In this document: positions 1-52,585 of the stretch, piece after piece | Numbering within the stretch: the first letter of the stretch is position 1 | Layout: each line of letters opens with the position of its first letter | Origin: a virus | Lineage: Duplodnaviria > Caudoviricetes | Virus record (IMG/VR): IMGVR_UViG_3300035158_000483 | Coordinates: 1 to 52,585 of that record | DNA: 52,585 bases | Reading direction: 5' to 3' (one strand) | Notes under the pieces: generated by a model | Told to the model about the DNA's origin: nothing | The model's database searches: none | Seen by the model: the letters and a program-made list of their open reading frames with translations, nothing else | Translations under genes and position numbers: made by a program

Positions 1-2566
1 CAGCGTACCACTGCGGTGTTGTGCTAGAGGAGTTGTAGCCAGCAATGCGCCCGATCCCGCCATCATTCCAGATACGGGTGCCGGTGAAGTCCGTACCCAC
101 AGTGCCCGTACCCTGCCTCAACTCCCCACTGGTCCCGATCGTCAAGACACCAGCGATGTAAGATTCCAGCCCGAAGCGGATGATCTGTGTGTTGGTACTG
201 TCATAGAGCTGGATACCTGTCGCAGAACTGTAAGTCAACCTTGCGCCGGCGCTCTCCCCAACCCACAGGGTGTCACCATAGAACGCGGTCTGCGTGCCTG
301 AACTGTCGTAGATCCCCAGGCCGGTTGAGGTTAACTGGACTATCGGTTCTCCTGCTCTCCCAAGCGTGATGTCGTTGGCATACTCCGCGTACATATCGCC
401 GCTTGGATCGTAGAACCTGACGTATGAAGGGTCGTGAAGGCTGTAGGCGCCACCGGCCGTATTGCCCAAGTAGATCTGATCTTCCCAGAACGTTAGATAC
501 GGAGTAGTGTCGTTCAGCAACGACAACGATATCCCGTTAACCATCAGGTGCTCGGCATCTTCTGGCCCTACTCGGAAGCTGCCAGAGGTTAGCTTGGCAG
601 CAGGCCCCTCGAAGGTAAAGTTGGTTCCATCAAACTTTGCGTATTCGTCTGCTCCATCTCCCGCGTAGAACCTGCCCGTTGAGTCTCCGCTATTGTACTC
701 AAGCTGAACGCCAGCACTGCCGTAAGCGTTGCTCTCGATAGCAATGCGCTCGTTGTCTGCGTCTAGCCAGATGTTGGACTGGTAAAGTGCCGTGGCCGAG
801 ATGTTCCAGCCGCCGATCTCCCCTGACTCTGCTGTGACCTTCCCGCTAATCTCAAGGCCATCGTCGGGGTCCCAAGTCAGGTATTCTCCGCCCGAGTAGT
901 CACCGAGGCCAATACCGTAGGTGAGCGTGCTGTACGGCCCCCAACCATTCAGGTCGCCCAACCGGACAACCTCTGTGTTAGCATCCCAGGTCGCGCCCTG
1001 CGTGACAACGGACATACGAGGCCCTGCTGTCTGCGCGTCGAACTCGATGCGGCCATCACCAGAGGTCCCCAGGATGACGTAAGCGTGACCTTCCGGCCAG
1101 TCATCCGCACCAGTGCCATCCAAGTCGCGTATTACGTTGTACTCGGTCCCCGCAACCTGACTGTCAACCTTGATATACTCTGTGTTGCCGTTGCCTCTCA
1201 GCAGTACGATGGCGTAGCGTGTCATCGCCTGCCCGAAGTCAATGGTTGTGTCCGCAGCACCGACATCTGAGGGCAGGGTGCCCGATCCGTGCGGCACCAT
1301 CCAGTAACCGCCTGTCACCTGGACGCTGTTCTCGACCCACCGCAAGGTATCTACCTCCGAGACCCACAGCTGGCGGTAGAGGTAGCTGGATGTGCCCAGG
1401 TCGTAAGCATTGTTGGTCTTGGGCCTCACCAGGACGGTTCTGAGCGTGCCCTCCACGTAGAGCTTGTCCAGGGTCAGCTCCCCTGATGCGTTAGATCGGA
1501 GCAACACATTGGGCGTTGTTGCGGCGTCCGAGGTCATCTCGATGTTACCGTAGTGGACGTTGACTGGCTGGCTCTGCGTCCAGTCAATGTGTTCCTGGGG
1601 GACGAAGTTGGTCGTCTCGTTGTGATCCACGTCGCTGTGTTGCAAGGAGATTGTACGGCTCGCCGTGATGTCTCCCCCACCACTGAGGATGCCACCAGAT
1701 AAGATTAAGACTCCGCTGTGGGCTATATGCCTGTCTGCATCGTAATTCAGCGTCTGGTTGTGATCTACATCGCTGTGCGCCAGGGAGATCGCCCTGCTGG
1801 CCGTGATATCACCCCCTCCTGAGAGGATACCACCAGCCGAGATGGACACGCCGGAATGAGCAATGTGCTCGTCCCCCACGTAGTTCAGGAGTGAGTTGTG
1901 ATCCACGCCCCCAGGAATGACGACCGCTGTGATTTCCGGGCCGGAATCAGTGTAGGTGAAGTCAATCGAGCCAGAATCCACCAGGATGGTGCCCACAGCA
2001 TCCTGAGCCTCCTCGTCCGAGTAGGTTGATCCAGTCAGGCCAAGCTCTGCGTAGGTGTAGCTGTACTGCGTGATGGCTGCCTTGGCGATGTTCTCGTCGG
2101 CCACCGGATGCGTCTGAGGTAAGGCCCAATCCCTGTGCTCTGCGGCCACGAATCCGAGCAGATTGTCGTGGTTGATCTCGTCTGTGCCACCGCTTTCGTG
2201 GTATGAGGCGTGTGCCTTGGGCGCGTGCAGATCCGATCCGGAGAGACCAGCGTGCCAGGGGGCTGCGTCCGTGTGGAAGCTCATTGTGTGCGGCGTCATC
2301 CCGCCCCCAGCACCCGCACCGCCCGTCACTGACACGCGCCGCGGGCCTGAGCCAGAGACCGTGGAGTAGGCGTACAACCGCCCATCCTGCTCACGTAGAA
2401 TGACCGAGTGACCAGATCGCATTTGCTGCACGCCACCTACAACCGGTAGGCCGCGTAGCAGTTTGGGGCTGCCGCCCACCTGCACGTCAACGGTGTCACC
2501 GTGGACGTTGATGACGGTAGCTGTGCGAAGAGTCCGGTCAACACGCGGGTTTATCTCTTGTCTCAT
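1..2566 (-). CDS. Tail fibre/spike-like protein, at least 855 aa, running off the left edge (absent from the ORF track)
   Basis: Hand translation from ATG 2566 (ATGA overlap with the upstream stop) gives MRQEINPRVDRTLRTATVINVHGDTVDVQVGG...WNDGGIGRIAGYNSSSTTPQWYA with no stop. It is Gly/Ser/Thr/Asp-rich, has internal 46-aa His-rich repeats and lies at the distal end of the tail module. Confidence 0.75.
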   Translation of the reverse strand, partial: MRQEINPRVDRTLRTATVINVHGDTVDVQVGGSPKLLRGLPVVGGVQQMRSGHSVILREQDGRLYAYSTVSGSGPRRVSVTGGAGAGGGMTPHTMSFHTDAAPWHAGLSGSDLHAPKAHASYHESGGTDEINHDNLLGFVAAEHRDWALPQTHPVADENIAKAAITQYSYTYAELGLTGSTYSDEEAQDAVGTILVDSGSIDFTYTDSGPEITAVVIPGGVDHNSLLNYVGDEHIAHSGVSISAGGILSGGGDITASRAISLAHSDVDHNQTLNYDADRHIAHSGVLILSGGILSGGGDITASRTISLQHSDVDHNETTNFVPQEHIDWTQSQPVNVHYGNIEMTSDAATTPNVLLRSNASGELTLDKLYVEGTLRTVLVRPKTNNAYDLGTSSYLYRQLWVSEVDTLRWVENSVQVTGGYWMVPHGSGTLPSDVGAADTTIDFGQAMTRYAIVLLRGNGNTEYIKVDSQVAGTEYNVIRDLDGTGADDWPEGHAYVILGTSGDGRIEFDAQTAGPRMSVVTQGATWDANTEVVRLGDLNGWGPYSTLTYGIGLGDYSGGEYLTWDPDDGLEISGKVTAESGEIGGWNISATALYQSNIWLDADNERIAIESNAYGSAGVQLEYNSGDSTGRFYAGDGADEYAKFDGTNFTFEGPAAKLTSGSFRVGPEDAEHLMVNGISLSLLNDTTPYLTFWEDQIYLGNTAGGAYSLHDPSYVRFYDPSGDMYAEYANDITLGRAGEPIVQLTSTGLGIYDSSGTQTAFYGDTLWVGESAGARLTYSSATGIQLYDSTNTQIIRFGLESYIAGVLTIGTSGELRQGTGTVGTDFTGTRIWNDGGIGRIAGYNSSSTTPQWYA
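1625..1906 (-). repeat. 138-nt (46-aa) tandem repeat in the tail fibre
   Basis: VDHN units start at 1906, 1768 and 1630, exactly 138 nt apart: VDHNSLLNYVGDEHIAHSGVSISAGGILSGGGDITASRAISLAHSD and VDHNQTLNYDADRHIAHSGVLILSGGILSGGGDITASRTISLQHSD. Confidence 0.9.
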
Positions 2567-5415
2567 ACGAACTCCCTCAGATCCGCCTTGGCCACCAGTT
2601 CGGCTCTCTTGAAGCTCATCTGTACGGAATGCACGATGTAGTTACTGTAGACCTCCGGGCCGCCGTCGTGAGGCGTGTAGCGCATCTCAAGCGCATCCTC
2701 CGGCTCCCAGTGCAGTTGAGCAGCCGACGTCGGCTGCCGTGATCCAGCCTGCGACACAGCATCACGCACCATCCTCTGAGCCTCTTTGTAGGCTTCCTCT
2801 TCTTCCAGGCTCGGACAGTGGTAGGCCACAAAGTTGAGGCCGTACCGCTGCGCAGCCTCGTGGTCGATGTAGTCGCAGATCTCGGCGCCGATGATCCGGA
2901 TGTGCGTCGGTATGCGGTCCGTCTGTGTAATCCCATCCTCGTAGATGGACAGGTGCGTGCCGCCGGCGGGGAACTCAGCATCGCCGGCGCGGTGATCCGT
3001 GAACGTGCCAAGCCAGTGCTCCCATCCACTCAACTCCTCCTCGTCGTACTTGAGGGAAGCGTAACCGAAGCGGAGCACTGGCATCGCCTCGCGGTTGCCG
3101 CCCCCATCGGTCACGTACCGGACTGTACTGATGAACTTGATCCTCCTGTCCTCAATCGCGCGTTTCAGGCCGGCCAGGGCGCTGTTTCGGGAGTCTAAGA
3201 TCGTACTGTCCTTGAGCGCCCATAGCTGTGGCTGCGTGACGCGAATGTTGTCGGGGTCGTGGTCGCCGGTGCGAATGCACACGTAGCCGGCCTTGAGCAG
3301 CGCATCCTCCCATCCGTCTGTGTCGTAGCCGTAGACCGGGCCGCAGGCCAAGGTCTGCGCCTGGGCACCGTTGATGTAGGCGGTCACAAAGCGTTCGTGA
3401 GCAACAACGCGCACCGTCTTGCCGAGCATTGATTCGTCCAGCACGGCTTCATCTACCTTGACCCAACCAGAGGTGTCCTGACTCGTCTGCCAGAGCTGCA
3501 CCTTGGGTGTACCGGATACGTTGATGTAGTTGAATGCCAGTGCGGAGACCCCGGATAGTGATGTCCAGTCGCTGACTGACTTGGAACTGACTCGGAAGAT
3601 CACCTGGAATGTGTCATCATCGCCCCACTGGTCCAGCTCCTGGTGTAGCTCGAACGTCAGGTAGAAGTTTTTGACGTACAGGTCCTCGCCATCCACCGTG
3701 GGTATCCAGACGGTATCCCACTCGTTAAACGTGAACTCAGGGACGGTATAGTCCACGGACAGGGCTGTGTCGAAGTCGAGCACGCCGGCCTTGGCCGCGA
3801 TGTCCTTGAGCACCCATTCGAGCGTCTTGTCGTGCTCGTCGTCATAGGCCCACACGCCCTTGAGGACGATCTGATCGTTGTTGTGCTGCCGGACGGTCGT
3901 GCCGCGAGGATGGTCTTCCCCCTTGTCGCTCATTCCGCTACCGCGACTAGACACTTTGAACCCAGGTATCAGGAAGAAGTAGGATGCTCCCACATTGCCA
4001 CCGGACGAGGGCGTCAACGCATCCCAGTCCTCTTCTTTGCAATGACCGATTGTGATCTTGTCTACCCCGCCATCTACTGTCCAGGCAGTAATCTCTTCGG
4101 TAACTCCCAATCCGCCGCCGTCCATCACGCACAAGAGCCAACCGTACCCATCACCATCATTGCTCCAGTTAGAACCAGCAGTCTCTCGGGCAGATTCAGT
4201 CTGGCTTTTGAGGACCTGTCCGGAGACACGCTCTGTCATCATTGAGTAGTGCGAACGCCAATCGCTTTGGGTGACCTGCTCAAGCTCCATCTCCTCCTCA
4301 CCCATATGCAAGGGGGCACCGCCTTCCTCGAACCATTCGTAAGTGTCCTTGTTGGAAAAGCCGGAAGCCTCACCGTGATCGTCCGGCTCCGAGTCGTAGC
4401 TGTCCCAAGGCCCTTCGGTTTCGTCCGGCCACTGCCCCAGGTCCCGCGCTAGATGCCTCTCAGCAGCTCGGACGTGCATCACCTTGGTTTCCGGGACGGA
4501 AATGTTGCAGATGATCCCCACCTTGCCCCGATCGAAGCTCCAACCGCTGTACGCTTCGTCACCGTGGCGCACCATCTTGTGGGGTTGTCCCCACATATGC
4601 TCCAGTCTCGCCAGCTCTGTTCGCGTGGGCGAACCTGAGCTTGCGAAGTGGAACACGGTGGCAATCAACTGGCGACCGCGACGCTTCAGCTTCACCTCGA
4701 ACAGCTCGCCGTGCTTGAGGTTTGAGGTGTCAGACAAAGCCACAGACGCCAGCTCATACCACTTGTTGTTGTCGGCCTTCCCGTATCCGCTGGCGTTCCA
4801 GTCCTCGGCGCCGCGATAGAGCAGGTACAGCTTGCCAGTCACCGCGTCCACCCAGGCCGCGATGACGTTGTACTGGTCGAAGCCACAGCCGACGACGCCG
4901 AAGCCGTGCCCCAGGCGCTGAGGGCCGTGTGTGGGGGAGAGATCGTAGCCCATCCCGAACATCGCCCCACCAGCATCGTTCTCCGGCATAAACCGCGCCT
5001 TGACCGCGAAGTCCTTAGCGTCGAAGGGCTGTGTGGCGAAGGCAATCAGCGGCTTGTTGTAGGTCGCGAAAATCTGCCGGTTGTCCTCTAGCTCCTCTAT
5101 CTCGGTCTGGTCGATCTGCGCGGTCTCACCGTCCTCGCCCTCTACGGTGATCTGCCCCGCACTGACTGAGTACAGCTTGTCCACGAGGCCCAGGTTGTCA
5201 TCGTAGTGCTTGATCTGCGACAGCCACTGCCAGTCCTGGGAGCTGGCCCAGTCCCTGAGCATCCTCCAGATGATGTCCCTGCTCTTGAAGGAGAACTCGC
5301 GTGCTCCTGGTGCGTAGCGTGTGGGGATGGAGTCTATGGCCTCTACGGAGATGATGTCCATCTGCCCGTTGTATCCAGCCTTGCGCCAGAGCCATAGGCC
5401 GGGGAAGATCGCCAT
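2563..5415 (-). CDS. Large minor tail/baseplate protein (950 aa), probably the C-terminal part of a gene split by one in-frame TAA
   Basis: Acidic, Trp/Gly-rich, beta-type composition; located downstream of the tape measure; in frame with 5485..7227. Confidence 0.65.
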   Translation of the reverse strand: MAIFPGLWLWRKAGYNGQMDIISVEAIDSIPTRYAPGAREFSFKSRDIIWRMLRDWASSQDWQWLSQIKHYDDNLGLVDKLYSVSAGQITVEGEDGETAQIDQTEIEELEDNRQIFATYNKPLIAFATQPFDAKDFAVKARFMPENDAGGAMFGMGYDLSPTHGPQRLGHGFGVVGCGFDQYNVIAAWVDAVTGKLYLLYRGAEDWNASGYGKADNNKWYELASVALSDTSNLKHGELFEVKLKRRGRQLIATVFHFASSGSPTRTELARLEHMWGQPHKMVRHGDEAYSGWSFDRGKVGIICNISVPETKVMHVRAAERHLARDLGQWPDETEGPWDSYDSEPDDHGEASGFSNKDTYEWFEEGGAPLHMGEEEMELEQVTQSDWRSHYSMMTERVSGQVLKSQTESARETAGSNWSNDGDGYGWLLCVMDGGGLGVTEEITAWTVDGGVDKITIGHCKEEDWDALTPSSGGNVGASYFFLIPGFKVSSRGSGMSDKGEDHPRGTTVRQHNNDQIVLKGVWAYDDEHDKTLEWVLKDIAAKAGVLDFDTALSVDYTVPEFTFNEWDTVWIPTVDGEDLYVKNFYLTFELHQELDQWGDDDTFQVIFRVSSKSVSDWTSLSGVSALAFNYINVSGTPKVQLWQTSQDTSGWVKVDEAVLDESMLGKTVRVVAHERFVTAYINGAQAQTLACGPVYGYDTDGWEDALLKAGYVCIRTGDHDPDNIRVTQPQLWALKDSTILDSRNSALAGLKRAIEDRRIKFISTVRYVTDGGGNREAMPVLRFGYASLKYDEEELSGWEHWLGTFTDHRAGDAEFPAGGTHLSIYEDGITQTDRIPTHIRIIGAEICDYIDHEAAQRYGLNFVAYHCPSLEEEEAYKEAQRMVRDAVSQAGSRQPTSAAQLHWEPEDALEMRYTPHDGGPEVYSNYIVHSVQMSFKRAELVAKADLREFV

Positions 5416-5484
5416 ATCTCCATCGGCGTCCAGGTAACGGCCCAGGTAGCCCGTGCTCTCAGTGACTGGGTAGTGCTTGCCGTG

Positions 5485-7227
5485 TTATGCGGCCACCTTG
5501 GTTGTACCGCTGTTCTCGCTGCTCGCCGGCGAGAGGTTCCACGTCCACGATAGCAGGTCTAGGTCCGGCTTGATCTCCCTGATGATGTCGTCGTAGTGCC
5601 CGTCACCGATGAACCGGTAGCCGCCCATCAGCCAGGTGCGATGACCCCGCATCACCGTGCTCCCGCCAGGGTAGTAGCAATACTCGCCGTAGACGATGAT
5701 CTTGGAGCGTTGCGAGTCCGAGCAGAGGTATGAGTAGCGGTCCAGGCTCCAATGCACGCCATCCTTGGACCGCAGCGCCACGTCGTGGGCCTGAGCGTAA
5801 GCACCGGTCGTCCCCCCTCGGGAGATGCGCCCTGTGGCCCACATCACGTCCTCACCGGAGATGTCGGGGATGAAGCTCAGGTTGGAGATGCGAATGTAGT
5901 TGTGATCGTCCACGATGTCCAAGGGGACGATGGGCTTCGGGTCCGACCACACGCCGTCCTTATAGTTGATAATCAGGGGGAGACCGTTGGTGCGCGAGTT
6001 GACGACAATCACGTCGTGGTCACCCATCGTCTCGGCGTCGAACCACTGCAGGGCCGAGGCGTTGTAGTCCTCGTCCACCGGTATCTCGTGGGGACAGGGC
6101 TCGACTACGCGAGCCGCGTGGTTGATCCGGATGGTGATCGTGTCCACCTCTGCGACGCCATTGGTGATCTCGGCCAGGACCTGCAGGCGCACTCCGAAGA
6201 AGGAGCTGTTGACGATCTCAGGCGTGAAGGTGCCCTGCCACGTCCCATCACCTACAGGATCATCGAAGGTCAACGTCGTCTCCGTGTCCCATACGGCCCC
6301 ACCACTGGCCCCTGTGCCGATCTGGCCACCAACCCCGATGAAGTGTAGGTCTGACACGGTGATGCTCTGACCGGATCCCTTGCATTCGATCTCAACGCGC
6401 AGACTGGTGATGAAGTGATCCGAAGGGATGGAGAAGCCGAAGTCGGTCACTTCCAGGTAGTCACTGGCCTGAGTGCTCATATCTGGTGTCATACTCGCTG
6501 AGGCATAAGCGTCGTCCGAGCCGTACGTGTTCCCCACGTTCGTCCAGGCCGGCGTGTCCCCACCTGGATCAACGTTGGCGGCCGCTGATGGTGTGGCCGA
6601 GCTGGATGTTTCGTTGACGTGATCGTAGGTGATCTTTTTGAGCTGCAGGTACTTGAACGGGTCGTGCTCGTGCAGAGTTAGTTGGTACAGGTTACGCCAT
6701 CCCGCCGGCGCGAAGGCCACCTTGTCATCGCCCACCCCGTAGGTGTTGCCGAAGCTCTCCCCGCCAGTCAGATTCGTGCCCACCACGTCGTGGGTATACA
6801 CGTTGCCGCCGAGACCGTAGAACATTCGGACCCCGTTGCGCCAGGGCAGCCAGACCAACCCCATCCTCTGAGGAACCGAGGGGTAGAGGCCGCTCTGCCC
6901 ATACTCCCAGGACCAGAAGTTGGAGTTGGCTCCATCGCCCGTTTCCCAGGCCGTGTCCATATAGAAGCCCTGAACAGCATGCAGGTAGTATTTGCCGTTG
7001 ACATCATCGGCCCACACACGGTAGACGTTGTATGAGTCGGATTCGATGTCGAACGGACACTGCGCCACGCCGTCTGCATCGTACAGGGCAGGGAAGCCGG
7101 GTGCCCAGGCCGCGGTCTGCCAGTCTTGATCCAGGCGTATCTGCACGTCGCGTAGGACAATCTCGCTGTCGGGCTCGCGCACCGACTTAGCTTGTTCGGT
7201 CAGGACCTCTGATCGTATGTCTTTCAT
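5485..7227 (-). CDS. Minor tail protein (about 580 aa), possible N-terminal part of the split gene
   Basis: ATG 7227 (MKDIRSEV) overlaps the TGA of 7224..7631. Contains an Asp-box-like ALRSKDGVHWS. Confidence 0.65.
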   Translation of the reverse strand: MKDIRSEVLTEQAKSVREPDSEIVLRDVQIRLDQDWQTAAWAPGFPALYDADGVAQCPFDIESDSYNVYRVWADDVNGKYYLHAVQGFYMDTAWETGDGANSNFWSWEYGQSGLYPSVPQRMGLVWLPWRNGVRMFYGLGGNVYTHDVVGTNLTGGESFGNTYGVGDDKVAFAPAGWRNLYQLTLHEHDPFKYLQLKKITYDHVNETSSSATPSAAANVDPGGDTPAWTNVGNTYGSDDAYASASMTPDMSTQASDYLEVTDFGFSIPSDHFITSLRVEIECKGSGQSITVSDLHFIGVGGQIGTGASGGAVWDTETTLTFDDPVGDGTWQGTFTPEIVNSSFFGVRLQVLAEITNGVAEVDTITIRINHAARVVEPCPHEIPVDEDYNASALQWFDAETMGDHDVIVVNSRTNGLPLIINYKDGVWSDPKPIVPLDIVDDHNYIRISNLSFIPDISGEDVMWATGRISRGGTTGAYAQAHDVALRSKDGVHWSLDRYSYLCSDSQRSKIIVYGEYCYYPGGSTVMRGHRTWLMGGYRFIGDGHYDDIIREIKPDLDLLSWTWNLSPASSENSGTTKVAA

Positions 7228-7631
7228 ACCGCTACGAGCTCCACTTCGGCCCAAAAGACGGCATTGGTGCCGGATAGCATCGGGGATCGGTTCTCAAACT
7301 TCAAGTCCCCAACGAATACCACGTTGTGTGTCTTGCTGTCGTCCGTCTCGGTCAGCGTGAGCACGTTGTTGGGCGGGTTTCCGAGACGGAAGATCGCCTC
7401 CAGATCGGCCTTGGTGCCATAGCTGCCGCCATCCGGATCGGTCTCGTAGACCTTCAGCAGATACTTGAAGCGGTCAAGGACCGGCGCCGATTGCACATCA
7501 ATATGGCCAGTGACCGTCACCCTCACCGTGCTCTTCTTCTCGATGATCGGTCTGTGGCCCTGAGACAGGACCCGGAAGTGCTTCGGGTCTTTGGTCGGTG
7601 CGTCTAGTGTGATGTAGCCGTTGATCGCCAT
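7224..7631 (-). CDS. Distal tail-like protein (135 aa)
   Basis: Short ORF immediately after the tape measure, translationally coupled on both sides; call is by synteny. Confidence 0.5.
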   Translation of the reverse strand: MAINGYITLDAPTKDPKHFRVLSQGHRPIIEKKSTVRVTVTGHIDVQSAPVLDRFKYLLKVYETDPDGGSYGTKADLEAIFRLGNPPNNVLTLTETDDSKTHNVVFVGDLKFENRSPMLSGTNAVFWAEVELVAV

Positions 7632-10600
7632 TAGTAGGGTAGCCCCCCTTCACGCGGTGGCAGACCACTTGGCGTGTTGTAGTTGTCCAGGATCGCCCCG
7701 GCCTCTTGCAGCAATTCCACGAGTCCGTCGATGATCTCGTTGTTGAAGTCGGTGGCCATCGTCGCGATAGAGCGTTGGATATTGGTGTAGCGTTCTTGGA
7801 GTTCGCGCATCGCTTCAGCGTGCGCCGCGGACAAACCAGCCTGCCGCTCTTGGAACTCCAACTGCTCCGCCTGGTGCTCGCGCTGCAGGGTCGTGATCTT
7901 CTGCTGATGCTCGTACTCCTCCTGATAGGCCGCCTTCCGCTCCTCTAGCTGCTTCATTCGCAGGGCGTGGGACTCCTGCGCCTGGGAGACACGTAGGGCG
8001 TGCGACTCCTTGGCGTGCTCCTCGCGCATATCGAACTGCTCCAGGCGCAGTTCGTGGAGTTTCTGGTTACGCTCCTTGAGCTCCTCCAGGTTCTCCTTCT
8101 TGCGCTCGAAGTCCTCTTCTTCCCACTCACGGCGTTGCTCCATTCGATCTTTCTCTTCCTGCAGATCCGTGGTCTCCCACTTGCGCCGTACGACGTCGCG
8201 CTCCCGTTGCCGCATCAGCCGCTCACGCTGGTAGCCAGTGGCCCGACGAATGTTCTCGTCGTAGTCCTCCATTCTCCAACCGAACTCGATGGCGGAGCGC
8301 CCGAATTGCTGGTGCCAGTCCTGCATCTTCCAGCCGTAGACCGTCGCGGCGCGCTCGCGCTGTCTTTCCAGATCCTCGAACTTGTCCTCCATATCCTCTT
8401 GTTGGAAGCCCCAACGGGCCATATACATTCGCCTGCTGAGGCCCGTGCTCTCCAGGGTGTGTCGCAAGCTCAGGCCAGCGCTTGCCATCGTGTGCGCCAG
8501 CGACATATTGGCTTGCTGTGCTGAGAAGTTGAAGGCTCCAGTGTAGGCCCTGCCGCTGATCGGGCTGATACCGCCCATCTGCTGCACGTAGTTGAATCGC
8601 CTGCTCACGTCTTGCAGGCCCCACAGACTGTCGGGGCCTGGAGCGGTGGGCGTACCGCCGCCCCAAAGATATCGTCTCTGAGCAGCGATACGCTCCATCT
8701 GCAGGCCGGCTTGGGCCTGGGAATAGCGCGTGTTCTCAGCCGTCATCGCATCCTGGAGGCCCCACAGCGTGTTCATCCCCCAACCGCCGACGTAGTTGCC
8801 GTTGGCTCGTGCCTGAGTCAGCCGCTGCTGCGTCGCCCGTAGGGCTGATCCCCAAGAGGAGATGCTCATACCGCCGAATCCGGGCGTCGGGGCAATCTGG
8901 CCGATCATCCCGATGGCGTTGTTGAGGGCTGTGCCGGAGACGACGGGCAAGCCGCCACTCGCAGCTGCCTCGAAGATCTCGGTACGCCCGACACCCAGGC
9001 GAGTGGCCGCACCCCACCGGCCGGCGATCTCCATACGGCGATTGACCTCAGCCATCTCCAAGCCCTTCATTTGCGAGTAGGCTTTCTGCCAGTCCGTGCC
9101 CAAGTAGCCCATCTGCCCCGCTTGCTGTGACCACCACCGAGGCCCTCGGCCAGTGATTGCGCCGGACTGGATCACGTCGCTTTCCAAGATTTCTCTTGGC
9201 GTCATCTGCCCCACAGCGCCAGGCGTCATCTCGTAATACTCACCGATCATCTCGGCTGCTCGCTCTGCTGTGACACCCTCGGGACGATAGGTCTTCGCAG
9301 CGTACTGGATAGAAGCTGCTCGTTCAGCGGCTGTCATACCTTGGAACCTGCCAGCCTTCAGACGCCTTCCCTTGTAGTACAGCCTGGTGCCTTCGGGGGT
9401 CAGACCGAGTACGTTGGGGTCCTGCATCATAGCGACACGCGGGTCATTCGGCGTCCCCCGGCCAACCTCTGTCGGTACGTCGGCCATTATCGCCCCACCG
9501 ATCCCGCCCATCCCGCCAGCCGTAGCACTCATATGCGTGAGGTTGTAGAACCACCCTCTGTCCTCTCTGGTGCCTGCGACCTGCGGTTGTCTGTAGTATT
9601 TCTCCGTGGCCACGCCGCGCTTGCCCTGAGCGAGATTGAGGGCCATCTGCTCCTGGTCGCCGCGCATACTCTTGATGTAGCTGTAGAGCCCATAGCCACC
9701 AGCGGCCAGCGCAACGGGGAGCCCAACGCCGGTGAAGGAGCCGCCGAGCATCGTGGCCAGCGTGCCAGCTACCGCCCCTGTGCCGAGGGCAGGGAGGCCA
9801 ACGCCAGCCGCCGCACCGCCTGTCTGAGTCGTTAGGAACTGTTGAATGTCACCGTAGGCGCGATAGGCAGCCCTGCCCATTGCAACCTGTCCAGCTTTCT
9901 TCTGAGCTTGCGCCTCCATCAGCCCCATTCCGATCCCGCTTACGGGAGCCGCGCTTACGGGCATCGTGGCCGCGGCCGCGCCCATCATCGTCTGTGCGCT
10001 CTCAGCCGCAACGGGGATATTGCCCATCGCGACGCCACCGGTCATTCCCCATAGCCGGCGCATCATCATCAGCCGCCAACCAGAGGTCAACTGCCCCATC
10101 ACCCTATCCACGCCCTTCATCGGCCCCTCGGCGCCGAAGAACGAGGTCTTGAACCACTCGCCAATGCCCCCGCTAGGAGCTGCCCCTTCCAGGCTACGCG
10201 CCCAGTCATCCTCGCTGGCCTGGATCATCTGCCGGTAGGCGTCCGAGCCTTTCAGCCGCATAGCCGCTGTCGCAAGGCCCACGTCGCCGGTCTCCTGCGC
10301 CTGCTCGAGGGCGCTTCCGGTCACGCTCTGGACCTCCCTGGCCAGGCGCTCTGTCCATTGCTTCTGCGCGTCGCTCAGCTCCTGGGTGTTCTTCACAGCA
10401 GGCCCGACCTGCTTGCCCCAGTCCTCCAGATGATCGGCAAGCGTGCGCATACGCTTGTTGAGAAGCTTCGTGTTGTCGACAACGCCATCCTCTGCTACGC
10501 CGACACCGGCTTCCTCGATCGCAGGTATCATCTGTGCAAGCGACGTCTGCCCGATACCGTGGACGCTGGTGACACCCTTCTTGGTAGCGAATCCAGACGC

Positions 10601-13600
10601 GCCGGGCAGTCTCGCAATCTCCCGCCTGCGCTTGACGATGCGCCCGGCCAGCTTAGAGCCGACTCCCTTGACCTGCTGTAGTTGCTCTGCGGTGGCCGTG
10701 TTCAGGAAGCCGAATCCTGTTGTGGTCAATTCGGGTTCAGGTGGAACGACGCTCTCGAAACGCTGTTGCATCAGATCGGCCTGCGCCGTCGCGGCCATCA
10801 TCGGGATGGCCGAGCCGAGCTCGCCCTCCATATAGGTCTTGGCCGTGGTCACGTACTGTTGCATCTCCTGGTTGTTCGATTCGCCAAACCGTGTTGCGCC
10901 CTTCTGTGCGTGACCGAGCCAGGTGGCCATCTGGTTGGCCATCTGCCGGTAACCTGGCGTGACCTCGCCTTTGTCCTGGGTGATGGCTTGAGAGGCTTCT
11001 AGGAACTGAGGCCCGTACATCTCCAAGCCCTCTACGGCGGTCTTGAACTTGCTCTTCGACACGCCGAAGGCCCACTCCATCGTGTCCTTTAGGTCCTGAC
11101 CGAGCTTGGCCATCCCTTGTGGCACTGAAGGCCCTTCGTCTGGAGGGCTGCCAGGGGGGCCACCTGGAGGAGGGGGTGGGGCGGCCGGTGGAGCACCGGT
11201 CGTCCTTCTTGGCGGTCCTTGGCTCCCTGCGCCTCCAGCAATCGGCTCTGAGGGAAGTGGAGCTTCGCCGCTCTCCATAAACGCCTGCACGCTGTCATAG
11301 CCCTTCTGCTTGGCCATCCGAGACAGCATCACGGTCCGCTGCATTGCCTGCTCACGCGGATCGCCCTGAGACCAGCCGCCGATGCTCCGCGACGTAACCT
11401 CGCCACCGGTGCCTGTGCCGCCCAGGCTGACGCTGGATCCGGACATCATCCTCTCGACGTCCTCTTCGGGCATACCCATCTGACCGAGTATCTCACCAAA
11501 CAACCCGGGTGCTGCGTCCATCCCGGCCTGTACGCGAGCGGCCAGGGGGTCTGCGTCAGCACGCTTGGACAGTGAGGATCGCCAAGCCTTCGCCCTGGAC
11601 CTGATCGTGTTGAAGAGCTTGCGTTGGTACGGGTCAAGGTTGGAGACTATTTCGTTGACGACGTCTTCCTGCCCGCGACCGAGGGCCATCGCTGTGGCCG
11701 TGAGACCGATCGGGGTCTCTGTCTCCCACTCGCCGGTCAACCGAGCGCGTTGACGCGCCAGCTTGGCACGCTCGAAGTCATCCTCTGCACTGCGCCAACG
11801 CTTGACCAGCTCCTCAGCCTCTCCCCAGTTCCGTCTCGGAAACCCTAGCTTTGCGACCAACTTGGGGCTCAAGTGCTTGGCACTCATCAGCGCCGGCATA
11901 AACGCCTCCTGGATGCCGGCAGGACCAGCGGAGACGTTCAAGTTTGAGAAGTCTCCCTGGCCACCTGGGCCGCCCAATAGCTTGTCGAAGTAGGACGCGC
12001 CGCCCTTGTGCAAGGAGAGCGAGTTCAGCATCCCGACGACCTTCTGCAGCTCAGGCGGCAACTCCTTCGGCGTCTGTGTCTGGCCGTGAATCACTCCGAA
12101 GAACTTCTCGGCCTCTTCTCCGAGGCCCATCGAGCGAGCTACGTGCTCCACGTCCTCAAGGGAGGCGTACGTCGGGCCGATGTACTGTCGGAGTTTGTTC
12201 GTCCAGGCCATCGCAGACCCAACTGTCTCGGCGTCGAGCTCGTGAAGATTGCGGGGGTCCATCGCGGCCCTCAGCTCCTCCAGGTTGCGGAACTTGTGTC
12301 CCCTCGACAGATCCTGGCGCTGCATCTCTTCGACGGCGGTCTGCGCTTGCTTTGCGACGAAGCCTTCTGTTGCCCAGGGGATACCAGGCTCCCCACCAGG
12401 CGTCTGCTGGCCAGGGAGCTTGAGCCGGCCTTCTGGATCGACCTCGCCCATCATCAGGTTCCAGAACAGGTCCTCGTCAAAGTCGCGCCCTAGGGCCTCG
12501 GCTAGCTTGGGGTTGATGACCAGACCAGTACCCTCAGATAGCTGCATCCCGCGCTCTTTGGCGACTTCGGGGTGGATGACGTTGAACATACGGCTCAGGG
12601 GCCAGTCACCAGGCATCGGCTGTCCCATCACGATGGAACCGAGCTTCATCCCTTGTTTCCAACGATGCTCGAACTTGTACTCCCTGGTGCCCTCGATGTG
12701 CCGCTGCGATGGGTCCATCCCGTAGGCTCGCATCACGCGCTCAACCGGTGCTGTGATCTCCGTAGAGGCCAACGCAGAGCTGGAAAGCGCGGGACCGCCG
12801 AACGCTTTGGGGATTGGCGTGCCCAGGGCGCGTCTGAGGAACTTGCGGCTTTCAGCGAGCTTGGACTGTGCGCCGAGCGCCCCCTGTAGGGCTTCCCTAC
12901 GGGCCTTAGAGCCGACTTTCTCGGATAGGCCGAGGAGAGCCTTGCCATAGAGCTGCCCGTACGCCGTGGCCTCTTCTGTGGACAGGGAGCCGGACGCCAT
13001 AAAGCGCAGAGCGTGCGCCGGCGCGGCCAGTACGCCTTCCTCAGTAAGCAGCGGCTTCTGTCCCCACTTGGTCTGTGCCGCCTGTTGCATCACCGCACGC
13101 GCAAGCACGGCCTCTGTAGGCTCCTCACCCTCTTCACCAAGGGACATAGCGCGACCAGCCGCGACAGCTTCCTGGACCGCCTTGGGGTCAGGGGCGATAG
13201 CGTTCTTGGGATACCCGTGCGGGCCTCCGGAGATCGACGCTTTGATGATACCGCTGTACGCCTGCTTGAGGTCGTAGCCTTGCTTGCGAATCTCGCTGAA
13301 GTATTCAGCTACGCCAGGATGCTCAGCGAAGCGTTCCTTGGCAACGCGCTCCAGGCGCTGGACCTCGCGGAAGGGTAGGTGGGCAGGCTCTCGGAGCGCC
13401 CAACCGCGCCGGTACATCTGGAAGAACTTCCCCTTGAGGAAGCCCATCGGCTTCTTGCTCTCCAACCGGTAGTAGCCCTCTCCGATCTCAGTGCGGTCGA
13501 ACGTGTCCTCTGGAAACTGCCAGAGCTGAGACTTGTGGACACTGGGGATCGTGACCGGCTTCTCCGTGTAGAGGCCGCCCTCGCTCTCGGGACGCAGCTT

Positions 13601-15451
13601 CTCCTCGACGAAGGCGTTGTAGAGAGGCTCGCTGACATCTTTCCACGTCTTCTGTTTCATCCCCTCCATCGTGAGATCGTCGTACCCGCGCCGGCGCAGC
13701 GTGGACAGCATCTCGTTAGGGTGTGCCATCCAGTAGGAGTAGGCCAACTGTGTCGGCTCCTTGATCTGCGTCATCCCATAGCCCTTCTCGCCGTGGAAGG
13801 CCGAGGGGCTGCCGACGCCGCTCATAAACTTGCTCCAGAACGTCTTTGAGGACAGTCGGGCCGTCTCAGGGGATGCTCCTTGCTCCATCACAGCACGGAG
13901 CACGCGCCGATCCTCATACTCACCCTTGCGCTCGTTGTAGTAGCGAGCGTTGACGACGCTGTAGTCCTTGAGCTTCGCCCAGTCCCAGTTGCGGCCAAGG
14001 CCGATTTTCAACGGAGCCGCGCCCTCGAAAAGCTCAAGCTTCCCACTGTCACCGGTCCACTCCGTCCCGCGCTTGACGACCTTGGGTTCCATCCCTTCGG
14101 GGAGGGGGATATCGTAGGTGTGGGCGCGCCGTACGGAGCCGATCCAGCCCTGCGGCTGCATCTCTATACCCTCTGGCAGCCACTCGCCCAGGGAGATCAT
14201 CTGGTTGGTGATGACGCCACGGTTCCGGCGCATTGCTGTGGAGCCGAGGCGCAGCGGGGACTGTGCGGTGATGTTCTCTCCCGTCTCGGAGTAGTAGTCG
14301 AACATCTTGTAGACGCCCTGGAGCTGCGTGCGCTTGGCGATCTTGATCAGCCTCGAACGGTCCGAAGGGTCGTAGGGGGAGAGAATACTCTCGCCCTTGT
14401 GAGGTCCTGCCCACAGATCGGTGTAGACGCGGCTCGGCCACAAGCGGGATGCGCCTTGGCGCGTTACGTATCCTTCCGGCCAGTCCTCGGGGTCCATCCC
14501 CTCGACTGAGCCCTCGATGCCCAGGTCAGGTCCTGTCAGGCCGGTGCGGTAGCGGATCTGCTTCGCTGCTGGCAGGTACTTCCAGTGACTAGGCCCCTTC
14601 ATCGTGGCCACCACGCCGAGGCCGCCCTCTACGGGCCGGTAGTCAACCGGGGGCATTCCGCCGAACTCAGCGCCCAGGTTCTCCTTGAGGTAGGATGCGG
14701 CCTGGCCGGCGTTGGCACCTGCGAGATTAGCGCCGGCGAGGCGCTGCGAAAGCTCCTGTCTGGTGAGGCCCCATCCCATAAACGCACCGAGCATCTGCTC
14801 GTAGCCCTGTGTCCCAGGCTGTGCGGAAGGGTCGTAGGGGACTTTGCGGTGGACGTGAGCGCCTACTCTAGCGTTAGGGTCTGCAGACCGGACATTCTGC
14901 CGGAAACCGCTCAGGATACCGCTCTGCCGCTCGGCCTCTGCCTGGACCTGCTCAGGCGTCAGACCTCTGACACGTATGGAGCTAGGGGGTACAACCGATC
15001 TGTTGCGCTTGAGGATACGTCCAGCTCGGGACAGATTACCGCGTTGCAGGAAAGCCGTCGGATCTTCGGTCTGATAGCTCTCCGTGGGCGTAGCGGCCGG
15101 TTGCTGCAACCTGGTGGACTGGCCTCTACCGCTGTACACGCCGACGTCCAGAAACGTGGCCCACCGATCGGCGGCAGTCTTCTGTCGCTCGTGCTCGCGC
15201 ATCAGGTCCCGCTCGCGCAAGTCGAGCTCCATATCCAGTTCAGTTTCCGAGACGGAAGACGATGGGGCTGTGGCACGATCTAACGCGGCCTCGAAGGCCG
15301 TGACGCTCTCGCCCTCTTCTGGCGCGAAGTGGTGTCGAGCGCCTTGCGTGCGATCGTACTCTATTCCCTCTGGATCGTCGGGGTCATCGCCTTGGAAATG
15401 ACGGCCCCTGGCGTTCCAGAGCCAGTCGTCTTTTGAGTAGTCTCTCGTCAT
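7631..15451 (-). CDS. Tape-measure protein (2606 aa) with a putative N-terminal two-barrel RNA polymerase and an internal HhH domain
   Basis: Position after tail tube and chaperones; Ala/Gly-rich hydrophobic stretch and long C-terminal E/R/Q coiled coil. Contains GLVINPKLAEALGRDFDED (aa ~976-994), a Pro-rich linker and LNTATAEQLQQVKGVGSKLAGRIV...VHGIG. Confidence 0.75.
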   Translation of the reverse strand: MTRDYSKDDWLWNARGRHFQGDDPDDPEGIEYDRTQGARHHFAPEEGESVTAFEAALDRATAPSSSVSETELDMELDLRERDLMREHERQKTAADRWATFLDVGVYSGRGQSTRLQQPAATPTESYQTEDPTAFLQRGNLSRAGRILKRNRSVVPPSSIRVRGLTPEQVQAEAERQSGILSGFRQNVRSADPNARVGAHVHRKVPYDPSAQPGTQGYEQMLGAFMGWGLTRQELSQRLAGANLAGANAGQAASYLKENLGAEFGGMPPVDYRPVEGGLGVVATMKGPSHWKYLPAAKQIRYRTGLTGPDLGIEGSVEGMDPEDWPEGYVTRQGASRLWPSRVYTDLWAGPHKGESILSPYDPSDRSRLIKIAKRTQLQGVYKMFDYYSETGENITAQSPLRLGSTAMRRNRGVITNQMISLGEWLPEGIEMQPQGWIGSVRRAHTYDIPLPEGMEPKVVKRGTEWTGDSGKLELFEGAAPLKIGLGRNWDWAKLKDYSVVNARYYNERKGEYEDRRVLRAVMEQGASPETARLSSKTFWSKFMSGVGSPSAFHGEKGYGMTQIKEPTQLAYSYWMAHPNEMLSTLRRRGYDDLTMEGMKQKTWKDVSEPLYNAFVEEKLRPESEGGLYTEKPVTIPSVHKSQLWQFPEDTFDRTEIGEGYYRLESKKPMGFLKGKFFQMYRRGWALREPAHLPFREVQRLERVAKERFAEHPGVAEYFSEIRKQGYDLKQAYSGIIKASISGGPHGYPKNAIAPDPKAVQEAVAAGRAMSLGEEGEEPTEAVLARAVMQQAAQTKWGQKPLLTEEGVLAAPAHALRFMASGSLSTEEATAYGQLYGKALLGLSEKVGSKARREALQGALGAQSKLAESRKFLRRALGTPIPKAFGGPALSSSALASTEITAPVERVMRAYGMDPSQRHIEGTREYKFEHRWKQGMKLGSIVMGQPMPGDWPLSRMFNVIHPEVAKERGMQLSEGTGLVINPKLAEALGRDFDEDLFWNLMMGEVDPEGRLKLPGQQTPGGEPGIPWATEGFVAKQAQTAVEEMQRQDLSRGHKFRNLEELRAAMDPRNLHELDAETVGSAMAWTNKLRQYIGPTYASLEDVEHVARSMGLGEEAEKFFGVIHGQTQTPKELPPELQKVVGMLNSLSLHKGGASYFDKLLGGPGGQGDFSNLNVSAGPAGIQEAFMPALMSAKHLSPKLVAKLGFPRRNWGEAEELVKRWRSAEDDFERAKLARQRARLTGEWETETPIGLTATAMALGRGQEDVVNEIVSNLDPYQRKLFNTIRSRAKAWRSSLSKRADADPLAARVQAGMDAAPGLFGEILGQMGMPEEDVERMMSGSSVSLGGTGTGGEVTSRSIGGWSQGDPREQAMQRTVMLSRMAKQKGYDSVQAFMESGEAPLPSEPIAGGAGSQGPPRRTTGAPPAAPPPPPGGPPGSPPDEGPSVPQGMAKLGQDLKDTMEWAFGVSKSKFKTAVEGLEMYGPQFLEASQAITQDKGEVTPGYRQMANQMATWLGHAQKGATRFGESNNQEMQQYVTTAKTYMEGELGSAIPMMAATAQADLMQQRFESVVPPEPELTTTGFGFLNTATAEQLQQVKGVGSKLAGRIVKRRREIARLPGASGFATKKGVTSVHGIGQTSLAQMIPAIEEAGVGVAEDGVVDNTKLLNKRMRTLADHLEDWGKQVGPAVKNTQELSDAQKQWTERLAREVQSVTGSALEQAQETGDVGLATAAMRLKGSDAYRQMIQASEDDWARSLEGAAPSGGIGEWFKTSFFGAEGPMKGVDRVMGQLTSGWRLMMMRRLWGMTGGVAMGNIPVAAESAQTMMGAAAATMPVSAAPVSGIGMGLMEAQAQKKAGQVAMGRAAYRAYGDIQQFLTTQTGGAAAGVGLPALGTGAVAGTLATMLGGSFTGVGLPVALAAGGYGLYSYIKSMRGDQEQMALNLAQGKRGVATEKYYRQPQVAGTREDRGWFYNLTHMSATAGGMGGIGGAIMADVPTEVGRGTPNDPRVAMMQDPNVLGLTPEGTRLYYKGRRLKAGRFQGMTAAERAASIQYAAKTYRPEGVTAERAAEMIGEYYEMTPGAVGQMTPREILESDVIQSGAITGRGPRWWSQQAGQMGYLGTDWQKAYSQMKGLEMAEVNRRMEIAGRWGAATRLGVGRTEIFEAAASGGLPVVSGTALNNAIGMIGQIAPTPGFGGMSISSWGSALRATQQRLTQARANGNYVGGWGMNTLWGLQDAMTAENTRYSQAQAGLQMERIAAQRRYLWGGGTPTAPGPDSLWGLQDVSRRFNYVQQMGGISPISGRAYTGAFNFSAQQANMSLAHTMASAGLSLRHTLESTGLSRRMYMARWGFQQEDMEDKFEDLERQRERAATVYGWKMQDWHQQFGRSAIEFGWRMEDYDENIRRATGYQRERLMRQRERDVVRRKWETTDLQEEKDRMEQRREWEEEDFERKKENLEELKERNQKLHELRLEQFDMREEHAKESHALRVSQAQESHALRMKQLEERKAAYQEEYEHQQKITTLQREHQAEQLEFQERQAGLSAAHAEAMRELQERYTNIQRSIATMATDFNNEIIDGLVELLQEAGAILDNYNTPSGLPPREGGLPY

Positions 15452-15744
15452 TCTCGGACCTCGGCAAGCTGATTAGTTGCCTGCAAACTCTCGAATCTGT
15501 TGGCTCCCTCTTCCGCCGCCCACACGTCCTGCATATAACCTGCTGGCTGATCAATCCAGCCACCTTCTCGTGGAAGCCCCCACTTCTCGCACTTCTTGAG
15601 CTCCCGATACGCCGGCGGCACGTCCGGCAGGTTGGGTTCTACGTAGATCGTCCTGTGCTGCTGTGCGTCGAAATGCTCCTGAATGGCCGTAAGGTAGTTG
15701 AAAACCTCGTCCGCAATCGCTGCTCTACGGCCTTCAGGCGTCAC
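15448..15744 (-). CDS. Tail assembly chaperone, second (gpT-like) ORF
   Basis: Lies between the gpG-like ORF and the tape measure. WGLPREGGWIDQP is typical of pre-tape-measure ORFs. It sits in the +1 frame relative to 15770..16174. Confidence 0.6.
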   Translation of the reverse strand: MTPEGRRAAIADEVFNYLTAIQEHFDAQQHRTIYVEPNLPDVPPAYRELKKCEKWGLPREGGWIDQPAGYMQDVWAAEEGANRFESLQATNQLAEVRE

Positions 15745-15769
15745 CCATACCTCGTCTGTGTCGGGGTCT

Positions 15770-16174
15770 CTAATAACCCCGAAACGGATACTGCCAGTCC
15801 GGATTGACTTCGCGGACTAGCATCACCCATTCCTTGATCAGTGAGTCGGGCGGGTTGATCTCTTGAATGCGACTCTTGAACTCCTCGAGGGGCACGTCGT
15901 CCTTCTCGAACAACGGCTGGCCCCCAACGGTCAGGTTCGTCCCTGCGAACGTCAGGGCGATCTCCTCCAACCAGAGCGTGCGGTTGTTCAGTGTGGTATC
16001 AATGCGCAGCGTCCCATCCGGCTCGTACGCCTCGGAGCGTGCTTTGAGGAGCTCGGCTCGGTGGGCGTTCTCGACAAATCCGGCCGGCTCGATGCGTACC
16101 CAGGTGTCACCGTCTTCGTCCCACTGTTCCAGGTACTTGGTCTGAGGCTCTACCGGCTGAATATCTCTAGGCAT
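15770..16174 (-). CDS. Tail assembly chaperone (gpG-like, 134 aa)
   Basis: Synteny tail tube - G - T - tape measure; AAGGAG ribosome-binding site. Confidence 0.6.
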   Translation of the reverse strand: MPRDIQPVEPQTKYLEQWDEDGDTWVRIEPAGFVENAHRAELLKARSEAYEPDGTLRIDTTLNNRTLWLEEIALTFAGTNLTVGGQPLFEKDDVPLEEFKSRIQEINPPDSLIKEWVMLVREVNPDWQYPFRGY

Positions 16175-16231
16175 CGTGTTCTCCTTGTGATATGAGGGGA
16201 GGCGAGTCCCTCCCCTCTAACTCGCGTCAGG

Positions 16232-17299
16232 CTACGGGGTCGGCCAGGCGTATGATTCTTGATCGTTGACGACCGTGATCTGGAACGGGTCCCCGCTCGC
16301 TGGCTCCTTCAGCACGCCGACCATCGGACAGTAGAGGATGCTGTTGCCCTGCAGTCGGAGCTGCCCGTCTACGCTCCAGTCAACTTCGGGGGCCGTGATC
16401 TCAATGCTGTAAGGCGTGCTCGTACCCGAGATGTTGTTGGGCGATTCCAGCTTCGCCGCGACGTTGGTGGAGTACACCGAAGGCGTCCACTCCGTGCCGT
16501 CAACGGCGCCGGTGTAGACCTGTTGCCACAGATCGGGATCGGCCCACTTGTAGATGAATCGGAACGCGAGATCGCGCTCGATGGCGACGAGATCGTCGGG
16601 GTGGTAGCTCCCAATGACCATCTCGTCCTGTAGCCGCGCAGCACTCAGCTGATTCATCAGCGTGATCTCAACCGACCTCGCTTCCAGCGCTTCAGCCGAA
16701 AAGTCAGGCAGCTTGAAGTAGCCGCTGTTACCGGTCGGGATGCTCTGCGTGTCCTCGAAGGTGTTCTCGTAGGTCCACCCGGATGGGTTTTCCTCGAACG
16801 AAGGCTCGCGGCCCAACACGCCGACCTGACACGTCAGCGGTGCCATAGCCGCCATCGAAAAGACAGCTTGGGCCACCTTGCAGTCCTGCAGAATCTCCCC
16901 AATCGAGTCGCTGGCCGTAGCCCCAGGGATGAACTTGTGCATCGTCAGCCAGGGCAGGTAGGCGTGATCCGTGGACTTAGGCCGGAAGATATGCGTGTGA
17001 CAGCCAGCTTCCGGCGTGTCGCTGGCGGTCGATACGTCGCCGGTCATCGCGTACAGGAGCCAGCCGAAGACGTTCTTGATCCTGGGCTGGATCGTCGCTG
17101 TGCCGCCCACAAGCGAAGCGGTCTTGCGCTGACCGACATTGAACACGCTCCCACCAACCTCCGGTGCCCACCTCTCGGCTTGCTCAATCGCACCCAGGTT
17201 GATGTCGAGCGTCTTGTGTCGATAGAACGTGGTGGCCAGGGACTTCTTTGCAGTCTGTCCCCCATAGGCCAGCACGCCGTTTCTGGAAGAAACACTCAT
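16232..17299 (-). CDS. Major tail tube protein (355 aa)
   Basis: Synteny, strong AAAGGAGAG ribosome-binding site, tube-like features (HTHIFRP, final ITVVNDQESY) and a downstream GC hairpin at ~16194-16217. Confidence 0.75.
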   Translation of the reverse strand: MSVSSRNGVLAYGGQTAKKSLATTFYRHKTLDINLGAIEQAERWAPEVGGSVFNVGQRKTASLVGGTATIQPRIKNVFGWLLYAMTGDVSTASDTPEAGCHTHIFRPKSTDHAYLPWLTMHKFIPGATASDSIGEILQDCKVAQAVFSMAAMAPLTCQVGVLGREPSFEENPSGWTYENTFEDTQSIPTGNSGYFKLPDFSAEALEARSVEITLMNQLSAARLQDEMVIGSYHPDDLVAIERDLAFRFIYKWADPDLWQQVYTGAVDGTEWTPSVYSTNVAAKLESPNNISGTSTPYSIEITAPEVDWSVDGQLRLQGNSILYCPMVGVLKEPASGDPFQITVVNDQESYAWPTP

Positions 17300-17312
17300 C
17301 TGAGACTCTCCT

Positions 17313-18377
17313 TTAGGTTAAGGCGCAGTAGGCGTCTAGCCATTTGCGCCAGTGTTTTTCAGTTGCTCGGTGTTCGATAACCCACTCGTGACCCTGCTTT
17401 TGAAGACGTCGACGCAAGCGCCAGTCCTCGATCAACTTGGCGATCTGTGCGTACCACTCGTCGCTGTCGTAGTGGTCCCTGACGAAAAGGGCGTTGTGAC
17501 GGTTGTTGCACACACGGCGATACACCTTGCAGTTCGTGACGACAGGCACCGCACCTCCGAAGCTTCCGTCACGGAGAGGCCGCTTTGAGGCCATATACTC
17601 CAAAGCCTTGATGCCAGACTTGCTCTTGTTGAAGCGATCATCCGGCTCCAAGGGGGCTAGGCCGATGTCGATCTGGCGGATCAAGGCGGGGTAGCTCTGG
17701 AAAGGCACTTTGGCACCGATCGTCAGGCGGGGCAGCTCCTTGAGATAGTCCGGCACGAAGCCGCCTATGAAGAAGCGCACGTTGGGATGGTCCTCTGCGA
17801 TCTTCCGCAGGGCAGGTCCGACTGGTCGCCAGTCGTCTGCGTGAGTATCTGTGCCGACAATCCCTACGGTGAGCGCGTCGTCCACACGGTGCTCGTCTGG
17901 AGCGAAGGGCTCCCACATCTCCGGTACAATCGTGTTGGGCAGGACAAAGACCTGCTCGTTGTACCGCTCCATCACATCGCGCAGGTAAGGCGTAGAGGCG
18001 GTGCCAGCCGTGCAACGCTCCAGCACGCTGGTCGCTATCCCCTCGCCGGTGACCTCTCTGTGCGAGTTGGTATAGTCGTCATCCCACTCACACACGACAG
18101 CCTTGCCGGCTTTCTGGAGCGTCGCGATGAACGTCTCGGCCTCGCGCTCGTGGCCAAGAGGGGCGATAACCCTGGCCAGCACGAAAACGTCATACGTGGC
18201 TGGGTCTAGGTGCCCCATCTGCGTGGCCCTGAATGCCCGATCAATCGGCATCCAATCAGCCTGATAGCCGTGCTCGCTCAGCTTCCGATACGGAAAGATG
18301 ATGCGATAGGCATCGCAGGCCGTTGGCCCGTTCTTGCGCTCGCCAGCGAACAGCCCCAGCACTCTAGGCTTCGTCAC
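17313..18377 (-). CDS. Glycosyltransferase, GT-B fold/GT4-like (354 aa)
   Basis: Motifs ACDAYRIIFP, VCEWDDD, ASTPYL, VLPNTI and DIGLAPLEPDDRFNKSKSGIKALEY. Confidence 0.85.
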   Translation of the reverse strand: MTKPRVLGLFAGERKNGPTACDAYRIIFPYRKLSEHGYQADWMPIDRAFRATQMGHLDPATYDVFVLARVIAPLGHEREAETFIATLQKAGKAVVCEWDDDYTNSHREVTGEGIATSVLERCTAGTASTPYLRDVMERYNEQVFVLPNTIVPEMWEPFAPDEHRVDDALTVGIVGTDTHADDWRPVGPALRKIAEDHPNVRFFIGGFVPDYLKELPRLTIGAKVPFQSYPALIRQIDIGLAPLEPDDRFNKSKSGIKALEYMASKRPLRDGSFGGAVPVVTNCKVYRRVCNNRHNALFVRDHYDSDEWYAQIAKLIEDWRLRRRLQKQGHEWVIEHRATEKHWRKWLDAYCALT

Positions 18378-18933
18378 AGGTCAGTACCTCCCACTTGATC
18401 CAGCCTTGCCAAATCCAGCTACTAGGCGGTCCGCCACCCTCGACCATATACCCCTCGACAGGCCGCACGATCCCTGCCACACTCTCGCCGAATGAATCGC
18501 GGCAGGTGAGGGCGGTAGGGGACTGGAAGATCGCGTCCTCGACGCGTCTCCGGAACAAGTTGGCGTGCTCACGCGCCTCTTGTCTGGTCAGGTCCAGCGT
18601 TGTGAAGAAGCAACGGAGCTGCGCTGAGCCTCGACGCCACCAATACTGACTGCCGCCGATCTCTGCTGCCCCACCGATGTAGGGCGCGCCTCGCTGCGCC
18701 TCAGTGGTGTGCTGGCGCTCGTCGGCCAGTTCGTGAGGCCATTGCTCGCGCTTGGGCGGGAAGTTGGGGTGCAGCGTGACAGAGTTGATCGGGTCCTGCG
18801 GATCGGACTGCAAGCGGCCAGCACGTATGAGGCCAGCTCGCGAGAGGTCGTCCTCTGGCACGCTGTCCCTGCACTGAGACGTGATATCCGCGACCAGCGC
18901 GTCGATCACCACATCTACGATATCGGTAGTCAT
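18364..18933 (-). CDS. Putative tail terminator/head-tail joining protein (189 aa)
   Basis: Synteny between the adaptor and the tail tube. Confidence 0.45.
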   Translation of the reverse strand: MTTDIVDVVIDALVADITSQCRDSVPEDDLSRAGLIRAGRLQSDPQDPINSVTLHPNFPPKREQWPHELADERQHTTEAQRGAPYIGGAAEIGGSQYWWRRGSAQLRCFFTTLDLTRQEAREHANLFRRRVEDAIFQSPTALTCRDSFGESVAGIVRPVEGYMVEGGGPPSSWIWQGWIKWEVLTCDEA

Positions 18934-19574
18934 TATCTAGTCGGTCTCCAGGTCTGAATCTCTGCGTTCTGCGTGTGCGTATGGACGATCTGGATGTAAC
19001 GTTCCTGGAATGCCTCGGCCATACGCGCCAACGGATTGTGTTCGGGGTTGCCGCTGTCCCATTGCTGGTCCCATTGATCGATAGAGGCCGAGCCAGCAGA
19101 CTTACCGCTCAGGGCCGCGGCCGCTGCGTAGTAAGCCAGCGCCTCCTCTGCCCATCGCGGTGCGTTCGCTGGCGTACCCTCGCTCAATCGGTCGTAGTAG
19201 GCGTCGTAGTGGACTGTGAAGGGGTTCTCGGGTGCTGTGTTGAAGACCAGCAATCCCCCGCGTCTCCGATACGCAAGCTTCGCGTTGGACGCAGGCAGCC
19301 CTACACCAGGCTTTGCGTCGTACTCCTCGATGAAGCCAACGCTGTCCACCTTCACCAGGTCGATGCTGTATACGTTGTCGGGCAGCGGGAAGGTGGCCGT
19401 GCTCCCATCCACCTCATTCGTGTAGTCTACGTCCGAGACAGCGGGGCAGTACGCCGTGAAATCGTTGAGCGCCCAGTTGATGTAGAGCGTCAATTCATCG
19501 TCGGAATACTGGCTCTCGCCGGCGTTGGCCAGTATGGTGCGTGTGGCCTGCTGTAGAGCTGCTAGTGTGATCAC
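18933..19574 (-). CDS. Head-tail adaptor protein (213 aa)
   Basis: Follows the capsid gene. The pattern MITLAALQQATRTIL...YSDDELTLYINWAL...ALAYYAAAAAL resembles phage adaptor proteins. Confidence 0.6.
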   Translation of the reverse strand: MITLAALQQATRTILANAGESQYSDDELTLYINWALNDFTAYCPAVSDVDYTNEVDGSTATFPLPDNVYSIDLVKVDSVGFIEEYDAKPGVGLPASNAKLAYRRRGGLLVFNTAPENPFTVHYDAYYDRLSEGTPANAPRWAEEALAYYAAAAALSGKSAGSASIDQWDQQWDSGNPEHNPLARMAEAFQERYIQIVHTHTQNAEIQTWRPTR

Positions 19575-19643
19575 GTTAGGGTTATCCTTTCCGTCACGGA
19601 AGAGGGTAGGGGGCTAGGCCCCCTCCCTCTCAGCTAGTCGATC

Positions 19644-20692
19644 CTAGCCACCGGTCGAAGCGCGGCCCTTGAAGCGGACGTTGCCAGCGGAGTAGACAAC
19701 CTCGAAGCGATCCGGGAAGAAAGGCTGGTACTTGATGTACGCATCCCAGGAGAACCGCTTCATCGCCATCGCGTCATCGACCGTGGGCGGGGCGTGTAGG
19801 GTAGGGGGCTGAGTGACGCCAGCCACAATGCCCTTCGCGCCACCCAAGCAGACCGTCGCGTGGACATGCCGGCCGAGCGTGACGTAACCATAGATGCCGG
19901 TGTCAACCTCGGTGTCATAGTCCTTCTGCAGCGGCCGGTCGAAGCTCAAGCGGTCGTCGTCCGTGTTCACGGAGACCAGACGCCGGTTGGTCAGCGAGCC
20001 TTCGGTGTAATCCACACCGTCGCTCACGCCGTAGTCGCTGGTCTTGGTCTTGTGAATCGTGACGATCTCGCCCTCGTGGCCGGAGAACGCGCTCGCCTGC
20101 CCAGTGTCGAGCTGGACGTAGCGGGTGTTGGCCGGCTGACCAGGCGTAATCGTGTCGTCCACCTTCGCAGCAGCGCCCGTACCTGCGGGGGCCGAGGAGA
20201 CGATATCGGCTGTCTGCGTCACAGGACCGCAGTTGTAGAGCGTGCAGCGCGTGGTCTGGATGAACCGCGTGGCCTTGAGGCGACCAACCTCGATATCCAT
20301 CATCAGCTTGCCGAAGTCGCCAGCGTACTCAGCCGCTTCCTTGAACTCCCCACCGGCCTCGTTGCGGATGTCGTAGAGGACACCAGGGGACGTGATTGCG
20401 ATCATATCCCCGGTCGGGCCGGTTGGGTTGTTGGCGAACGGAGCCTCGCGATAGCTCATACCGAGCCAAATCTGATCCAACAGGCTCGGTTCGAAGAGGT
20501 CACCGTTGCCGAGATCGTTGAAACCATCGTTGGAGGCGTCCCCGCAGTAGAGCTCGTAGGGACCCTCGAGGAAGGCGTTGCGAGCCAGGATGTCCATATG
20601 ATCGGCAATGGACCGGGCCATCAGGTCCCGAATGATGGGAATCAGCCCCGCACGACCGCTGTTGCGCCGCCAGTAGTTAACATAATCATCAT
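19644..20692 (-). CDS. Major capsid protein, exon 2 (N4-gp56-like family; spliced product 452 aa)
   Basis: Capsid-like motifs LMARSIADHMDILARN, ITSPGVLYDIR, IEVGRLKATRFIQT and DDAMAMKRFSW. Joins exon 1 in frame after intron removal. Confidence 0.85.
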
Positions 20693-21011
20693 CGCTTGTG
20701 TTACTACGCACTCAGTGCGCGGCTAGGTCATTTCTGCCTAGCTCTCACGCTCTCACGTGAGGCCGGACTATATCTTCATCCAATCAGGATGCCGGGTACT
20801 CTAAGTCGGTTCTCCGATAGTCTCTGAACCTTCCCCTGGTCTAGGGGCTCGGCTGCTGATTGCCCAATCCCTGAGATTCTCAAGCCTTCGCGCTCACCGT
20901 TTCCAGTCATCGCTGTGGCTCTCAAGGCTCTAAGGGGGTTCCAGCAATTCACCCGATTGCCCTCTTACGCTAGGGCCATCGCACCTTGCGGTGCGAGCAA
21001 GCTCGAAATGA
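20693..21011 (-). ncRNA. Group I intron, 319 nt, no homing endonuclease ORF
   Basis: Minus strand shows P GAATTGCTGGAA, Q GGCAATCAGCAG, R GTTCAGAGACTA and S AAGATATAGTCC. P1 is CAAGU/GCUUG with a U.G wobble at the 5' splice site, the terminal G is at 20693, and P10 pairs UCAU with AUGA. Confidence 0.93.
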
Positions 21012-21321
21012 ACTTGTGCAGCGCGACCTTGCCCATGTGGTGCTCGGTCGTGATCGTCCGCTGGTTGCTGTCGGTGTACATCGCGTGAGCCCACAGATCG
21101 CGCAGGCCGACAGCATCGGTGTTGGGCTCCAGGTCGTAGACCTGCGAGAAGGTCACCTGGTTGGTGTCCCGACCGCGGAGGTCGACGACAGTTGGAACGA
21201 ATCGAGTGAACACATTGCGCGTGCGCCACACGTCCAGCAGCAGCGGGACGTACCACGCTCGCGTCTTCTTCGTGATATCCCCCCAAGGGTTATCACTATA
21301 GGTTCCGGCGAATGTAGCCAT
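21012..21321 (-). CDS. Major capsid protein, exon 1
   Basis: MATFAGTYSDNPW...TEHHMGKVALHK with an AGAGGAG ribosome-binding site, directly after the scaffold gene. Confidence 0.85.
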
Positions 21322-21420
21322 TTGTGAGTCTCCTCTGTGTGTGAATCAACCTCGCACCGTGCGAGGCTATACCGGTCACAAATGGCTCTCCAACGACCTA
21401 GGGAGATATTCAGTTAGTAG

Positions 21421-22164
21421 CTACAAGTCAAAGCCCTCTGCACCTTGCGCGAGATCGCCACTGAGGGTGTCTTCGGACAGCGCGTAACGCTTATCGACTT
21501 CCTCAGCACCGAGCATCGACGCAAACTCGCCTAGCGCCTCGTCAAATTCGTCTGTGCCGGCGAGATCGGACAGCTTCGCAGCAGCATCCTGTATGTCTTC
21601 CCCCAAGGCTGTAGACTCGTCCTGCGCGGCAGGTGGAGTTGGAACAGCGCCTTCACTCAATTGAGCCTTGATCTGCGCTTCACGCTCCTCGACGATGCTC
21701 GACACCGCTTCGTTGAAATCACCCAACGCGGCGTCCAGGTCCTCGGGATCGTCAGCATCTGGCAGGGCCTCAAGCGGGAAGCGGAGCAGGTCCGGGTAGT
21801 TCTTCCGCACCAGGTCCATCTTCGCTTGCTTGGCCGCCAGTTCAGCAGCTTGAGACTTCGCGGTCTGTAGCTCTTCTTCTAGCTCGCTACGGCCGCTCGT
21901 CGTTTGCTCAAGCTCGTGCTGGAGCCGGTCAACCTCGGCCTGCATCTCGTCCATCTGGTTGGACAGGTTAGCTTTCTTCTCCTGTGCCTCCTGGAGGACG
22001 GCCTGCTGGCCAGAGTAGCGGCTCTGCAATTGATCAACTTGCTCTTCGAGTTCCAGGGCTCTCGACTTCCAATCGACCTGCTGCCCAGGGGAATCGTCAG
22101 GGGTAGGAGTACCTGCTGGCGCTTCCTGCTGGTCAGGGGTTTGATTGAGTTCTTCTTCGCCCAT
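21421..22164 (-). CDS. Capsid scaffolding protein (247 aa)
   Basis: Acidic coiled-coil protein between portal and capsid; AAAGGAG ribosome-binding site. Confidence 0.75.
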   Translation of the reverse strand: MGEEELNQTPDQQEAPAGTPTPDDSPGQQVDWKSRALELEEQVDQLQSRYSGQQAVLQEAQEKKANLSNQMDEMQAEVDRLQHELEQTTSGRSELEEELQTAKSQAAELAAKQAKMDLVRKNYPDLLRFPLEALPDADDPEDLDAALGDFNEAVSSIVEEREAQIKAQLSEGAVPTPPAAQDESTALGEDIQDAAAKLSDLAGTDEFDEALGEFASMLGAEEVDKRYALSEDTLSGDLAQGAEGFDL

Positions 22165-22214
22165 CTCAAAAACTCCTTTGTATCCAACCGCTCGGAATCG
22201 AGCGGAGAGCCAAA

Positions 22215-22266
22215 TCGAACAGCGGGGACTCGAACCCCACAGCGGCCCCCGACGGGCTACTGCTCG
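22215..22266 (-). ncRNA. tRNA-like element lacking an anticodon arm
   Basis: 7-bp acceptor-type stem CGAGCAG/CTGTTCG plus discriminator A, TA at positions 8-9, a GCCC/GGGC D-like stem, and a T arm TGGGG-TTCGAGT-CCCCG. Confidence 0.55.
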
Positions 22267-23867
22267 TTACGCTTGCTATCGTCCTTGTTCTTCTTTTCCG
22301 TCGCGGAAGGCGATGCTTCCGCTTCCATCTTCGTCTGCCACTTCTTGAAGTCCTGGATGCGCTCCTTCTCCAGCTCCGGATCGTCTATGCCACCGAGCAG
22401 CTCGAAGGCTCGCTCAGGGCTCATACGGTCCACGGTCGAGAGCTGGACGACCTCGTCCACGATCTCCTGCCGGTCCTGCGGCATAATGGGCGCGAACTCC
22501 GTGATGATGTCGTGTCTCAGGTGCTCCTTTGTCAGGTCGGCCACACCCTTGCTGATGGCCATCATCGCCAGCTTCTCACCAAAGCTCTGGAAGCCGCTCA
22601 TACTGTGAACCCTGGCCGTCCTGGTCTTGGCTATGAGCTGGTACATTCGGAAGGCCAGCGTCAGCGCCGATCTCTGAGAGCCTTCGTCAATGCCCCATAC
22701 CACGCGGGGCGTGAAGGAGAGGTTCCGCACCAGGTCCTGAAGAATCTCCACGAAGTCGTTGGTGCCGGCGGGGAGATCGGGCGGATCCACCACACCGAGC
22801 TCCGGATCCACGTGGTTGGGGACGCCGATGCCCAGGTTGAGTATCACGCTTGGATCGCGCCGTAATCGCTCAGGAGCCTTCGCCATACCACGCACCCACA
22901 TCTGACGATGGGCATTCTCGGCCACCGTATCCCCGATGTTGGCGAGCTGTAGGTTGATCTCGTCCTGCAGGCCCATTACGGCCTCTATGGGGCAGATCCC
23001 GTAGAACGAGCCTGCAGGAGCACGCCAGGTTGGGATGTACTCAACGGGCAGGAAAGGGCGGTCGGTGATCGGGTCTCTGAACGGGTTAGGGCCGCGCATC
23101 GGCTCGCGGTTGTAAGGAGATCGGGCCAGCTCGTTGTCAATCGTGACTTCGTAACCGCGCTCCGTCCAGTGCTCGACGTACAGCGCCGTGTTGCCGCCTT
23201 TCTCCTCCAGATCGACGTTGTACTTGAGCTCAGCCTCGCGACGGTTGATCTGTCGAGCGAACGTGTACTCCAAGATGCGGTGCGGGTTAGATGAATCCCA
23301 AACTGGGAAGAACTCAGCAGGGGGGATGGCCTCGATGACGATGTTGGTATCGGAGTGAGCGCCCGGATCGAATCGCGCCCGATAGACACACCCGCCGAAA
23401 ATCTGCATCGTGCTCGCCTGCGTCACGATCAAGCCGTCGCGGTCGTTCTCGATGAATAGCTGGTTGATGAAGTCCTGGAGCTCGTCGGCTCGCTCCTTAG
23501 CGGTGTCTGTGCTGTCCTTTGCTTTCACGCGCCAGTTGAGCACGTTGTCATCGTCGTACTCGCCCAAGAGAGCCGCGTGCAGCATAAAGACAATGGGTTG
23601 CACCAGGTTGATCTGGAGCGGGTAGAGCAGCGGCGGCTCGCCATCGTCGGTCTTGACGTCGGCTTTGCGCTCTAGGACCTTGCCAGAGAAGTAGTCCCAC
23701 GCAGCCCGGTACTTGGTTGACTGGGCTGCCCACTTGCTGTTCGGGTAGGCACCAGGATCGCTCAACCCCATACTGGATGCTGAGGATACCGACACATCGC
23801 TGGTATCGCTGATCTGCTCTGGTGTGAGCGTTGGCCCTGAGTTCAGAAGGTCACTGAGAAATGTCAT
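22257..23867 (-). CDS. Portal protein (SPP1 gp6-like, about 536 aa)
   Basis: Motifs WDYFSG, INLVQPIV, MQIFGGCVY, VMGLQDEINLQLAN and FAPIMPQD; lies between TerL and scaffold. Start may extend to 23906. Confidence 0.85.
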   Translation of the reverse strand: MTFLSDLLNSGPTLTPEQISDTSDVSVSSASSMGLSDPGAYPNSKWAAQSTKYRAAWDYFSGKVLERKADVKTDDGEPPLLYPLQINLVQPIVFMLHAALLGEYDDDNVLNWRVKAKDSTDTAKERADELQDFINQLFIENDRDGLIVTQASTMQIFGGCVYRARFDPGAHSDTNIVIEAIPPAEFFPVWDSSNPHRILEYTFARQINRREAELKYNVDLEEKGGNTALYVEHWTERGYEVTIDNELARSPYNREPMRGPNPFRDPITDRPFLPVEYIPTWRAPAGSFYGICPIEAVMGLQDEINLQLANIGDTVAENAHRQMWVRGMAKAPERLRRDPSVILNLGIGVPNHVDPELGVVDPPDLPAGTNDFVEILQDLVRNLSFTPRVVWGIDEGSQRSALTLAFRMYQLIAKTRTARVHSMSGFQSFGEKLAMMAISKGVADLTKEHLRHDIITEFAPIMPQDRQEIVDEVVQLSTVDRMSPERAFELLGGIDDPELEKERIQDFKKWQTKMEAEASPSATEKKNKDDSKRNEQ

Positions 23868-23878
23868 CGTTAGAATGC

Positions 23879-23918
23879 AAAAAGCCCCAGTCCGTGGAAG
23901 CACCACGGTCTGAGGCTC
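23879..23918 (-). terminator. Intrinsic terminator/attenuator-like hairpin just before the portal gene
   Basis: AGCCTCAG-ACCGTGG-TGCTT-CCACGG-A-CTGGGGCT followed by TTTT. Confidence 0.5.
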
Positions 23919-23950
23919 TGCGGTCTGGCCGTCTGGCCTAAGCTATTCGG

Positions 23951-24208
23951 TTAGTTGAGGCAAATCCTGTCGACTACTGCCCCTATCTCTGCTACTACGG
24001 CCCAAGGGATCACGCGCTCTCTCTTGCTCGCCCGATCCCACACACATATGCCGCGCTGCTGGAACTTGCACAGCAGCGGGCTATGATCGTCCGTCTCGAT
24101 GCGTAGCTCGCCCTCTACAGACAGCACGAGCTTGGCATCACCCGTATTATAGAGCACTACTGAACGTTCGTCAAGTAACCGCTTTCGGGGTTTATCGCCG
24201 CCAACCAT
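23951..24208 (-). CDS. Hypothetical protein (85 aa)
   Basis: ATG 24208 (MVGGDKPRK) within ORF-track entry 23951..24412. Confidence 0.45.
   Translation of the reverse strand: MVGGDKPRKRLLDERSVVLYNTGDAKLVLSVEGELRIETDDHSPLLCKFQQRGICVWDRASKRERVIPWAVVAEIGAVVDRICLN
24146..24176 (-). promoter_or_regulatory. sigma70-type promoter for the head operon with an overlapping 18-bp operator
   Basis: TTGACG (24174-24169), 17 nt, TATAAT (24151-24146); operator at 24159-24176. Confidence 0.7.
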
Positions 24209-24464
24209 CTCTGCCCCCCGACCTTCTCCAGTCATAGCCGTCGCTGATCTCCAAGACGCTATGCGCTGAAGCGCGTGTGAAAAGTGCTTTGAATTTCTTG
24301 GCCAAGAAATGCCTTCCGCTTTTGCAGAGCCAGTCGCGTAGGGTAGGGCGGCGGAGTTCGACGCCGTTGACCAGCAAGTAGACACCGTCCTGCGTCTCAA
24401 GCCACTCGACATCTTCCGTCACGGAAAGCTCCTCCTCGGTGTAACTGGCTATTTCACGCATCAT
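24192..24464 (-). CDS. Hypothetical protein (90 aa)
   Basis: ATGA-coupled to the TerL stop. Confidence 0.55.
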   Translation of the reverse strand: MMREIASYTEEELSVTEDVEWLETQDGVYLLVNGVELRRPTLRDWLCKSGRHFLAKKFKALFTRASAHSVLEISDGYDWRRSGGRDGWRR

Positions 24465-26365
24465 CTTCTCCTTACGTGCAGAGAGCGGCTCCTGTGGAGC
24501 GAATGGCGCATCGAGGGCCTTCTGTCACGGCTCATAGCCAGCAGAGGGATCGTCCAGTGATTCGATTGCTCCCCGGCCATCTCGCCGGTGAAGATGCGCC
24601 GGCGCATCCAACCGCCTGCGATCTGCAGGGCGCTTACGATGTCCTGGGTGAGCTTCTTGTCAGGGAAGGCGTATTGAGCGAGCTGCCGGCGCAGGCCCCG
24701 GATGTAGGGATACTTCAGCAGGCCACGCTGCATAATGAGCTTGATCGCGTTGTGGTAGGCCTGCTTCTTGCCGGTCAGGTTCATCCCCTCGACCAGGATG
24801 CCTTCGCCCACATCGGAGAAGGCGAGCTCGTCCATCGCCTTCTGCGAGCCGGTCGCATCGAACGCGGCGCCGACCGGTTGATAGAGGTTCATCGCGGTCT
24901 TGAAGCTCGACAGGAAGGGGATGTAGGAGCCGCCTCCGTACACCCAGTCGAACATACGGAGCGTTGCCGGATGCTCAGGGAAGCCGGTGATGTCCAGGAC
25001 CAGGACCACGCCGGCGTTGCGTCTAGGCGGTTCGCCCTGGCCAGGATCTCCGACGACCAGATAATCCCGGCCACGGTCAGGCGGCATCATAAGCTGGTGG
25101 CATCCTGCAAGGCTCCTCTCCTCATAAGCGAAGCCGGCCTTACCTTCCTTTATGCCCTGGTGACACAGTCGATTCAGGCTCCGGTCCTCGCACTGCTCGA
25201 TGACAGCACGCGCAAACTCCTCACACGTCCCCATCGGCCTCGCGCCTTGCATCTCGATGGCGCGCAGCTCGGGTGGCAGGGCCTCGCGCATTAGCCTCAC
25301 GTCCCGCTTGGTCAGGGACTCGTTCATACTGGTGGTGATCGTCATCGACAGGTACGTCTCGGGGTCCTTCTTGGCCTTGTCGTAACGCTCCCATAGCCAG
25401 GGGACGTCCGTCGCGGTGGTGATCACCGACAGGCGGCCGAGGCGCGGCCGGTTCGTGGGTCGCTCGCCACGTAGGCGCGTGCGCATAATCTGGACCGTGC
25501 TCGGTGAGTCGATGAAGCCGAACTCGTCACCGTTCATCCAGTCGCCCTCCCAGCCGCGCAGCTTCTCGATCTCGTCAGCCGCGCTCATAAACTCCAGCTT
25601 GCTGTTGTTGTAGAGCTCGATGGTGGGGTAGGGGCGTCGCACAGCACGCTTGATGAACCGTTGATACCGGTTGCCGTCCGCACGCTCGATGATGGCCTGG
25701 TACATCAGCTTGGCCTGCCAGAACGTGGGAGCCACGTTCATAAACTTGAAGTAAGGCGTGAGCGCAGCCCAGGTAGCAGCAGAAAAGGCGACCATAGAGG
25801 TCTTGCCGGAGTTGTGATGGACAAGACCGTGCGCCACATAGTTGTTGTAGATGGGGACGTGAAAGTCGTAGAACTCAGATTGGTCGAGAGCCTCGATAGA
25901 GCTGATGGGGTCCGGCCCGCCTGTGGAGCAGAGAGGCGATCCGACGTGAAGGTCCTCAAGACGGCGATAACCGTTAGGCGTGAGGAATGCGTGCCGGCCA
26001 GTGACCTCGATCTCGCGGCCGCTGGCCATTGTGACGCGGTAGATTTCCTCTACGCCCTTGACGTAGGGTTCACCCGCTTGCGCAGGGGTGAACCCATCTC
26101 CGGTCCACGCAAGGACCGTGTGCGTTCCCTCGATCTCTTCTACGGGCGTCTCTGTGTCTGAGACAGGATCGTAGATCAACGTCCCAGGCGCGAGACAGCC
26201 AACGCCGCCGATAATCGTCACCTCGGGCTGCGACGACACGTGGAGGGGCGTCTGATAGTCGTGAAATGCCCATCCACCGAAGTAGTAGTCGGTGAAGTAG
26301 GAAGGATTCTCCGTGGCCGCCTTCCTGAATATGGCCTTATCGTCCGTGGTCAGCCGGTAGGCCAC
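24461..26365 (-). CDS. terL: Terminase large subunit containing an intein
   Basis: Walker A GGVG|SGKT is split by the intein. Also has LRGWEGDWMNGDEFG (Walker B) and nuclease motifs VVGDPG, AFDATG and QDIVSAL. Confidence 0.92.
   Translation of the reverse strand: MAYRLTTDDKAIFRKAATENPSYFTDYYFGGWAFHDYQTPLHVSSQPEVTIIGGVGCLAPGTLIYDPVSDTETPVEEIEGTHTVLAWTGDGFTPAQAGEPYVKGVEEIYRVTMASGREIEVTGRHAFLTPNGYRRLEDLHVGSPLCSTGGPDPISSIEALDQSEFYDFHVPIYNNYVAHGLVHHNSGKTSMVAFSAATWAALTPYFKFMNVAPTFWQAKLMYQAIIERADGNRYQRFIKRAVRRPYPTIELYNNSKLEFMSAADEIEKLRGWEGDWMNGDEFGFIDSPSTVQIMRTRLRGERPTNRPRLGRLSVITTATDVPWLWERYDKAKKDPETYLSMTITTSMNESLTKRDVRLMREALPPELRAIEMQGARPMGTCEEFARAVIEQCEDRSLNRLCHQGIKEGKAGFAYEERSLAGCHQLMMPPDRGRDYLVVGDPGQGEPPRRNAGVVLVLDITGFPEHPATLRMFDWVYGGGSYIPFLSSFKTAMNLYQPVGAAFDATGSQKAMDELAFSDVGEGILVEGMNLTGKKQAYHNAIKLIMQRGLLKYPYIRGLRRQLAQYAFPDKKLTQDIVSALQIAGGWMRRRIFTGEMAGEQSNHWTIPLLAMSRDRRPSMRHSLHRSRSLHVRRR
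25811..26197 (-). mobile_element. Mini-intein (129 aa) in TerL
   Basis: Begins CLAPGTLI, has block B IEVTGRHAFLT and block F FYDFHVPIYNNYVAHGLVHHN, followed by Ser+1. Too short to hold a LAGLIDADG domain. Confidence 0.95.
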
Positions 26366-26503
26366 CTAGTCTACATCGTCCTCCTCCTCAGCCTCGTCTC
26401 GATCCTGCTCTTCCTCGATCTTCGGCTGAGGCATCTGCCGTAAAGAGTCGGACGAATAGGCTCCGTCCAAGGCTCCGGCAACTTCATCTGGCAATTTGGG
26501 CAT
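26366..26503 (-). CDS. Small acidic protein (45 aa) upstream of TerL
   Basis: GAAAGGAG ribosome-binding site, MPKLPDEVAGALDG...EEEDDVD, stop abuts the TerL GTG. Confidence 0.6.
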   Translation of the reverse strand: MPKLPDEVAGALDGAYSSDSLRQMPQPKIEEEQDRDEAEEEDDVD

Positions 26504-26544
26504 GCATTCTCCTTTCCTGAACGTTCGTTAAGTTCGTATAGCCA

Positions 26545-27135
26545 TTATAGGACATCCTGCCTGGACAACCACCACAGCAGTCCCAGGGTCATCCGGCAGT
26601 CATCAACCGCCCTGTGGGCACCACTGATATCAAGACCTGCTTCCTTGGCCGCCTCTGTGAGCTTGACCCACCGATAGCTGCCTCTCTGCGGATCGTAGTC
26701 GCCGTGCCAATAGCTCCAGATTTTCATCGCACACCCTTTGAGCTTTGGGGCAGGGCGGCCGCCGATCTCCGAGTGCCCAATACCAGCGTGGTAGATGATC
26801 TCGCTGTCGTACCCGTAGTTGTAAGCCACAAGCGCCGCGTGCTCCGAGACGGTCGCGTGAAAACTGGTCAACACAGGCCTTGCGGATGGGGCGTCGATGA
26901 CCATCTCGTCGGTGATACCGTGGACATCCGAGGACGCCTGCGGGATAGGGCAGTCAGGCCTCACAAGCGTCTGGTAGACCACATCGCCCAGTCCATTGAT
27001 CACCCCGAGCTCCACAAGCTCTGCATCCTTTGGGTCAGTCCCTGTCGTCTCTGTGTCGAAGATCAGCAGATCCTGCCCGTATCCAAGCAGTTGTCGCGCC
27101 CACTTAACCGCTTGCTTCTTGCTCTTCTCGCTCAC
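26545..27135 (-). CDS. DEDDh 3'-5' exonuclease (DnaQ-like)
   Basis: Motifs IFDTETTG, VHGITDEMV, VAYNYGYD and AHRAVDDC. Confidence 0.92.
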   Translation of the reverse strand: MSEKSKKQAVKWARQLLGYGQDLLIFDTETTGTDPKDAELVELGVINGLGDVVYQTLVRPDCPIPQASSDVHGITDEMVIDAPSARPVLTSFHATVSEHAALVAYNYGYDSEIIYHAGIGHSEIGGRPAPKLKGCAMKIWSYWHGDYDPQRGSYRWVKLTEAAKEAGLDISGAHRAVDDCRMTLGLLWWLSRQDVL

Positions 27136-27400
27136 GCAGCATTGTCCTCCTGTGTCGTTGGCAGTGGGAACAGCGGTGCAATCCGTCCCAACCCTCTGTG
27201 TTCTCCGTGGTCTCCTCCACGATCTGCACCGTCGCTTCGTCGGTCACAACATAGCCACAGAGGGTCAGCAACGCCCCGTCATAGTGGCGCGAGATCAAAT
27301 GCGCCACCTCGCCAGCGGCACTGGTTCGATAGGCATCTCTCTCCCAATCTGGAACGCGATCAAAGCTCGTTCTCCTGCCTGGCTCACCAGAAAATCTCAT
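27104..27400 (-). CDS. Hypothetical protein with His/Cys residues (98 aa)
   Basis: AH...LCG...CSHC pattern; same strand as its neighbours. Confidence 0.5.
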   Translation of the reverse strand: MRFSGEPGRRTSFDRVPDWERDAYRTSAAGEVAHLISRHYDGALLTLCGYVVTDEATVQIVEETTENTEGWDGLHRCSHCQRHRRTMLREREEQEASG

Positions 27401-27563
27401 CCACCATCCCCGATTTTTGCCTCTGCGGAAACAAGAGGCACGTTTTCCTTGTACAACTCCTAGACCTTATTACCATCAAGTCCTCGATTTCAGCCGGGTA
27501 GGGCGGTCAAATCCGGCTTTTTGGGTAAATGGTTCGTATAAAAAGAGTTATCAGAACCATACC

Positions 27564-27977
27564 CTATTCCCCCGCAACGCCCCCGAAAGCGTCTCTCAGG
27601 TCCTCCTCGAAGCCGCTCCAGTCAGTTCCCTGGTCGCTCCTCAGCTCATCGAGACGCTCCTGAAGAACCTCCAACTCCCTGTTGATCTCAGCCTCGCCAG
27701 GCAGAACGTACAGAGATCCCGGCATCGCGTCAGGCGCCATAAAGTGAGCGCTGATCATCCTGTCCGTGAGCAACGTCACGTTCAGGACCTCGAAGGTCTC
27801 ACCGGCAACTGGGCAGGTCTCGGCATCCTGGCACGCCTCGCACATACGCTCGCCGTACCTCTTAGCGACCTCCACAGCCTGCCCAAAAGAGCTGGCCATC
27901 ACAGGGACACTTGCGGCATCTCCAGAATTCTGAATCACGACGTCGAACAACATCGCACGTTTAGGCTCTAAATTCAC
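27564..27977 (-). CDS. Hypothetical protein (about 137 aa)
   Basis: GAGGAG ribosome-binding site before GTG 27977; contains CEACQDAETCP. Confidence 0.6.
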   Translation of the reverse strand: MNLEPKRAMLFDVVIQNSGDAASVPVMASSFGQAVEVAKRYGERMCEACQDAETCPVAGETFEVLNVTLLTDRMISAHFMAPDAMPGSLYVLPGEAEINRELEVLQERLDELRSDQGTDWSGFEEDLRDAFGGVAGE

Positions 27978-28108
27978 CCTACATTCTCCTCGGTTTCTCA
28001 AACACTACCCGGCTCATATATCCACCCCCTCTCGCTCGGTCTCGTTCTGCACCTCGTCGTCCGTCGGAGTGTAGGTGGGCTTTGGTCTGTCGAGTGCTGC
28101 AGGATTGT

Positions 28109-28903
28109 TCATCGAATCTCTTGTAGGAGCGCCATATACTTACTATGCGAAATGGCCTCTTTCACGTCATCCCAGTTGGCGACCACCTCGCTCATTGGCC
28201 AGGGATTGCTCTTGCGCCGATCCGAGATCAGAGGCCCGTACGGCACTCCCAGGAAGTCGCAGATCTCTCGGACGGTCTCCTCGAGAACGCCTTCTGCGTC
28301 TCGCCCTTCGCCGCCCACGACGTCCCTGTAGGTCAGGTGCAGGACCTCGTTGGGCATATCGTCCAGCAGCCCCCTCATTCGCACCTGGTTTCTATCGTTC
28401 CTCTGCGCTCGCTTCATAAACCAGGTCGGATCGACGTCGAAGTGCGGCATCTCAGGCCGATCATCGCCCTCACAGATATGACCATACCGCGGGTCTTCTG
28501 TGTGCATGTTGACGGCCGCACTGAACGCTAACCGCAGCACGTTATCGCGTGTCAGGTGCATGACCTTCAAGTCGTTGGCGGAAATGAAGTCGAGTACGTG
28601 AGGGCCGACCTGGACGTACGTCACTTTGGCGCAGAGGACGCTCAGGGAGACCTGAGAGTAATAACGAGTCAGAACTTCAGCGTTGTTATCGCCCTTCTCG
28701 CGCCAGGGGGATCCAGGGAGAAGCACCTCGCCGTCGAAGGCTGAAATGTCGCTGTGGCTCCCCAGGCTGTCTATCAGGAACGAGCTGGCGGTGCGCATAT
28801 TGGCCACCACGATCGCGTCGTCGTAGCCGCGCTGTTTACGTGCCGATCTCACACAAGACTCAATCGAATCCAATAACAATCCTCTCTCAGCATCCGACCT
28901 CAA
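28109..28903 (-). CDS. Sulfotransferase, Stf0-like (264 aa)
   Basis: PAPS-loop-like IVVANMRTASSFLIDSLGSH...GEVL, 3'-phosphate-binding-like KVMHLTRDNVLRLAFS, LHLTYRDV, ICDFLGV and C-terminal VVANWDDV. Confidence 0.75.
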   Translation of the reverse strand: MRSDAERGLLLDSIESCVRSARKQRGYDDAIVVANMRTASSFLIDSLGSHSDISAFDGEVLLPGSPWREKGDNNAEVLTRYYSQVSLSVLCAKVTYVQVGPHVLDFISANDLKVMHLTRDNVLRLAFSAAVNMHTEDPRYGHICEGDDRPEMPHFDVDPTWFMKRAQRNDRNQVRMRGLLDDMPNEVLHLTYRDVVGGEGRDAEGVLEETVREICDFLGVPYGPLISDRRKSNPWPMSEVVANWDDVKEAISHSKYMALLQEIR

Positions 28904-29044
28904 CTCCCTTGCCTCAGCTCTTCACCACTATGAGAGGCCAGCCCCCTCCCCTGCTGGCCGATTCTTCCACCCTCCGGACTTTCACCGGCTAAGGAGGCAA
29001 CGGAATAGAGGACGCACGAGCGGCAAAACCCGTGCGTGGCAAGG

Positions 29045-29097
29045 ATTGTACCATTCGACTGTACGTTAGTCAAGTACCTACTGTACGCCCGTCAAAT
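29045..29097 (-). promoter_or_regulatory. Leftward sigma70-type promoter with tandem operators at the arm divergence
   Basis: TTGACT (29073-29068), 17 nt, extended -10 TGG-TACAAT (29050-29045); operators at 29058-29075 and 29080-29097. Confidence 0.7.
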
Positions 29098-29229
29098 GGC
29101 CTACCACCTCAGAGATGTGCGTGGGGATCATATTATTTGTACGTTCGTTCAAAGTGAACGGTGGGGGGGTCTACCCGTCCCCATAGGGGTAGGCCCCCCC
29201 CACCCCATCCCCCCACGGAGGTCCCTACG

Positions 29230-29541
29230 ATGAAGGTCTCGACGCACGTCCACGAGAAGGATCAGGTGAAGCGCGTCAAGGACTACGGCTATCCGCTGGT
29301 CCAGGACGCCTTACGCGAGGTCAAGCAGACGTTGATCTCGGAGCTGGAGACTGACTGCCCGGAGAAGAGTATCGCTGTTGCTCTTCGTGACTGGTCGGGC
29401 AAGGCTATTCACAAGACTGGGCATTCCACAGGCACGGACTTGGTGGCCATTGTCCGGCGTGGCGTAGTGCACACGTTCCTCAACGCTGACAACTTGCACA
29501 CGGACGCTCTCAACGTGACCCGCCTGATCTTCGCCCCATAG
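29230..29541 (+). CDS. Hypothetical early protein (103 aa)
   Basis: GGAGG ribosome-binding site before ATG 29230 (MKVSTHVHEK). Confidence 0.7.
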   Translation: MKVSTHVHEKDQVKRVKDYGYPLVQDALREVKQTLISELETDCPEKSIAVALRDWSGKAIHKTGHSTGTDLVAIVRRGVVHTFLNADNLHTDALNVTRLIFAP

Positions 29542-29646
29542 TCGATAACCAGGGTGCTATGCCCTGGTACGTGTGGTTGGTGACCACGCGCTGATGAGAC
29601 AGCCATAGGGGCGCTCACAGTATCACCCCATTGGAGGTAAATCACA

Positions 29647-30129
29647 ATGGCTACCGCTAACACGATCTTGGAGAACGCTTCCGTTGAGCAGATCGCACAG
29701 GTTGACGGCATTGGTGTGGCTCTGGCGCAGCGGATCAAGGACGGGCTGCCGTACGAGGACTTCTCGCATATGGTGGCCACCGTCAATGGCCTGGGCAACA
29801 AGAACAGCCAGGCCCTGCACGAGGCGCTCTCTGAAGCTACCAAGCGAGAGAACGCCACCTACGACGACAGCCGTGAGTATCGCCGTGGCCAGGGCAGCAC
29901 ACGGTGCTACGCCGTGATCGCTCGCTCGGACAAGGGCACGTTCCTGGTAGAGGCCGTCAAGGCTGACCAGCAGAGCGATGTGGAGGAGAAGCACGCTCAG
30001 GCACGTAAGGCTCTGCTGACCTGGATGGAGGAGCGCCCGGACGTGCGCTTCAGCTTGCGCCAGGTGGCTCTGTCTATGTTCAACAACTGGATCAATCAGG
30101 GTAAGCGCTGCCTGCCCCTGACCAACTGA
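29647..30129 (+). CDS. Helix-hairpin-helix DNA-binding protein (160 aa)
   Basis: NASVEQIAQVDGIGVALAQRI...VNGLG is a double HhH. Confidence 0.75.
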   Translation: MATANTILENASVEQIAQVDGIGVALAQRIKDGLPYEDFSHMVATVNGLGNKNSQALHEALSEATKRENATYDDSREYRRGQGSTRCYAVIARSDKGTFLVEAVKADQQSDVEEKHAQARKALLTWMEERPDVRFSLRQVALSMFNNWINQGKRCLPLTN

Positions 30130-30133
30130 GGTA

Positions 30134-30223
30134 ATGATGAATCTACTAGACCTAGGCTCACTCGTTCTGCTCGCCGGCGCAGCGTATGGGCTGTTCTCTC
30201 TATGCAAGGAGGTCTACCGATGA
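30134..30223 (+). CDS. Small membrane peptide (29 aa)
   Basis: MMNLLDLGSLVLLAGAAYGLFSLCKEVYR with a GAGGT ribosome-binding site. Confidence 0.5.
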   Translation: MMNLLDLGSLVLLAGAAYGLFSLCKEVYR

Positions 30224-30321
30224 GAGCCTTCCTCACAGCCCTGGTCCTGCTCACGCTCATAGGCATAGCTGCATACGCCTGTGTCTACGCCCCTACAGTC
30301 TCCAGTCTTGGAGGCTTCTAG
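30220..30321 (+). CDS. Small membrane peptide (33 aa)
   Basis: MRAFLTALVLLTLIGIAAYACVYAPTVSSLGGF; AAGGAGG ribosome-binding site and ATGA overlap. Confidence 0.55.
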   Translation: MRAFLTALVLLTLIGIAAYACVYAPTVSSLGGF

Positions 30322-30371
30322 CATTCCCTTGCACTGAACGTTCGTCAAGTTAGAATACCCCAGGAGGTACG

Positions 30372-30584
30372 ATGTCTTTCTCACGGATCTACTCGTATGA
30401 CAGGCCCTCGAAGTACTACATTTTGGATGGTTTCGTTATCGCTGCTGATGAACTGACCAAGGAAGAAGCCTTCCGCCTAGCCCACGGCGAGGGCGATGGC
30501 CCCTTCAATACGTATGGTGAGGCCGCTGCCGTAGCCCCCCTGCCTGAGACTCAAGAGACCGAATCGAACGCAATCCCGATCTAG
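30372..30584 (+). CDS. Hypothetical protein (70 aa)
   Basis: AGGAGG ribosome-binding site; preceded by TTGCAC-16-TAGAAT and an operator at 30333-30350. Confidence 0.65.
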   Translation: MSFSRIYSYDRPSKYYILDGFVIAADELTKEEAFRLAHGEGDGPFNTYGEAAAVAPLPETQETESNAIPI

Positions 30585-30698
30585 AATCACCCCCCCCTGG
30601 CCTCAGTGCCAGGGGCTAGTCTCTTTCCGAGACGGAAGGAGGCTGGCCCCTGTCGCGGAGAGTCCGCGCAGGCAATAGACCCCAAGGAGGTCAATACG

Positions 30699-31115
30699 AT
30701 GATTCAGGAAATCACACTGATCGGCCGGCTCGGGCAGGACCCGGAGATGCGCTACACCAAGAACGGAACCGCTGTGACCAACTTCTCGCTGGCCACGTCG
30801 CGCAAGTACACGAGCAACGGCGAGCAGGTCGAAGAGGTCACCTGGTGGAAGGTCACCGTGTGGCGTCGCCAGGCCGAGACGTGCAATGAGTTCCTGCACA
30901 AAGGCGCGATGGTGCGCGTCCGTGGCCGTATGGGCGGCAACCGCGTGAGCAAGAGCGAGGGCAAGTTCTATATCGAGCCCAACATATGGACCGGTCAGGA
31001 CGGTGAGCCGCGTTGCCAGTTCGAGGTCAACGCGCAGCACGTCAAGTTCCTGGACTACAACCCGGACAAGGCCCAAGCACCGCAGAGCAACGGATCTCCG
31101 GAAATCCCCTTCTAG
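30699..31115 (+). CDS. ssb: Single-stranded DNA-binding protein
   Basis: ITLIGRLGQDPEMRYT, NFSLATSR and WWKVTVW, with a C-terminal EIPF. Confidence 0.95.
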   Translation: MIQEITLIGRLGQDPEMRYTKNGTAVTNFSLATSRKYTSNGEQVEEVTWWKVTVWRRQAETCNEFLHKGAMVRVRGRMGGNRVSKSEGKFYIEPNIWTGQDGEPRCQFEVNAQHVKFLDYNPDKAQAPQSNGSPEIPF

Positions 31116-31137
31116 CCGGCCCTAGTCCTCACGCAAG

Positions 31138-31169
31138 AAGCCTCTGGTCTCGCGGCCAGGGGCTTTTTT
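31138..31169 (+). terminator. Intrinsic terminator after ssb
   Basis: AAGCCTCTGGTC-TCGC-GGCCAGGGGCTT followed by a T-run. Confidence 0.7.
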
Positions 31170-31217
31170 GCATCCTGGGCGTCACCGTGGCGTCCCTTTA
31201 GTCCTATGGAGGTAACG

Positions 31218-32204
31218 ATGCTTATCACCCGCAAAACCGCCCTGGATCGCCTGGCGCACTACTTCGCACCGCCGCAGGAAGAGATGGTGCGCCAAGCCTT
31301 CGCCAACGAGCCGCCCGAGATGATCAAGGACGTGCTCGTGAACAGTGCCAAGGGCGTTCTCGCCGGCGGCACCTGGGTCTCGTCGCCTGAGGAGGCCAGG
31401 CAGGACCTGGCGTGGATCGAGGCCGTGGACTGGTCGGCGTTCGCTTCCGTGACGGAAGAGATGCTGCCGATTCCAGCCCCCTACCCCACCCCCGAGCCGG
31501 ACCTCACACCCATTGTAGAAGCCGTACTCACGCAGCCGGCGCAACCGACCGCGATGACCGATCTCGTCGCCAAGGCCGTGGAGTATCTGTACCTTGAGCT
31601 TGGCCAGGAGGACTGGAGCGTGGAGGAGTGCCTGCAGTTCCACGTCAACCTTGCCCAGGCACAGCGTCTAGCTCTACACGAAGAACACTGGGAGAGCCGT
31701 CTCGATGCCGCCCTCACCTGGATGATCGAGGAAGGCGCTACCGAGGACGATATGAGCGCCTGGTTCGACGTCATTGGCCAGTTCGGCGTCGGCGTCAGCC
31801 GCTATGAGGACAACGAGGACGTCGGCTGGCACCACGTCTTCCGCACCCCCGACCTGCCCCGCGTCGAGATGGAGTACAGCCCCAAGACAGCCGCCAGACT
31901 GGCCGAGCTGCCGGCTGACAAAGGCGGAATCCCCCACCCCGAGCAGCTCTACAACGCCCTCGCCCGCGAACCCGCTTCCGTCACGGAACCCGCCCCGCAG
32001 AACCCCCACGGCCGGCGCTTCGTCGTGCTCTGCAAGTTCAAGGACGGCTACAAGGTCGTCTACGCCGCTAAGACCAAGAGCAAGGCCCAGGAAGCGATGA
32101 AACGCGCTAACCAGCAATGGCACGCCTTCACCAAGATGCGCCCACCCAAGGGCGACGAAGTACAGCGTTGGATGGCCGCCAGAGAGCCCGTAGAGGCCCT
32201 ATAG
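31218..32204 (+). CDS. Hypothetical protein (about 328 aa)
   Basis: GGAGG ribosome-binding site before ATG 31218. Confidence 0.7.
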   Translation: MLITRKTALDRLAHYFAPPQEEMVRQAFANEPPEMIKDVLVNSAKGVLAGGTWVSSPEEARQDLAWIEAVDWSAFASVTEEMLPIPAPYPTPEPDLTPIVEAVLTQPAQPTAMTDLVAKAVEYLYLELGQEDWSVEECLQFHVNLAQAQRLALHEEHWESRLDAALTWMIEEGATEDDMSAWFDVIGQFGVGVSRYEDNEDVGWHHVFRTPDLPRVEMEYSPKTAARLAELPADKGGIPHPEQLYNALAREPASVTEPAPQNPHGRRFVVLCKFKDGYKVVYAAKTKSKAQEAMKRANQQWHAFTKMRPPKGDEVQRWMAAREPVEAL

Positions 32205-32205
32205 C

Positions 32206-32284
32206 ACTGTACGAAAGTACAAGCACGACTTGACAAACGTTCAGTAGATTGTATAATGGAGCGCACACTGAACGAACGTTCAAA
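32206..32284 (+). promoter_or_regulatory. Consensus sigma70 promoter with three operators
   Basis: TTGACA (32230-32235), 16 nt, TATAAT (32252-32257); operators start at 32206, 32228 and 32267. Confidence 0.8.
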
Positions 32285-32365
32285 AAGCACGCGCAGGAAA
32301 TGGCAGATCGAGCGTGTGTGTGCGTGAGACGATAACCACGCAAGCCCCATAGGAGGCAGAATCTG

Positions 32366-32611
32366 ATGTCTAGCCCGATGGCCCGGATGGGCAACCCCTA
32401 CGAGATCACCCCTGTTGACCGTGCTGCAGAGGACTTCCAGGCTTCCGTGACAGACGAGTGGACCGGTAAGGTCTGCCCTGAGTGCGGAGAGCTGACCGAC
32501 TTCGAGATCACCTTCAACCGCATTGGAGCTCACGTCACTTGCCCCGAATGCGGCTATCCCCGCGACGTTGAGCCTTACGAGGCTCCTGCAGTGCTACCCA
32601 GGAGGATTTGA
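32366..32611 (+). CDS. Zinc-ribbon protein (81 aa)
   Basis: CPECG...CPECG. Confidence 0.7.
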   Translation: MSSPMARMGNPYEITPVDRAAEDFQASVTDEWTGKVCPECGELTDFEITFNRIGAHVTCPECGYPRDVEPYEAPAVLPRRI

Positions 32612-32952
32612 TGCCTACAGTCTACTGTGACGAATGCGCTAAGCCGCTCTCCACGTCCGAAGCCTTCCTCACCGAAGGCGGAGGAGCGTTGTGTGCTGAG
32701 CACGCCCCACCCGCTCAGATCGAGATCCAGGTAGACCGATGCCGCCAGCCTCTGTGTCCGCAGTGTGGGACGCCGTTGGAGTGCAACGCGGCTCTCTACT
32801 ACAACGCCCTGATCCTGCACGTTGAAGAGGGCTCGCTGATCCCCTCGCTCTCCTACGAGAAGCCAGACTCTACGCAAGTCCTCACCCTGCAATGCCCAAC
32901 GTGTGATTTCTCCGTTGATCGAGAGGTCACGGATATCGTCTTCACTAGCTAG
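32611..32952 (+). CDS. Zinc-finger protein (about 113 aa)
   Basis: CDEC...CAEH and CPQC...CPTC. Confidence 0.65.
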   Translation: MPTVYCDECAKPLSTSEAFLTEGGGALCAEHAPPAQIEIQVDRCRQPLCPQCGTPLECNAALYYNALILHVEEGSLIPSLSYEKPDSTQVLTLQCPTCDFSVDREVTDIVFTS

Positions 32953-32962
32953 GAGGTCAACA

Positions 32963-33403
32963 ATGCCTAAGTTCTCTCTCTTTTCCGTCTCGGAAGATGA
33001 AGGCGGCTACGAGATTCTGCGTGCTCAAGTGGAGTTTCGATGGCCCTTCTACTTCCTGATCGTGGCCCAGTTCGCCACGCCAGCCGATCCCCTGATCGGA
33101 GTCACCAGGCTGTACCACCTTTCGATCACTCGTCACCTACGCTCGATCACGCTCTTGGATGGCCCTGCCTACCAGTACGACGGGCCAGGGACGTTCCTGA
33201 CGCGTTCCAAGAGCTGGTACTTCCGACCCAACGCTTGGTACGATCTCTACTTCGACCGTGAAACCGAGACCGCGATTGCTGTCTGTGGCCACCACGTCGC
33301 AACCCACAACGATCCCGACAAGGCCCACGGCCCCCTTTGGACAGCGTTCAAGGAGGCAGCTTCTCGCGGTTGGTTTGACAGTCTGCCGGAGCTCCCGTTC
33401 TGA
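32963..33403 (+). CDS. Hypothetical protein (146 aa)
   Basis: AGGAGG ribosome-binding site before MPKFSL; ends ELPF. Confidence 0.65.
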   Translation: MPKFSLFSVSEDEGGYEILRAQVEFRWPFYFLIVAQFATPADPLIGVTRLYHLSITRHLRSITLLDGPAYQYDGPGTFLTRSKSWYFRPNAWYDLYFDRETETAIAVCGHHVATHNDPDKAHGPLWTAFKEAASRGWFDSLPELPF

Positions 33404-33457
33404 CCTGGTCGGGGCGGTCGCAAGGCCGCCCCACCCCCCTACCCCATAGGAGGCACG

Positions 33458-33553
33458 ATGTCCGTTCGGCTGCAAGGGTTCCTTGCCTGCGCTGTGGTCG
33501 CACCGGCCGCAGTATGCGTCCTCGCTTTACTCATTGAAAGGATAAGAAGCTAA
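33458..33553 (+). CDS. Small membrane peptide (31 aa)
   Basis: CCCCATAGGAGG upstream; MSVRLQGFLACAVVAPAAVCVLALLIERIRS. Confidence 0.5.
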   Translation: MSVRLQGFLACAVVAPAAVCVLALLIERIRS

Positions 33554-33556
33554 CCG

Positions 33557-34231
33557 ATGAAAGAGACACTCAAGAAGACGCTCACGCTGATGCTCAGAGC
33601 GCACATACTGGGCACATTCAAGCTCAACCACGCCTACAACCTCGGTGTGGTCCAGGCCTCGAAGATGGTCTTGGAGAGTATGGATATGGAGGAGCGCGTC
33701 GTAGAGACCCTGCTCAACCGCGCCTCGATGTGGGCTAACGACAAGTGCCCCGGCCTTCGCGATGTGCCCAAGACGTGCCAGCCAGGGTGCGATGATTGCA
33801 CCAAGTGGGTCAACGGAGCGGTGGCCACGTACCTCGCCGGCGCGACCAACCTGCCAGTCCCACCCCTCACAGAGCAACTCACTTTCGGCGTCTGGTACAT
33901 AACGCAGTGCCCTGGCCGGCATTGCTTGAAGGAGGACTTTCGCTTCGATCCTGGGATCACGCACCAGAAGGTGAAGGATATCCAGGCCGCGTCGCTCGAT
34001 GACGCCTACCGTAGGATGCAGGGGTACAACTGGTCGCCCAACGGTGAGGCTCGCCCCTTGATCGAGTCCTTGGAGGGCGTTAGCCACACGTCGATGTCTA
34101 TCGGTGACGTGCTCAGGCCGCACGAGTTGGGCAAGATGGCTTTCGTCGCCCTGCCGAGCTTCTCGCAAGACTACTGGCACTGGGCGTCTCCAGCCAGAGT
34201 CCGCGAGCTCGTCCGCACTGACGTACTGTAG
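33557..34231 (+). CDS. Protein with a YodL-like C-terminal domain (224 aa)
   Basis: LDDAYRRMQ...SHTSMSIGDVL resembles the YodL signature. Confidence 0.55.
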   Translation: MKETLKKTLTLMLRAHILGTFKLNHAYNLGVVQASKMVLESMDMEERVVETLLNRASMWANDKCPGLRDVPKTCQPGCDDCTKWVNGAVATYLAGATNLPVPPLTEQLTFGVWYITQCPGRHCLKEDFRFDPGITHQKVKDIQAASLDDAYRRMQGYNWSPNGEARPLIESLEGVSHTSMSIGDVLRPHELGKMAFVALPSFSQDYWHWASPARVRELVRTDVL

Positions 34232-34457
34232 CTAAGTCTTCCGTGACGGAAGCTCATACAGTTTCCGTCACGGAACTACCCCAGGAGGATACCGTGAATC
34301 GCTACGGAGTGATCGTTGGTCGCGCCCGCGTTATGACCGTTCACGCTGAAGACGAAGAGGAGGCCAAGGACAAGGCCGATAGCCAATTGAACAAGCCCGG
34401 ACGCCAGCACATTCGGAAACGCTGGCGTCAGCAGGGCAAGAGAGTGAAGGAGATGTC

Positions 34458-34832
34458 GTGAAGATAGGCGCTGATGACCAGACCCTGATCCACAAGCCCG
34501 ATGACGAAGATGGCCAGTACATAACCGTCCGAGAGCTGTTCGAGCAGGGTCGGGCGATTGTGACCTTCATTGACGCGTTCCAGCGCTACCTGGTCGTCTT
34601 CCACAACGGGCAGATGCTCACTGGCTTCGAGGCCAAGGAGGAGGTCTTCGACGAGTTCGGTGACGAGGAGGCTCCTATGGCGCTGTGGAAGGTGGGCCTC
34701 TCCATAGCAGCCGCCGTGCTGGTCTCGCAGGTGGCGCTGTACTTCTTGGTTCAGCTTACGGGTTGGCAGTCGATGTGGTGGCGGCCGCTGCTGGCCACCA
34801 CGATTGCGGTGCCGATCCTCTTAGTGATATAG
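34458..34832 (+). CDS. Hypothetical membrane protein (124 aa)
   Basis: Two C-terminal hydrophobic segments. Confidence 0.55.
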   Translation: MKIGADDQTLIHKPDDEDGQYITVRELFEQGRAIVTFIDAFQRYLVVFHNGQMLTGFEAKEEVFDEFGDEEAPMALWKVGLSIAAAVLVSQVALYFLVQLTGWQSMWWRPLLATTIAVPILLVI

Positions 34833-34848
34833 CCCCATAGGAGGCAGG

Positions 34849-35328
34849 ATGTACCTGGACGATGCTCTTCTCAAGGCACTCAAGCCGGCGCCCCAGACGT
34901 CGGCCTCACTTGCGGAGGAGATAAACCGCGACAGCCGCAAGGTCGCAGGCCGCTTGCGCTCTCTCCGCAACGACGATCTGGTCACATACAGGGATGGTCT
35001 TTGGAGCCTGACCCCTCGCGGCCGAGAAGCCGCTGAGATTATGGCAGACAATGGGAGCGACAATGGTCGCAATCTCGAAGACCTTCCCAACTACAACGTG
35101 CTCGGAGACCGCCTGGGCCTGATCTGGCCCCCGGATTCCGAGACGGAAGCGAAGCTCGGCGATCCCGGTCTGTGCCGGGTCTGCGGTGCGCGGTGTGTCT
35201 GGCAGAACCTGATCGGTGACGTCTGGATCGGGGCCTGCACGGTCGTTGGTCTAGGCGATCACCGCTCCGAGCACGTCATTACCCAGTCGGAACTCAAGGC
35301 GTACAGCGCAGACAACCCCGCATTCTAA
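34849..35328 (+). CDS. Winged-HTH protein with a C-terminal Cys cluster (159 aa)
   Basis: SASLAEEINRDSRKVAGRLRSLRNDDLV...WSLTPRG and CRVCGARC. Confidence 0.6.
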   Translation: MYLDDALLKALKPAPQTSASLAEEINRDSRKVAGRLRSLRNDDLVTYRDGLWSLTPRGREAAEIMADNGSDNGRNLEDLPNYNVLGDRLGLIWPPDSETEAKLGDPGLCRVCGARCVWQNLIGDVWIGACTVVGLGDHRSEHVITQSELKAYSADNPAF

Positions 35329-35419
35329 CCTCTCTCTTCCGTGACGGAAGCCCTATCTTCCGTCACGGAAAACTCCCCCTCATAGACGTATCCGACAGTC
35401 TACGATTATCTCCGGTTTC

Positions 35420-35471
35420 ACTTAACGCACGTTCAGTTACGTGGTACAATTGCACTGAACTTTCGTTCAGT
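35420..35471 (+). promoter_or_regulatory. Promoter with two operators upstream of the methyltransferase-helicase operon
   Basis: TTAACG (35422), 17 nt, TACAAT (35445); operators at 35420-35437 and 35454-35471. Confidence 0.65.
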
Positions 35472-35626
35472 CCATATACAAGGAGGACGACCTTGAACGC
35501 TCTCACAGCGTCTGGACAGATCGTGTCTCGCAACTCGATTCCGGCTGATGATGGGTTCCACCAGGCGATACCGAACACTGAAGACCTTGTCTCGTTGAGC
35601 TAACCCCATAGGAGGAAAACAGTACG

Positions 35627-36778
35627 ATGTCTGACGATAGGACACTGATCTGGGAACTCTCTCACTGGCAGAAGCGCCGCTTGCCGGATATCCAGAAGGA
35701 GCTGGCTGAGCTGTTGGCGCTCAAGCCTGAGTTTGCTACCGGCAAGAAGCCCTTCCCTGGGATTCCGTACGTTCCCTATGACTGGGCTGATGTCAAGCAC
35801 GACGAAGATCGCAAGCACACGTCCGAGCCGCACCGTTACATAGAGACTGAACACGGTCGCGTCTACCTCTACAACTTCCGCGACGGCGGCCTCACTCGGT
35901 ACGAGGGCTCGTACCGCTACTTCCCCCTGCTGGTGCCGCGCACCAAACAGGGTTGGAAGATGCAGATCCCGCAAGAGGGCTACCTCGAATACGACGTGAT
36001 GTCGGGAGTCACGACGGTCTACGACGAAGAGGACAACGAGCTGGCCGACCTGCAGCTGGAAACAGCGATGGACACCCGCTCCCCGGACACCCTGGCCGAT
36101 ATGGCCAAGGAGCAATTGGCCCTGAAGGGGATTCCGATATGGCCGGCCCAGATGTACGCAGTCAACACGGAGCACTTCCCCTGGCCGATCAAGAAGCGAC
36201 ACCTCGGCTACGCCTATATCAGCAACGACGAGGTGCGCGTCCCCCTGGTCGGTGTGGTCGCTGACCTGGAGACTGAGGAGTATATCTACGTGCATATGGT
36301 CGGTCACGAGTCGAACGTGCGCAGCATTCTGGCCACGTTCAACACGTCGCGTCGGAAGCATATCCGCACGAACACGAGCCTCGGCGGATTGTCCACCTAC
36401 TCCAGCCACAACTACCGCACCTATCACCGGCCAGTAGGAGACCGGCTGATGTCCACGATCCTGGTGGACAACCGGTGCCTGGAGCAGCAGGTGAACGACT
36501 ATGGCTACCTGTTGCGCCGGCGCGACGAAGCCGGCATAGACCCCGGTGAAGCTTTCGCCGCACGCCTCAACTCCGTGCTGACCGTCCCCGTGCTCCGTGA
36601 ATGGGGCGATATCCTTCTCAAAGAAGGCACCAACAGGAAGATCGCACGGCAGATTCACGCGGCCGGTGACGTGCCTGTGGCGTACGCTGTCACCCGCAGC
36701 GAGCGTTGGCAGAAGCTGATTCAGTCTCTACTCGACGAAGGCAAAATCTCAGTCCCCAGCCCCAAGGAGGTAAGCTAA
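35627..36778 (+). CDS. Hypothetical protein (383 aa) coupled to the methyltransferase-helicase
   Basis: Strong ribosome-binding site; TAATG overlap with the next gene. Confidence 0.75.
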   Translation: MSDDRTLIWELSHWQKRRLPDIQKELAELLALKPEFATGKKPFPGIPYVPYDWADVKHDEDRKHTSEPHRYIETEHGRVYLYNFRDGGLTRYEGSYRYFPLLVPRTKQGWKMQIPQEGYLEYDVMSGVTTVYDEEDNELADLQLETAMDTRSPDTLADMAKEQLALKGIPIWPAQMYAVNTEHFPWPIKKRHLGYAYISNDEVRVPLVGVVADLETEEYIYVHMVGHESNVRSILATFNTSRRKHIRTNTSLGGLSTYSSHNYRTYHRPVGDRLMSTILVDNRCLEQQVNDYGYLLRRRDEAGIDPGEAFAARLNSVLTVPVLREWGDILLKEGTNRKIARQIHAAGDVPVAYAVTRSERWQKLIQSLLDEGKISVPSPKEVS

Positions 36779-39700
36779 TGGCACGCCTCGCAGCGCAGGA
36801 GAAGCTTGGCTACTACCCTACCCCTTCCGCTGTCATTCCGCTCATTGCGTCGCACTTGAAGCGCAATGGTAAGCCCTATCGCGTCCTGGATCCCTGTGCC
36901 GGGACAGGCGCAGCACTCGCGCAACTGGAAGAAGAGCTCGGCGGCAACGTCGAAACCCTTGGCGTCGAGCTGAGCCCCAAGAGGGCTGAGAAGCTCAAGC
37001 ACAACGCCGAGAAGGCTCTGCACACGGCTTGGAACGGCGTGCTGATGACGGATGCGTCCGTCGCCCTGCTGTTCCTCAACCCGCCGTACGACCACGCACG
37101 ATGGGCCACGCAGAAGCGCGAAGAGGCTGAGTTCCTACGGCGCACCGTGGAGAAGCTGCAATACGGTGGCGTCTTGGCGTTCCTTATTCCCCAGCACGTC
37201 TTGGCTGATCGAGGGACCGCACGCCTGCTGGCCGGACATTTTGATAACCTGTCCGTCTACAGGTTCCCCGACGAGGAGTACGAAGCTTTCGGCCAGGTCG
37301 TCGTGTTCGGCATTCGCACGGCCTGGAACCCGCCCGATGGCGAGGCGATTGACGCCGTACGCGAGTACGCCGACGCCGATCTCCCTCAGCTCACCAAGGG
37401 CGATGGACAGTACGAGCTCCCCGCGTCACCGGCGAAGATCAACTTCCGCCGTCAGTCGCTCGATGCTCGCTACAAGATCGGCAAGGCAAGCGCCCTGGGT
37501 TGGCCAGACGGCCTCAAGGACGCAATGAAGCCGAAGCCAGAGATCACGATGAAGCCCTTGATCCCGCCGCGCAAGGGCCATATCGCGATGCTCCTGGCCA
37601 GCGGTATGTTCAGGACCACGCCCATTGTCCGCGACGGCGATGTCACGCTCCTGAAGGGTCGCGCAGTCAAGTATCAGGAGAAGACCGAGACCATTGAGGA
37701 CGATACCAGAACCACCAGGATCGTGGACAAGTTCCGCACCACGGTCGGCTTGATCGGACCAGACGGTATCCGCGTCGTGGACAATAACGAGGCGGAGCTG
37801 CGCCGGCTGATGCAGGAGTACGGCGCCGAGATCACGGAGAAAATTCTGGAAACTGAGCCGCTCTACAACTTCGATCCTACGGACGAAGAGTGGGAGATGC
37901 TCGGTACGCTGAGCAAGAACCGTGACCCGCTGCCTGGCCAGGACGAGCCCGGCCTACTGCCCTCTCAGAAGCACCTGGCAATGGCTGGCCTGCGGAGCCT
38001 GCAGGACGACAACACGCTACTCATTCAGGGCGAGATGGGTGTGGGGAAGACCACGATTGCTGCCGCACTCATTGATATGCTCGACGCCTACCCTGCTCTG
38101 GTCCTGGTGCCGGCGCACCTGGTCAAGAAGTGGCGTCGCGAGCTCAAGGAGGTCATTCCCGGCGTCGAGACCTACCACATTGAGCGGATCGGCAAGACGT
38201 CCTCGATGGAGCACGAGGTCAACGACGTACGGGAGTTCTTGGAGCTGTGGCACAGCGGCCAGCTCGGGGACAAGGCCGTGGCCGTGATGAAGACCACGAT
38301 GGCCAAGGCGCACGGCGGTTGGGGCTCCGGCGTGTGGCACAGGTACACGCTCTGGCAGGACAACGGGAGCCAGGCCGAGCAGACTGAGCGCAGGCCGTTC
38401 AACAACACGCTCAAGGTCTACAAGGCGATGCGCGACGACCTGCCCACACGCGCCACGGTCGTCCAAGAGGACTGGTGGAAGGGCGATCTGCCCCGCAACG
38501 AGCGCGAGCAAGAGGTCTACGACGCACGCCAGCAGGTCCTCAAACAGGCGATCAGGTACCCCGTCTGCCCCGTTTGCGGTCAGGCCCAATACGAGACCGT
38601 CGATGGTGTCACGCAGCGCGTGATGAGCTTCAAGACCTTCGAGAAGAACGCGCTCCACTGCGGGGCGCACGTTCGCGATGGCGAACACGTTAGGCGTTGC
38701 CAGTCCGCGCTCTACGACTACGGCAAGTACCGGTACCGTCGATACGCAGCAGCCGACTATATCAAGGATCACGCCGATGGCGAGTTCCAGATGCTGATTG
38801 CGGACGAGGTGCATTACCACAAGGGCCGCTCCGACCGCGGCCGCGCCTTCGCCCGTCTGCTGTGCGCCTCCAAGTACCACGTCGGGCTGACCGGTACGAT
38901 CTTCGGTGGCACGCCGGAGTCGATCTACTGGATACTGCACAGGATGTCGATCAACGGTATCCAGGAGGACTACGACTACAACAGCTCCCTGCGCTTTATG
39001 GAGCGTTACGGCGTGCTGGAGCAGGTGATTGTGGACAAGGGCTACACGAGCCGCTACGGATCCTTCAACGCCTCTCGCCGCGTCCGCAACGACACGAAGA
39101 AGCTCCCTGGCGTCTCGCCGGCGATACTCGAGTACCTGCTCAAAGATGTGCTGTTCGTCAACCTGGATCAGTTAGGCGTCGATCTCCCGCCCTACCAGGA
39201 CCGCGCCGTGCAGGTGTCCGGCACGCCTGAGCAGGCCGACCAGTGGAACAGCCTCAGCGACACGCTGCTGGAGAGAGCCATAGAGGACAAGCGGTATCTG
39301 TCCTTGTGGCTGCAATGGGCACTCGGTCGCCCCAACTCGGCCTTCCGCTCTGAGGAAGCCGTCAAGGAGTGGCGGGACGACGATGGGGAGATTGAGCGGG
39401 TCGAGAAGATTATGGACCTGCCCAAGATCGAGGGCGTGCTCCCGAAGGAGCAATGGCTGGTCGACTTCGTGCGCGACGAGTCGGAGAAGGATCGGGCCGT
39501 GATCGTCTACTGTCGCCAGACAGGGACGAGGGATATCCGCGACCGGATTCGGGACCTGCTGCGCGACGAGGGCTTTGACGTGGCCGTGCTCGACTCCAGC
39601 GTCTCGACGTCGGACCGTGAGGCGTGGATCGAGAGGAACGCGTCAGACGTCGACGTGCTAATCACCAACCCAAGGTTGGTCGAGACGGGGCTGGACTTGA

Positions 39701-40824
39701 TCCAGTTCTGCTCTGTCGTGTTCTACGAGCCCGTCTACAGCCTGTCCACGATGTGGCAGGCTGAGCGCCGCGTGTGGCGTCTCGGCCAGGCGAAGCCGGT
39801 CAAAGTCGTCTACCTGGTCTACCGCGACTCCTGGGAGGAGAACGCGATTGCCCTGATGGGGAAGAAGAAGAGGGCAGCGCAGATGGTCTACGGAGACGAT
39901 ATCGGTGGCGCAATCGTCCCGGAGGCCGACACAGCCGGCTCCTTCAAGGCCGAGATGATGGCGGGCGCTGTGGAAGGCGCGGAGCTTCCCGATCTCGCGG
40001 AGATGTTCAACACGGACGCCTTCGACCTCGATGACACACCGGTCGAGACGCTCGGAAGCATTTCCGAGACGGAAGCTGACGAGCCGGACGACGTGGAGTA
40101 CGAGGGGTACACACCGGCCACGTTCGACACTATCGAGGTCGGCGCCGAGGTCTGCGAGGATCACCCTGAGTACGGCCGAGTGAATGGCGTGATTGAGCAG
40201 ATCAAGGATAAGCACGTCAAGATCAGGTACACCGACACCTACGATATCGGTGAGAACTACGTGGTCTACCAGGAGATGCTCGATGGCATCTACCTGGGTC
40301 ACCGGTCCGAACCCCTCACGATGGCGCAGCTCGCCGCTCGGATGAAGGCGGTGAAACGCAGTAAGAGCAAGCGGCGGAAGGAAGAGGACGACGAAGCCAA
40401 GCAGCTCTCGCTGTTCAGCGAGCCGGAACCAGAGGAAGAAGAGGAGCCGGTCAAGGTGATCAGCACGTACACACCTCAAGACGCTCTCGACGATGGTCTC
40501 TACGTCGATGTCTCCGATATGGCCACGGAGGCCGGTTTCCGCTGGCCGGTCGTGATGACTCGCGGCGTCCATTACACCGTCGAGGACATTCCGCAGAGCC
40601 AGGCGCACCAAGGCTATGACGGTCGGCTTTGGGACCTCTTGAACGTGTTGCGCTACACGCTCAAGAAGACGAACGGCGACTTCCTAGAGCCGGTCAAGTT
40701 CAATATGGTGATGCACCACAAGCCGAACGGCCACGTTCGCAAATGGCTCACGCTGACCGTCGTCGGGCAGTATACAGAGGACGGCGAGCCTATGCTGGTG
40801 GTGATGCACCCCGAGGAGATGTAG
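36778..40824 (+). CDS. Amino-methyltransferase fused to an SF2/SNF2-like helicase (1348 aa), DUF6094-like N-terminus and DUF6573-like C-terminus
   Basis: Methyltransferase motifs GYYPTP, DPCAGTG and NPPY; helicase motifs GEMGVGKT, ADEVH, GLTGT, ETGLDL and QAERRVWRLGQ; C-terminal VISTYTPQDALDDGLYVDVS. Confidence 0.85.
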   Translation: MARLAAQEKLGYYPTPSAVIPLIASHLKRNGKPYRVLDPCAGTGAALAQLEEELGGNVETLGVELSPKRAEKLKHNAEKALHTAWNGVLMTDASVALLFLNPPYDHARWATQKREEAEFLRRTVEKLQYGGVLAFLIPQHVLADRGTARLLAGHFDNLSVYRFPDEEYEAFGQVVVFGIRTAWNPPDGEAIDAVREYADADLPQLTKGDGQYELPASPAKINFRRQSLDARYKIGKASALGWPDGLKDAMKPKPEITMKPLIPPRKGHIAMLLASGMFRTTPIVRDGDVTLLKGRAVKYQEKTETIEDDTRTTRIVDKFRTTVGLIGPDGIRVVDNNEAELRRLMQEYGAEITEKILETEPLYNFDPTDEEWEMLGTLSKNRDPLPGQDEPGLLPSQKHLAMAGLRSLQDDNTLLIQGEMGVGKTTIAAALIDMLDAYPALVLVPAHLVKKWRRELKEVIPGVETYHIERIGKTSSMEHEVNDVREFLELWHSGQLGDKAVAVMKTTMAKAHGGWGSGVWHRYTLWQDNGSQAEQTERRPFNNTLKVYKAMRDDLPTRATVVQEDWWKGDLPRNEREQEVYDARQQVLKQAIRYPVCPVCGQAQYETVDGVTQRVMSFKTFEKNALHCGAHVRDGEHVRRCQSALYDYGKYRYRRYAAADYIKDHADGEFQMLIADEVHYHKGRSDRGRAFARLLCASKYHVGLTGTIFGGTPESIYWILHRMSINGIQEDYDYNSSLRFMERYGVLEQVIVDKGYTSRYGSFNASRRVRNDTKKLPGVSPAILEYLLKDVLFVNLDQLGVDLPPYQDRAVQVSGTPEQADQWNSLSDTLLERAIEDKRYLSLWLQWALGRPNSAFRSEEAVKEWRDDDGEIERVEKIMDLPKIEGVLPKEQWLVDFVRDESEKDRAVIVYCRQTGTRDIRDRIRDLLRDEGFDVAVLDSSVSTSDREAWIERNASDVDVLITNPRLVETGLDLIQFCSVVFYEPVYSLSTMWQAERRVWRLGQAKPVKVVYLVYRDSWEENAIALMGKKKRAAQMVYGDDIGGAIVPEADTAGSFKAEMMAGAVEGAELPDLAEMFNTDAFDLDDTPVETLGSISETEADEPDDVEYEGYTPATFDTIEVGAEVCEDHPEYGRVNGVIEQIKDKHVKIRYTDTYDIGENYVVYQEMLDGIYLGHRSEPLTMAQLAARMKAVKRSKSKRRKEEDDEAKQLSLFSEPEPEEEEEPVKVISTYTPQDALDDGLYVDVSDMATEAGFRWPVVMTRGVHYTVEDIPQSQAHQGYDGRLWDLLNVLRYTLKKTNGDFLEPVKFNMVMHHKPNGHVRKWLTLTVVGQYTEDGEPMLVVMHPEEM

Positions 40825-40910
40825 CGCGAGCTCGGGCGCAGCAGTTTCCGTCACGGAAGAAAGTTACCGGAGTTACCGCTGTGGTCTGGGAAAGCGGTAA
40901 CTGCGGTAAC

Positions 40911-40968
40911 TTGAAATTATGCTCAAATCACCTATAATAGCACTAGGCCAACTGAACGAACGTACAGC
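40911..40968 (+). promoter_or_regulatory. Promoter plus operator
   Basis: TTGAAA (40911), 16 nt, TATAAT (40933); operator at 40951-40968. Confidence 0.7.
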
Positions 40969-40985
40969 CCCAAAGGAGGCAAACG

Positions 40986-41477
40986 ATGCCCAGAGACGTA
41001 AGGACGCGAACGATACTGAACAGGTCGGTCGCATTCGAACACTGCAACGAAGGCGCAGAGCAGTGGATATTCGATGACCCTGAGATCAACACCTGCTTCG
41101 TCATCCAACGGGTGAACGGCGGGTGGGACAACCGAGTCCACACAGAGCACGGCGAATGGAGGACGGACCTAGACGCCAACGATCCCAAGACGTTGGACGA
41201 GGCGCTGGACGAGATGACCGTGCGTATCCTGATCGAGTGGCTCGGTTGCGATAAGGTCACGCACGAACAAGTCAACCAGCACTACGCAGAGAACGCGGAC
41301 GAGGAGACCCTGCTTGAAGACCTAGCGTGCGTCTACCTCAACGGGACAGGGCACAACCCAGGCTCCTTACAGGCCCTGGCCGAGCGAGGCCTGATCGAGC
41401 GTGATGGACAAGGCTGGTTCCGCCTCACGGCCAAGGGGCACGCCAAGTTGGGGGGTGACGATGCTTCCGCCAATTGA
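40986..41477 (+). CDS. Hypothetical protein with a C-terminal wHTH-like tail (163 aa)
   Basis: AAAGGAGG ribosome-binding site; LQALAERGLIE...FRLTAKG. Confidence 0.65.
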   Translation: MPRDVRTRTILNRSVAFEHCNEGAEQWIFDDPEINTCFVIQRVNGGWDNRVHTEHGEWRTDLDANDPKTLDEALDEMTVRILIEWLGCDKVTHEQVNQHYAENADEETLLEDLACVYLNGTGHNPGSLQALAERGLIERDGQGWFRLTAKGHAKLGGDDASAN

Positions 41478-41605
41478 CCACCCACCTGGACACGAGATCG
41501 AGAGGCTGAATCGGGAGATCGAGGAGCAGTACGAGGACGACGACACGTTCTTCGACCCGCTCGTAGGGTACACGCGGCGCATAGGTGAATTCAGGGAAGA
41601 GGACG

Positions 41606-41959
41606 ATGGCCAAGACGAAGGCTGACTTGGAACGGGAGATCGAGACGCTGGAGCAAGAGGTCGAGCACCAGCGCGAACGTGCTGAGTACTACAAGCGCCA
41701 GGCCGAGTTCCAGAAGGAGAAGGTCAGACTGATCCTTGAAGCCTGGAGCGTGGTCCACCCTGTGGATCTGGTCTGGATGGAGGAGAACAGCCCGGACGGA
41801 CAGCACATTGACCTCTACAACCACATAATCTACGAGTTCGGTCGCGCCCTACCCGATGGCCGCACGTCAACGCGTTACAGCAGCTACGAGCTGGCTGAGC
41901 GTTACCGCCGCGAGCAATTTGACAAAGCGGTCGCGGAGATGAAGGAAGCCAAGCTATGA
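41606..41959 (+). CDS. Hypothetical coiled-coil protein (about 117 aa)
   Basis: GAGG ribosome-binding site before MAKTKADLEREIE. Confidence 0.6.
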   Translation: MAKTKADLEREIETLEQEVEHQRERAEYYKRQAEFQKEKVRLILEAWSVVHPVDLVWMEENSPDGQHIDLYNHIIYEFGRALPDGRTSTRYSSYELAERYRREQFDKAVAEMKEAKL

Positions 41960-42000
41960 GCGTGAGGGTCTAGGCTTCCGTCACGGAAGGCAGGGAGGGG

Positions 42001-42600
42001 TTACTCCCCTTCCTGCTTTTCATCATCACCAATGACCGCGTACTCACCGTCAACGGCGTCCTCTATCGACCGGCTCGGGCGCTCCTCTTCCTCGTCGGCC
42101 GCGCCACCCACGATCTGCTGTTGGATGTTCTGCACAACGACCGTGGCCGGCTCGAATTCGGAGTATTGCAGATACTCTTCCGCTGACAACCCCTGAGCGA
42201 TACCCTCCGGGGGATTCTCCATCCCCATCATATCGATGAGCATCGTCGTCAAGGCCCTTAGCTGCGTCGCGGCGTTCGCGTCCTCCAGCTCCCCCAACCC
42301 AATGTCGAGCATATGCTCGATCATCCGATCCGCCTTCTGGAACAGGCGCAGGCGCAGCGCCTCACGCACCTGATCGCGTGTGTTGACTAGCAGGTGGGAG
42401 ATTTTGCCTTCCCGAAGCCAGTCATACCAGGTACTCGAAGGGATGTCCATCTTCTCAAGCGCCCCGTGCAGGGTCATCCCTTGCTCAACGACCAGGGTGA
42501 TCACTTCCTGAGCCTTGGCATCGCGCTGAATGTCTTGAAGGGAGATACCCTGCTCTTCGCAAACGTCTAGCGGATCTCTTTCGGCGAGGTCATTACCCAT
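42001..42600 (-). CDS. HTH protein, candidate terminase small subunit (about 199 aa)
   Basis: HTH GMTLHGALEKMDIPSSTWYDWL, helical middle and acidic tail. Has its own promoter, TTGACG (42672), 16 nt, TATAAT (42650), on the minus strand. Confidence 0.5.
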   Translation of the reverse strand: MGNDLAERDPLDVCEEQGISLQDIQRDAKAQEVITLVVEQGMTLHGALEKMDIPSSTWYDWLREGKISHLLVNTRDQVREALRLRLFQKADRMIEHMLDIGLGELEDANAATQLRALTTMLIDMMGMENPPEGIAQGLSAEEYLQYSEFEPATVVVQNIQQQIVGGAADEEEERPSRSIEDAVDGEYAVIGDDEKQEGE

Positions 42601-42621
42601 AGGGTCAAAGTCTCCAAGGTT

Positions 42622-42770
42622 ACTTGACAATCGTTCAGTCACAAATTATACTTGTCACTGCACGAACGTCAAGGGACAGGTTGCTTGCCACCCGTAAGGG
42701 CTTTTTTCACGCGTCCGTCGACTTGACGGACGAATTCGCTTTCTATATAATGACTGTACGTTCGTACAGT
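42622..42770. promoter_or_regulatory. Divergent promoter region with three operators
   Basis: Plus strand: TTGACA (42624)-17-TATACT and TTGACG (42723)-17-TATAAT. Minus strand: TTGACG (42672)-16-TATAAT. Operators start at 42622, 42657 and 42753. Confidence 0.75.
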
Positions 42771-42784
42771 CGAAGGGGGTGAGG

Positions 42785-43147
42785 ATGGTTCCACCCGTAA
42801 ACCTGGATCAGCCTGCGGTGCCTATGTTCTCGATCTATGAGATACGAATCCTTGAGGTCATCTTGGAGCATATGGAGAAGTATCACACGACACCGTCATT
42901 GACGCAGATTGCAGAGAAGGTCTATGACGACTCGACCAAGAAGACTGCAGTACACTATCACGTTGAGGCGCTGCGAGATGCTGGCGTTATCTCTGACGCT
43001 CCTGAATTGCGCGGCAGAATTGCGCTGAACGATCCTGAAGCAGTCAAGCAACAGATCGAGCACGACCGGGCCATCTACGCGGCGGAGGCCGATATGAAAG
43101 CACGCCGGCAAAGGGAGAAGGTGCATGAAGACGACGAAGGAGGATGA
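42785..43147 (+). CDS. LexA-type winged-helix DNA-binding protein without a peptidase domain
   Basis: EIRILEVILEHMEKYHTTPSLTQIAEKV...AVHYHVEALRDAGVI matches the LexA N-terminal domain pattern. The protein is only about 120 aa. Confidence 0.75.
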   Translation: MVPPVNLDQPAVPMFSIYEIRILEVILEHMEKYHTTPSLTQIAEKVYDDSTKKTAVHYHVEALRDAGVISDAPELRGRIALNDPEAVKQQIEHDRAIYAAEADMKARRQREKVHEDDEGG

Positions 43148-43160
43148 CGCAACAAACTGA

Positions 43161-43808
43161 ATGGGATGGAAGGCCGTAGAGAGACGAGTCCTCACCTGGT
43201 TCGGGACTGACCGCCTCGGACCAGTAGGGGAGCATGGCCCTGACGGTCTCACTGATACTCTCTCGATAGAGATCAAAGACCGGAAATCGCTCCCCAAATG
43301 GTTCCTCTCAGCATATAACGAATCCCTAAAGCTTCTGGAGAACGGGTACCAGGTACCTGTCACACGTCTCACCCTCACAGAGACCGGACAGCATTTCGCC
43401 CTGGTCGAGCTCGACTTTCTTCTGAGCGTCCTGGACAAGGCAAGTCTGGCACGTCCACGGAAGGAAGGCATTCCAGATGCAACCAGGTTGACAGGACTCG
43501 CAACGACAACAATGGAGTGGCCCAGGCTTCCCGTCTGGATGGCTAATGGCCTGCAACAAGCCATCGACGGCGCCGAAGACCACAGACTGCCGATCGTTGT
43601 GTTTCACCAGAAACGGAAACACAGCTATCAAGCTCTAATGCCCCTAGAGCACTTTATCTTCCTCATAGAGGTTGGAGGTATACGATGTCCGGAACTGAAG
43701 GCTCCGCACTCACGATCACCAACACAACCCCTGTCACGACAGTCCACGAAGCCAAAGCCCTCGCAGAAAGCCAACCTGGTTGGCTCGTCGGTTACGACCG
43801 CGACGTAG
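43161..43808 (+). CDS. PD-(D/E)xK nuclease, Holliday junction resolvase-like
   Basis: WKAVERRV...GPDG...IEIKDR. Confidence 0.65.
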   Translation: MGWKAVERRVLTWFGTDRLGPVGEHGPDGLTDTLSIEIKDRKSLPKWFLSAYNESLKLLENGYQVPVTRLTLTETGQHFALVELDFLLSVLDKASLARPRKEGIPDATRLTGLATTTMEWPRLPVWMANGLQQAIDGAEDHRLPIVVFHQKRKHSYQALMPLEHFIFLIEVGGIRCPELKAPHSRSPTQPLSRQSTKPKPSQKANLVGSSVTTAT

Positions 43809-44629
43809 AAGACACCCACGAATACCTAGCCACGCTGACCGCCCACGCTGACGCCCGATTGTGGGCCCGTTTCCACGAAGACGGACAAATGAAGAGCCAG
43901 GGAGGACCTTACGAGCGCGGCTCGGAGGTATGGGCCGGCCTTGTCGCTCAAGAGGTCCTGCGGATGATGAACAACGTCGAGACGGCCAACAAAGCCGCCC
44001 TCAACGCCCTGCTCTCAGAGATCCAACGACGCGCCCTGTACGATCGCGTCTTCGACAGCTACAGCAACCTGCAGGAGATGCTCCTCGATGTAGCCGAGGA
44101 CCTGAGTTCGGCGGGGCAAGCGTCTGAGCACATTGCCGTAGCCGAGATCATTGTCCCTTGGCTGCGGAAGCACCAGGATGATTGTGCCTGCGGTCACCCG
44201 CGCATGGATCACAACAACGGGTGCTCGGCCTGCGACTGCGAAGCGTTCAGCGCCCCACCCCGCCCCGATGAGTTCTGGAAGCCGGGCAACTGGGAGAAGC
44301 TGCGTACGGGCGTCGCCCTGATGAAGGCGATCATTGCCGAGGAAGAGGAGGGCAAGCTCTCTCTCGGTGACGCGATTGAGGGGATGTGGAACGTCGTCAA
44401 CGCCTTCACGGATCCCAACGCCAGGGTCAAGGACTTGCGATGGGAGCTGGCCAAGAAGCGCAACCCGCCGATCCAGTACCAACTGGAACGTGTCGTCCCC
44501 CCTGGCCAGGAGTCACCGAAGGAAGAGCTCAAGTGGAGGCTGGTGTTCCCCGAAGTCACCCGTGCCCAACGCGACCTGATCCTGGGACGATTAGGCGCAC
44601 GGGCTCAACAGTGCAGCGCGACAGCGTAA
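43685..44629 (+). CDS. Hypothetical protein with a Cys/His insert (314 aa)
   Basis: GGAGG ribosome-binding site; CACGHPRMDHNNGCSACDCEAF. Confidence 0.7.
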   Translation: MSGTEGSALTITNTTPVTTVHEAKALAESQPGWLVGYDRDVEDTHEYLATLTAHADARLWARFHEDGQMKSQGGPYERGSEVWAGLVAQEVLRMMNNVETANKAALNALLSEIQRRALYDRVFDSYSNLQEMLLDVAEDLSSAGQASEHIAVAEIIVPWLRKHQDDCACGHPRMDHNNGCSACDCEAFSAPPRPDEFWKPGNWEKLRTGVALMKAIIAEEEEGKLSLGDAIEGMWNVVNAFTDPNARVKDLRWELAKKRNPPIQYQLERVVPPGQESPKEELKWRLVFPEVTRAQRDLILGRLGARAQQCSATA

Positions 44630-44994
44630 TGATGAACAAGTATTTGGAGCAGCAACAGGAGCTGAGACAACTAGCGCACGAGATCTTCTCGGCTGCTAAC
44701 AGATTACAGGAAGCCGCAGCAACCATTCTGGATATCCAGAAGCAACGGCGCGACAAGCGCTTGCTACAGGAGATGCTCGACAGGGTTACCGCGGGCAGCG
44801 TGGATATCGAGGACGTTGTTGCGTTCTACCTGGAGAACGATCTGAGCTTAGACGACACGCCGAACGCTTCCGAGACGGAAGCGACTGGCAAGGCGTGTAC
44901 CGTCTCGTTCGACGACGACGGCAAGGAAGGAGGGAAGCGAGTGATCCACGTTGACCGGCCGGACTATCAAGCCCCGGCCGCCTGCGAGGATTGA
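44629..44994 (+). CDS. Hypothetical protein (121 aa)
   Basis: TAATG-coupled start, MMNKYLEQQQ. Confidence 0.6.
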   Translation: MMNKYLEQQQELRQLAHEIFSAANRLQEAAATILDIQKQRRDKRLLQEMLDRVTAGSVDIEDVVAFYLENDLSLDDTPNASETEATGKACTVSFDDDGKEGGKRVIHVDRPDYQAPAACED

Positions 44995-45031
44995 CACTAG
45001 ACTGCGCCGGCCGTAGGCCGGAAAGGAAACG

Positions 45032-45499
45032 ATGATCAACTTGAGTCTATCCGTGATGATGGTGATGACGCCAACTCTCGGAACAGAAGATGTGAATGAG
45101 ATAGCTTCAATCGTCGCCGGGGAGACAATCCCCGGCGTCGATCAAGCACATATGTGGGTCGCCTGTACGATCCTTGACGACCTGGAGCGTGGGTACACCG
45201 TCGCTGGCTTGCACCCTGGGCGCTGGAATGGCCACCGGCCCCCTGCTGAGACGCATATCGCAGCAGTCCAACGAAGTCTCAACGCGGGGTGTACCCACGT
45301 TCCTGAATGCCGCTTCCTCGGGAGCGGCAAGGATCACGACCGACACTGGAGCCACCTGCCCAACAGAGTACACCGGATCCGCTCCGGGCAATGGGAGATG
45401 GTCTGCGTCGAGCGTGAAAACACGACACGAATCACGACACGCAGACGAGAATCACGACATTGGCCGCAGTGGAAGCTGGATGCATTGAAGTACCCATAG
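45032..45499 (+). CDS. Possible divergent SleB/Hydrolase_2-like cell wall hydrolase
   Basis: Hydrophobic N-terminus, then EIASIVAGET...MWVACTILD, resembling LAxxIxxEAxG...AVAxVILNR. Confidence 0.4.
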   Translation: MINLSLSVMMVMTPTLGTEDVNEIASIVAGETIPGVDQAHMWVACTILDDLERGYTVAGLHPGRWNGHRPPAETHIAAVQRSLNAGCTHVPECRFLGSGKDHDRHWSHLPNRVHRIRSGQWEMVCVERENTTRITTRRRESRHWPQWKLDALKYP

Positions 45500-45509
45500 A
45501 GGAGGCGCG

Positions 45510-46706
45510 ATGGCCTACCCCAACCTAATACAAACGATGCTGGCCCTAGCCCCAAACGGTGACAATGTAGTCATTGTCGCCAGAGCCTTTGTAGAGTTTA
45601 CTGGCTCTCTTGAAGCCGGCCTGTTCCTCTCGCAGATGCTCTATTGGACGCCCAGGGCCAAGCGGCCCGATGGCTTCATAGCCAAGAGCGACGAAGAGTG
45701 GCAAGAGGAACTGTGCCTGACACGATACGGTGTGCGCAAAGCCCGGAAGACCTTGGAGGAAATGGAAGTTCTGGAAACCAAGCTCAAGAAGTGGGATGGC
45801 GCACCCACCACACACTACCGCCTGGACCAGACCGAGCTGCACAAACAATGGATTGACTGGATTGACACAAACGATTGTCCGAATTCAGACAATCCAACGT
45901 CTGATCCCGAACAATCTTTAACAGAGACTACTCCAGAGACTACCTCAGATACTACTACAGACGATGAGTGTCGCGAGCAAGCTCGCGCCACGCACCGTCC
46001 GAGCAAAGACGAAAACGACTTAGATGCCTGGCAACTGAAGATGGACGGAGCAGACGACGATTACTTCGACGTACCAGAGGAGGAAGAGGAGCCGGAACGC
46101 AGGGCCGTGGCCACCTTCGACCCGTTTGAGTACACCCCTGGGCAGGACCAGGGACCCGCGCCGGAGCTCGGGGACGAGTACAAGGAGTACAAGAAGCGTA
46201 TGGCTCCCAAGGGACGTTTCCAGAAGGCGTTCCTGAAAGCTCTCGGGGACAAGCGCTTCAAGCCAGGTATCAAGTCCAAGCTGAACGCCCTTGCCAGGGC
46301 CATTCAGCGCGGGAAGACCCTGGGCACCGACGTCTACAAGGCGTGTGTGGACGGGCTGGCCGGCCACCCACCCAAGCTTGATCCGCACGCCCTACCCCCG
46401 ATCCCCGAGTCGTGGTGGTTCTTCAAGAGAGAGCACGCCAAGCAGCACGCCAGGCACTGGTCACAGGAGATGTTCATCAGCTCGCTCCTGGACCACGACA
46501 ACATTCTCCAGCACTGCCGTATCCGTATTAGCGAGCTCGGCCTAGAGGAACGCAGGACAATCGCAGAGCGCGACACCGCGCCTAGCCGAGAGCAGGAGAA
46601 GTTCTTCCGCGAGAAGCAGCAGGCCAACGAGGACAGCATTCGTGAGAGGCTTGCACAGCAAGGCATTGACTACGACGAGATTCTGGAAGAGTACGGAGTA
46701 GCATAG
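45510..46706 (+). CDS. Phage replication initiator (398 aa)
   Basis: N-terminal wHTH AGLFLSQMLYW...KSDEEWQEELCLTRYGVRKARKTL and a TETT linker; upstream of the DnaC-like gene and dnaB. Confidence 0.8.
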   Translation: MAYPNLIQTMLALAPNGDNVVIVARAFVEFTGSLEAGLFLSQMLYWTPRAKRPDGFIAKSDEEWQEELCLTRYGVRKARKTLEEMEVLETKLKKWDGAPTTHYRLDQTELHKQWIDWIDTNDCPNSDNPTSDPEQSLTETTPETTSDTTTDDECREQARATHRPSKDENDLDAWQLKMDGADDDYFDVPEEEEEPERRAVATFDPFEYTPGQDQGPAPELGDEYKEYKKRMAPKGRFQKAFLKALGDKRFKPGIKSKLNALARAIQRGKTLGTDVYKACVDGLAGHPPKLDPHALPPIPESWWFFKREHAKQHARHWSQEMFISSLLDHDNILQHCRIRISELGLEERRTIAERDTAPSREQEKFFREKQQANEDSIRERLAQQGIDYDEILEEYGVA

Positions 46707-46716
46707 GGAGGCTACG

Positions 46717-47493
46717 ATGGAGAAGACGCGAGAGCAGATCATTGCAGAAAAGACTTGGACTTGCCCGGACTGCGGCGAGGACGTCGAGCCCCTGATCCTA
46801 GACGATGGCCACGTAATCAAGCGCCGGTTCTGTGACTGCCCGGCTGGCCAGGAGAAGGAAGAGGAGGTCTTCGGCAAGGCGTATCTGCACAGAGCGCAGC
46901 GCAAACGCTGGGTTGGGGATTCGAGGCTTGACCCCAACCTGACGTTCGATAACTACGAGGGGGTCCACAAGGCGCGGGCAATCGGTTACGTCACGTCGCT
47001 ACTGGCTGGAGACGAGGGCTGGTGCTGGATTCACGGCCCTGCCGGCACGCACAAGCGCCACTTGGCCAACGCGATGGGGATGCTGATCCTGAACCAGAGC
47101 AAGCAAGATCCGCGTGTGCAATATCTCGACTGGGCGCACTTCGAGCGCGAGATGAGGAACTCGTGGGACGACAGCGAGAGATCCGACTACCCGCACCAAT
47201 TCCGCCAGGCGCAGAAGGCTCACCTGCTGATCGTCTCCGGCGCGGGGAAGGTGTCGCGTAATGCGTGGGGTGTCCGGCAATTCGTGGACCTGATCTCCTA
47301 CCGCAGTCGAGGGCACAAGCCTACCGTCTTTGTCTCGCACCTGCCGTTCCGAGACGGAAGCGATTCGCTGTACCAGGTGCTGCGGGAGACTGGACTCAGG
47401 GACGTTCACCTGTTCCTCGAGGAGTGGACGGCGATATTCGAGCACGAGATTATGGAGCAGCCAAACGGGCTGATCATATACACCGGGAGGTAG
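46717..47493 (+). CDS. DnaC/IstB-like helicase loader with degenerate ATPase motifs
   Basis: Zn motif CPDCG...CDC, TFDNY, HGPAGTHKRHLA, LLIVSGAG and YRSRGHKPTVFVSH. Confidence 0.75.
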   Translation: MEKTREQIIAEKTWTCPDCGEDVEPLILDDGHVIKRRFCDCPAGQEKEEEVFGKAYLHRAQRKRWVGDSRLDPNLTFDNYEGVHKARAIGYVTSLLAGDEGWCWIHGPAGTHKRHLANAMGMLILNQSKQDPRVQYLDWAHFEREMRNSWDDSERSDYPHQFRQAQKAHLLIVSGAGKVSRNAWGVRQFVDLISYRSRGHKPTVFVSHLPFRDGSDSLYQVLRETGLRDVHLFLEEWTAIFEHEIMEQPNGLIIYTGR

Positions 47494-47802
47494 ATGATGG
47501 TTACGTACTTCTACGAACACACCGACGACGATCCACCCTGCGGGGCCAAGGTCTTCCGCGTCAAGCAGAAGATCACCAATCCCCACGTCTTGAAGGCCTG
47601 CCCCGAGTGCGGCGAGCCGGTGCAGAAGGTGATCACCGGCGGCTTTGCCACCCTCTACAAGGGAGAGGGGTGGACGCGCAAGGACCAGGAGAGCGACGAG
47701 CGCGTCGAGGAGCGCCTGCGCAACGGCGATGTCCCGACGACTATAGACACAAGAGAGCTAGGGTACTACCCCGGCCCGTACGAGGGCGCGGTAGGCCCAT
47801 AG
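47494..47802 (+). CDS. FmdB-like zinc-ribbon protein
   Basis: YFYEH...CG...F...CPECGEPVQKVIT...YKGEGW. Confidence 0.65.
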   Translation: MMVTYFYEHTDDDPPCGAKVFRVKQKITNPHVLKACPECGEPVQKVITGGFATLYKGEGWTRKDQESDERVEERLRNGDVPTTIDTRELGYYPGPYEGAVGP

Positions 47803-47812
47803 GAGGTCAAGG

Positions 47813-48250
47813 ATGTCTCAGTGGACAGTGCCCGAGCCGCCGGCGTGGATGGACGATGCTCCGTCCCCGGAGGACAGCGTGCTTGTTTCCGAGACGGAAG
47901 GGTACGGTTGGCAGAGCTACGAGGACTTCCGAGACACCGTAAGAGAATACGCCGATACTGAGCCGAATGGCTACTTTGGGAAGATCGACGAGGACACAGC
48001 GCACAGAATCGCGGCAAAACTGGCCCATATCGTCCGCCCCTGGGTGAAGGCAACACAGCCGATGGGGTCCTGGGAGGATATGACGCGAACGATGCGCTTA
48101 ATCGTCCTCAACGACATTACCGGCCTCAAGCTCTCCAGTACCAAGGACCTGCCGGCTGGATACAGCCACCTGGCGGGCATGCTTGGAGCCCGGACGTGGA
48201 GGCCTGATACCACAGTAGCCGACATTATCCGCGACAAGTTTGGATTCTAG
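47813..48250 (+). CDS. Hypothetical protein (145 aa)
   Basis: CCCATAGGAGG ribosome-binding site. Confidence 0.65.
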   Translation: MSQWTVPEPPAWMDDAPSPEDSVLVSETEGYGWQSYEDFRDTVREYADTEPNGYFGKIDEDTAHRIAAKLAHIVRPWVKATQPMGSWEDMTRTMRLIVLNDITGLKLSSTKDLPAGYSHLAGMLGARTWRPDTTVADIIRDKFGF

Positions 48251-48264
48251 TCCAGGAGGATAAC

Positions 48265-49638
48265 GTGAAAGCCCCAGAGAATATGATGCCCCGCACGATC
48301 GAGGCGGAAGAGGCCGTCCTCGGCTCGATTGTCATTGATCCAGCGTGTCTCACGGACACTGAAGTCCTGGAGATCGTAAGCCCTGATGACTTCTACATAC
48401 GCAAGAACGGTTTCATTTTCAAGGCCGTCGTAGAGCTGTTCGAGGCCAACCGAGCGATTGACTTCGTCACCCTCTCCGACAAGCTGGATGCTCAGGGCTT
48501 GTTGGAGGAAATCGGCGGCGCCGCCTACCTCACCAATCTCTTCCAAGCCGTGCCCAGTGCCCTCAATGTCGCTTCCTACGCTGAGGACGTCGCCAGCACG
48601 GCGAAGAAGCGCCGACTGATCCACGCCGGCAGCAAGATCGTAGAGCTGGCAACGAATGAGGAGGACGCGGACGAGGCCGTTGAACAGGCCGAGGCTGCAC
48701 TGTTCAACGTGACAGAGGACGACGATCAAGGCCGGATGGTCGATGCCCAAGAAGCCGCCTCAACGTTCTACGCGCAGTTGGAGGAGCGTCACGAGCGCGG
48801 CAGTGACGTGATCGGCATTGCGACCGGCCTGACGGATCTGGACCGGATGGTCGGCGGGTTCCAGGAGGAGGACCTGATCCTGATCGCCGCCAGGCCCTCG
48901 ATGGGCAAGACCGCCCTGGCCACCACGATTATGAACAACGCGACCAACAACGGGAAGCGTGTCGCGATGTTCAGCCTAGAGATGTCCCACGCTCAGGTGA
49001 TGCAGCGGATCGTCGCCCAACGCACCGGCCTGAACGTACAGGACCTGCGCCTCGGGCGCGTCAAGGACGAGCACTGGCCGATCATTAGCGAGGAGACCGG
49101 CATAATCAGCGAGCTCCCGATGCACATTGACGACACGCCGGCAATCTCCACGGTGATGCTCAAGACCAAGACGCGACGCCTGCAGCGACGCCTTGGGCTG
49201 GACCTGGTGATCGTGGACTATTTGCAGTTGATGCACTACTCGGAGGGGCTGACGCACCGAGCGACGGAGATCACCTACATCTCCCAACAGCTCAAGGCCC
49301 TGGCACGCGACCTGCACGTCCCGATCATTGCTCTGTCGCAGTTGAACCGCGACCTCAAGCACCGCGCCGACAAGCACCCCACCCTAGCGGATCTTCGTGG
49401 GTCGGGCAGTCTGGAGCAGGACGCTGACATTGTGATGTTCCTGACTCGCCTCAACAAGTACGACGAGGACGTGCCCCCGAGCGAGACGCACCTGGATATC
49501 GCCAAGCAACGCAACGGGCCTACTGGGCGCGTCGAGCTTTTCTTCCACGAGGACACCACCCACTTCTCCAACGCGGTTCAGATGGACGATGTGCCGACCG
49601 CGCCCGTACGCACCAGAGAGGAGGGCATACCGTTCTGA
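48265..49638 (+). CDS. dnaB: Replicative DNA helicase
   Basis: EAEEAVLGS, IAARPSMGKTA, FSLEM, IVDYLQLM, LSQLNR, LRGSGSLEQDAD and AKQRNGPTG. Confidence 0.97.
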   Translation: MKAPENMMPRTIEAEEAVLGSIVIDPACLTDTEVLEIVSPDDFYIRKNGFIFKAVVELFEANRAIDFVTLSDKLDAQGLLEEIGGAAYLTNLFQAVPSALNVASYAEDVASTAKKRRLIHAGSKIVELATNEEDADEAVEQAEAALFNVTEDDDQGRMVDAQEAASTFYAQLEERHERGSDVIGIATGLTDLDRMVGGFQEEDLILIAARPSMGKTALATTIMNNATNNGKRVAMFSLEMSHAQVMQRIVAQRTGLNVQDLRLGRVKDEHWPIISEETGIISELPMHIDDTPAISTVMLKTKTRRLQRRLGLDLVIVDYLQLMHYSEGLTHRATEITYISQQLKALARDLHVPIIALSQLNRDLKHRADKHPTLADLRGSGSLEQDADIVMFLTRLNKYDEDVPPSETHLDIAKQRNGPTGRVELFFHEDTTHFSNAVQMDDVPTAPVRTREEGIPF

Positions 49639-50081
49639 TGACCACGTTGTTCCCCTGGTCGGAGATCGAGCAGCCGCCTGCTGAGAAACGTAGGCGGCTG
49701 CGTGCTGAAGTGTACGCAGAGCGCAGCGACTTCTTCTACCGGCAGGAGCGGTACGTGCCTACGTGCGTCCTGTGTGGCCGGCCGCTGGTAGAGGGCTGTG
49801 GCTTTCACGCCCACGAGACCATAATCACCCGAGCTGACGTTCCCGCAAAACGCTGGCAGGACCTGATTATGGTGAGAGAGAACATTTCGCTCCTCTGCCC
49901 GACGTGCCATATGCGCCGTGGGCACTCCGAAGCTGCAGAGGAGATTATGGTTAGCGTTCTGATTGACCGGTATGGTAAGGGCGCAATACTCGAATGGCTT
50001 GAGTCTCTGCCCTTCAAGGTGGAGCCTATGATTAGCGAGGCGCTATGCAGAGATCTAGGTCTGGAGAAGTGGGGGAGATAA
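49638..50081 (+). CDS. HNH/NinG-like nuclease (147 aa)
   Basis: CVLCG...HAHE...NISLLCPTCH. Confidence 0.6.
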   Translation: MTTLFPWSEIEQPPAEKRRRLRAEVYAERSDFFYRQERYVPTCVLCGRPLVEGCGFHAHETIITRADVPAKRWQDLIMVRENISLLCPTCHMRRGHSEAAEEIMVSVLIDRYGKGAILEWLESLPFKVEPMISEALCRDLGLEKWGR

Positions 50082-50210
50082 AAAAAGTTGGAGCGCCGGT
50101 TGGCCCACCGGCGCTCCGCCCCATAGAGGTATACGATGCCCGTTAGGGCACGTCCTCACGTCGTTACTATAGCATACCCCCGTATACCTGTCAAGAATTG
50201 GAAAACCTTC

Positions 50211-50264
50211 ACTTGACAAACGTTCAGTAACCTGTATAATATAGTCACTGTACGTTCGTACAGT
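50211..50264 (+). promoter_or_regulatory. Consensus sigma70 promoter with two operators
   Basis: TTGACA (50213), 16 nt, TATAAT (50235); operators at 50211-50228 and 50247-50264. Confidence 0.8.
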
Positions 50265-50307
50265 TCTCACGCTCCGAACGGCAGAAAACCCCATAGAGAG
50301 GAGACCA

Positions 50308-50856
50308 ATGGATATCGCAGAACTTCGAGAGACCGAGTTGAGCGACGAAGAGATCTTGGAGCGCTTGCTATTCGCTCTAGCACGCGCCAGAGAGGACGCT
50401 CACCGGATCAAAGGGATGAAAGACGATGCGTACGAAGCGATGCTCCAGACGGTCGAGGGGCAAGAATACCTCACACTCAGCGAGGAGCACAGTGAAGCCA
50501 GGGACGCGGCCAAGCAATTCAAGGCGATGGCCGGCGATCTCGCGGTCGAGCTCTTCGATGGCCAGGACAAGGACGTAGCGCCTGGCGCCAGCATTGCGAT
50601 CTACGCCAACTTCGTACTCCACGAGGACGATGCAGTCCGATGGGCCGTGGACAACGGCCACAGCATTCTACTCCGCCCCGACACCAACGGCTTCAAGAAC
50701 TTGTTGGACCGGTTGCCGGAGGAGATCTACGAGATCGAGGAAGAGCCCCGCGCCAGGATCAGCCGCAAGGATCTGAGCGAGTTGTACCCAGTCGAGACGG
50801 TACCCGCCGCCGCTTCCGTCACGGAAGAAACCGACGACTACGATATCCCCTTCTAG
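50308..50856 (+). CDS. Hypothetical recombination-module protein (182 aa)
   Basis: Helical acidic protein ending DDYDIPF. Confidence 0.65.
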   Translation: MDIAELRETELSDEEILERLLFALARAREDAHRIKGMKDDAYEAMLQTVEGQEYLTLSEEHSEARDAAKQFKAMAGDLAVELFDGQDKDVAPGASIAIYANFVLHEDDAVRWAVDNGHSILLRPDTNGFKNLLDRLPEEIYEIEEEPRARISRKDLSELYPVETVPAAASVTEETDDYDIPF

Positions 50857-50858
50857 CG

Positions 50859-51173
50859 ATGATAGTCATTGACCACTGGAACCGGTACTACGGCTTCACG
50901 TCTGAGGAAGAGACCGAGGACACAATCGTCCGACGCCGCGGTCTCAAGCTCAACTACAAGTGCGGTATCTGCAGCGGGACGCTCGTTGAGTACCCGCCTG
51001 GCCAGCACGATGTAGACGAGTGGCACATAGCCTGTGCTCAGTGCGGCAATACGGAAGTCTTCATTCACAGCCACGAGGTAGCGCAGAACAAACACAAGGC
51101 GCAAGAGCTAATCGACGCCCTGGACCCAGAAGCCCAGGGCGATGTGATTAAGATGCTGCAACAAGCCCTATAG
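50859..51173 (+). CDS. Zinc-ribbon protein (104 aa)
   Basis: MIVIDHWN...CGICSG...CAQCG. Confidence 0.6.
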   Translation: MIVIDHWNRYYGFTSEEETEDTIVRRRGLKLNYKCGICSGTLVEYPPGQHDVDEWHIACAQCGNTEVFIHSHEVAQNKHKAQELIDALDPEAQGDVIKMLQQAL

Positions 51174-51186
51174 AGGAGGCAAACCG

Positions 51187-52380
51187 ATGCTCACGTCTAT
51201 GCTGCAGCTTCGCAAAGGTGCAGAGAAGCGATCAGACAGCCCTGGCCCAGATCTGTCTTACTTCCGCCCCGTTGCCGAGGAAGGCTTCAAGCACCTCGGC
51301 GTTGTGGATGCGTTCCGAGACACCTATGGCTCCGAACCCCGTACGGTCAAGGCCATTCTCCCTGGTGCCAAGGCCGACGATGTGTGGTCGTGGCGCTACG
51401 AGGAATGGGGAGGCAACAACCTGCTGAAGCACGCCTGCGACGGCGACTACGTTGTCCAGTATTATGACCGAGGGCGACGAAAACACGTGCATATCGGGGA
51501 TGAGATGATAGGGCCAGATGGAGAGGCCAAGACATTCGAATACGGCGATATGCCGTGCCCTTACCACAGCGGTCAGCGCCAGCGCACGCGAAAGCGGCCC
51601 GGATGCCGGCCCAGTGGCCACCTCCAGCTCTTCCTTCCCGATCTGGTCGAGGAGTTGCAGGCGCGTGGCGTGTCCACGGTCGGCGTCGTCACCCTCAAGA
51701 CGACGTCGATCTACGACTGCCTGCACATTACGGAGTTCCTCAAGGCCGTGGAGCAGCAACAGCGAGCTGCCGGCAAGACGCTACTCGGCTTCGAGCTCGT
51801 CGTCCGGCGCGTGGAGAAGGAGATCACCTGCTCCTGGGACGGCGGCCGCAAGCGAGACACAAAGTGGATGATCCAGTTGGCAGAATCCAGCGATTTCGCC
51901 CTGCAGAGGTTGATGCAGGCACGTGAGGCACAGTTGATGGCCGAGGCCGCTGAGGTCGAGGAGCAGTTCGTTGAGCCTGAAACCCCAGAGCCGCCAGGAG
52001 GCGACTTAACGAACGTTCAGGGAGAGGGAAGCCCAACACCCATAGAACCGCCAGAAATCCCAGAAAACGGCCAGGAACGGGCTGAGAAGCCTGCTGAGAG
52101 CCAGGAAGAGGTGCAGACTGGCGATGACTGGCCCGGTGGCGATATCACGGCCTTCTTCAACTGGGCAAACGACGAGCAGGGCATTACGCCGGGCGATGCG
52201 ATGAAGATGCTCGACGTGACCACGATGTCGGAGTTCGTCGGGAGCCCCGAGGACGCTCGGGAGCAAATCCTAAAGGCCCTGGGACCTGACACAGACGCTT
52301 CCGAGACGGAAGAAGCTCCAAGCTACAACCAGGCACTGGACCCCGAAAAGGAACCGGAAGAAGACAAAATCCCCTTCTAA
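51187..52380 (+). CDS. Recombination-directionality-factor-like (Gp3-like) protein (397 aa)
   Basis: LRKG...DLSYFR, ACDG, CPY...CRPSGHLQLFLPDL...GVVTLKTTSIY; acidic tail ending KIPF. Confidence 0.6.
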   Translation: MLTSMLQLRKGAEKRSDSPGPDLSYFRPVAEEGFKHLGVVDAFRDTYGSEPRTVKAILPGAKADDVWSWRYEEWGGNNLLKHACDGDYVVQYYDRGRRKHVHIGDEMIGPDGEAKTFEYGDMPCPYHSGQRQRTRKRPGCRPSGHLQLFLPDLVEELQARGVSTVGVVTLKTTSIYDCLHITEFLKAVEQQQRAAGKTLLGFELVVRRVEKEITCSWDGGRKRDTKWMIQLAESSDFALQRLMQAREAQLMAEAAEVEEQFVEPETPEPPGGDLTNVQGEGSPTPIEPPEIPENGQERAEKPAESQEEVQTGDDWPGGDITAFFNWANDEQGITPGDAMKMLDVTTMSEFVGSPEDAREQILKALGPDTDASETEEAPSYNQALDPEKEPEEDKIPF

Positions 52381-52474
52381 CAAGCGACCAGAGTGCTTTC
52401 CGAGCTCTGACTCGCTACCCTGTGCGGGGGGACTGGTGACTGGGCACCTGCTCCCCCCGCTGTAACCATACCCC

Positions 52475-52585
52475 GTCAACTACCCCACCCCGAGGGGTGG
52501 GGCTTGGGGAGGCAAGACCCTGACTAAGAGTTGACTAGCCTAAGCCCGTTTCCGCAAGGATATAGTCAAGGGCTACGTTACACGG
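52475..52585 (+). ncRNA. 5' part of an IS200/IS605 IscB-type omegaRNA (HEARO-like), truncated by the window edge
   Basis: GTCAACTACCCCACCC-CGAG-GGGTGGGGCTTG...GTTGACTAGCCTAAG...CTACGTT, with GTCAAC/GTTGAC pairing. Confidence 0.75.

Follow-up and report, generated by a model that had tools for sequence, protein, structure and literature searches.

An exact palindrome is iterated across the window

What purpose is served by a 13-base palindrome that recurs throughout the genome of a tailed phage, inside its genes as well as between them? The question is raised by a 52,585-nucleotide stretch of viral DNA (Duplodnaviria; Caudoviricetes), analyzed here as a whole and referred to as the window, in which a sequence-only reading had noticed the repeat and proposed that it is bound by a dimeric protein. 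The iteration is real and stronger than first read: the whole window contains 26 exact matches to TTCCGNNNCGGAA (TTCCG-N3-CGGAA), 25 from position 4489 on and one at 1934 (Table 1). In 100 dinucleotide-preserving shuffles the mean was 0.05 and the maximum 2, in line with the original chance estimate of 0.05-0.06. The arms TTCCG and CGGAA are paired 26 times at a spacing of 3 and never at any other spacing tested (0-14), and single half-sites are not enriched (TTCCG 70, CGGAA 66). One site with one mismatch was observed versus 1.75 in 20 first-order Markov simulations, and 14 sites with two mismatches versus 23.6; the sole one-mismatch copy is the near match TTCCGTCACGGAG already seen at 17564. 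The pattern is all-or-none, with degenerate copies nearly absent. As initially described, the spacer is mostly TCA/TGA (11 sites) or AGA/TCT (11), which together account for 22 of the 26; GGC, GGA, ATA and TCG occur once each. The central base is G or C in 25 sites, 24 of the 26 sites include a perfect half-site, and the ideal form of the 13-mer is YTTCCGT-S-ACGGAAR. This exact dyad symmetry would imply a dimeric binder. The excess of copies in the right arm also holds (17 sites versus 9 in the left).

Table 1 Copies of the palindrome and the candidate binder gene in the window
Feature	Position	Strand	Spacer and context
Site	1934..1946		GGC; coding, S-G-P-E frame on minus strand
Site	4489..4501		GGA; coding, S-V-P-E
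Site	7379..7391		AGA; coding, other frame
Site	11829..11841		TCT; within 2606-aa gene
Site	15245..15257		AGA; close to 5' end of 2606-aa gene, S-V-S-E
One-mismatch copy	17564..17576		TTCCGTCACGGAG
Site	18283..18295		ATA; coding, close to a gene start
Perfect intergenic site	19589..19601		gap between capsid gene and next gene; adjoins G+C-rich hairpin
Site	22296..22308		TCG; 39 bp 5' of portal stop; S-A-T-E
Perfect intergenic site	24414..24426		terminase-portal junction; between Shine-Dalgarno-like run and ATG of ORF 23951-24412
Intergenic site	30625..30637		AGA; follows a hairpin, 5' of SSB gene (corrected start 30699)
Perfect coding site	31445..31457		S-V-T-E
Perfect coding site	31976..31988		S-V-T-E
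Site	32983..32995		TCT; ORF codons 7-11; S-V-S-E
Perfect intergenic site, pair member 1	34239..34251		upstream of operon 34294-35328
Perfect intergenic site, pair member 2	34263..34275		centres 24 bp apart; immediately 5' of ribosome-binding site
Candidate binder gene	34849..35328	+	159 aa, winged-helix-like plus Cys-rich; operon flanked by four sites, fifth inside
Site	35136..35148		AGA; linker of candidate binder gene 34849..35328; S-E-T-E
Perfect intergenic site, pair member 1	35337..35349		3' of operon 34294-35328
Perfect intergenic site, pair member 2	35358..35370		centres 21 bp apart; ~93 bp upstream of predicted start, promoter 35422-35450
Site	40062..40074		AGA; methyltransferase-helicase acidic linker; S-E-T-E
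Perfect intergenic site	40846..40858		3' of methyltransferase-helicase; adjoins long hairpin; 93 bp upstream of predicted start, promoter 40911-40938
Perfect intergenic site	41976..41988		immediately 5' of terminator-like hairpin; convergent genes either side
Site	44868..44880		AGA; coding, S-E-T-E
Site	47347..47359		AGA; DnaC-like loader gene, other frame
Site	47887..47899		AGA; coding, S-E-T-E
Perfect coding site	50814..50826		30 bp 5' of a stop; S-V-T-E
Site	52299..52311		AGA; coding, 69 bp 5' of a stop; S-E-T-E

The DNA word dictates the codons of its coding copies

Nine sites are intergenic (P = 2e-5), as counted after three start-codon corrections and with a non-coding share of 6.4% of the window. 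They include the three intergenic copies (19589, 40846, 41976) and the two close pairs (34239/34263, 35337/35358) that had been singled out before. The perfect symmetric form TTCCGTSACGGAA is found at eight of the nine intergenic sites versus three of the 17 coding sites, and in coding DNA the AGA variant, which supplies a Glu codon, predominates. The SVTE and SETE peptides reported for coding copies are explained by a shared frame, TCC-GNN-NCG-GAA (S-x-T/S/P-E), which is used by 13 of the 17 (P = 3e-4). The window encodes 12 S[EV][TS]E tetrapeptides where chance would give about 0.9. All but one of them use precisely the codons of the motif, among them GAA, a minor codon for Glu (25% usage). 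The codons of these copies are dictated by the DNA word, and selection therefore acts at the DNA level. Five sites are clustered in a 1.13-kb stretch that takes in a single operon, whose last gene is winged-helix-like, and its flanks. As the sequence-only reading had it, no site overlaps a sigma-70-like promoter core in the window. The strong sigma-70-like promoters that exist there carry a different operator, TGWACG-N2-CGTWCA, so the main operator of these promoters is not the palindrome.

Related phages carry words of their own

A dispersed word is a trait of this capsid lineage. The related phages have not the word of the window but others of the same kind: each capsid-module relative has its own exact word of 12-14 bases, with 3 to 35 copies in the DNA available for each. 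Examples are TTCCGAYRTCGGAA, TTCGATNNATCGAA, CTTCCACAGGAAG and AGAACCGGTTCT, together with one asymmetric word. A dispersed exact inverted repeat is present in 12 of 30 metagenomic capsid relatives (at least 6 kb) versus 3 of 80 unrelated viral contigs, and four of the five whole IMG/VR relatives have their own word at 9-35 copies; none was found in relative G467. The word is private to the phage, which implies that the specificity of the binder co-evolves with its sites. The asymmetric word belongs to G471. It has the half-site AGAACCG in common with the palindrome of G470, it is co-oriented with the gene in five of the six copies within called ORFs, and its strand changes from one genome arm to the other. 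Placement is operator-like in L281 and L287, where the site occupies the 17-base -35/-10 spacer of an orthologous promoter, with differing words.

The spacing of the sites is also more regular than expected by chance. In all 11 genomes its coefficient of variation falls under the mean of the simulations, with P < 0.0002 in G468, 0.024 in G470 and a non-significant value in the window itself (P = 0.14), and the longest gaps between copies are short across genomes. Copies are retained inside a 7-12-kb giant gene, a region without junctions. Across genomes, 83 of 152 sites lie at most 100 bp from a gene boundary versus 31% expected, and a terminase-portal site is found in 12 of 14 genomes versus 3.9 expected from a null model that ignores the gene-end preference. 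This preference for gene ends and junctions could reflect tolerance instead of function. Of about 92 promoter-like elements in these genomes, just 10 lie within 150 bp of a site.

Search for a binding partner

No binder of the palindrome was identified among the phage proteins. The only families that track word presence across genomes are accessory genes judged to be unrelated (actin-like protein, RecA, DUF6378 and HNH-like protein). The 159-aa winged-helix-like protein, with five sites inside or flanking its operon, is on that account the best candidate within the window, although an unproven one. A search of 5.8 billion proteins gave one homologue, the relatives encode none, and its structure model is unusable (pLDDT 43.5). 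Other partners had been put forward at the outset. The methyltransferase-helicase is ruled out as a general partner because G468, G470 and G471 have words without that gene. A parS-like or centromere use is unsupported, since no ParB-like domain was found in the window proteins scanned with Pfam (the window is 63% of the genome) and the actin-like partition loci of the relatives have separate iterons; an actin-like centromere was likewise tested without support. The suggestion of a loading site for a virion RNA polymerase finds no support in the 2606-aa protein, which has a helix-hairpin-helix motif only and no polymerase signature.

Host-wide words in Chloroflexota

HIP1 and other iterated palindromes of cyanobacteria, like DNA uptake sequences, are exact, lineage-specific words found about once per 1-3 kb in coding and non-coding DNA (largely general background; in part, the excerpted text of PMC6604393). 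It had been suggested that the phage mimics such a host-wide palindrome. The word would then be abundant across the host chromosome and the phage would carry it at host density, through a shared host process (biased repair or a DNA-binding factor) or a need to resemble host DNA, and the differing words of the relatives would reflect differing hosts. Of the alternatives to a phage-specific docking site this is the main one, and we consider it somewhat doubtful. Words of this type do occur in the phylum: the 4.9-Mb Ardenticatenaceae genome G033 contains AACGGCCGTT 2146 times (versus 6 for the reversed control) and G036 contains it 1263 times (versus 21). The closest and fourth-closest DnaB relatives of the phage are encoded in these two genomes. 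In G472, the 0.7-Mb genome of a small-genome bacterium, TTCGA-N3-TCGAA is present 105 times (control 1), and the repeat detector used for the phages also picks out 13 of 74 bacterial DnaB loci. The host words resemble the phage pattern in density (one per 2-7 kb), exactness, coding use and frame bias. The failure to find a phage-encoded binder and the lack of a dispersed word in G467 are in keeping with this explanation.

In contrast, the phage word itself is not enriched in samples of 37, 401 and 401 Chloroflexota genomes, which partly overlap, and is at chance in every bacterial genome searched. In 36 of the 37 genomes the general word occurs 0-10 times, and in the remaining one 24 times (reversed control 6); the perfect word has at most one copy per genome in 401 genomes and at most two in the further 401. 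Similarly, the relatives' word TTCCGAYRTCGGAA has at most two copies in 251 genomes. The phage words specify 12-14 bases versus 10 in the host words seen, and the G471 word is asymmetric and largely gene-co-oriented. HIP1-type words are chromosome properties, whereas here syntenic positions are kept among phages with different words and some sites occupy promoter spacers. Such positions speak for a role in the phage that depends on location, and a host-encoded binder would fit them equally. A search of 401 Chloroflexota genomes yielded no prophage with this type of capsid module, and the controls in host genomes may therefore have been aimed at the wrong place. The host-wide explanation stays alive because such words exist in Chloroflexota and the host may lie outside the genomes searched.

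Self-marking, hairpin and replication signals

A private word might instead tell phage from host DNA for a motor or nuclease, either as a Chi-like stop for a helicase-nuclease or as recognition points in packaging. This would explain the need for a copy every few kilobases, and it agrees with the even spacing and short longest gaps, the copies inside the giant gene, the scarcity of the word in the bacterial genomes searched and the strand change of the G471 word with the genome arms. An HNH-like protein is encoded in the window, G468, G469 and G471, though not in G467. Nevertheless, self-marking is unlikely: no nuclease, terminase or helicase is linked to the word, a Chi-like signal needs no fixed-spacing palindrome, lone half-sites are not enriched, and the promoter-spacer sites of L281 and L287 are left unexplained. 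Contigs from public runs cannot reveal DNA ends or nicks.

A single-strand hairpin with a 5-6-bp stem and 3-base loop could act in DNA as an N4-type virion RNA polymerase promoter or in priming, or in RNA in punctuation, stability or translational control at junctions. The form agrees with the 5-7-bp stem and 3-base loop of the inverted-repeat N4 promoters in the excerpted text of PMC4496689, and stem energies are predicted at -3.4 to -4.2 kcal/mol for DNA and -4.1 to -5.7 kcal/mol for RNA. Four intergenic sites adjoin terminator-like hairpins, several lie immediately 5' of ribosome-binding sites, and the loop reads N-G-A on one strand of 24 of 26 sites. This last rule, however, is equally accounted for by one perfect half-site plus coding constraint. 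N4 has three of these promoters, at one end of its genome, and their G-G-A loop contains a sheared G:A pair; the window instead has 26 dispersed copies with T-S-A or A-G-A loops that lack the G-N-A form described for N4, no detectable polymerase, and strong sigma-70-like promoters. Stem sequences show no covariation inside any one genome, loop orientation in the window follows gene strand in no consistent way, and 17 of 26 copies lie within coding DNA. Relatives use words that can hardly form a hairpin or cannot form one, such as AGAACCGGTTCT, whose predicted fold as DNA is weak (about -1.7 kcal/mol); together with the asymmetric word, this argues against a pure hairpin signal. Tests for a virion-polymerase hairpin promoter gave no support, and a hairpin role is quite improbable.

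There is very little chance that the word is a replication iteron, bound by the phage initiator (O-like/DnaD-like, 45510-46706) at an origin in the five-site cluster at 34.2-35.4 kb, with dispersed copies as extra loading or titration sites: the window does encode an initiator, a DnaC-like loader and DnaB, its cumulative GC-skew minimum lies at about 36-38 kb, and 28 IMG/VR contigs have local arrays (two TTCCG-N3-CGGAA words within 30 bases), several inside ORFs upstream of DnaB and with HTH_36 or Phg_2220_C initiator domains in 4 of 10 array-bearing ORFs scanned, but all 28 have just 2-4 local copies, their initiators show no similarity to proteins of the window or relatives (E up to 1), the initiator gene of the window holds no copy, and the relatives, which lack a homologue of that initiator, have dispersed words. 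The origin-iteron reading was tested and found unsupported.

Discussion

A double-stranded DNA site best fits the dyad symmetry, the perfect intergenic form, the DNA-dictated codons and the relatives' words. Our tentative preference is therefore that the palindrome constitutes the docking sites of a phage-specific, probably dimeric protein that works like stoperators or KorB operators; of the original proposal, the dimeric-protein site, possibly stoperator-like, fits the evidence best, but its binder was not identified. In the excerpted text of PMC6550527, stoperators number 20-30 per genome, mostly off promoters, and heteroimmune phages have distinct consensus sequences. Like the window, Cluster A mycobacteriophages (L5, Bxb1) have, in the accounts as excerpted, tens of near-identical 13-base sites in both arms of a ~50-kb genome, most off promoters and few within, and related phages have distinct words; the gene co-orientation of the G471 word is a further likeness. 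The published stoperator repressor is monomeric on an asymmetric site, according to the excerpt of PMC9283540. In contrast, the site studied here is palindromic, with a dimer implied, and mostly coding, the promoters carry another operator, no repressor was identified and the phage lineage is unrelated.

The sites can also be compared with the KorB operators (OB) of the IncP plasmid RK2. There, about 60 kb of DNA contains a dozen exact palindromes of 13 bases, each centred on G or C; some are at promoters, others close by or distant, and a single dimeric protein binds them all as a global regulator. The promoter-distal class is resembled by the window sites at about -93 of two predicted promoters. 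Unlike KorB, no ParB-family protein is found among the scanned proteins, the site density is about twice higher, and the carrier is a phage instead of a plasmid.

We infer that the sites are bound by protein, and the putative binder would be phage-encoded. One provirus-classed relative, the divergent promoters and an RDF-like gene in the window suggest a temperate lifestyle. Most likely, one phage protein docking at the 13-mers would control the phage DNA genome-wide, either by halting transcripts as they extend through the prophage, in the manner of stoperators, or by long-range silencing or organization through dispersed exact palindromes, as with KorB operators. The phage maintains such sites at intervals of ~2-3 kb, preferably at gene junctions and, within genes, at places that the encoded protein tolerates.

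An exact palindrome under selection at the DNA level

The palindrome TTCCG-N3-CGGAA is present in 26 exact copies in the 52,585 bases of the window, relative to a mean of 0.05 and a maximum of 2 in dinucleotide-preserving shuffles, a count that bears out the at least 24 copies reported in an earlier, sequence-only reading. The arm pair occurs 26 times with a spacer of 3 and not once with any other spacing from 0 to 14, and, taken alone, the half-sites occur roughly as often as expected (70 times for TTCCG and 66 for CGGAA, 26 of each within the motif). The sole single-mismatch site (1.75 simulated) is the near match that had also been noted in that reading, and two-mismatch sites number 14 (23.6 simulated). 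The window word is all-or-none, with few degenerate copies and with the exact word in both coding and non-coding DNA; the record is rated 63% complete, 37% of the genome being absent. Flank symmetry extends weakly to YTTCCG...CGGAAR, with C at 29 and T at 17 of the 52 symmetrised −1 positions. The spacers are TCA/TGA at 11 sites, AGA/TCT at 11 and singletons at four, and their orientation has no consistent relation to gene strand in the window.

Nine of the 26 sites are intergenic, relative to a non-coding share of 6.4% of the window (P = 2e-5). The fully symmetric form TTCCGTSACGGAA is found at 8/9 intergenic sites versus 3/17 coding sites, and the frame TCC-GNN-NCG-GAA is used by 13 of the 17 coding sites (P = 3e-4). 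S[EV][TS]E peptides occur 12 times (~0.9 expected), and 11 of them are written in motif codons, including the minor codon GAA; this spelling indicates that the peptide follows from the DNA word, not the word from the peptide. In coding DNA the AGA variant is the tolerated form, with Glu in place of Val. One perfect six-base half-site is kept in 24 of the 26 sites, and the apparent N-G-A loop rule is therefore explicable without a hairpin. The feature is real, is under DNA-level selection and is part of a family trait.

Related phages carry words of their own

Against 50,697 isolated phages, neither megablast of 12 kb nor capsid tblastn revealed a near relative, and terminase tblastn returned weak partial matches only. 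A scan of IMG/VR with a single 14-mer gave lone, chance-like matches only among the matches listed. The window word is absent from all four terminase relatives in IMG/VR (41–53% identity), one of which, L157, carries TTCCCCCGGGGGAA three times in 14 kb. Capsid alignment yielded 74 metagenomic and 21 IMG/VR relatives. A dispersed exact inverted repeat was detected in 12 of the 30 metagenomic capsid loci of at least 6 kb, versus 3 of 80 unrelated viral contigs with the same detector, and the consensus words of these related phages are distinct. The asymmetric G471 word and the G470 word have the half-site AGAACCG in common, and the former is co-oriented with the gene in 5/6 ORF-internal copies. 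The gene content common to the window and its relatives is limited to the structural module and SSB. No earlier description of this family trait was found in the literature searched, where iterated palindromes with phage or Chloroflexi led only to cyanobacterial HIP1 papers.

Dispersed words in capsid relatives of the window
Carrier (copies)	Length (kb)	Word
Metagenomic loci L278 (7), L295 (8), L299 (6), L281 (4), L258 (3), L265 (3)		TTCCG-N4-CGGAA, mostly TTCCGAYRTCGGAA
Metagenomic loci L257 (5), L311 (5), L290 (5)		TTTCG-N4-CGAAA
Metagenomic locus L293 (3)		TCCGACGTCGGA
IMG/VR record G468 (35)	73.9	TTCGA-N4-TCGAA
IMG/VR record G469, classed as provirus (24)	79.9	CTTCC-N3-GGAAG
IMG/VR record G470 (17)	54	AGAACCGGTTCT
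IMG/VR record G471 (9)	80.2	CAGAACCGACTATG, asymmetric
IMG/VR record G467	67.5	no dispersed word

Even spacing and syntenic site positions across genomes

Spacing is more even than random, with a coefficient of variation below the simulated mean in 11/11 genomes (P < 0.0002 for G468, 0.024 for G470, 0.019 for L278 and 0.042 for L290; not significant for the window, 0.14). On crude gene calls, 83 of 152 sites lie within 100 bp of a gene boundary, relative to 31% expected, and in G468–G470 the intergenic share of sites is 17–31% where non-coding DNA amounts to 3–10%. A terminase-portal site is present in 12 of 14 genomes versus 3.9 expected under random placement, a null that ignores the gene-end preference. 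Site positions are syntenic although the words differ, and a giant gene of 7–12 kb retains several copies inside. In the window, four intergenic sites adjoin terminator-like hairpins and other sites directly precede ribosome-binding sites.

Among ~92 promoter-like elements across the genomes, only 10 have a site within 150 bp. The site fills the −35/−10 spacer of an orthologous promoter in L281 and L287, and lies at about +12 of a promoter in G470. Strong sigma-70-like promoters are present in the window, and no site was found inside those scanned, in agreement with the initial statement that copies do not coincide with −35/−10 elements. The idea that sites mark mosaic junctions was rejected: in BLASTN comparisons of the relatives, 3 segment ends lie near sites versus 4.4 expected. 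Separately, contigs of the public run X4 match the window and then diverge at the left edges of two sites, a lead only, drawn from 24 of 170 loose ends listed. None of the 40 contig variants listed (of 179) lies inside 15 sites, and this result is uninformative because ~0.4 would be expected by chance.

Possible host-wide abundance of the word

The reading favoured here, tentatively, is that of a phage-private protein-binding site that would work like stoperators or KorB operators. Its main rival, which we consider somewhat less likely, is that the word is a host-type iterated palindrome. Such host-wide words do exist. The repeat detector applied to the capsid loci also flagged 13/74 bacterial DnaB loci; AACGGCCGTT has 2146 copies in the 4.9-Mb genome G033 (Ardenticatenaceae, Chloroflexota) and 1263 in the 7.1-Mb G036, the genomes of loci L161 and L164, and TTCGA-N3-TCGAA (TTCGAAWTTCGAA-type) has 105 copies in the 0.7-Mb G472, the genome of L191. 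A further bacterial iterated palindrome, CTTTCGAAAG, occurs 7 times in 21 kb (L217, L219). No report of these bacterial palindromes was found in the literature searched.

Against this rival, the window word is at chance level in Chloroflexota samples of 37, 401 and 401 genomes, which partly overlap, although Chloroflexota may not be the host. The nearest relatives of the window DnaB, at 43–45% identity, are almost all from this phylum, which is only a hint of a Chloroflexota host. TTCCG-N3-CGGAA has 0–10 copies in 36 of the 37 genomes, and 24 in the remaining one versus 6 for the reversed control. The perfect word TTCCGTSACGGAA reaches at most 1 copy in 401 genomes sampled phylum-wide (any in 20 genomes), TTCCGTSACGGAAG at most 2 in 401 genomes of the class of G033 (any in 4), and the relatives' word TTCCGAYRTCGGAA at most 2 in 251 Chloroflexota genomes. 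The reversed control word GAAGGCASTGCCTT has 9–21 copies in some Anaerolineae genomes (G567, G491, G525, G619, G625, G631, G653) and is thus itself a mildly iterated palindrome there. A capsid profile matched no prophage of this lineage in 401 Chloroflexota genomes, a result that is uninformative by itself; the negative word counts may therefore have looked at the wrong genomes. A terminase search of genome contigs for the host gave no match, and no capsid homologue is present in G215, a genome in which the relatives' word occurs twice.

A probable double-stranded site rather than a hairpin

The remaining weight is carried by readings of the word as a self-marking signal, a hairpin or an initiator site. 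As DNA, the predicted stems are weak (−1.7 to −4.3 kcal/mol) and never co-vary within one genome, and the G470 word leaves a four-pair stem. Together with the asymmetric G471 word, these properties argue for a protein-binding pattern over a structural hairpin signal; such a pattern would fit a homologous DNA-binding protein with drifting specificity.

An N4-type hairpin promoter fails on its defining features of loop form, early-gene position and polymerase. The loop of published N4 promoters is G-G-A and contains a sheared G:A pair, and these promoters are located at early genes (PMC4496689). An N4-type promoter calls for a G-N-A loop whose central purine is on the template strand and for a position ahead of early genes; the window loops are T-S-A or A-G-A, 17 of the 26 sites are intragenic and both orientations occur. 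The virion RNA polymerase proposed at the outset as a user of the sites found no counterpart in the 2606-aa protein: by sequence methods, no PHROG match was obtained, Pfam gave only a helix-hairpin-helix (HhH) match, and comparison with solved structures gave only a weak match of the HhH region to ComE operon protein 1 (E 0.24).

The initiator reading draws on TTCCG-N3-CGGAA arrays in 28 unrelated viral contigs, which are local origin-type iterons inside initiator genes. The window sites are dispersed, none lies inside the initiator gene, and the initiators of those 28 contigs have no sequence similarity to anything in this phage lineage; HTH_36-type initiator iterons were therefore rejected at the sequence level. 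The unrelated viral contigs L127, L129, L137, L139, L141–L144, L149 and L153 have (G/A)TTTCCG-N3-CGGAAA(C/T) in local arrays. Several are inside initiator ORFs (HTH_36, Phg_2220_C) upstream of DnaB, where they read as S-x-S/T-E and resemble lambda-type origins in the initiator gene.

Candidate readers and genome context

The densest cluster comprises five sites within 1.13 kb, on both sides of and inside an operon that ends with a 159-aa winged-helix-like, Cys-rich protein. This candidate binder has one homologue in 5.8 billion sequences, none in the relatives and none in IMG/VR, and its AlphaFold model (pLDDT 43.5) is not usable. Because the window promoters bear another operator, TGWACG-N2-CGTWCA, the palindrome is not the main switch operator. 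That operator, with a GAACGTTC variant, is found immediately after the −10 box in almost all strong sigma-70-like promoters. We take it to resemble a Gram-positive/Chloroflexi-type LexA box; alternatively, the neighbouring 213-aa protein could bind there.

The genes that word-bearing relatives have and G467 lacks encode an actin-like protein and its adaptor, RecA, DUF6378 and an HNH-like protein. The methyltransferase-helicase, for which the palindrome had been suggested as a loading site, is common to the window and G469 only and so cannot be the general reader. A type II partition centromere was also rejected, since separate iteron arrays lie upstream of the actin-like genes (GATCTATGGAT repeats in G468, GGTATACC repeats in G469); no actin-like gene is present in the window. 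Each actin-like (ALP_N) segregation gene is accompanied by a small adaptor gene and has an upstream iteron array of its own, an arrangement suggesting that the phages are able to persist as plasmids or to position their DNA. No ParB-family (ParBc/KorB) domain was detected by Pfam in the window proteins scanned, a set that leaves out several small ORFs of a record covering 63% of the genome.

The left arm (minus strand) encodes terminase, portal, capsid, a minor tail protein and the 2606-aa protein, and the right arm SSB, the methyltransferase-SNF2 helicase, an O-like/DnaD-like initiator, a DnaC-like loader and DnaB. A group I intron lies between the window's capsid ORF and an upstream ORF, and in G467 the corresponding sequence is contiguous with the capsid gene; the window capsid gene therefore seems to be intron-split. 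The G469 capsid is likewise in two pieces. Relatives of the 2606-aa protein are 7–12-kb genes downstream of tail genes in 6/6 genomes compared. In its N-terminal part, the terminase has 32–34% identity to a stretch that carries a DnaB helicase annotation in Planktothrix phage PaV-LD and in a Microcystis phage; this part may have been inserted as a mobile domain, for example an intein or endonuclease.

Coordinates of features in the window and its relatives
Genome	Position (strand)	Feature
Window	7631-15451 (minus)	2606-aa protein; HhH match at residues 1583-1643
Window	17564	single-mismatch site
Window	19589, 30625, 40846, 41976	intergenic sites at terminator-like hairpins
Window	19644-20711	capsid ORF
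Window	20744-21021 (minus)	group I intron, Rfam RF00028, 76 bits, between capsid ORF and upstream ORF
Window	20930-21286	upstream ORF
Window	24461-26365 (minus)	terminase; DnaB-annotated match at residues 56-190
Window	29040-29170, 32200-32290, 40955-40975, 42625-42765	TGWACG-N2-CGTWCA operators
Window	31976, 35136	sites at which X4 contigs diverge (match until 31974 and 35135)
Window	34849-35328 (+)	159-aa candidate binder
Window	42001-42642	213-aa protein
G467	784, 1810, 65664, 66134	local repeat CTGGAAAT-GCCTTCGGC-GAAATTTGCATT near both genome ends
G468	1-1250	actin-like locus
G469	13241-14870	actin-like locus
G470	51061-52655	actin-like locus
G471	27495-28942	actin-like locus

Relation to stoperators and implications

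The exact palindromic sites described here are promoter-proximal, distal and intragenic. This is the placement of KorB operators, which are likewise exact palindromic sites. The stoperator-like silencing put forward in the sequence-only reading agrees with the data in part. Cluster A mycobacteriophages have 20–30 or more near-identical dispersed stoperators, compared with 26 sites in 52.6 kb in the window and 9–35 in relatives; the published stoperators (PMC6550527) resemble the sites described here in number and dispersal, in lying mostly away from promoters and in having different words in related phages. Stoperators are bound by the immunity repressor, and this binding halts elongation. The asymmetry and single orientation of stoperators relative to transcription are not matched, since the window site is palindromic and only the G471 word is asymmetric and mostly co-oriented. 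The systems thus differ in symmetry, coding location and lineage. A subset of stoperators also consists of true operators in promoters, the repressor's own promoter among them; no such site was observed in the window, and elsewhere sites occupy the promoter spacer in L281 and L287 and lie at about +12 in G470.

Somewhat more speculatively, an uncultured lineage of 50–80-kb phages may maintain a private exact word of 12–14 bases every 2–3 kb, at conserved junctions and in coding linkers. A fast-evolving phage protein could read this word and control or mark the whole genome (immunity-type silencing or self/non-self). Such a system would parallel stoperators, with palindromic sites and a dimeric reader, and would have an independent origin outside actinophages; its specificity switching between relatives would include spacer length and symmetry.

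Metagenomic fragments of one phage can readily be sorted by these words, which, if shared with hosts, would also aid host assignment. With the thousands of copies of a 10-base palindrome in some Chloroflexota and a small-genome bacterium, the HIP puzzle would reach beyond cyanobacteria. Should a phage protein read the words, the lineage would provide a series of naturally orthogonal protein-DNA pairs (at least 8 different words were seen) and a second, independent case of whole-genome control via dispersed sites, for which one mycobacteriophage group is the best-known example so far.

Follow-up and report, generated by a model that had tools for sequence, protein, structure and literature searches.

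A ComEA/Tex-type double HhH domain is an optional accessory of a polymerase-carrying phage tape measure protein

Results

The window analysed here, a stretch of 52,585 nucleotides from a member of the Caudoviricetes, contains a single open frame on the minus strand (7631..15451) whose 2606-aa product, P0001, is assigned as a tape measure protein with an RNA polymerase fused at its N-terminus. Within the tape moiety lies a double HhH domain of the ComEA/Tex type (residues 1583-1643; 10523..10705, minus strand), which is an optional accessory of this polymerase-carrying tape-measure family. We consider it moderately likely that the domain acts as a cytoplasmic, sequence-independent handle for double-stranded DNA beside the tethered virion polymerase.

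Identity of the HhH domain

Residues 1583-1643 match Pfam model HHH_3 with 34.4 bits (cut-off 27; E 2.4e-8), and a six-frame search of the whole record returned HHH_3 at the same site with 40.3 bits. The G-h-G signature is kept in both hairpins, as GVG at residue 1596 and GIG at residue 1632, each pairing with a hairpin of ComEA 8dfk, the best sequence match among solved structures (E 0.0079). Structural alignment of a model of the domain with VIA-align gave (HhH)2 proteins in all of the top five places: TEFM (Z 9.0), KIF22 (6.6), ComEA 8dss (6.6), Tex (6.3) and the ComEA-related protein 2duy (5.7). The model, built on a two-sequence alignment, is of moderate quality (mean pLDDT 63, core 78-82), and a Foldseek search with it returned no match at E <= 1e-3. 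On profile match and model, these residues are read as a genuine ComEA/Tex-type (HhH)2 domain with a compact five-helix fold, which bears out the first-pass annotation in its proposal of a ComEA-like double HhH inside the tape-measure protein. The domain has 10 K+R against 2 D+E, a net charge of +8 over 61 residues, set between acidic flanks. We infer that it binds DNA, with which this charge is in line; that it might also grip or ratchet DNA, as had been suggested, we infer likewise.

A tape measure protein with a fused polymerase

The slot of a tape measure gene is fixed for ORF 7631..15451 by a tail tube gene upstream (16232..17299, minus strand; Pfam Phage_tube_2, 31.5 bits, cut-off 27; phrog_290, minor tail protein, E 2.5e-14), which is followed by a 134-aa ORF at 15770-16174; downstream are four large ORFs without annotation. 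Besides itself, 28 relatives of the product were found at E <= 1e-3, mostly 2000-3000 aa in length. Its tape-measure traits are this gene position, two hydrophobic segments and a charged coil. The weaker of the two segments, residues 1822-1845 (9917..9988, minus strand; Kyte-Doolittle 19-mer mean 1.22), falls where the tape moiety is most conserved, as judged from the consensus of its relatives. The other, a Gly/Ala-rich segment of about 40 residues (1880-1919; 9695..9814, minus strand), reaches the maximum for the protein with a Kyte-Doolittle mean of up to 1.49, shows 46% identity to P0002-type loci, and is presumed to be a membrane-inserting hairpin. The highly charged C-terminal coil (residues 2351-2550; 7802..8401, minus strand), in which 50-residue windows consist of 52-68% E/K/R/D/Q, is the part common to all 66 of the 66 fetched loci. 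Searches for a curated tape-measure family matching the 2606-aa protein found none in PHROGs at E <= 0.1 and none in Pfam; these collections simply have no family for this tape measure.

The N-terminal 1100-1300 residues, approximately, are predicted to be a single-chain, two-barrel virion RNA polymerase, in agreement with the first-pass annotation of a putative RNAP there. The two-barrel domain itself, residues ~215-1261 (11669..14809, minus strand), is the stretch conserved in the relative P0002; residues 200-1300 were modelled with AlphaFold2 (pLDDT 82.8, pTM 0.82). When this model was run through VIA-align, two-barrel RNAPs filled all of the best 20 rows, among them QDE-1 (Z 9.8, 409 residues aligned), a vaccinia RNAP subunit (Z 9.8), P74 gp62 (Z 8.8) and P23-45 gp96 (Z 7.8, 291 aligned). 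The QDE-1 match covers both barrel regions; beta-like subunits align with model residues 17-489 (vaccinia chain B, Z 9.8) and beta-prime-like ones with model residues 677-1009 (Pol II Rpb1, Z 9.4). Among the matches listed by Foldseek, all are large subunits of multisubunit RNAPs, the best at E 2.4e-4. A DxDxD loop with the metal-binding motif DFDED occupies residues 990-994 (12470..12484, minus strand); no substitution of D990, D992 or D994 is seen in any of the 18 full-length relatives, and the pattern D-h-D-x-D occurs nowhere else among the ORFs of at least 250 aa in the window.

Spacer, conserved blocks and order of parts

The polyproline hinge of the first-pass annotation corresponds to a proline/glycine-rich spacer at residues 1409-1447 (11111..11227, minus strand), in which 11 of 20 residues are proline, a density that 2000 shuffled versions of the protein never reached (shuffle maximum 10, attained once). 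In 15 of the 18 relatives, the stretch separating polymerase from tape includes a P+G-rich 30-mer (fraction at least 0.5), the minimum being 0.30. The spacer and the HhH domain are not adjacent, since a conserved helical block of about 135 aa stands between them. Block A (residues 1453-1536; 10844..11095, minus strand) marks the start of the tape moiety and is detected at an i-Evalue of 1.4e-5 by a block HMM made from 13 relatives without HhH; F1469 of this block is invariant in A1. The same HMM finds a second copy, block B, past the HhH domain (residues 1664-1735; 10247..10462, minus strand; i-Evalue 1.1e-5), and in BLASTP it is block B that pairs with the sole block of P0002. The order of parts in the 2606-aa protein is polymerase, proline-rich spacer, block A, HhH, block B, hydrophobic segments and coil. 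The succession of RNAP, spacer, HhH, hydrophobic region and coil given by the first-pass annotation thus stands, but not the direct contact of HhH with the spacer, and the hydrophobic segments begin only about 180 residues past HhH.

Membrane topology was read from hydropathy alone. No hydrophobic segment was found between the polymerase and HhH, where the Kyte-Doolittle peak is 0.82-0.88; over residues 1-1780 no 19-mer exceeds 0.88, whereas the hydrophobic region reaches 1.49. Because nothing of this kind separates them, the polymerase and the HhH domain are expected to share one side of the membrane, and because a polymerase needs NTPs, that side is presumably the cytoplasm.

Distribution of the domain among relatives

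The first-pass annotation had made HhH a part of its single-protein machine, and would have counted against this a lack of the domain in homologues retaining the RNAP region. Such a lack is what most relatives show: of the 18 full-length ones, all with the invariant DxDxD, 13 have no HhH, including the closest relative, P0007. Only three of the 18 carry a double HhH, with a weak single motif in two more, and the three bearers are scattered on the polymerase-domain tree so that three changes are needed; P0025 has no HhH although it is the sister of HhH-bearing P0019. The domain looks eroded in some lineages, namely P0010, with a single HhH motif, and P0014, with 14.9 bits. Among fetched loci that cover the hydrophobic region, HhH appears in one of 15, the metagenome fragment L055, about 220 residues ahead of that region. 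The relative P0002 has an RNase_T exonuclease in place of HhH. Because most relatives lack it, the domain is an accessory rather than a core part, and the injection machine works without it.

Where HhH is present, its placement is regular. P0024 (E 1.2e-10) and P0019 (E 1.8e-6) have the same HhH domain with shared flanks, 35-45 residues past the same conserved block, and the domains of P0001, P0024 and P0019 are read as a homologous insert at a fixed site. The insert and its flanks are kept across lineages with no more than 24-27% overall identity between their polymerase domains, which argues for selection where HhH is present.

A stand-alone HhH gene

The window also encodes, on the plus strand, a stand-alone 160-aa protein with an N-terminal HhH (29647..30129). 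Its best match among solved structures is the ComEA-related protein 2duy (E 0.0032, residues 7-56), and a BLASTP comparison with the HhH of the tape measure finds 13 of 28 residues identical at E 3e-5, but its Pfam scores fall under the cut-offs for both HHH_5 (25.4 bits, cut-off 27) and HHH (21.2 bits, cut-off 24). The gene noted in the first-pass annotation therefore exists, though its assignment, likewise from sequence, appears weaker than that of the tape-measure domain.

Discussion

Comparison with known systems

A fusion of polymerase and tape is already published for Thermus phage P23-45, in whose gp96 the tape measure and a virion RNA polymerase form one chain (Chaban et al. 2024, PMC10770324; PDB 8h2m/8h2n); here the same architecture is found in a sequence-unrelated family. 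Shared with gp96 are the N-terminal single-chain two-barrel RNAP, the DxDxD loop, a tape with hydrophobic segments and a gene placed after tail tube genes. Sequence homology to gp96 was not found by tblastn against phages, nor by phmmer against PDB at E <= 10. Alignment with hhalign covers 27 columns at E 0.12, sets DFDED of the 2606-aa protein on DFDGD of gp96, and detects no relation beyond this catalytic loop. The gp96 protein is 5002 aa long and contains a Peptidase_M23 domain, whereas the 2606-aa protein has no peptidase match but has (HhH)2 and the proline-rich spacer; Pfam finds no HhH in gp96 at E <= 0.1. In P23-45 virions the polymerase remains part of full-size gp96. P74 gp62 represents a non-virion paralogue family of gp96. 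In the mechanism proposed by the P23-45 authors, DNA leaving the tape-measure pore is transcribed by the fused polymerase (PMC10770324), and this fits the 2606-aa protein too. The first-pass picture of a single envelope-spanning, transcribing protein is in this sense one already put forward for P23-45, with the amendment that HhH is not a core part of it.

The tape-measure HhH resembles ComEA of Geobacillus stearothermophilus (8dss/8dfk) and the ComEA-related protein of Thermus thermophilus (2duy) in its HHH_3 match, its double HhH and its G-h-G hairpins, with 31-36% identity in the structural alignments to 8dss and 2duy (Z 6.6 and 5.7); relative to 8dfk, six extra residues separate its two HhH motifs. 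Unlike ComEA, which is a small anchored or secreted protein, the domain sits inside a 2606-aa phage tape measure protein, is probably cytoplasmic and has no competence role. An assignment as a ComEA orthologue was rejected, the domain being internal to a protein of the phage structural module. Tex (3bzc), Spt6 (7xn7) and TEFM (5ol9) provide another likeness, in that their (HhH)2 module travels with an RNA polymerase; in VIA-align with the HhH model, TEFM gives 74 aligned residues at rmsd 2.7, Tex 28% identity and Spt6 Z 3.8. Unlike in those proteins, the HhH here is covalently part of the polymerase-carrying chain, and their other domains are absent by Pfam.

Tape measures of mycobacteriophages have embedded peptidoglycan hydrolase motifs, and to our knowledge the known tape-measure inserts act on the cell wall. 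The HhH is like the M23 peptidase of gp96 in being a small globular module within a long helical ruler, delivered to the envelope or cytoplasm on ejection, but it differs from the wall-acting inserts in being a predicted nucleic-acid binder.

Possible roles of the domain

In the mechanism we favor, the Gly-rich hydrophobic segments would insert into the cytoplasmic membrane, and a stiff proline/glycine-rich spacer would stand between the polymerase and the tape moiety. HhH, lying between polymerase and membrane-inserted tape, would tether DNA non-specifically near the exit of the tape-measure pore, where it could keep the entering genome close to the tethered polymerase and so aid DNA capture and processive pre-early transcription.

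Three other accounts were weighed against this one. The domain could serve as a DNA pilot in the virion, gripping the leading genome end at the head-proximal, N-terminal part of the tape, so that the expelled tape drags the DNA with it through tail and envelope and any help to transcription is secondary. In siphovirus tails the tape measure exits before the DNA, and the same (HhH)2 identity, the strongly basic character and the position in the N-terminal, head-proximal half of the tape moiety, right after its first conserved block, all suit such a pilot. Most relatives, however, eject their DNA without HhH, and the tube lumen may not hold a folded 60-residue domain together with DNA and tape chains; how the polymerase part is packaged is left open by the P23-45 authors (PMC10770324). 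We regard a pilot function as unlikely. Doubtful to a greater degree is that HhH lacks any consequential DNA role, being instead a neutral or decaying insertion within a variable region, or a binder of RNA or protein like some transcription-factor HhH domains. This would accommodate the patchy distribution, the remnants in P0010 and P0014, the span from polymerase to hydrophobic segment, which varies from 280 to 881 residues among the 18 relatives, and the N-terminal domain of TEFM as best structural match. It sits poorly with an HHH_3 score over the curated cut-off, with the intactness of both hairpins and all 10 basic residues, and with the retention of insert and flanks between such divergent polymerases.

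ComEA itself binds DNA on its way in, either in the periplasm or on the surface of the membrane, and ComEA proteins are the closest characterised relatives by sequence, so that one may also picture a ratchet outside the cytoplasmic membrane which rectifies the diffusion of DNA out of the tail. We hold this to be very improbable, because no hydrophobic segment separates HhH from a polymerase that depends on the NTPs of the cytoplasm; nor does the protein have the build of ComEA, which is small and anchored at its N-terminus.

The handle reading has a more specific form. The P23-45 polymerase is characterised by its authors as flat and without a clamp (PMC10770324), and the HhH domain, a ComEA-type module taken up by a phage ejection protein, could supply an injected polymerase that lacks a clamp with a DNA clamp of its own, held by the rigid spacer near the pore, where the first DNA to emerge would be caught and handed to the RNAP. 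We offer this only tentatively. If it is true, genome entry would be physically coupled to pre-early transcription, and the scattered HhH domains, together with the RNase_T of P0002, would mark a swappable slot for nucleic-acid-handling cargo.

Genome setting of the giant tape measure gene

The window comprises one whole IMG/VR virus record (52,585 bases), with a completeness estimate of about 63%. On the minus strand, a siphovirus-type structural module runs from about 26.4 kb to base 2. It opens with the large terminase (24461-26365, minus strand; phrog_2, E 1.5e-14), which matches the Pfam model Intein_splicing in two stretches, one of them residues 154-185, at 38.2 bits (cut-off 35.8); the ATPase part of this protein is probably interrupted by an intein. 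An SPP1-type portal, the major head protein, a group-1 glycosyltransferase-like gene (17313-18377; phrog_7162, E 2.8e-23; Pfam matches slightly under cut-off) and the tail tube protein (Phage_tube_2, 31.5 bits; phrog_290) follow on the same strand, so ordered that the glycosyltransferase-like gene sits within the structural module, with head genes on one side and the tail tube on the other. The tail tube and tape measure genes are separated by two minus-strand ORFs in different frames, encoding 134 residues (15770-16174) and 98 residues (15448-15744); the interval 15448-16174 is the customary position of the tail assembly chaperone pair, with its programmed frameshift.

The giant ORF itself, P0001, is uninterrupted for 2606 residues (7631..15451, minus strand). 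A PHROGs scan of P0001 returned no family, and its placement in the tape measure slot follows from the gene order of the structural module. The four large ORFs downstream (2-7631, minus strand; 135, 589, 950 and at least 855 residues) matched nothing in Pfam or PHROGs at the thresholds applied, and are presumably genes for distal tail and tip proteins of a type not yet described. Early and replication genes begin at about 27 kb on the plus strand; they include a DnaB-type helicase, a loader-like ATPase, a Gp3-like protein and a 1372-residue protein (36706-40824) in which a DNA methyltransferase (DUF6094 or N6-type) is joined to a ResIII/Helicase_C helicase and, at the C-terminus, a DUF6573 domain.

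A very probable N-terminal RNA polymerase

Residues 200-1300 of P0001 served as query in an exhaustive search without profiles, which gave 29 proteins at E <= 1e-3 (counting P0001 itself) and 20 at E <= 1e-30; most are 2000-3000 residues long. The 18 proteins of at least 2000 residues make up alignment A1; 11 shorter ones were left out, seven of which appear in alignment A2. Aspartates 990, 992 and 994 of the DFDED motif are invariant in all 18 sequences of A1. Modeled from 25 sequences, residues 200-1300 gave a mean pLDDT of 82.8 and a pTM of 0.82. In a Foldseek search of PDB with this model, every match listed was to a large subunit of a multisubunit RNA polymerase (TM-scores low, best E 2.4e-4), and in a wide structural search the top 20 rows were all two-barrel RNA polymerases, including vaccinia subunit B and QDE-1 (Z 9.8 each), Pol II Rpb1 (Z 9.4), P74 gp62 (Z 8.8), gp96 of Thermus phage P23-45 (Z 7.8; 291 aligned residues, 16% identity) and phi14:2 gp66 (Z 5.8). 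A phmmer search of PDB sequences with residues 1-1400 returned nothing at E <= 10. From the invariant aspartates, the model and the structural matches, the N-terminal part of P0001 is very probably a single-chain two-barrel RNA polymerase. No second, non-virion polymerase was detected by phmmer in the window, which represents a genome estimated as about 63% complete, and no D-h-D-x-D motif occurs outside P0001 in window ORFs of 250 residues or more.

A ComEA-type HhH domain in P0001

The first-pass annotation had proposed that this tape measure protein contains a double HhH domain like that of the competence protein ComEA, and the domain is borne out by several lines of evidence. Pfam model HHH_3 matches residues 1583-1643 at E 2.4e-8 and 34.4 bits, above the curated cut-off of 27, and a six-frame search of the record recovered the domain at 10523-10705 with 40.3 bits. 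By sequence, its closest counterpart in solved structures is ComEA (8dfk, E 0.0079); the ComEA signature aligns in full apart from a single six-residue insert between the motifs, and G-h-G is kept in both hairpins. The 61-residue domain is a basic island, with ten lysines and arginines and two aspartates and glutamates, set between acidic flanks.

An AlphaFold2 model of residues 1560-1669 rests on a two-sequence alignment (A5), alignments A3 and A4 having been discarded because they spread the short query segment over thousands of columns against full-length relatives; model quality is moderate (mean pLDDT 63, core 78-82). Foldseek returned nothing for this model at E <= 1e-3, and the best rows above that threshold were still HhH domains (TEFM, KIF22, NusA, RuvA, XPF). 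Structural alignment against representatives placed (HhH)2 domains in all of the top five positions: TEFM (Z 9.0), KIF22 (Z 6.6), Geobacillus ComEA (Z 6.6, 31% identity), Tex (Z 6.3) and a Thermus ComEA-related protein (Z 5.7, 36% identity). Neither whole P0001 nor its 110-residue HhH segment found a match by tblastn in 50,697 phage records, and a word-index search with that segment among proteins of 60-193 residues gave seven candidates, none significant. No printed account of a tape measure protein containing an HhH domain emerged from a literature search whose ComEA-term listing was partly confounded by the author name Comeau.

A separate gene at 29647..30129, also predicted at first pass, does exist and encodes a 160-residue product with an HhH domain at its N-terminus. 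It scores under the Pfam cut-offs (HHH_5, 25.4 vs 27; HHH, 21.2 vs 24), its residues 7-56 resemble the Thermus ComEA-related protein (E 0.0032), and it shares 46% identity over 28 residues with the tape measure HhH (E 3e-5).

Spacer, helical blocks and hydrophobic segments

The proposed proline-rich hinge is likewise present, at residues 1409-1447 (11111-11227, minus strand), where a density of 11 prolines per 20 residues was reached by none of 2000 shuffles of P0001. It is the most proline-dense spacer among the relatives, 15 of 18 of which have a 30-residue stretch with a proline plus glycine fraction of at least 0.5 between polymerase and tape (lowest value, 0.30). Across the 18, polymerase and hydrophobic region are 280 to 881 residues apart. 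Because of these counts and this length range, the low-complexity spacer, whether flexible or stiff, is regarded as characteristic of the family, and the segment that follows it as a variable slot.

Polymerase, spacer, HhH, hydrophobic segments (residues 1822-1845 and 1880-1919) and a highly charged coil (residues 2351-2550) do occur in the order first described, but the HhH domain does not directly follow the spacer, from which it is separated by about 135 residues with a conserved helical block, and the first hydrophobic segment does not adjoin the HhH domain, starting some 180 residues further on. Two copies of the helical block, residues 1453-1536 (10844-11095) and 1664-1735 (10247-10462), both on the minus strand, flank the HhH domain. 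This block, which opens the tape moiety, is also present in two copies in another relative, P0022. The arrangement suggests that the HhH insert came with a local duplication of the block, or was then joined by one.

Patchy distribution among relatives

Pfam at E <= 0.001 found HHH in three of the 18 full-length relatives, HHH_5 in two, HHH_3 in P0001 and an N-terminal RNase_T domain in P0002. With the P0001 HhH segment as query against 33 proteins, phmmer identified residues 1852-1931 of P0024 (E 1.2e-10) and 1522-1591 of P0019 (E 1.8e-6), and the three proteins align across both motifs and common flanks. P0010 has a single HhH (HHH_5, 27.6 bits, cut-off 27) and the signal in P0014 is weak (HHH, 14.9 bits; i-Evalue 0.0019 with the local HMM), while P0007, the closest relative of P0001, and P0025, the sister of P0019, gave no HhH signal at E <= 0.1. 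We also fetched 66 loci, 16 on viral contigs and 50 on metagenome contigs, with several contigs present in both sets; 15 span the hydrophobic region, and one of these, L055, encodes the HhH module.

The insertion site is constant in the bearers, 35-45 residues past the conserved helical block (residues 1733-1818 in P0024, 1391-1476 in P0019). In a polymerase-domain tree, from which the HhH columns were left out, the three proteins with a double HhH are spread over both major starred clades and require three changes. The module is therefore homologous among its bearers and patchy in distribution, reflecting either an ancestral domain with repeated loss and erosion or exchange between tape measure genes. 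By the criterion set at first pass, the HhH domain is not a core component, as it is absent from most homologs that carry the polymerase, P0007 included. In P0002, which lacks HhH, residues 63-219, preceding the polymerase domain, match RNase_T, a DEDD 3'-5' exonuclease (70.4 bits; found also at loci L014, L016, L022 and L065). Nucleic-acid modules thus differ from member to member of the family.

Comparison with gp96 and a possible role for HhH

To our knowledge, the only published virion RNA polymerases fused to tape measures are those of P23-45-like Thermus phages. P0001 shares with P23-45 gp96 the architecture of an N-terminal two-barrel RNA polymerase on a tape measure, but lies outside the gp96 sequence family, the likeness in sequence extending no further than the catalytic loop: neither tblastn nor PDB phmmer linked the two, and the hhalign alignment covers 27 columns (E 0.12). 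In Pfam searches, gp96 has Peptidase_M23 only, with no HhH at E <= 0.1. According to Chaban et al. 2024 (PMC10770324), gp96 is a 5002-residue tape measure with an active virion RNA polymerase at its N-terminus; P23-45 virions contain this polymerase within full-size gp96, with no processing at a hinge, and the authors propose that it transcribes pre-early genes at the tape measure pore during DNA entry. The single-protein machine envisaged at first pass had thus already been published for gp96 (PMC10770324).

P0001 has a basic island of ComEA/Tex-type (HhH)2 fold at a fixed site between the fused polymerase and the membrane-type segments. Transmembrane topology was assessed by Kyte-Doolittle hydropathy, in which 19-residue means peak at 0.88 in residues 1-1780 and at 1.49 in the hydrophobic region. 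With no window above 0.88 in residues 1-1780, no membrane helix separates polymerase from HhH, and since the polymerase requires NTPs, both should be cytoplasmic after tape insertion. There, HhH would bind the sugar-phosphate backbone of the entering genome with no sequence preference, and might keep that genome near the pore exit and the polymerase. The one solved fused polymerase, gp96, is described as flat and without a clamp (PMC10770324).

A periplasmic ratchet, working as ComEA does, would draw on the resemblance of the domain to ComEA, but is disfavored by the hydropathy profile, which puts HhH on the polymerase side. A rival to the cytoplasmic handle is a pilot function, in which HhH would hold the DNA end inside the virion. 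Another is that the insert is neutral, decaying or non-DNA-binding; if HhH proves dispensable or inert, it would be an ordinary accessory domain and no more.

The original observation is confirmed, with the two corrections of order, and its interpretation is partly supported. Proteins of the P0001 kind make up a second family of virion polymerases fused to tape measures, unrelated in sequence to the first. At least 18 full-length members occur in metagenomes, and a minority of these, P0001 included, carry a predicted DNA-binding module of ComEA type. Its presence suggests that some tape-measure-polymerase machines bring their own DNA handle. At 60 residues and expressible alone, the domain offers a simple entry point to the coupling of ejection and first transcription, in a family whose polymerase-tape segment takes different nucleic-acid modules, HhH in P0001 and an exonuclease in P0002.

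Follow-up and report, generated by a model that had tools for sequence, protein, structure and literature searches.

The question raised by this locus is whether the N-terminal half of a giant phage tail protein is an RNA polymerase (RNAP). The window, by which we mean the whole stretch of DNA analysed, is a 52,585-bp record estimated by CheckV to be 63% complete; the G+C content of the genome is 56-63%. An earlier note, made by eye from the letters, had proposed that the first ~1300 residues of the 2606-residue protein in tape-measure position are a two-barrel RNAP. It had named gp96 of Thermus phage P23-45 as the precedent, correctly, since PMC10770324 describes gp96 as a tape-measure-fused virion RNAP. 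Our analysis indicates that this protein, P0001, is a tape-measure protein and that its first ~1300 residues probably form a single-chain two-barrel (cell-type) RNAP.

The genes on the minus strand are ordered terminase, portal, major head protein, adaptor, tube, two small ORFs, P0001 and then large ORFs, which occupy the tail-tip position. The tail genes concerned, and the parts of P0001 that follow its N-terminal module, are:

16232-17299, minus strand: tail tube gene (Pfam Phage_tube_2, E = 1.7e-7; PHROG 290, E = 2.5e-14)
15448-16174, minus strand: two small ORFs of 134 and 98 residues in the tail-assembly-chaperone position, immediately upstream of P0001
7631-15451, minus strand: P0001 fusion gene, 2606 residues, RNAP-like module plus tape-measure protein in one stop-free ORF
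11129-11263, minus strand: Pro-rich linker, residues 1397-1441, with 17 Pro in 45 residues
10523-10705, minus strand: ComEA-like helix-hairpin-helix (HhH) DNA-binding domain, residues 1583-1643 (Pfam HHH_3, E = 2.4e-8)
9692-9988, minus strand: Gly/Ala-rich hydrophobic segments, residues 1822-1920, the sole Kyte-Doolittle windows above 1.2 in P0001
7772-8254, minus strand: charged C-terminal stretch, residues ~2400-2560, with a charged-plus-Gln content of 60 per 100 residues and no Pro/Gly runs

From its gene position, size and composition, P0001 is taken to be a tape-measure protein. Its tape-measure features are the Gly/Ala-rich segments, which resemble the membrane part of such proteins, and the charged C-terminal stretch, which from its composition is probably a coiled coil. 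P0001 had no match to a tape-measure family, either in PHROGs at E ≤ 0.1 or in Pfam at E ≤ 1, and such families were likewise absent from the 11 homologues scanned with Pfam and the 3 scanned with PHROGs. Because family searches gave no matches to the two small ORFs either, a chaperone-like role is suggested for them by position alone. The Pro-rich linker is likely a hinge joining the RNAP module to the tape-measure part. The HHH_3 match exceeds the Pfam cut-off, and ComE operon protein 1 was found as a weak sequence match in the PDB; ComEA is a DNA-uptake receptor.

An exhaustive HMMER search of 1.84 billion representatives returned 28 homologues of P0001 at E ≤ 0.001, with 27-35% identity. 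Most are 2000-3000 residues long (20 of the 28 have 1800-3004), and they align across the RNAP-like module, about residues 205-1295. The family also contains stand-alone members of 1145 residues (P0004 and P0014). The domains that accompany the module act on nucleic acids: an HhH domain is also present in the relative P0005, and P0006 has an N-terminal RNase_T 3'-5' exonuclease of the DEDD type (E = 3.4e-19). The locus of P0006, L005, was obtained by scanning genome contigs with P0006, and it points to Chloroflexota as candidate hosts. Its head and tube genes are homologous to those here and precede P0006, so that the gene order matches, and the two tubes are 32% identical. This synteny was taken from blastp because PHROGs found nothing among the 10 neighbours scanned in L005. 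Scans of IMG/VR with P0001, P0004 and P0002 for the loci of other relatives found nothing.

The following elements of the N-terminal module were delineated from a structural model and from the family:

11567-14839, minus strand: globular RNAP-like module, about residues 205-1295 (pLDDT mostly above 85; homologue coverage; Foldseek)
13325-14494, minus strand: N-terminal domain and putative beta-like barrel (DPBB-B), residues 320-709 (separate model, Foldseek, conserved Lys)
12452-12820, minus strand: putative beta-prime-like barrel (DPBB-A), residues 878-1000 (strand/helix pattern, beta-prime/Rpb1 Foldseek matches, P945)
12470-12484, minus strand: DFDED, candidate Mg-binding loop, residues 990-994 with D990, D992 and D994 (invariant in 24 of 24; HHalign)
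12131-12232, minus strand: candidate bridge helix of 34 residues, residues 1074-1107 (DSSP on the model, fragment 925-958)

The AlphaFold2 model calculated with the family alignment has a pLDDT of 81.9 and a pTM of 0.80. High pLDDT across about residues 205-1295 bears out the earlier statement that this region is globular. The hinge that likely follows it is supported by a fall of pLDDT below 50 past residue ~1294 and by the 1145-residue homologues, which stop at the equivalent of residue ~1290. When the model was compared with the PDB by Foldseek, 44 of the 50 listed matches were largest RNAP subunits and 2 were second-largest subunits, the best at E = 1.2e-4. They include bacterial beta-prime, Rpb1, A190 and other chains of eukaryotic Pol I, II and III, and the largest subunit of ASFV, although many are redundant PDB entries and not independent tests. 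Identity to the RNAP chains is 9-12%, and the TM-scores are low, at 0.08-0.12 with the whole model and 0.30-0.34 with its N-terminal part. No PolD chain is among the Foldseek matches listed, and a PolD-like DNA polymerase was set aside.

The beta-like part was modelled separately (residues 320-715, pLDDT 87.2). Its best PDB matches are weak but cover it from end to end, over 415-450 columns: RNAP beta chains hold ranks 1 and 2 (cyanobacterial 8urw_C, E = 4.7e-3; 9dvs_C, E = 6.6e-3) and Pol I A135 holds rank 4 (6h67_B, E = 0.06). No PDB match of this part attains E ≤ 0.001, and the remainder of the list consists of small ribosomal beta-barrel proteins. K373 and K564 in this part are invariant, and K536 and K541 are conserved; their equivalence to the lysines of beta is putative. 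Since beta chains match the N-terminal and beta-prime chains the C-terminal half, the predicted order puts the beta-like part ahead of the beta-prime-like one, which is also the order of single-chain two-barrel RNAPs according to PMC10770324. As to the double-psi barrels that the earlier note had made the test of its proposal, we infer them from the Foldseek matches and the order of secondary structure; the model speaks for the beta-prime-like barrel more clearly than for the second, with its lack of a PDB match at E ≤ 0.001. By its position in the model, the helix at residues 1074-1107 would be the bridge helix, and the stretch after it might correspond to the trigger loop. Within it G1092 is invariant, N/A1096 and E1099 are conserved, and a conserved G-x-x-Q-x-P stretch follows, with Q1126 present in 23 of 23.

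All four peptides that had been aligned by eye with RNAP cores were located, motif 4 at residues 532-543, motif 1 at 869-902, motif 2 at 940-945 and motif 3, which ends in DFDED, at 973-994, and the E. coli beta-prime strings that had been cited are genuine. Pairwise statistics favour motif 3 only: the best local alignment of residues 860-1005 with residues 330-475 of beta-prime falls on it (z = 3.5; 5 of 500 shuffles reach this score). Motifs 1, 2 and 4 are not significant alone. For motif 4, the alignment with beta has a z of only 1.8 (35 of 500 shuffles), and the aligner pairs a different pentapeptide, so this correspondence finds no support as drawn; R532 is not conserved, whereas K536 is kept in 17 of 20 members and K541 in 19 of 20. 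From motif 2 we retain P945, which is invariant in 24 of 24, while the residues before it vary. HHalign with the family profile aligned a single stretch, the loop, with NADFDGD of beta-prime (E = 0.13) and DFDGD of gp96 (E = 0.07), neither of them significant.

Conservation was evaluated on the 23 homologues that reach the DxDxD site plus the query, an alignment of 24 sequences with a median pairwise identity of 25%. The matched ranges of P0019, P0025, P0026, P0027 and P0029 stop short of the site, and these were excluded because they are without the DxDxD. D990, D992 and D994 are kept in all 24 members. The earlier note had named the absence of such conservation, or of a double-psi barrel in the predicted structure, as grounds for refutation, and neither check went against its proposal. 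Only 13 of the 825 well-occupied columns are invariant, and these three are among them, which in so divergent a family indicates selection on a metal site. Position 4 of the loop is A in 12 members, G in 5, E, K and S in 2 each and M in 1, so the supposedly non-canonical DFDED is no anomaly. DFDED is the sole DxDxD in P0001. From composition, 0.14 DxDxD and 0.004 DFDxD are expected in 2606 residues; the DxDxD motif by itself is thus just mildly unlikely, and it is conservation that raises it above chance. One further DxDxD was found in the stop-to-stop frames of at least 100 residues in the window, but it comes before the first start codon in that ORF. In the AlphaFold2 model DFDED sits in a loop that joins a short helix to a strand, within a strand-rich domain.

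The comparison with gp96 gives these elements a possible meaning. Like gp96, P0001 is a giant protein in tape-measure position with a two-barrel RNAP module, here a predicted one, in its first ~1100-1300 residues, a DFDxD loop (residues 779-783 in gp96) and a membrane/tape-measure part after the module. It has, however, no detectable homology to gp96: HHalign gives a probability of 0.8% over 27 columns around the loop, and 0.2% for gp64. P0001 is half as long as gp96 (5002 residues), has an HhH domain, has no metallopeptidase domain by Pfam, and has a long helical connector between the barrels in the model (about residues 710-875), whereas that of gp96 is short and disordered (PMC10770324). 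The genome is unrelated to Oshimavirus, and no gp64-like second RNAP was found in the record, which is 63% complete.

In the reading that we prefer, the beta-like part (residues ~320-709), the helical connector, the beta-prime-like barrel with its DxDxD loop and the long bridge-like helix would follow one another in that order, and the Pro-rich hinge would tie them to the HhH domain and the conventional tape-measure part. By analogy with gp96, P0001 would be built into the tail tube, would exit the virion before the DNA and would form, or become part of, a channel across the envelope. The polymerase end of P0001 would then transcribe the first-entering DNA, and this transcription may help to pull the genome in. 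What the data show is where the gene lies, its family, the invariant Asp triad and a predicted fold like that of RNAPs; catalysis, packaging, ejection and the choice of transcribed genes are features that we infer for P0001.

Which genes such an enzyme would serve is the point on which an alternative can be raised. The earlier note had given nearly all operons host sigma70-type promoters. In the window, strong sigma-70-like promoters that share a palindromic operator do precede many operons, on either strand (14 sites, with 0.45 expected), and the need for a phage RNAP is therefore not obvious. P0001 could then be an active two-barrel polymerase whose main job is not pre-early transcription: a transcription-driven motor that draws in the genome, or a maker of primers or non-coding RNA at the entering DNA end, with all genes transcribed by the host RNAP. 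The ComEA-like DNA-binding domain right after the module fits this, as does the lack of a partner: no other ORF with a DxDxD, as a candidate for a second, non-virion RNAP, was found in the 52,585-bp, 63%-complete record. Some relatives of P23-45 carry one RNAP without the other (PMC10770324). We nevertheless consider this role unlikely. Because about 37% of the genome is absent from the record, it may be there that the pre-early genes and promoters lie, and in P23-45, the only case studied, pre-early genes are transcribed by the fused RNAP (PMC10770324).

Searches at the level of sequence returned no RNAP. Pfam and PHROGs found none in the whole of P0001, nor did phmmer and a family-profile hmmsearch of PDB sequences. 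With Pfam RNA_pol_Rpb1_2 and Rpb2_6, a six-frame search of the window gave nothing at E ≤ 10, whereas 14 of 14 control genomes were matched. Neither blastn nor tblastn gave a match among 50,697 GenBank phage records, and a word-indexed protein search with residues 1-1330 returned the query alone. HHalign probabilities of the family against gp96 (residues 1-1250), gp64, and E. coli beta-prime and beta were all below 1%. With a protein language model, the closest of the clusters that bear a Pfam name are labelled PF05183 RdRP (scores 0.77-0.86), no more than a lead.

This absence of detectable similarity to any RNAP family would suit a domain of RNAP descent, no longer catalytic, with a structural or ejection role in the tail, for example as a plug or a piece of a channel. 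Active-site residues of cellular RNAPs are indeed mostly not kept; the N and R positions of the beta-prime NRAP motif, for instance, vary across the family. We regard such a loss as quite improbable, given that the three invariant Asp point to selection on the metal site, that K373 and K564 are invariant in the beta-like part, and that gp96 is an active RNAP and yet, like P0001, resembles no RNAP family recognisably except at the catalytic loop (PMC10770324). It is very improbable that the module is no RNAP at all but a novel globular tail domain, with a DxDxD that arose by chance or binds metal for an unrelated purpose and with spurious Foldseek matches, as the blank searches, the modest PDB E-values and TM-scores and the chance expectation for DxDxD might suggest, because both halves return the same superfamily in the correct order from two libraries (PDB and BFVD), the best local alignment lands on the catalytic loop of beta-prime and gp96, and the language-model neighbours carry PF05183.

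Beyond the Thermus phage, the best structural matches of the two halves of P0001 are to the multisubunit RNAP core (T. thermophilus 9v4m_D and cyanobacterial 8urw_C). P0001 differs from these enzymes in that one chain holds both parts, the beta-like fused ahead of the beta-prime-like, with no other subunits present. Single-chain two-barrel polymerases also include gp66 of phi14:2, a crAss-like phage, and the QDE-1-type RdRPs (PF05183). A virion RNAP of the gp66 type is embedded in a very large virion protein, as is proposed for P0001, although the crAss-like proteins are not tape-measure proteins because these phages are short-tailed. The solved single-chain RNAPs gp96, gp64, QDE-1 and phi14:2 gp66 are absent from the 50 listed PDB matches, entries 6VR4 and 2J7N included.

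The closest structure in BFVD is an uncharacterised protein of Microcystis phage MaMV-DC, A0A075BUT7 (E = 2.3e-7, probability 1.00, 778 columns), followed by A0A8S5SD80 of Siphoviridae sp. ctnpt50, a 'minor tail protein' with no assigned function (E = 5.7e-6, probability 1.00, 1148 columns). After these two come RNAP subunits, from giant viruses and from phages, together with large proteins of crAss-like phages, the latter matching weakly (E = 0.04-0.4). Neither a tblastn-type search nor HHalign detected sequence similarity between MaMV-DC and the family. Two MaMV-DC ORFs considered as the source of A0A075BUT7, one of 1697 residues with DADGD and one of 3563 residues with DFDGD, do not resemble the family by HHalign.

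To our knowledge, a tape-measure-fused cell-type RNAP has hitherto been known from one group of Thermus phages. In the literature searched, such a two-barrel enzyme appeared only in PMC10770324 and its preprint, the supplementary census of which might already list the family of P0001. On balance we favour the view that tape-measure-fused two-barrel RNAPs have a second family with no sequence relationship to the first, that it occurs in uncultured long-tailed phages, and that P0001 is its founding member to date. If so, fitting the tape measure with a cell-type RNAP at its head-proximal end would be a recurrent strategy and not an oddity of Thermus phages, an arrangement either general or convergent, and a deeply divergent branch would be added for reconstructing the evolution of two-barrel RNAPs. 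Polymerases visible only to structure prediction could then be hidden in giant tail proteins, in N-terminal halves labelled 'hypothetical'.

In this reading the RNAP-like module would also be mobile, since the stand-alone 1145-residue forms exist, and would recruit nucleic-acid domains, the ComEA-like HhH here and the DEDD exonuclease in a relative. Such a combination suggests a machine built into the tail for DNA entry and first transcription. With a core of about 1100 residues, P0001 offers a smaller construct for asking how a folded polymerase passes the tail tube.

Two minor observations complete the description. The window contains a palindrome in 26 copies, which was considered as a promoter for the fused RNAP, as was the promoter/operator repeat; the palindrome is absent from L005. 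Candidate sites for such promoters have the form TTCCG-N3-CGGAA. One relative of P0001 lies on a contig binned to an Anaerolineales genome.

The earlier note read the N-terminal half of P0001 (the 2606-aa product of ORF 7631-15451, to which residue numbers refer) as a two-barrel RNA polymerase (RNAP), from four peptides aligned by eye with the cellular beta and beta-prime subunits. All four peptides are present in P0001 at the places claimed, and the DFDED that ends the third lies at aa 990-994 (nt 12470-12484), as had been said. It is the sole DxDxD within P0001. Composition predicts 0.14 such motifs in a protein of this kind, so the motif by itself proves little. The long open frames of the window contain only one other DxDxD, a DADGD (5416-5484, minus strand) that shortly precedes, in frame, the first start codon of a 950-aa ORF (2563-5415); given this location, it is probably untranslated.

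A word-indexed protein search returned no match to P0001 beyond the query. When aa 150-1340 were searched exhaustively with HMMER against 1.84 billion cluster representatives, 28 further proteins matched at E <= 0.001 (20 of these at E <= 1e-30), with identities of 27-35%. The three aspartates, on whose conservation the earlier note had made its reading depend, are aligned as DxDxD in 24 of the 24 proteins that reach the site (P0001 included); the five homologues without the motif are fragments whose matched ranges end before it. Of the 825 columns in which 20 or more of the 24 sequences are present (median pairwise identity 25%), only 13 are invariant: G353, K373, G412, G428, G477, K564, P945, D990, D992, D994, G1092, Q1126, and G1326. 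DFDED, which had been called non-canonical, is not aberrant within the family, since the fourth motif position is free (A, G, E, K, S, M).

The fold of aa 150-1340 was predicted with AlphaFold2 from a 29-row alignment (mean pLDDT 81.9, pTM 0.80, 636 residues at 90 or above). Largest RNAP subunits (bacterial beta-prime; Pol I, II, and III; ASFV) account for 44 of the 50 PDB matches listed by Foldseek, and second-largest subunits (Pol I A135) for 2. The best E value was 1.2e-4; the TM-scores lie near 0.1, as the alignments cover only the cores. A separate model of the putative beta-like part, aa 320-715 (pLDDT 87.2, pTM 0.84), had as its best PDB matches cyanobacterial RNAP beta (E 4.7e-3 and 6.6e-3, 436-450 columns, TM 0.30-0.31) and Pol I A135 (TM 0.34); none reached E <= 0.001, and the other matches listed are small ribosomal beta-barrel proteins. 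We infer barrel topology and active-site geometry from the Foldseek matches and the order of secondary-structure elements in the models. The putative order is beta-like part, helical connector, beta-prime-like part with the Asp loop, and a 34-residue helix (aa 1074-1107); beta-like before beta-prime-like is the order of single-chain two-barrel RNAPs (PMC10770324).

In BFVD, a library of predicted viral protein structures, the second match (E 5.7e-6, 1148 columns) was a "minor tail protein" from an uncultured siphovirus, followed by giant-virus and phage RNAP subunits and large crAss-like phage proteins. The best match (E 2.3e-7) was an uncharacterised protein of the Microcystis phage MaMV-DC (KF356199). 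Two large open frames of that phage, 49227-54317 (minus strand, 1697 aa) and 66655-77343 (minus strand, 3563 aa), contain DADGD and DFDGD, respectively, and may be unrecognised two-barrel RNAPs of Ma-LMM01-type cyanophages. No sequence similarity to the P0001 family was found by HHalign with the two frames or by a genome search.

In sequence comparisons with known RNAPs by HHalign, only the catalytic loop aligned. HHalign gave one alignment of the family with gp96 (residues 1-1250), the tape-measure-fused virion RNAP of Thermus phage P23-45 (aa 976-1002 with 765-791, E 0.07), and one with E. coli beta-prime (aa 971-996 with 441-466, E 0.13), each at a probability below 1%; homology to gp96 was not found. 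This agrees with a remark in PMC10770324 that RNAP families have little in common beyond the DxDxD region. Smith-Waterman alignment of aa 860-1005 with beta-prime 330-475 recovered the third peptide pairing (z 3.5, reached by 5 of 500 shuffles), and alignment with gp96 641-795 recovered the same loop (z 3.4, 4 of 500). The fourth pairing, of aa ~532 with beta, was not significant (z 1.8, 35 of 500), and the aligner paired a different pentapeptide. Language-model neighbours bearing a Pfam name were PF05183 RdRP (scores 0.77-0.86), a lead only.

The left half of the window is a structural operon on the minus strand:

24461-26365, minus strand, large terminase
22257-23906, minus strand, portal
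19644-20711, minus strand, major head protein
18933-19574, minus strand, adaptor
16232-17299, minus strand, tail tube (Pfam Phage_tube_2, E 1.7e-7; PHROG 290)
15770-16174, minus strand, small ORF, 134 aa
15448-15744, minus strand, small ORF, 98 aa
7631-15451, minus strand, P0001 ORF, 2606 aa, directly after the two small ORFs
Following P0001, minus strand, ORFs of 135, 589, 950, and >855 aa without family matches

This order, from terminase through tube and two small ORFs to the 2606-aa ORF, places P0001 in the tape-measure position of long-tailed phages. Its C-terminal half looks as expected of a tape measure: it has Gly/Ala-rich hydrophobic segments, confined to aa 1822-1920, and a very highly charged region at aa ~2400-2560; no curated tape-measure family in Pfam or PHROGs matches it. 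The arrangement recurs on L005, a contig of 105,743 bp in the bin of an uncultured Anaerolineales genome. There, the gene of the homologue P0006 comes after two small ORFs and counterparts of the head, adaptor, and tube genes (the tube homologue is 32% identical, E 4e-45). The head-tail module of the window also includes a glycosyltransferase-like gene (17313-18377, minus strand; PHROG 7162, E 2.8e-23), which separates the adaptor region from the tube gene and has a 40%-identical homologue in L005.

Twenty homologues are 1800-3004 aa long, so in this family the RNAP-like module is as a rule fused to a long C-terminal part, and full-length family alignments also share conserved C-terminal columns. 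One cluster has three members of 1145 aa each, on 18-19 kb contigs, whose C-termini correspond to aa ~1290; the module therefore also occurs alone. That end, the fall in pLDDT after aa ~1294, and a Pro-rich hinge at aa 1397-1441 agree on a module boundary near 1290.

P0001 has a ComEA-type helix-hairpin-helix (HhH) domain at aa 1583-1643 (Pfam, E 2.4e-8). Among relatives scanned (11 by Pfam, 3 by PHROGs), P0005 has HhH motifs, P0006/P0037 (L005 9950-17905) an RNase_T (DEDD) 3'-5' exonuclease N-terminal to the module (aa 63-219, E 3.4e-19), and P0007 a match to PHROG 1706; the remaining eight scanned with Pfam gave no match. Since the accessory domains act on nucleic acids, they suit a polymerase more than a tail domain with a structural role alone.

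The best-supported reading is that P0001 would be a gp96-like virion RNAP. The two have the same architecture; P0001, however, is half the size, lacks a metallopeptidase domain, and has the HhH domain as well as barrels joined by a long helical connector. No other tape-measure-fused two-barrel RNAP was described in the literature searched; the supplements of PMC10770324, outside that search, might list one. Such an RNAP would travel in the tail as a section of the tape measure, leave before the DNA does, and work on the genome as it enters.

Fourteen sites of a sigma-70-like promoter with a palindromic operator (0.45 expected), which precede operons on both strands, argue against a broad role in transcription. 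The consensus is TTGACA, 16-17 nt, TATAAT, with the palindrome CTGAACGTTCAG in the spacer and 12 of 12 matches at 32230.

24159, 26516, 29058, 30333, 32230, 35422, 42624, 50213, 52006, and others, both strands, sigma-70-like promoter sites

They resemble promoters of the host type that are controlled by a single dimeric repressor. CheckV puts the completeness of the 52,585-bp window at 63%; it has no end repeats, and no second RNAP was found in this part of the genome. The putative P0001 RNAP may therefore transcribe no more than a few pre-early genes, which could lie in the missing part, or help to pull the DNA in.

At 36706-40824 (plus strand) the window encodes a 1372-aa protein in which an N6 DNA methyltransferase (DUF6094/N6_Mtase) is fused to a superfamily-2 helicase (ResIII, Helicase_C) and to DUF6573, a domain set that we take to be that of large phage and plasmid anti-restriction-type proteins. 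A second palindrome, TTCCG-N3-CGGAA (5-bp stem, 3-nt loop), occurs 26 times in the window (0.05 expected; at most 2 in 100 shuffles) and is absent from L005.

7379, 11829, 15245, 19589, 24414, 34239/34263, 35337/35358, 40846, 52299, examples of TTCCG-N3-CGGAA sites

It lies within genes (twice in the RNAP-tape-measure gene) and between them, sometimes paired or adjoining GC-rich hairpins, and might be an operator, part of a terminator, or a promoter for the phage polymerase.

Follow-up and report, generated by a model that had tools for sequence, protein, structure and literature searches.

A group I intron without an open reading frame in the major capsid protein gene of an uncultured tailed phage

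A capsid gene in two exons

In an uncultured tailed phage (IMG/VR record IMGVR_UViG_3300035158_000483, 52,585 nt, analyzed over its whole length and called the window below), the major capsid gene very probably contains, between the first and second bases of codon 104, an ORF-less group I intron, the splicing of which would yield a 452-aa capsid protein of the HK97 fold. The presence of an ORF-less group I intron in this capsid gene is confirmed, yet the arrangement as such is already known. The gene, which lies on the minus strand, comprises the following elements:

21330..21335 (-): Shine-Dalgarno-like GAGGAG, 8 nt upstream of the capsid ATG (read from the sequence)
21012..21321 (-): capsid exon 1, 310 nt, codons 1-103 and the first base, T, of codon 104 (tblastn places aa 1-104 here)
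20693..21011 (-): group I intron, 319 nt, without ORF (RF00028; boundaries from homologue colinearity and an intronless allele)
20679..20692 (-): first 14 nt of exon 2, with five successive T-ending codons (compared with the allele of sequencing run X1)
19644..20692 (-): capsid exon 2, 1049 nt, from the last two bases of codon 104 to the stop at 19644-19646 (ORF and joined frame)

The joined exons form 1359 nt, or 452 codons, with no internal stop, and their predicted junction, CACAAGT|ATGATGAT, reads MGKVALHK-Y-DDYVNYWRRNS with the TAT codon split as T|AT. A preliminary description of this DNA had proposed the same joining of 21012 to 20692, with the TAT codon, the reading GKVALHK-Y-DDYVNYW and a 452-aa product, all of which were reproduced by excision in silico. 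It had also held that the intron defeats automatic annotation, and without splicing the gene is indeed annotated as a pair of unnamed ORFs, one of 118 aa (20965..21321) and one of 355 aa (19644..20711).

The intervening element was identified by its match to the Rfam group I intron model RF00028 at 21021..20744 (-), with 76.3 bits (E 1.1e-17) against a gathering score of 50 bits; the alignment covers the full model (positions 1-253 of 253) and is the sole gathering-level Rfam match within the window. This covariance-model check bears out the earlier assignment to group I. The P, Q, R and S boxes that had been reported are present as well, in that the consensus stretches of the RF00028 alignment which we take to carry these names align as AAUUGCUGGAA, AAUCAGCAGCC, GUUCAGAGACUA and AAGAUAUAGUCC, respectively. 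The 3' terminal base of the intron is a G (omega G) at 20693, and a boundary at this G is the sole choice that yields a colinear 452-aa product; the 319-nt length, both splice sites and the terminal G thus hold at the coordinates first proposed, by homologue colinearity and an intronless DNA allele. The fold of the whole intron has a z-score of -4.78, and none of 100 shuffled sequences was as stable.

The lack of an intronic ORF, likewise claimed beforehand, is upheld by 9, 7 and 5 stops in the three sense frames and by the longest ORF of 58 aa, for which no Pfam match was found. No homing endonuclease ORF with a family match occurs within the intron; the LAGLIDADG_1, GIY-YIG and HNH_3 profiles have no match anywhere in the window, and its only HNH match, at 49875-49925 outside the intron, is sub-threshold (15.8 bits).

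Identity of the host gene

The interrupted gene is located in a head module, with portal/scaffold-like genes on one side and the head-tail adaptor gene on the other, in the order terminase large subunit, portal, acidic 247-aa ORF, capsid gene, head-tail adaptor. We used an AlphaFold model of a 90%-identical homologue, P0001, rather than of the joined product of the window; built from a 77-sequence alignment, it has a pLDDT of 86.1 and a pTM of 0.84. A Foldseek search of PDB with this model gave 306 matches at E <= 0.001, and all matches listed are phage major capsid proteins with a probability of 1.00, including those of SPO1, P22, CUS-3 and N4; the N4 capsid chains are not the best among them. 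The predicted fold of P0001, together with the place of the gene in the head module, supports the assignment of the product as an HK97-fold major capsid protein, in agreement with the preliminary description. An earlier model from a 14-sequence alignment was poor (pLDDT 49.4) and was set aside.

Sequence profiles by themselves would make for a weak capsid assignment. They include a match to PHROG 1357 (E 8e-7) and scores of 22.3 bits for exon 2 and 20.4 bits for P0001 against TIGR04387, the N4-gp56 family; two homologues carry this family name from their source, but both scores are under the cut-off of 60, and the protein is therefore a distant relative rather than a member of the family. A profile search of PDB sequences produced marginal capsid matches only (E 0.039), and a Pfam search found no relevant match on either capsid fragment or on P0001, a sub-threshold match of the fragments to Melibiase_C being spurious. 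Two further features of this phage were noted: its terminase gene carries an intein, and the IMG/VR record is a linear fragment with an estimated completeness of 63%.

Secondary structure and predicted splicing

The following structural elements were assigned within the intron and at its 5' border:

20998..21016 (-): P1 hairpin, exon CAAGU and intron UC with the internal guide GAGCUUG at 21004..20998 (folding)
20981..20994 (-): P2 hairpin, GCACC/GGUGC (Rfam alignment and folding)
20959..20976 (-): extra hairpin after P2, GCCCU/AGGGC, labelled P2.1, an insertion relative to the Rfam model (folding)
20951..20955 (-): P3 5' strand CGGGU, with its partner ACCCG at 20797..20793 (Rfam alignment)
20829..20947 (-): P4-P5-P5abc-P6 domain (Rfam alignment; compensatory changes in 8 related introns)
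20766..20822 (-): catalytic core (Rfam alignment and compensatory changes), containing the next five elements
20822..20818 (-): P7 5' strand GACUA
20817..20806 (-): small hairpin UCGG/CCGA
20797..20793 (-): P3 3' strand
20791..20777 (-): P8
20770..20766 (-): P7 3' strand UAGUC
20744..20761 (-): P9 hairpin (Rfam alignment)
20721..20742 (-): P9.1 hairpin, a 22-nt motif (motif search)
20706..20720 (-): P9.2 mini-hairpin (folding); the equivalent stem of a related intron in locus L095 encloses a nuclease-like ORF

In P1, CAAGUUC/GAGCUUG, the last base of exon 1, U21012, is opposite a G at the 5' splice site, as had been described; one of 200 shuffled sequences folded equally well. RNAalifold on a MAFFT alignment of eight related introns, not fitted to a model, predicted 54 pairs, with compensatory double changes in 24 of them, and in P9 such changes affect three of the five outer pairs. 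The P9.1 pairs are invariant among the eight introns because the sequences were chosen by the P9.1 motif, which recurs without change in 19 stretches of viral and 84 of metagenome sequence. The reported P10 is poorly borne out: about 3 bp can be seen by eye between UGA of exon 2 and the intron UCG adjoining the guide sequence, a weak pairing, and an alternative with four pairs, AUGA/UCAU, involves the wrong strand of P1. In the L095 intron, P10 has 5 bp (UUGAC/GUCAG).

These elements suggest the following path to the capsid protein: (i) the gene would be transcribed as a single pre-mRNA, in which the intron RNA would fold into the P1-P9.2 architecture, (ii) free guanosine would attack after U21012, held in the U.G pair by the guide GAGCUUG, (iii) the freed end of exon 1 would then attack after the terminal G20693, and (iv) ligation of the exons would produce the mRNA for the 452-aa HK97-fold capsid protein. 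We infer from the sequence that splicing takes place and is efficient.

In vivo, many group I introns depend on protein cofactors. Splicing could thus require a helper, either a host RNA chaperone or a maturase/endonuclease encoded in the unsequenced 37% of the genome, in which case capsid output would be conditional. We regard this as a version of the main explanation, not as a separate rival, and consider it unlikely: the intron has no ORF and its relatives bear nuclease-like ORFs, but the core and peripheral helices are complete, and the window offers no candidate helper among the endonuclease families searched apart from the sub-threshold HNH match.

Intronless homologues and DNA alleles

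The exon boundaries were compared with ten fetched homologues. The joined frame is colinear with intronless 452-aa homologues at 90% and 73% identity; P0001 reads HKFDDYINYW across the site, and another intronless protein of 452 aa, P0003, reads HKYDDYITYW. Colinearity across HK|YDD, the lack of which the preliminary description would have counted against the intron, was found in all nine homologues that cover the site, none of which has a gap there. The remaining protein, P0002 (355 aa, 87% identical), starts with VRSNKSDDDY, like the artefactual exon-2 ORF of the window, and therefore probably represents another allele with the intron. A number of short exon-1-like proteins, with ends just past the same motif, may be fragments of split capsid genes as well.

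Of the 8 public sequencing runs listed, none is recorded as RNA, and the evidence drawn from them consists of DNA contigs. Contigs of run X1, with a depth of about 3, cover 21012-21250 with one difference and 20351-20678 with two, so that the exons are ~99% identical; they give no cover on 20698-21002, and join 21012 to 20678 via 14 letters, T|AC GAC GAC TAC ATC, encoding Y D D Y I. This is a precise intronless DNA allele. The 14-nt start of exon 2 in the window differs from it at 6 bases, against ~99% identity over the remainder of both exons. In another run, X4, a 1169-nt contig spans the junction of exon 1 and intron (20715-21036), and the junction is therefore not an assembly artefact of this record.

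The intact exons bear on the possibility that the intron has decayed and no longer splices, the capsid gene being a pseudogene in a defective phage or remnant. The homing endonuclease ORF was lost or never present, P10 is weak, and the record is an incomplete linear fragment, all of which would fit such decay. However, the intron core scores 76 bits, above all seven over-cut-off RF00028 matches (57-73 bits) in the related loci searched, and the remainder of the head module is intact; a dead gene would not be expected to retain both exons intact at ~99% identity to the intronless allele or to encode a protein 87-90% identical to its relatives. Decay is thus very improbable. An assembly chimera or another insertion (intein, IS element or frameshift) is effectively refuted in spite of the origin of the record from metagenome assembly and the intein in the terminase gene of the same phage, since stops in all three sense frames rule out an intein, the insert matches a ribozyme model rather than a transposase, the independent run X4 spans the 5' junction, and a second protein record, P0002, is split likewise.

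Close relatives of the capsid gene were also searched for among cultured phages. A megablast search of the 2-kb region and tblastn searches of exon 1 and exon 2 against 50,697 phage records found no match, and at those settings the cultured phages hold no close capsid relative. In a metagenome protein-pattern scan, 232 stretches matched and none was confirmed as a relative.

Related introns and their mobility

A second intron occupies the same position in a distant capsid gene. The L095 capsid is ~40% identical to that of the window, and its intron (1016 nt, Rfam score 57.2 bits, 76% identical to the window's intron over 307 aligned columns) is inserted at AAG T|TT GAC, matching the window's in nucleotide and phase. 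Inside its P9.2 lies an antisense nuclease-like ORF that matches phrog_5046, 'HNH endonuclease' (E 9.4e-7), and has a LAGLIDADG_1 score of 20.3 bits, under the cut-off of 23.1.

Searching with the spliced capsid by tblastn revealed split matches in 5 of 78 loci, the window's own locus among the five. Inserts were observed in the capsid loci of L050 (~936 nt, near aa 135) and L072 (two, of ~947 nt at about aa 94 and of ~503 nt at about aa 190), with no Rfam match even at E <= 1, and the split in L070 resembles a frameshift or deletion. For L056, the group I match is weak (31.5 bits, below the cut-off), and the best reading of its splice site is 4 nt upstream of that in the window. In L157, the 22-nt P9.1 motif lies at the margin of a capsid match of 22% identity, with no gathering-level Rfam match.

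The intron core (P3-P7 region) aligns in 200 phage records, 10 of them from Lactococcus phages; identity is 69-77% and coverage 42-64% of the intron, with no record among the 200 reaching a coverage of 80%. The 25 records listed include no Lactococcus phage, and no listed match falls within a capsid gene. Cultured phages with related introns include Pseudomonas phage PAP02 (N4-like, Litunavirus), Vibrio phage ICP1 and Streptococcus phage Str-PAP-1. Their introns have other host contexts, RNA polymerase or the vicinity of the tape measure gene; in PAP02, the intron is flanked by ORFs that are both annotated as parts of an RNA polymerase large subunit.

The intron may have arrived by endonuclease-driven homing into the conserved capsid motif YGGKxAxHK|YD, which sits at the end of a beta-hairpin preceding a long helix. 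Homing would have dragged along a short stretch of the donor exon, and the intron would now lack the endonuclease ORF still present in P9.2 of a relative. The divergent 14-nt tract could be the corresponding co-conversion footprint, as suggested by one intronless allele and codon usage. Tentatively, a single mobile lineage, characterized by the invariant 22-nt P9.1 hairpin, might have homed repeatedly into YGGKxAxHK|YD of HK97-fold capsid genes (capsids ~35-40% identical, the same nucleotide in at least two), gained or lost the antisense P9.2 endonuclease ORF, and left the footprint in exon 2; we regard this as possible, with the chances somewhat against it. If so, the ORF-less copy would be a hitch-hiker, mobilized or protected from cleavage upon co-infection by an endonuclease-bearing relative, and related phages would contest the capsid gene through marker exclusion.

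Comparison with known capsid-gene introns

According to PMC3706429, the gene for the major capsid subunit of LittleE, a mycobacteriophage of Cluster J, contains an intron, the splicing of which was proven by RT-PCR and by N-terminal sequencing over the junction. That intron, of ~819 bp, encodes an HNH endonuclease and is called 'most likely a group I'. LittleE resembles the phage of the window in being tailed, with a high-GC genome and an intron in the gene for the major capsid subunit, in an exon 1 that ends in U and an intron that ends in G, and in having close intronless relatives; the two capsids are likened by gene role, with no implication of protein kinship. The LittleE endonuclease ORF runs in the opposite direction, like the ORF of the L095 intron. 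On the other hand, the intron of the window is a 319-nt element without ORF, has a clear Rfam match and is predicted to splice.

The same text cites a group I intron in a capsid subunit gene of the lactococcal phage Tuc2009, similar by description to the intron of the window, although the Tuc2009 host is a low-GC Gram-positive bacterium. It lists T4 td, nrdB and nrdD and the SPO1 DNA polymerase gene as classical sites of phage group I introns (PMC3706429). These introns share with that of the window the ribozyme class, presence/absence polymorphism among relatives and an association with homing endonucleases, but they interrupt DNA-metabolism genes, whereas the latter interrupts a late structural gene. 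The preliminary description had set this host gene against the DNA-metabolism genes in which phage group I introns are best known; the arrangement is less unusual than this implied, the LittleE and Tuc2009 introns being already described. No new category is opened; spliced capsid-gene introns have been in print since at least 2013.

With hundreds of capsid subunits per virion, particle production would depend on efficient ribozyme splicing of the late mRNA. Annotation splits the capsid gene in two, and therefore capsid-based phage classification and protein clustering miss or mis-size such genes; one protein in a public collection, the 355-aa P0002, appears to be a capsid fragment of this kind. 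The allele without the intron, the intron without an ORF and, at the identical nucleotide of a distant capsid gene, the intron with an endonuclease form a natural series for intron mobility in uncultured phages. The series extends to polymerase, ribonucleotide reductase and tape-measure genes, in which introns of this family also occur.

The interrupted capsid gene and its predicted product

The region carries two open reading frames, and the gene start is marked by a ribosome-binding-like sequence:

21321, minus strand: ATG start, preceded by a Shine-Dalgarno-like GAGGAG with an 8-nt spacer, read from the sequence
21321-20965, minus strand: upstream open reading frame, 118 aa, from the ATG to the stop at 20965
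20711-19644, minus strand: downstream open reading frame, 355 aa, from a GTG to the stop at 19644

In silico removal of 21011..20693 (319 nt, terminal base G) places ...CAC AAG T directly before AT GAT GAT TAT... and yields a frame of 452 codons with the junction MGKVALHK-Y-DDYVNYWRRNS. The preliminary description had given two capsid reading-frame fragments, a 319-nt element separating them, a 452-aa product and the junction reading GKVALHK-Y-DDYVNYW; its coordinates are all correct and the junction was reproduced. Its assignment of the element to group I is borne out by a match to the Rfam group I intron model RF00028 over the full model length (21021..20744, 76.3 bits, gathering score 50, E 1.1e-17), the sole family at gathering score within the 52.6-kb window; a more permissive Rfam scan found no second intron in the window. 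The observation of a group I intron in the capsid gene is confirmed and its interpretation supported, with splicing itself predicted from the sequence.

Sequence profiles alone give a weak capsid assignment: PHROG 1357 'major head protein' matches with E 8.3e-7, TIGR04387 stays at 22.3 bits (cut-off 60), and 2 of 14 homologues have a match to Pfam Phage_capsid_3. Against 1.84 billion representatives, a profile search retrieved 630 relatives at E <= 0.001, and the homologue P0001, 90% identical to the window product, was modelled with 77 full-length members (pLDDT 86.1, pTM 0.84). Foldseek comparison of this model with PDB gave 306 matches at E <= 0.001; those listed are all phage major capsid proteins with probability 1.00, and include SPO1, P22, CUS-3, cyanophage A4, Ralstonia GP4 and N4. 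The gene lies downstream of the large terminase gene, with a portal gene and an acidic 247-aa scaffold-like open reading frame on one side and a head-tail adaptor gene on the other. Because of the modelled fold and this position in the head module, the identification of the host gene as the major capsid gene is sound. In the P0001 model, codon 104 lies where a strand (93-102) gives way to a short helix (103-108), before a long helix (120-145). The splice site is within a locally conserved motif (K98 in 63, H102 in 48, D105 in 64 and W111 in 61 of 77 sequences).

Structure of the intron

The helices were placed by combining the Rfam alignment, a free-energy fold and a comparative fold:

20994..20981, minus strand: P2
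20976..20959, minus strand: extra hairpin
20955..20951 with 20797..20793, minus strand: P3
20947..20829, minus strand: P4-P6 domain with a long P5 extension
20822..20818 with 20770..20766, minus strand: P7
20817..20806, minus strand: small hairpin in the P7 to P3' interval
20791..20777, minus strand: P8
20761..20744, minus strand: P9
20742..20721, minus strand: P9.1
20720..20706, minus strand: P9.2
13 nt after P9.2, ending at G20693, minus strand: 3' tail of the intron

A U opposite G as the final exon base is a hallmark of group I 5' splice sites. Here P1 is formed by CAAGU|UC with GAGCUUG, the terminal U21012 of exon 1 lying opposite G, and 1 of 200 shuffles folded as well as this hairpin. 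The predicted folding energy of the whole intron is -136.3 kcal/mol (z -4.78), and none of 100 shuffles was equally stable. Comparative folding of 8 related introns predicted 54 pairs; compensatory double changes occur at 24 of these, in P5, its extension, P6 and P9. The U.G pair and the terminal G (G20693) of the preliminary description are present, and its statement that the intron lacks an open reading frame holds: the three sense frames contain 9, 7 and 5 stops, and the longest open reading frame (58 aa) has no Pfam match. The P10 that it listed is the one weak element of the intron anatomy, with only about 3 pairs between the exon 2 start and the sequence adjoining the guide.

Alleles with and without the intron

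When exon 2 served as the query of a protein search, 40 of 2568 candidates reached E <= 0.001. Colinearity of homologues across HK|YDD had been set beforehand as a test of the intron; the junction is covered by 9 of the 10 homologues examined, and all nine are gapless across it. These include P0001 (452 aa), which reads ...GKVALHKFDDYINYW... over the junction, P0003 (452 aa, 73% identical, ...HKYDDYITYW...) and P0004 (448 aa). The tenth homologue, P0002 (355 aa, 87% identical), begins with VRSNKSDDDY, mirroring the start MRSNTSDDDY of the artefactual downstream frame in the window, and probably represents a second intron-bearing allele.

The region was also compared with contigs of four public DNA sequencing runs. 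Contigs of run X1 show 1 difference from the window over 21012-21250 and 2 over 20351-20678, leaving 20698-21002 without any cover, and the join from 21012 to 20678 consists of exactly 14 letters, T|AC GAC GAC TAC ATC on the coding strand (Y D D Y I). This sequence is a natural allele without precisely the 319 nt. Run X4 provides independent evidence of the intron-bearing form: a 1169-nt contig spans 20715-21036, crossing the junction of exon 1 and the intron, and continues past the P9.1/P9.2 region with 837 further letters unlike the window.

The first 14 bases 3' of the splice site differ from the X1 allele at 6 positions, whereas identity elsewhere in both exons is about 99%. In the window this tract forms five consecutive T-ending codons (TAT GAT GAT TAT GTT) in a gene with a third-position GC of 0.80. 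Both intron-bearing alleles (the window and P0002) encode DDYV; the X1 allele and the three closest intronless proteins (P0001, P0003 and P0004) encode DDYI. We infer that the tract arose by co-conversion when the intron entered from a lower-GC donor; a similar footprint would be left by selection for endonuclease resistance or for P10 pairing.

Among 21 proteins examined from the 150 best representatives of the profile search, several are short and stop just past the motif, their tails being unrelated (P0156, ...VLHK+SKVCGLAVM; P0163, ...AYHK+HKQHCAAA; P0164, ...ALH+RRTCALAA), and P0022 has its N-terminus just before ...TYWAENG. These proteins resemble exon fragments whose reading runs on into an intron, which hints that splitting of the capsid gene may be common in this family.

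Related introns in other loci

Split tblastn matches were found in 4 of 77 capsid-bearing viral contigs, or 5 of 78 with the window's own locus counted. The 22-nt P9.1 hairpin is unchanged in 19 viral-contig and 84 metagenome stretches, the two lists sharing at least 3 contigs. One of these stretches, locus L095, has a capsid gene whose product shares about 40% identity with that of the window; its interruption lies at AAG T|TT GAC and matches the window in both nucleotide position and codon phase. The L095 intron (1016 nt, Rfam 57.2 bits) is 76% identical to the window intron over 307 aligned columns, and has the same guide GCUUG with the U.G pair in P1, a P10 of 5 pairs, and a P9.2 stem CUGUACA/UGUACAG that surrounds an opposite-strand open reading frame:

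5973-6650 of L095, minus strand of the locus: nuclease-like open reading frame, antisense to the intron, in the P9.2 loop

Its product has two zinc-ribbon-like CxxC pairs and appears nuclease-like, with an uncertain family assignment split between PHROG HNH (phrog_5046 'HNH endonuclease', E 9.4e-7) and LAGLIDADG_1 (20.3 bits, below the 23.1 cut-off). The main interest of the system is that intronless, ORF-less and putatively endonuclease-bearing alleles form a natural series at one capsid site.

Locus L056 has a capsid gene about 36% identical; its group I match is weaker (31.5 bits), and the best reading would place the splice site 4 nt upstream of that in the window. Capsid genes of the same family carry inserts near aa 135 in L050 (2065-3000) and near aa 94 and 190 in L072 (2054-3000 and 3286-3788). 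Rfam gave no match to these inserts (~0.5-0.95 kb) at a threshold as lax as E <= 1; they may be unrecognised introns or other insertions.

Introns of the same family also interrupt genes for ribonucleotide reductase (L114) and DNA polymerase (L087, with two introns, one followed by a homing-endonuclease-like open reading frame) and a tape-measure gene (L083, with two introns). They share the identical 22-nt P9.1 hairpin and are found in unrelated viral contigs, in structural and DNA-metabolism genes. Among cultured phages, 200 records contain the intron core at 60-95% identity over partial length; in one, from the N4-like Pseudomonas phage PAP02, it is flanked by two RNA polymerase gene pieces.

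Published reports describe comparable cases. Mycobacteriophage LittleE has an intron of ~819 bp in its major capsid gene, with an HNH endonuclease transcribed leftward; RT-PCR and N-terminal sequencing proved that this intron is spliced. A capsid-gene intron in lactococcal phage Tuc2009 is cited in the same source (PMC3706429). Of 139 jumbo gut phage genomes, 136 are reported to hold a total of 2513 group I introns, which interrupt terminase, nrdD and polymerase genes, and 37 of 76 introns predicted in three further Jug phage genomes with paired metatranscriptomes have metatranscriptome support (PMC12880540). These cases make group I introns in phage capsid genes an established kind; the window intron is a new, clean ORF-less example in an uncultured lineage.

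Other features of the phage

The large terminase gene contains a further intervening element:

25811-26197, minus strand: mini-intein, 129 aa (residues 57-185), in the 634-aa large terminase open reading frame 24461-26365

The mini-intein starts with CLAPGT, ends with VHHN followed by S, and interrupts the Walker A motif GGVG|SGKT; it matches Pfam Intein_splicing (E 1.6e-9), with intein-bearing NCBIfam models sub-threshold. The phage therefore combines a capsid-gene intron with a terminase intein.

HEARO RNA is associated with HNH endonuclease open reading frames of the IS605 family. A partial match to it (RF02033, 44 bits, E 7.9e-6, covering positions 1-86 of the 211 in the model) lies at 52475-52585 on the plus strand and is 3'-incomplete at the record end. 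A type II hammerhead ribozyme is matched over full model length at 29540-29608 (plus strand), below threshold (31.5 bits, cut-off 37, E 0.016). In the structural module, a 2606-aa open reading frame (7631-15451, minus strand), whose only Pfam matches are to helix-hairpin-helix near residue 1600, could encode a giant virion or ejection protein. A 1372-aa fusion at 36706-40824 (plus strand) combines a DUF6094/N6 methyltransferase, a ResIII/Helicase_C helicase and DUF6573.
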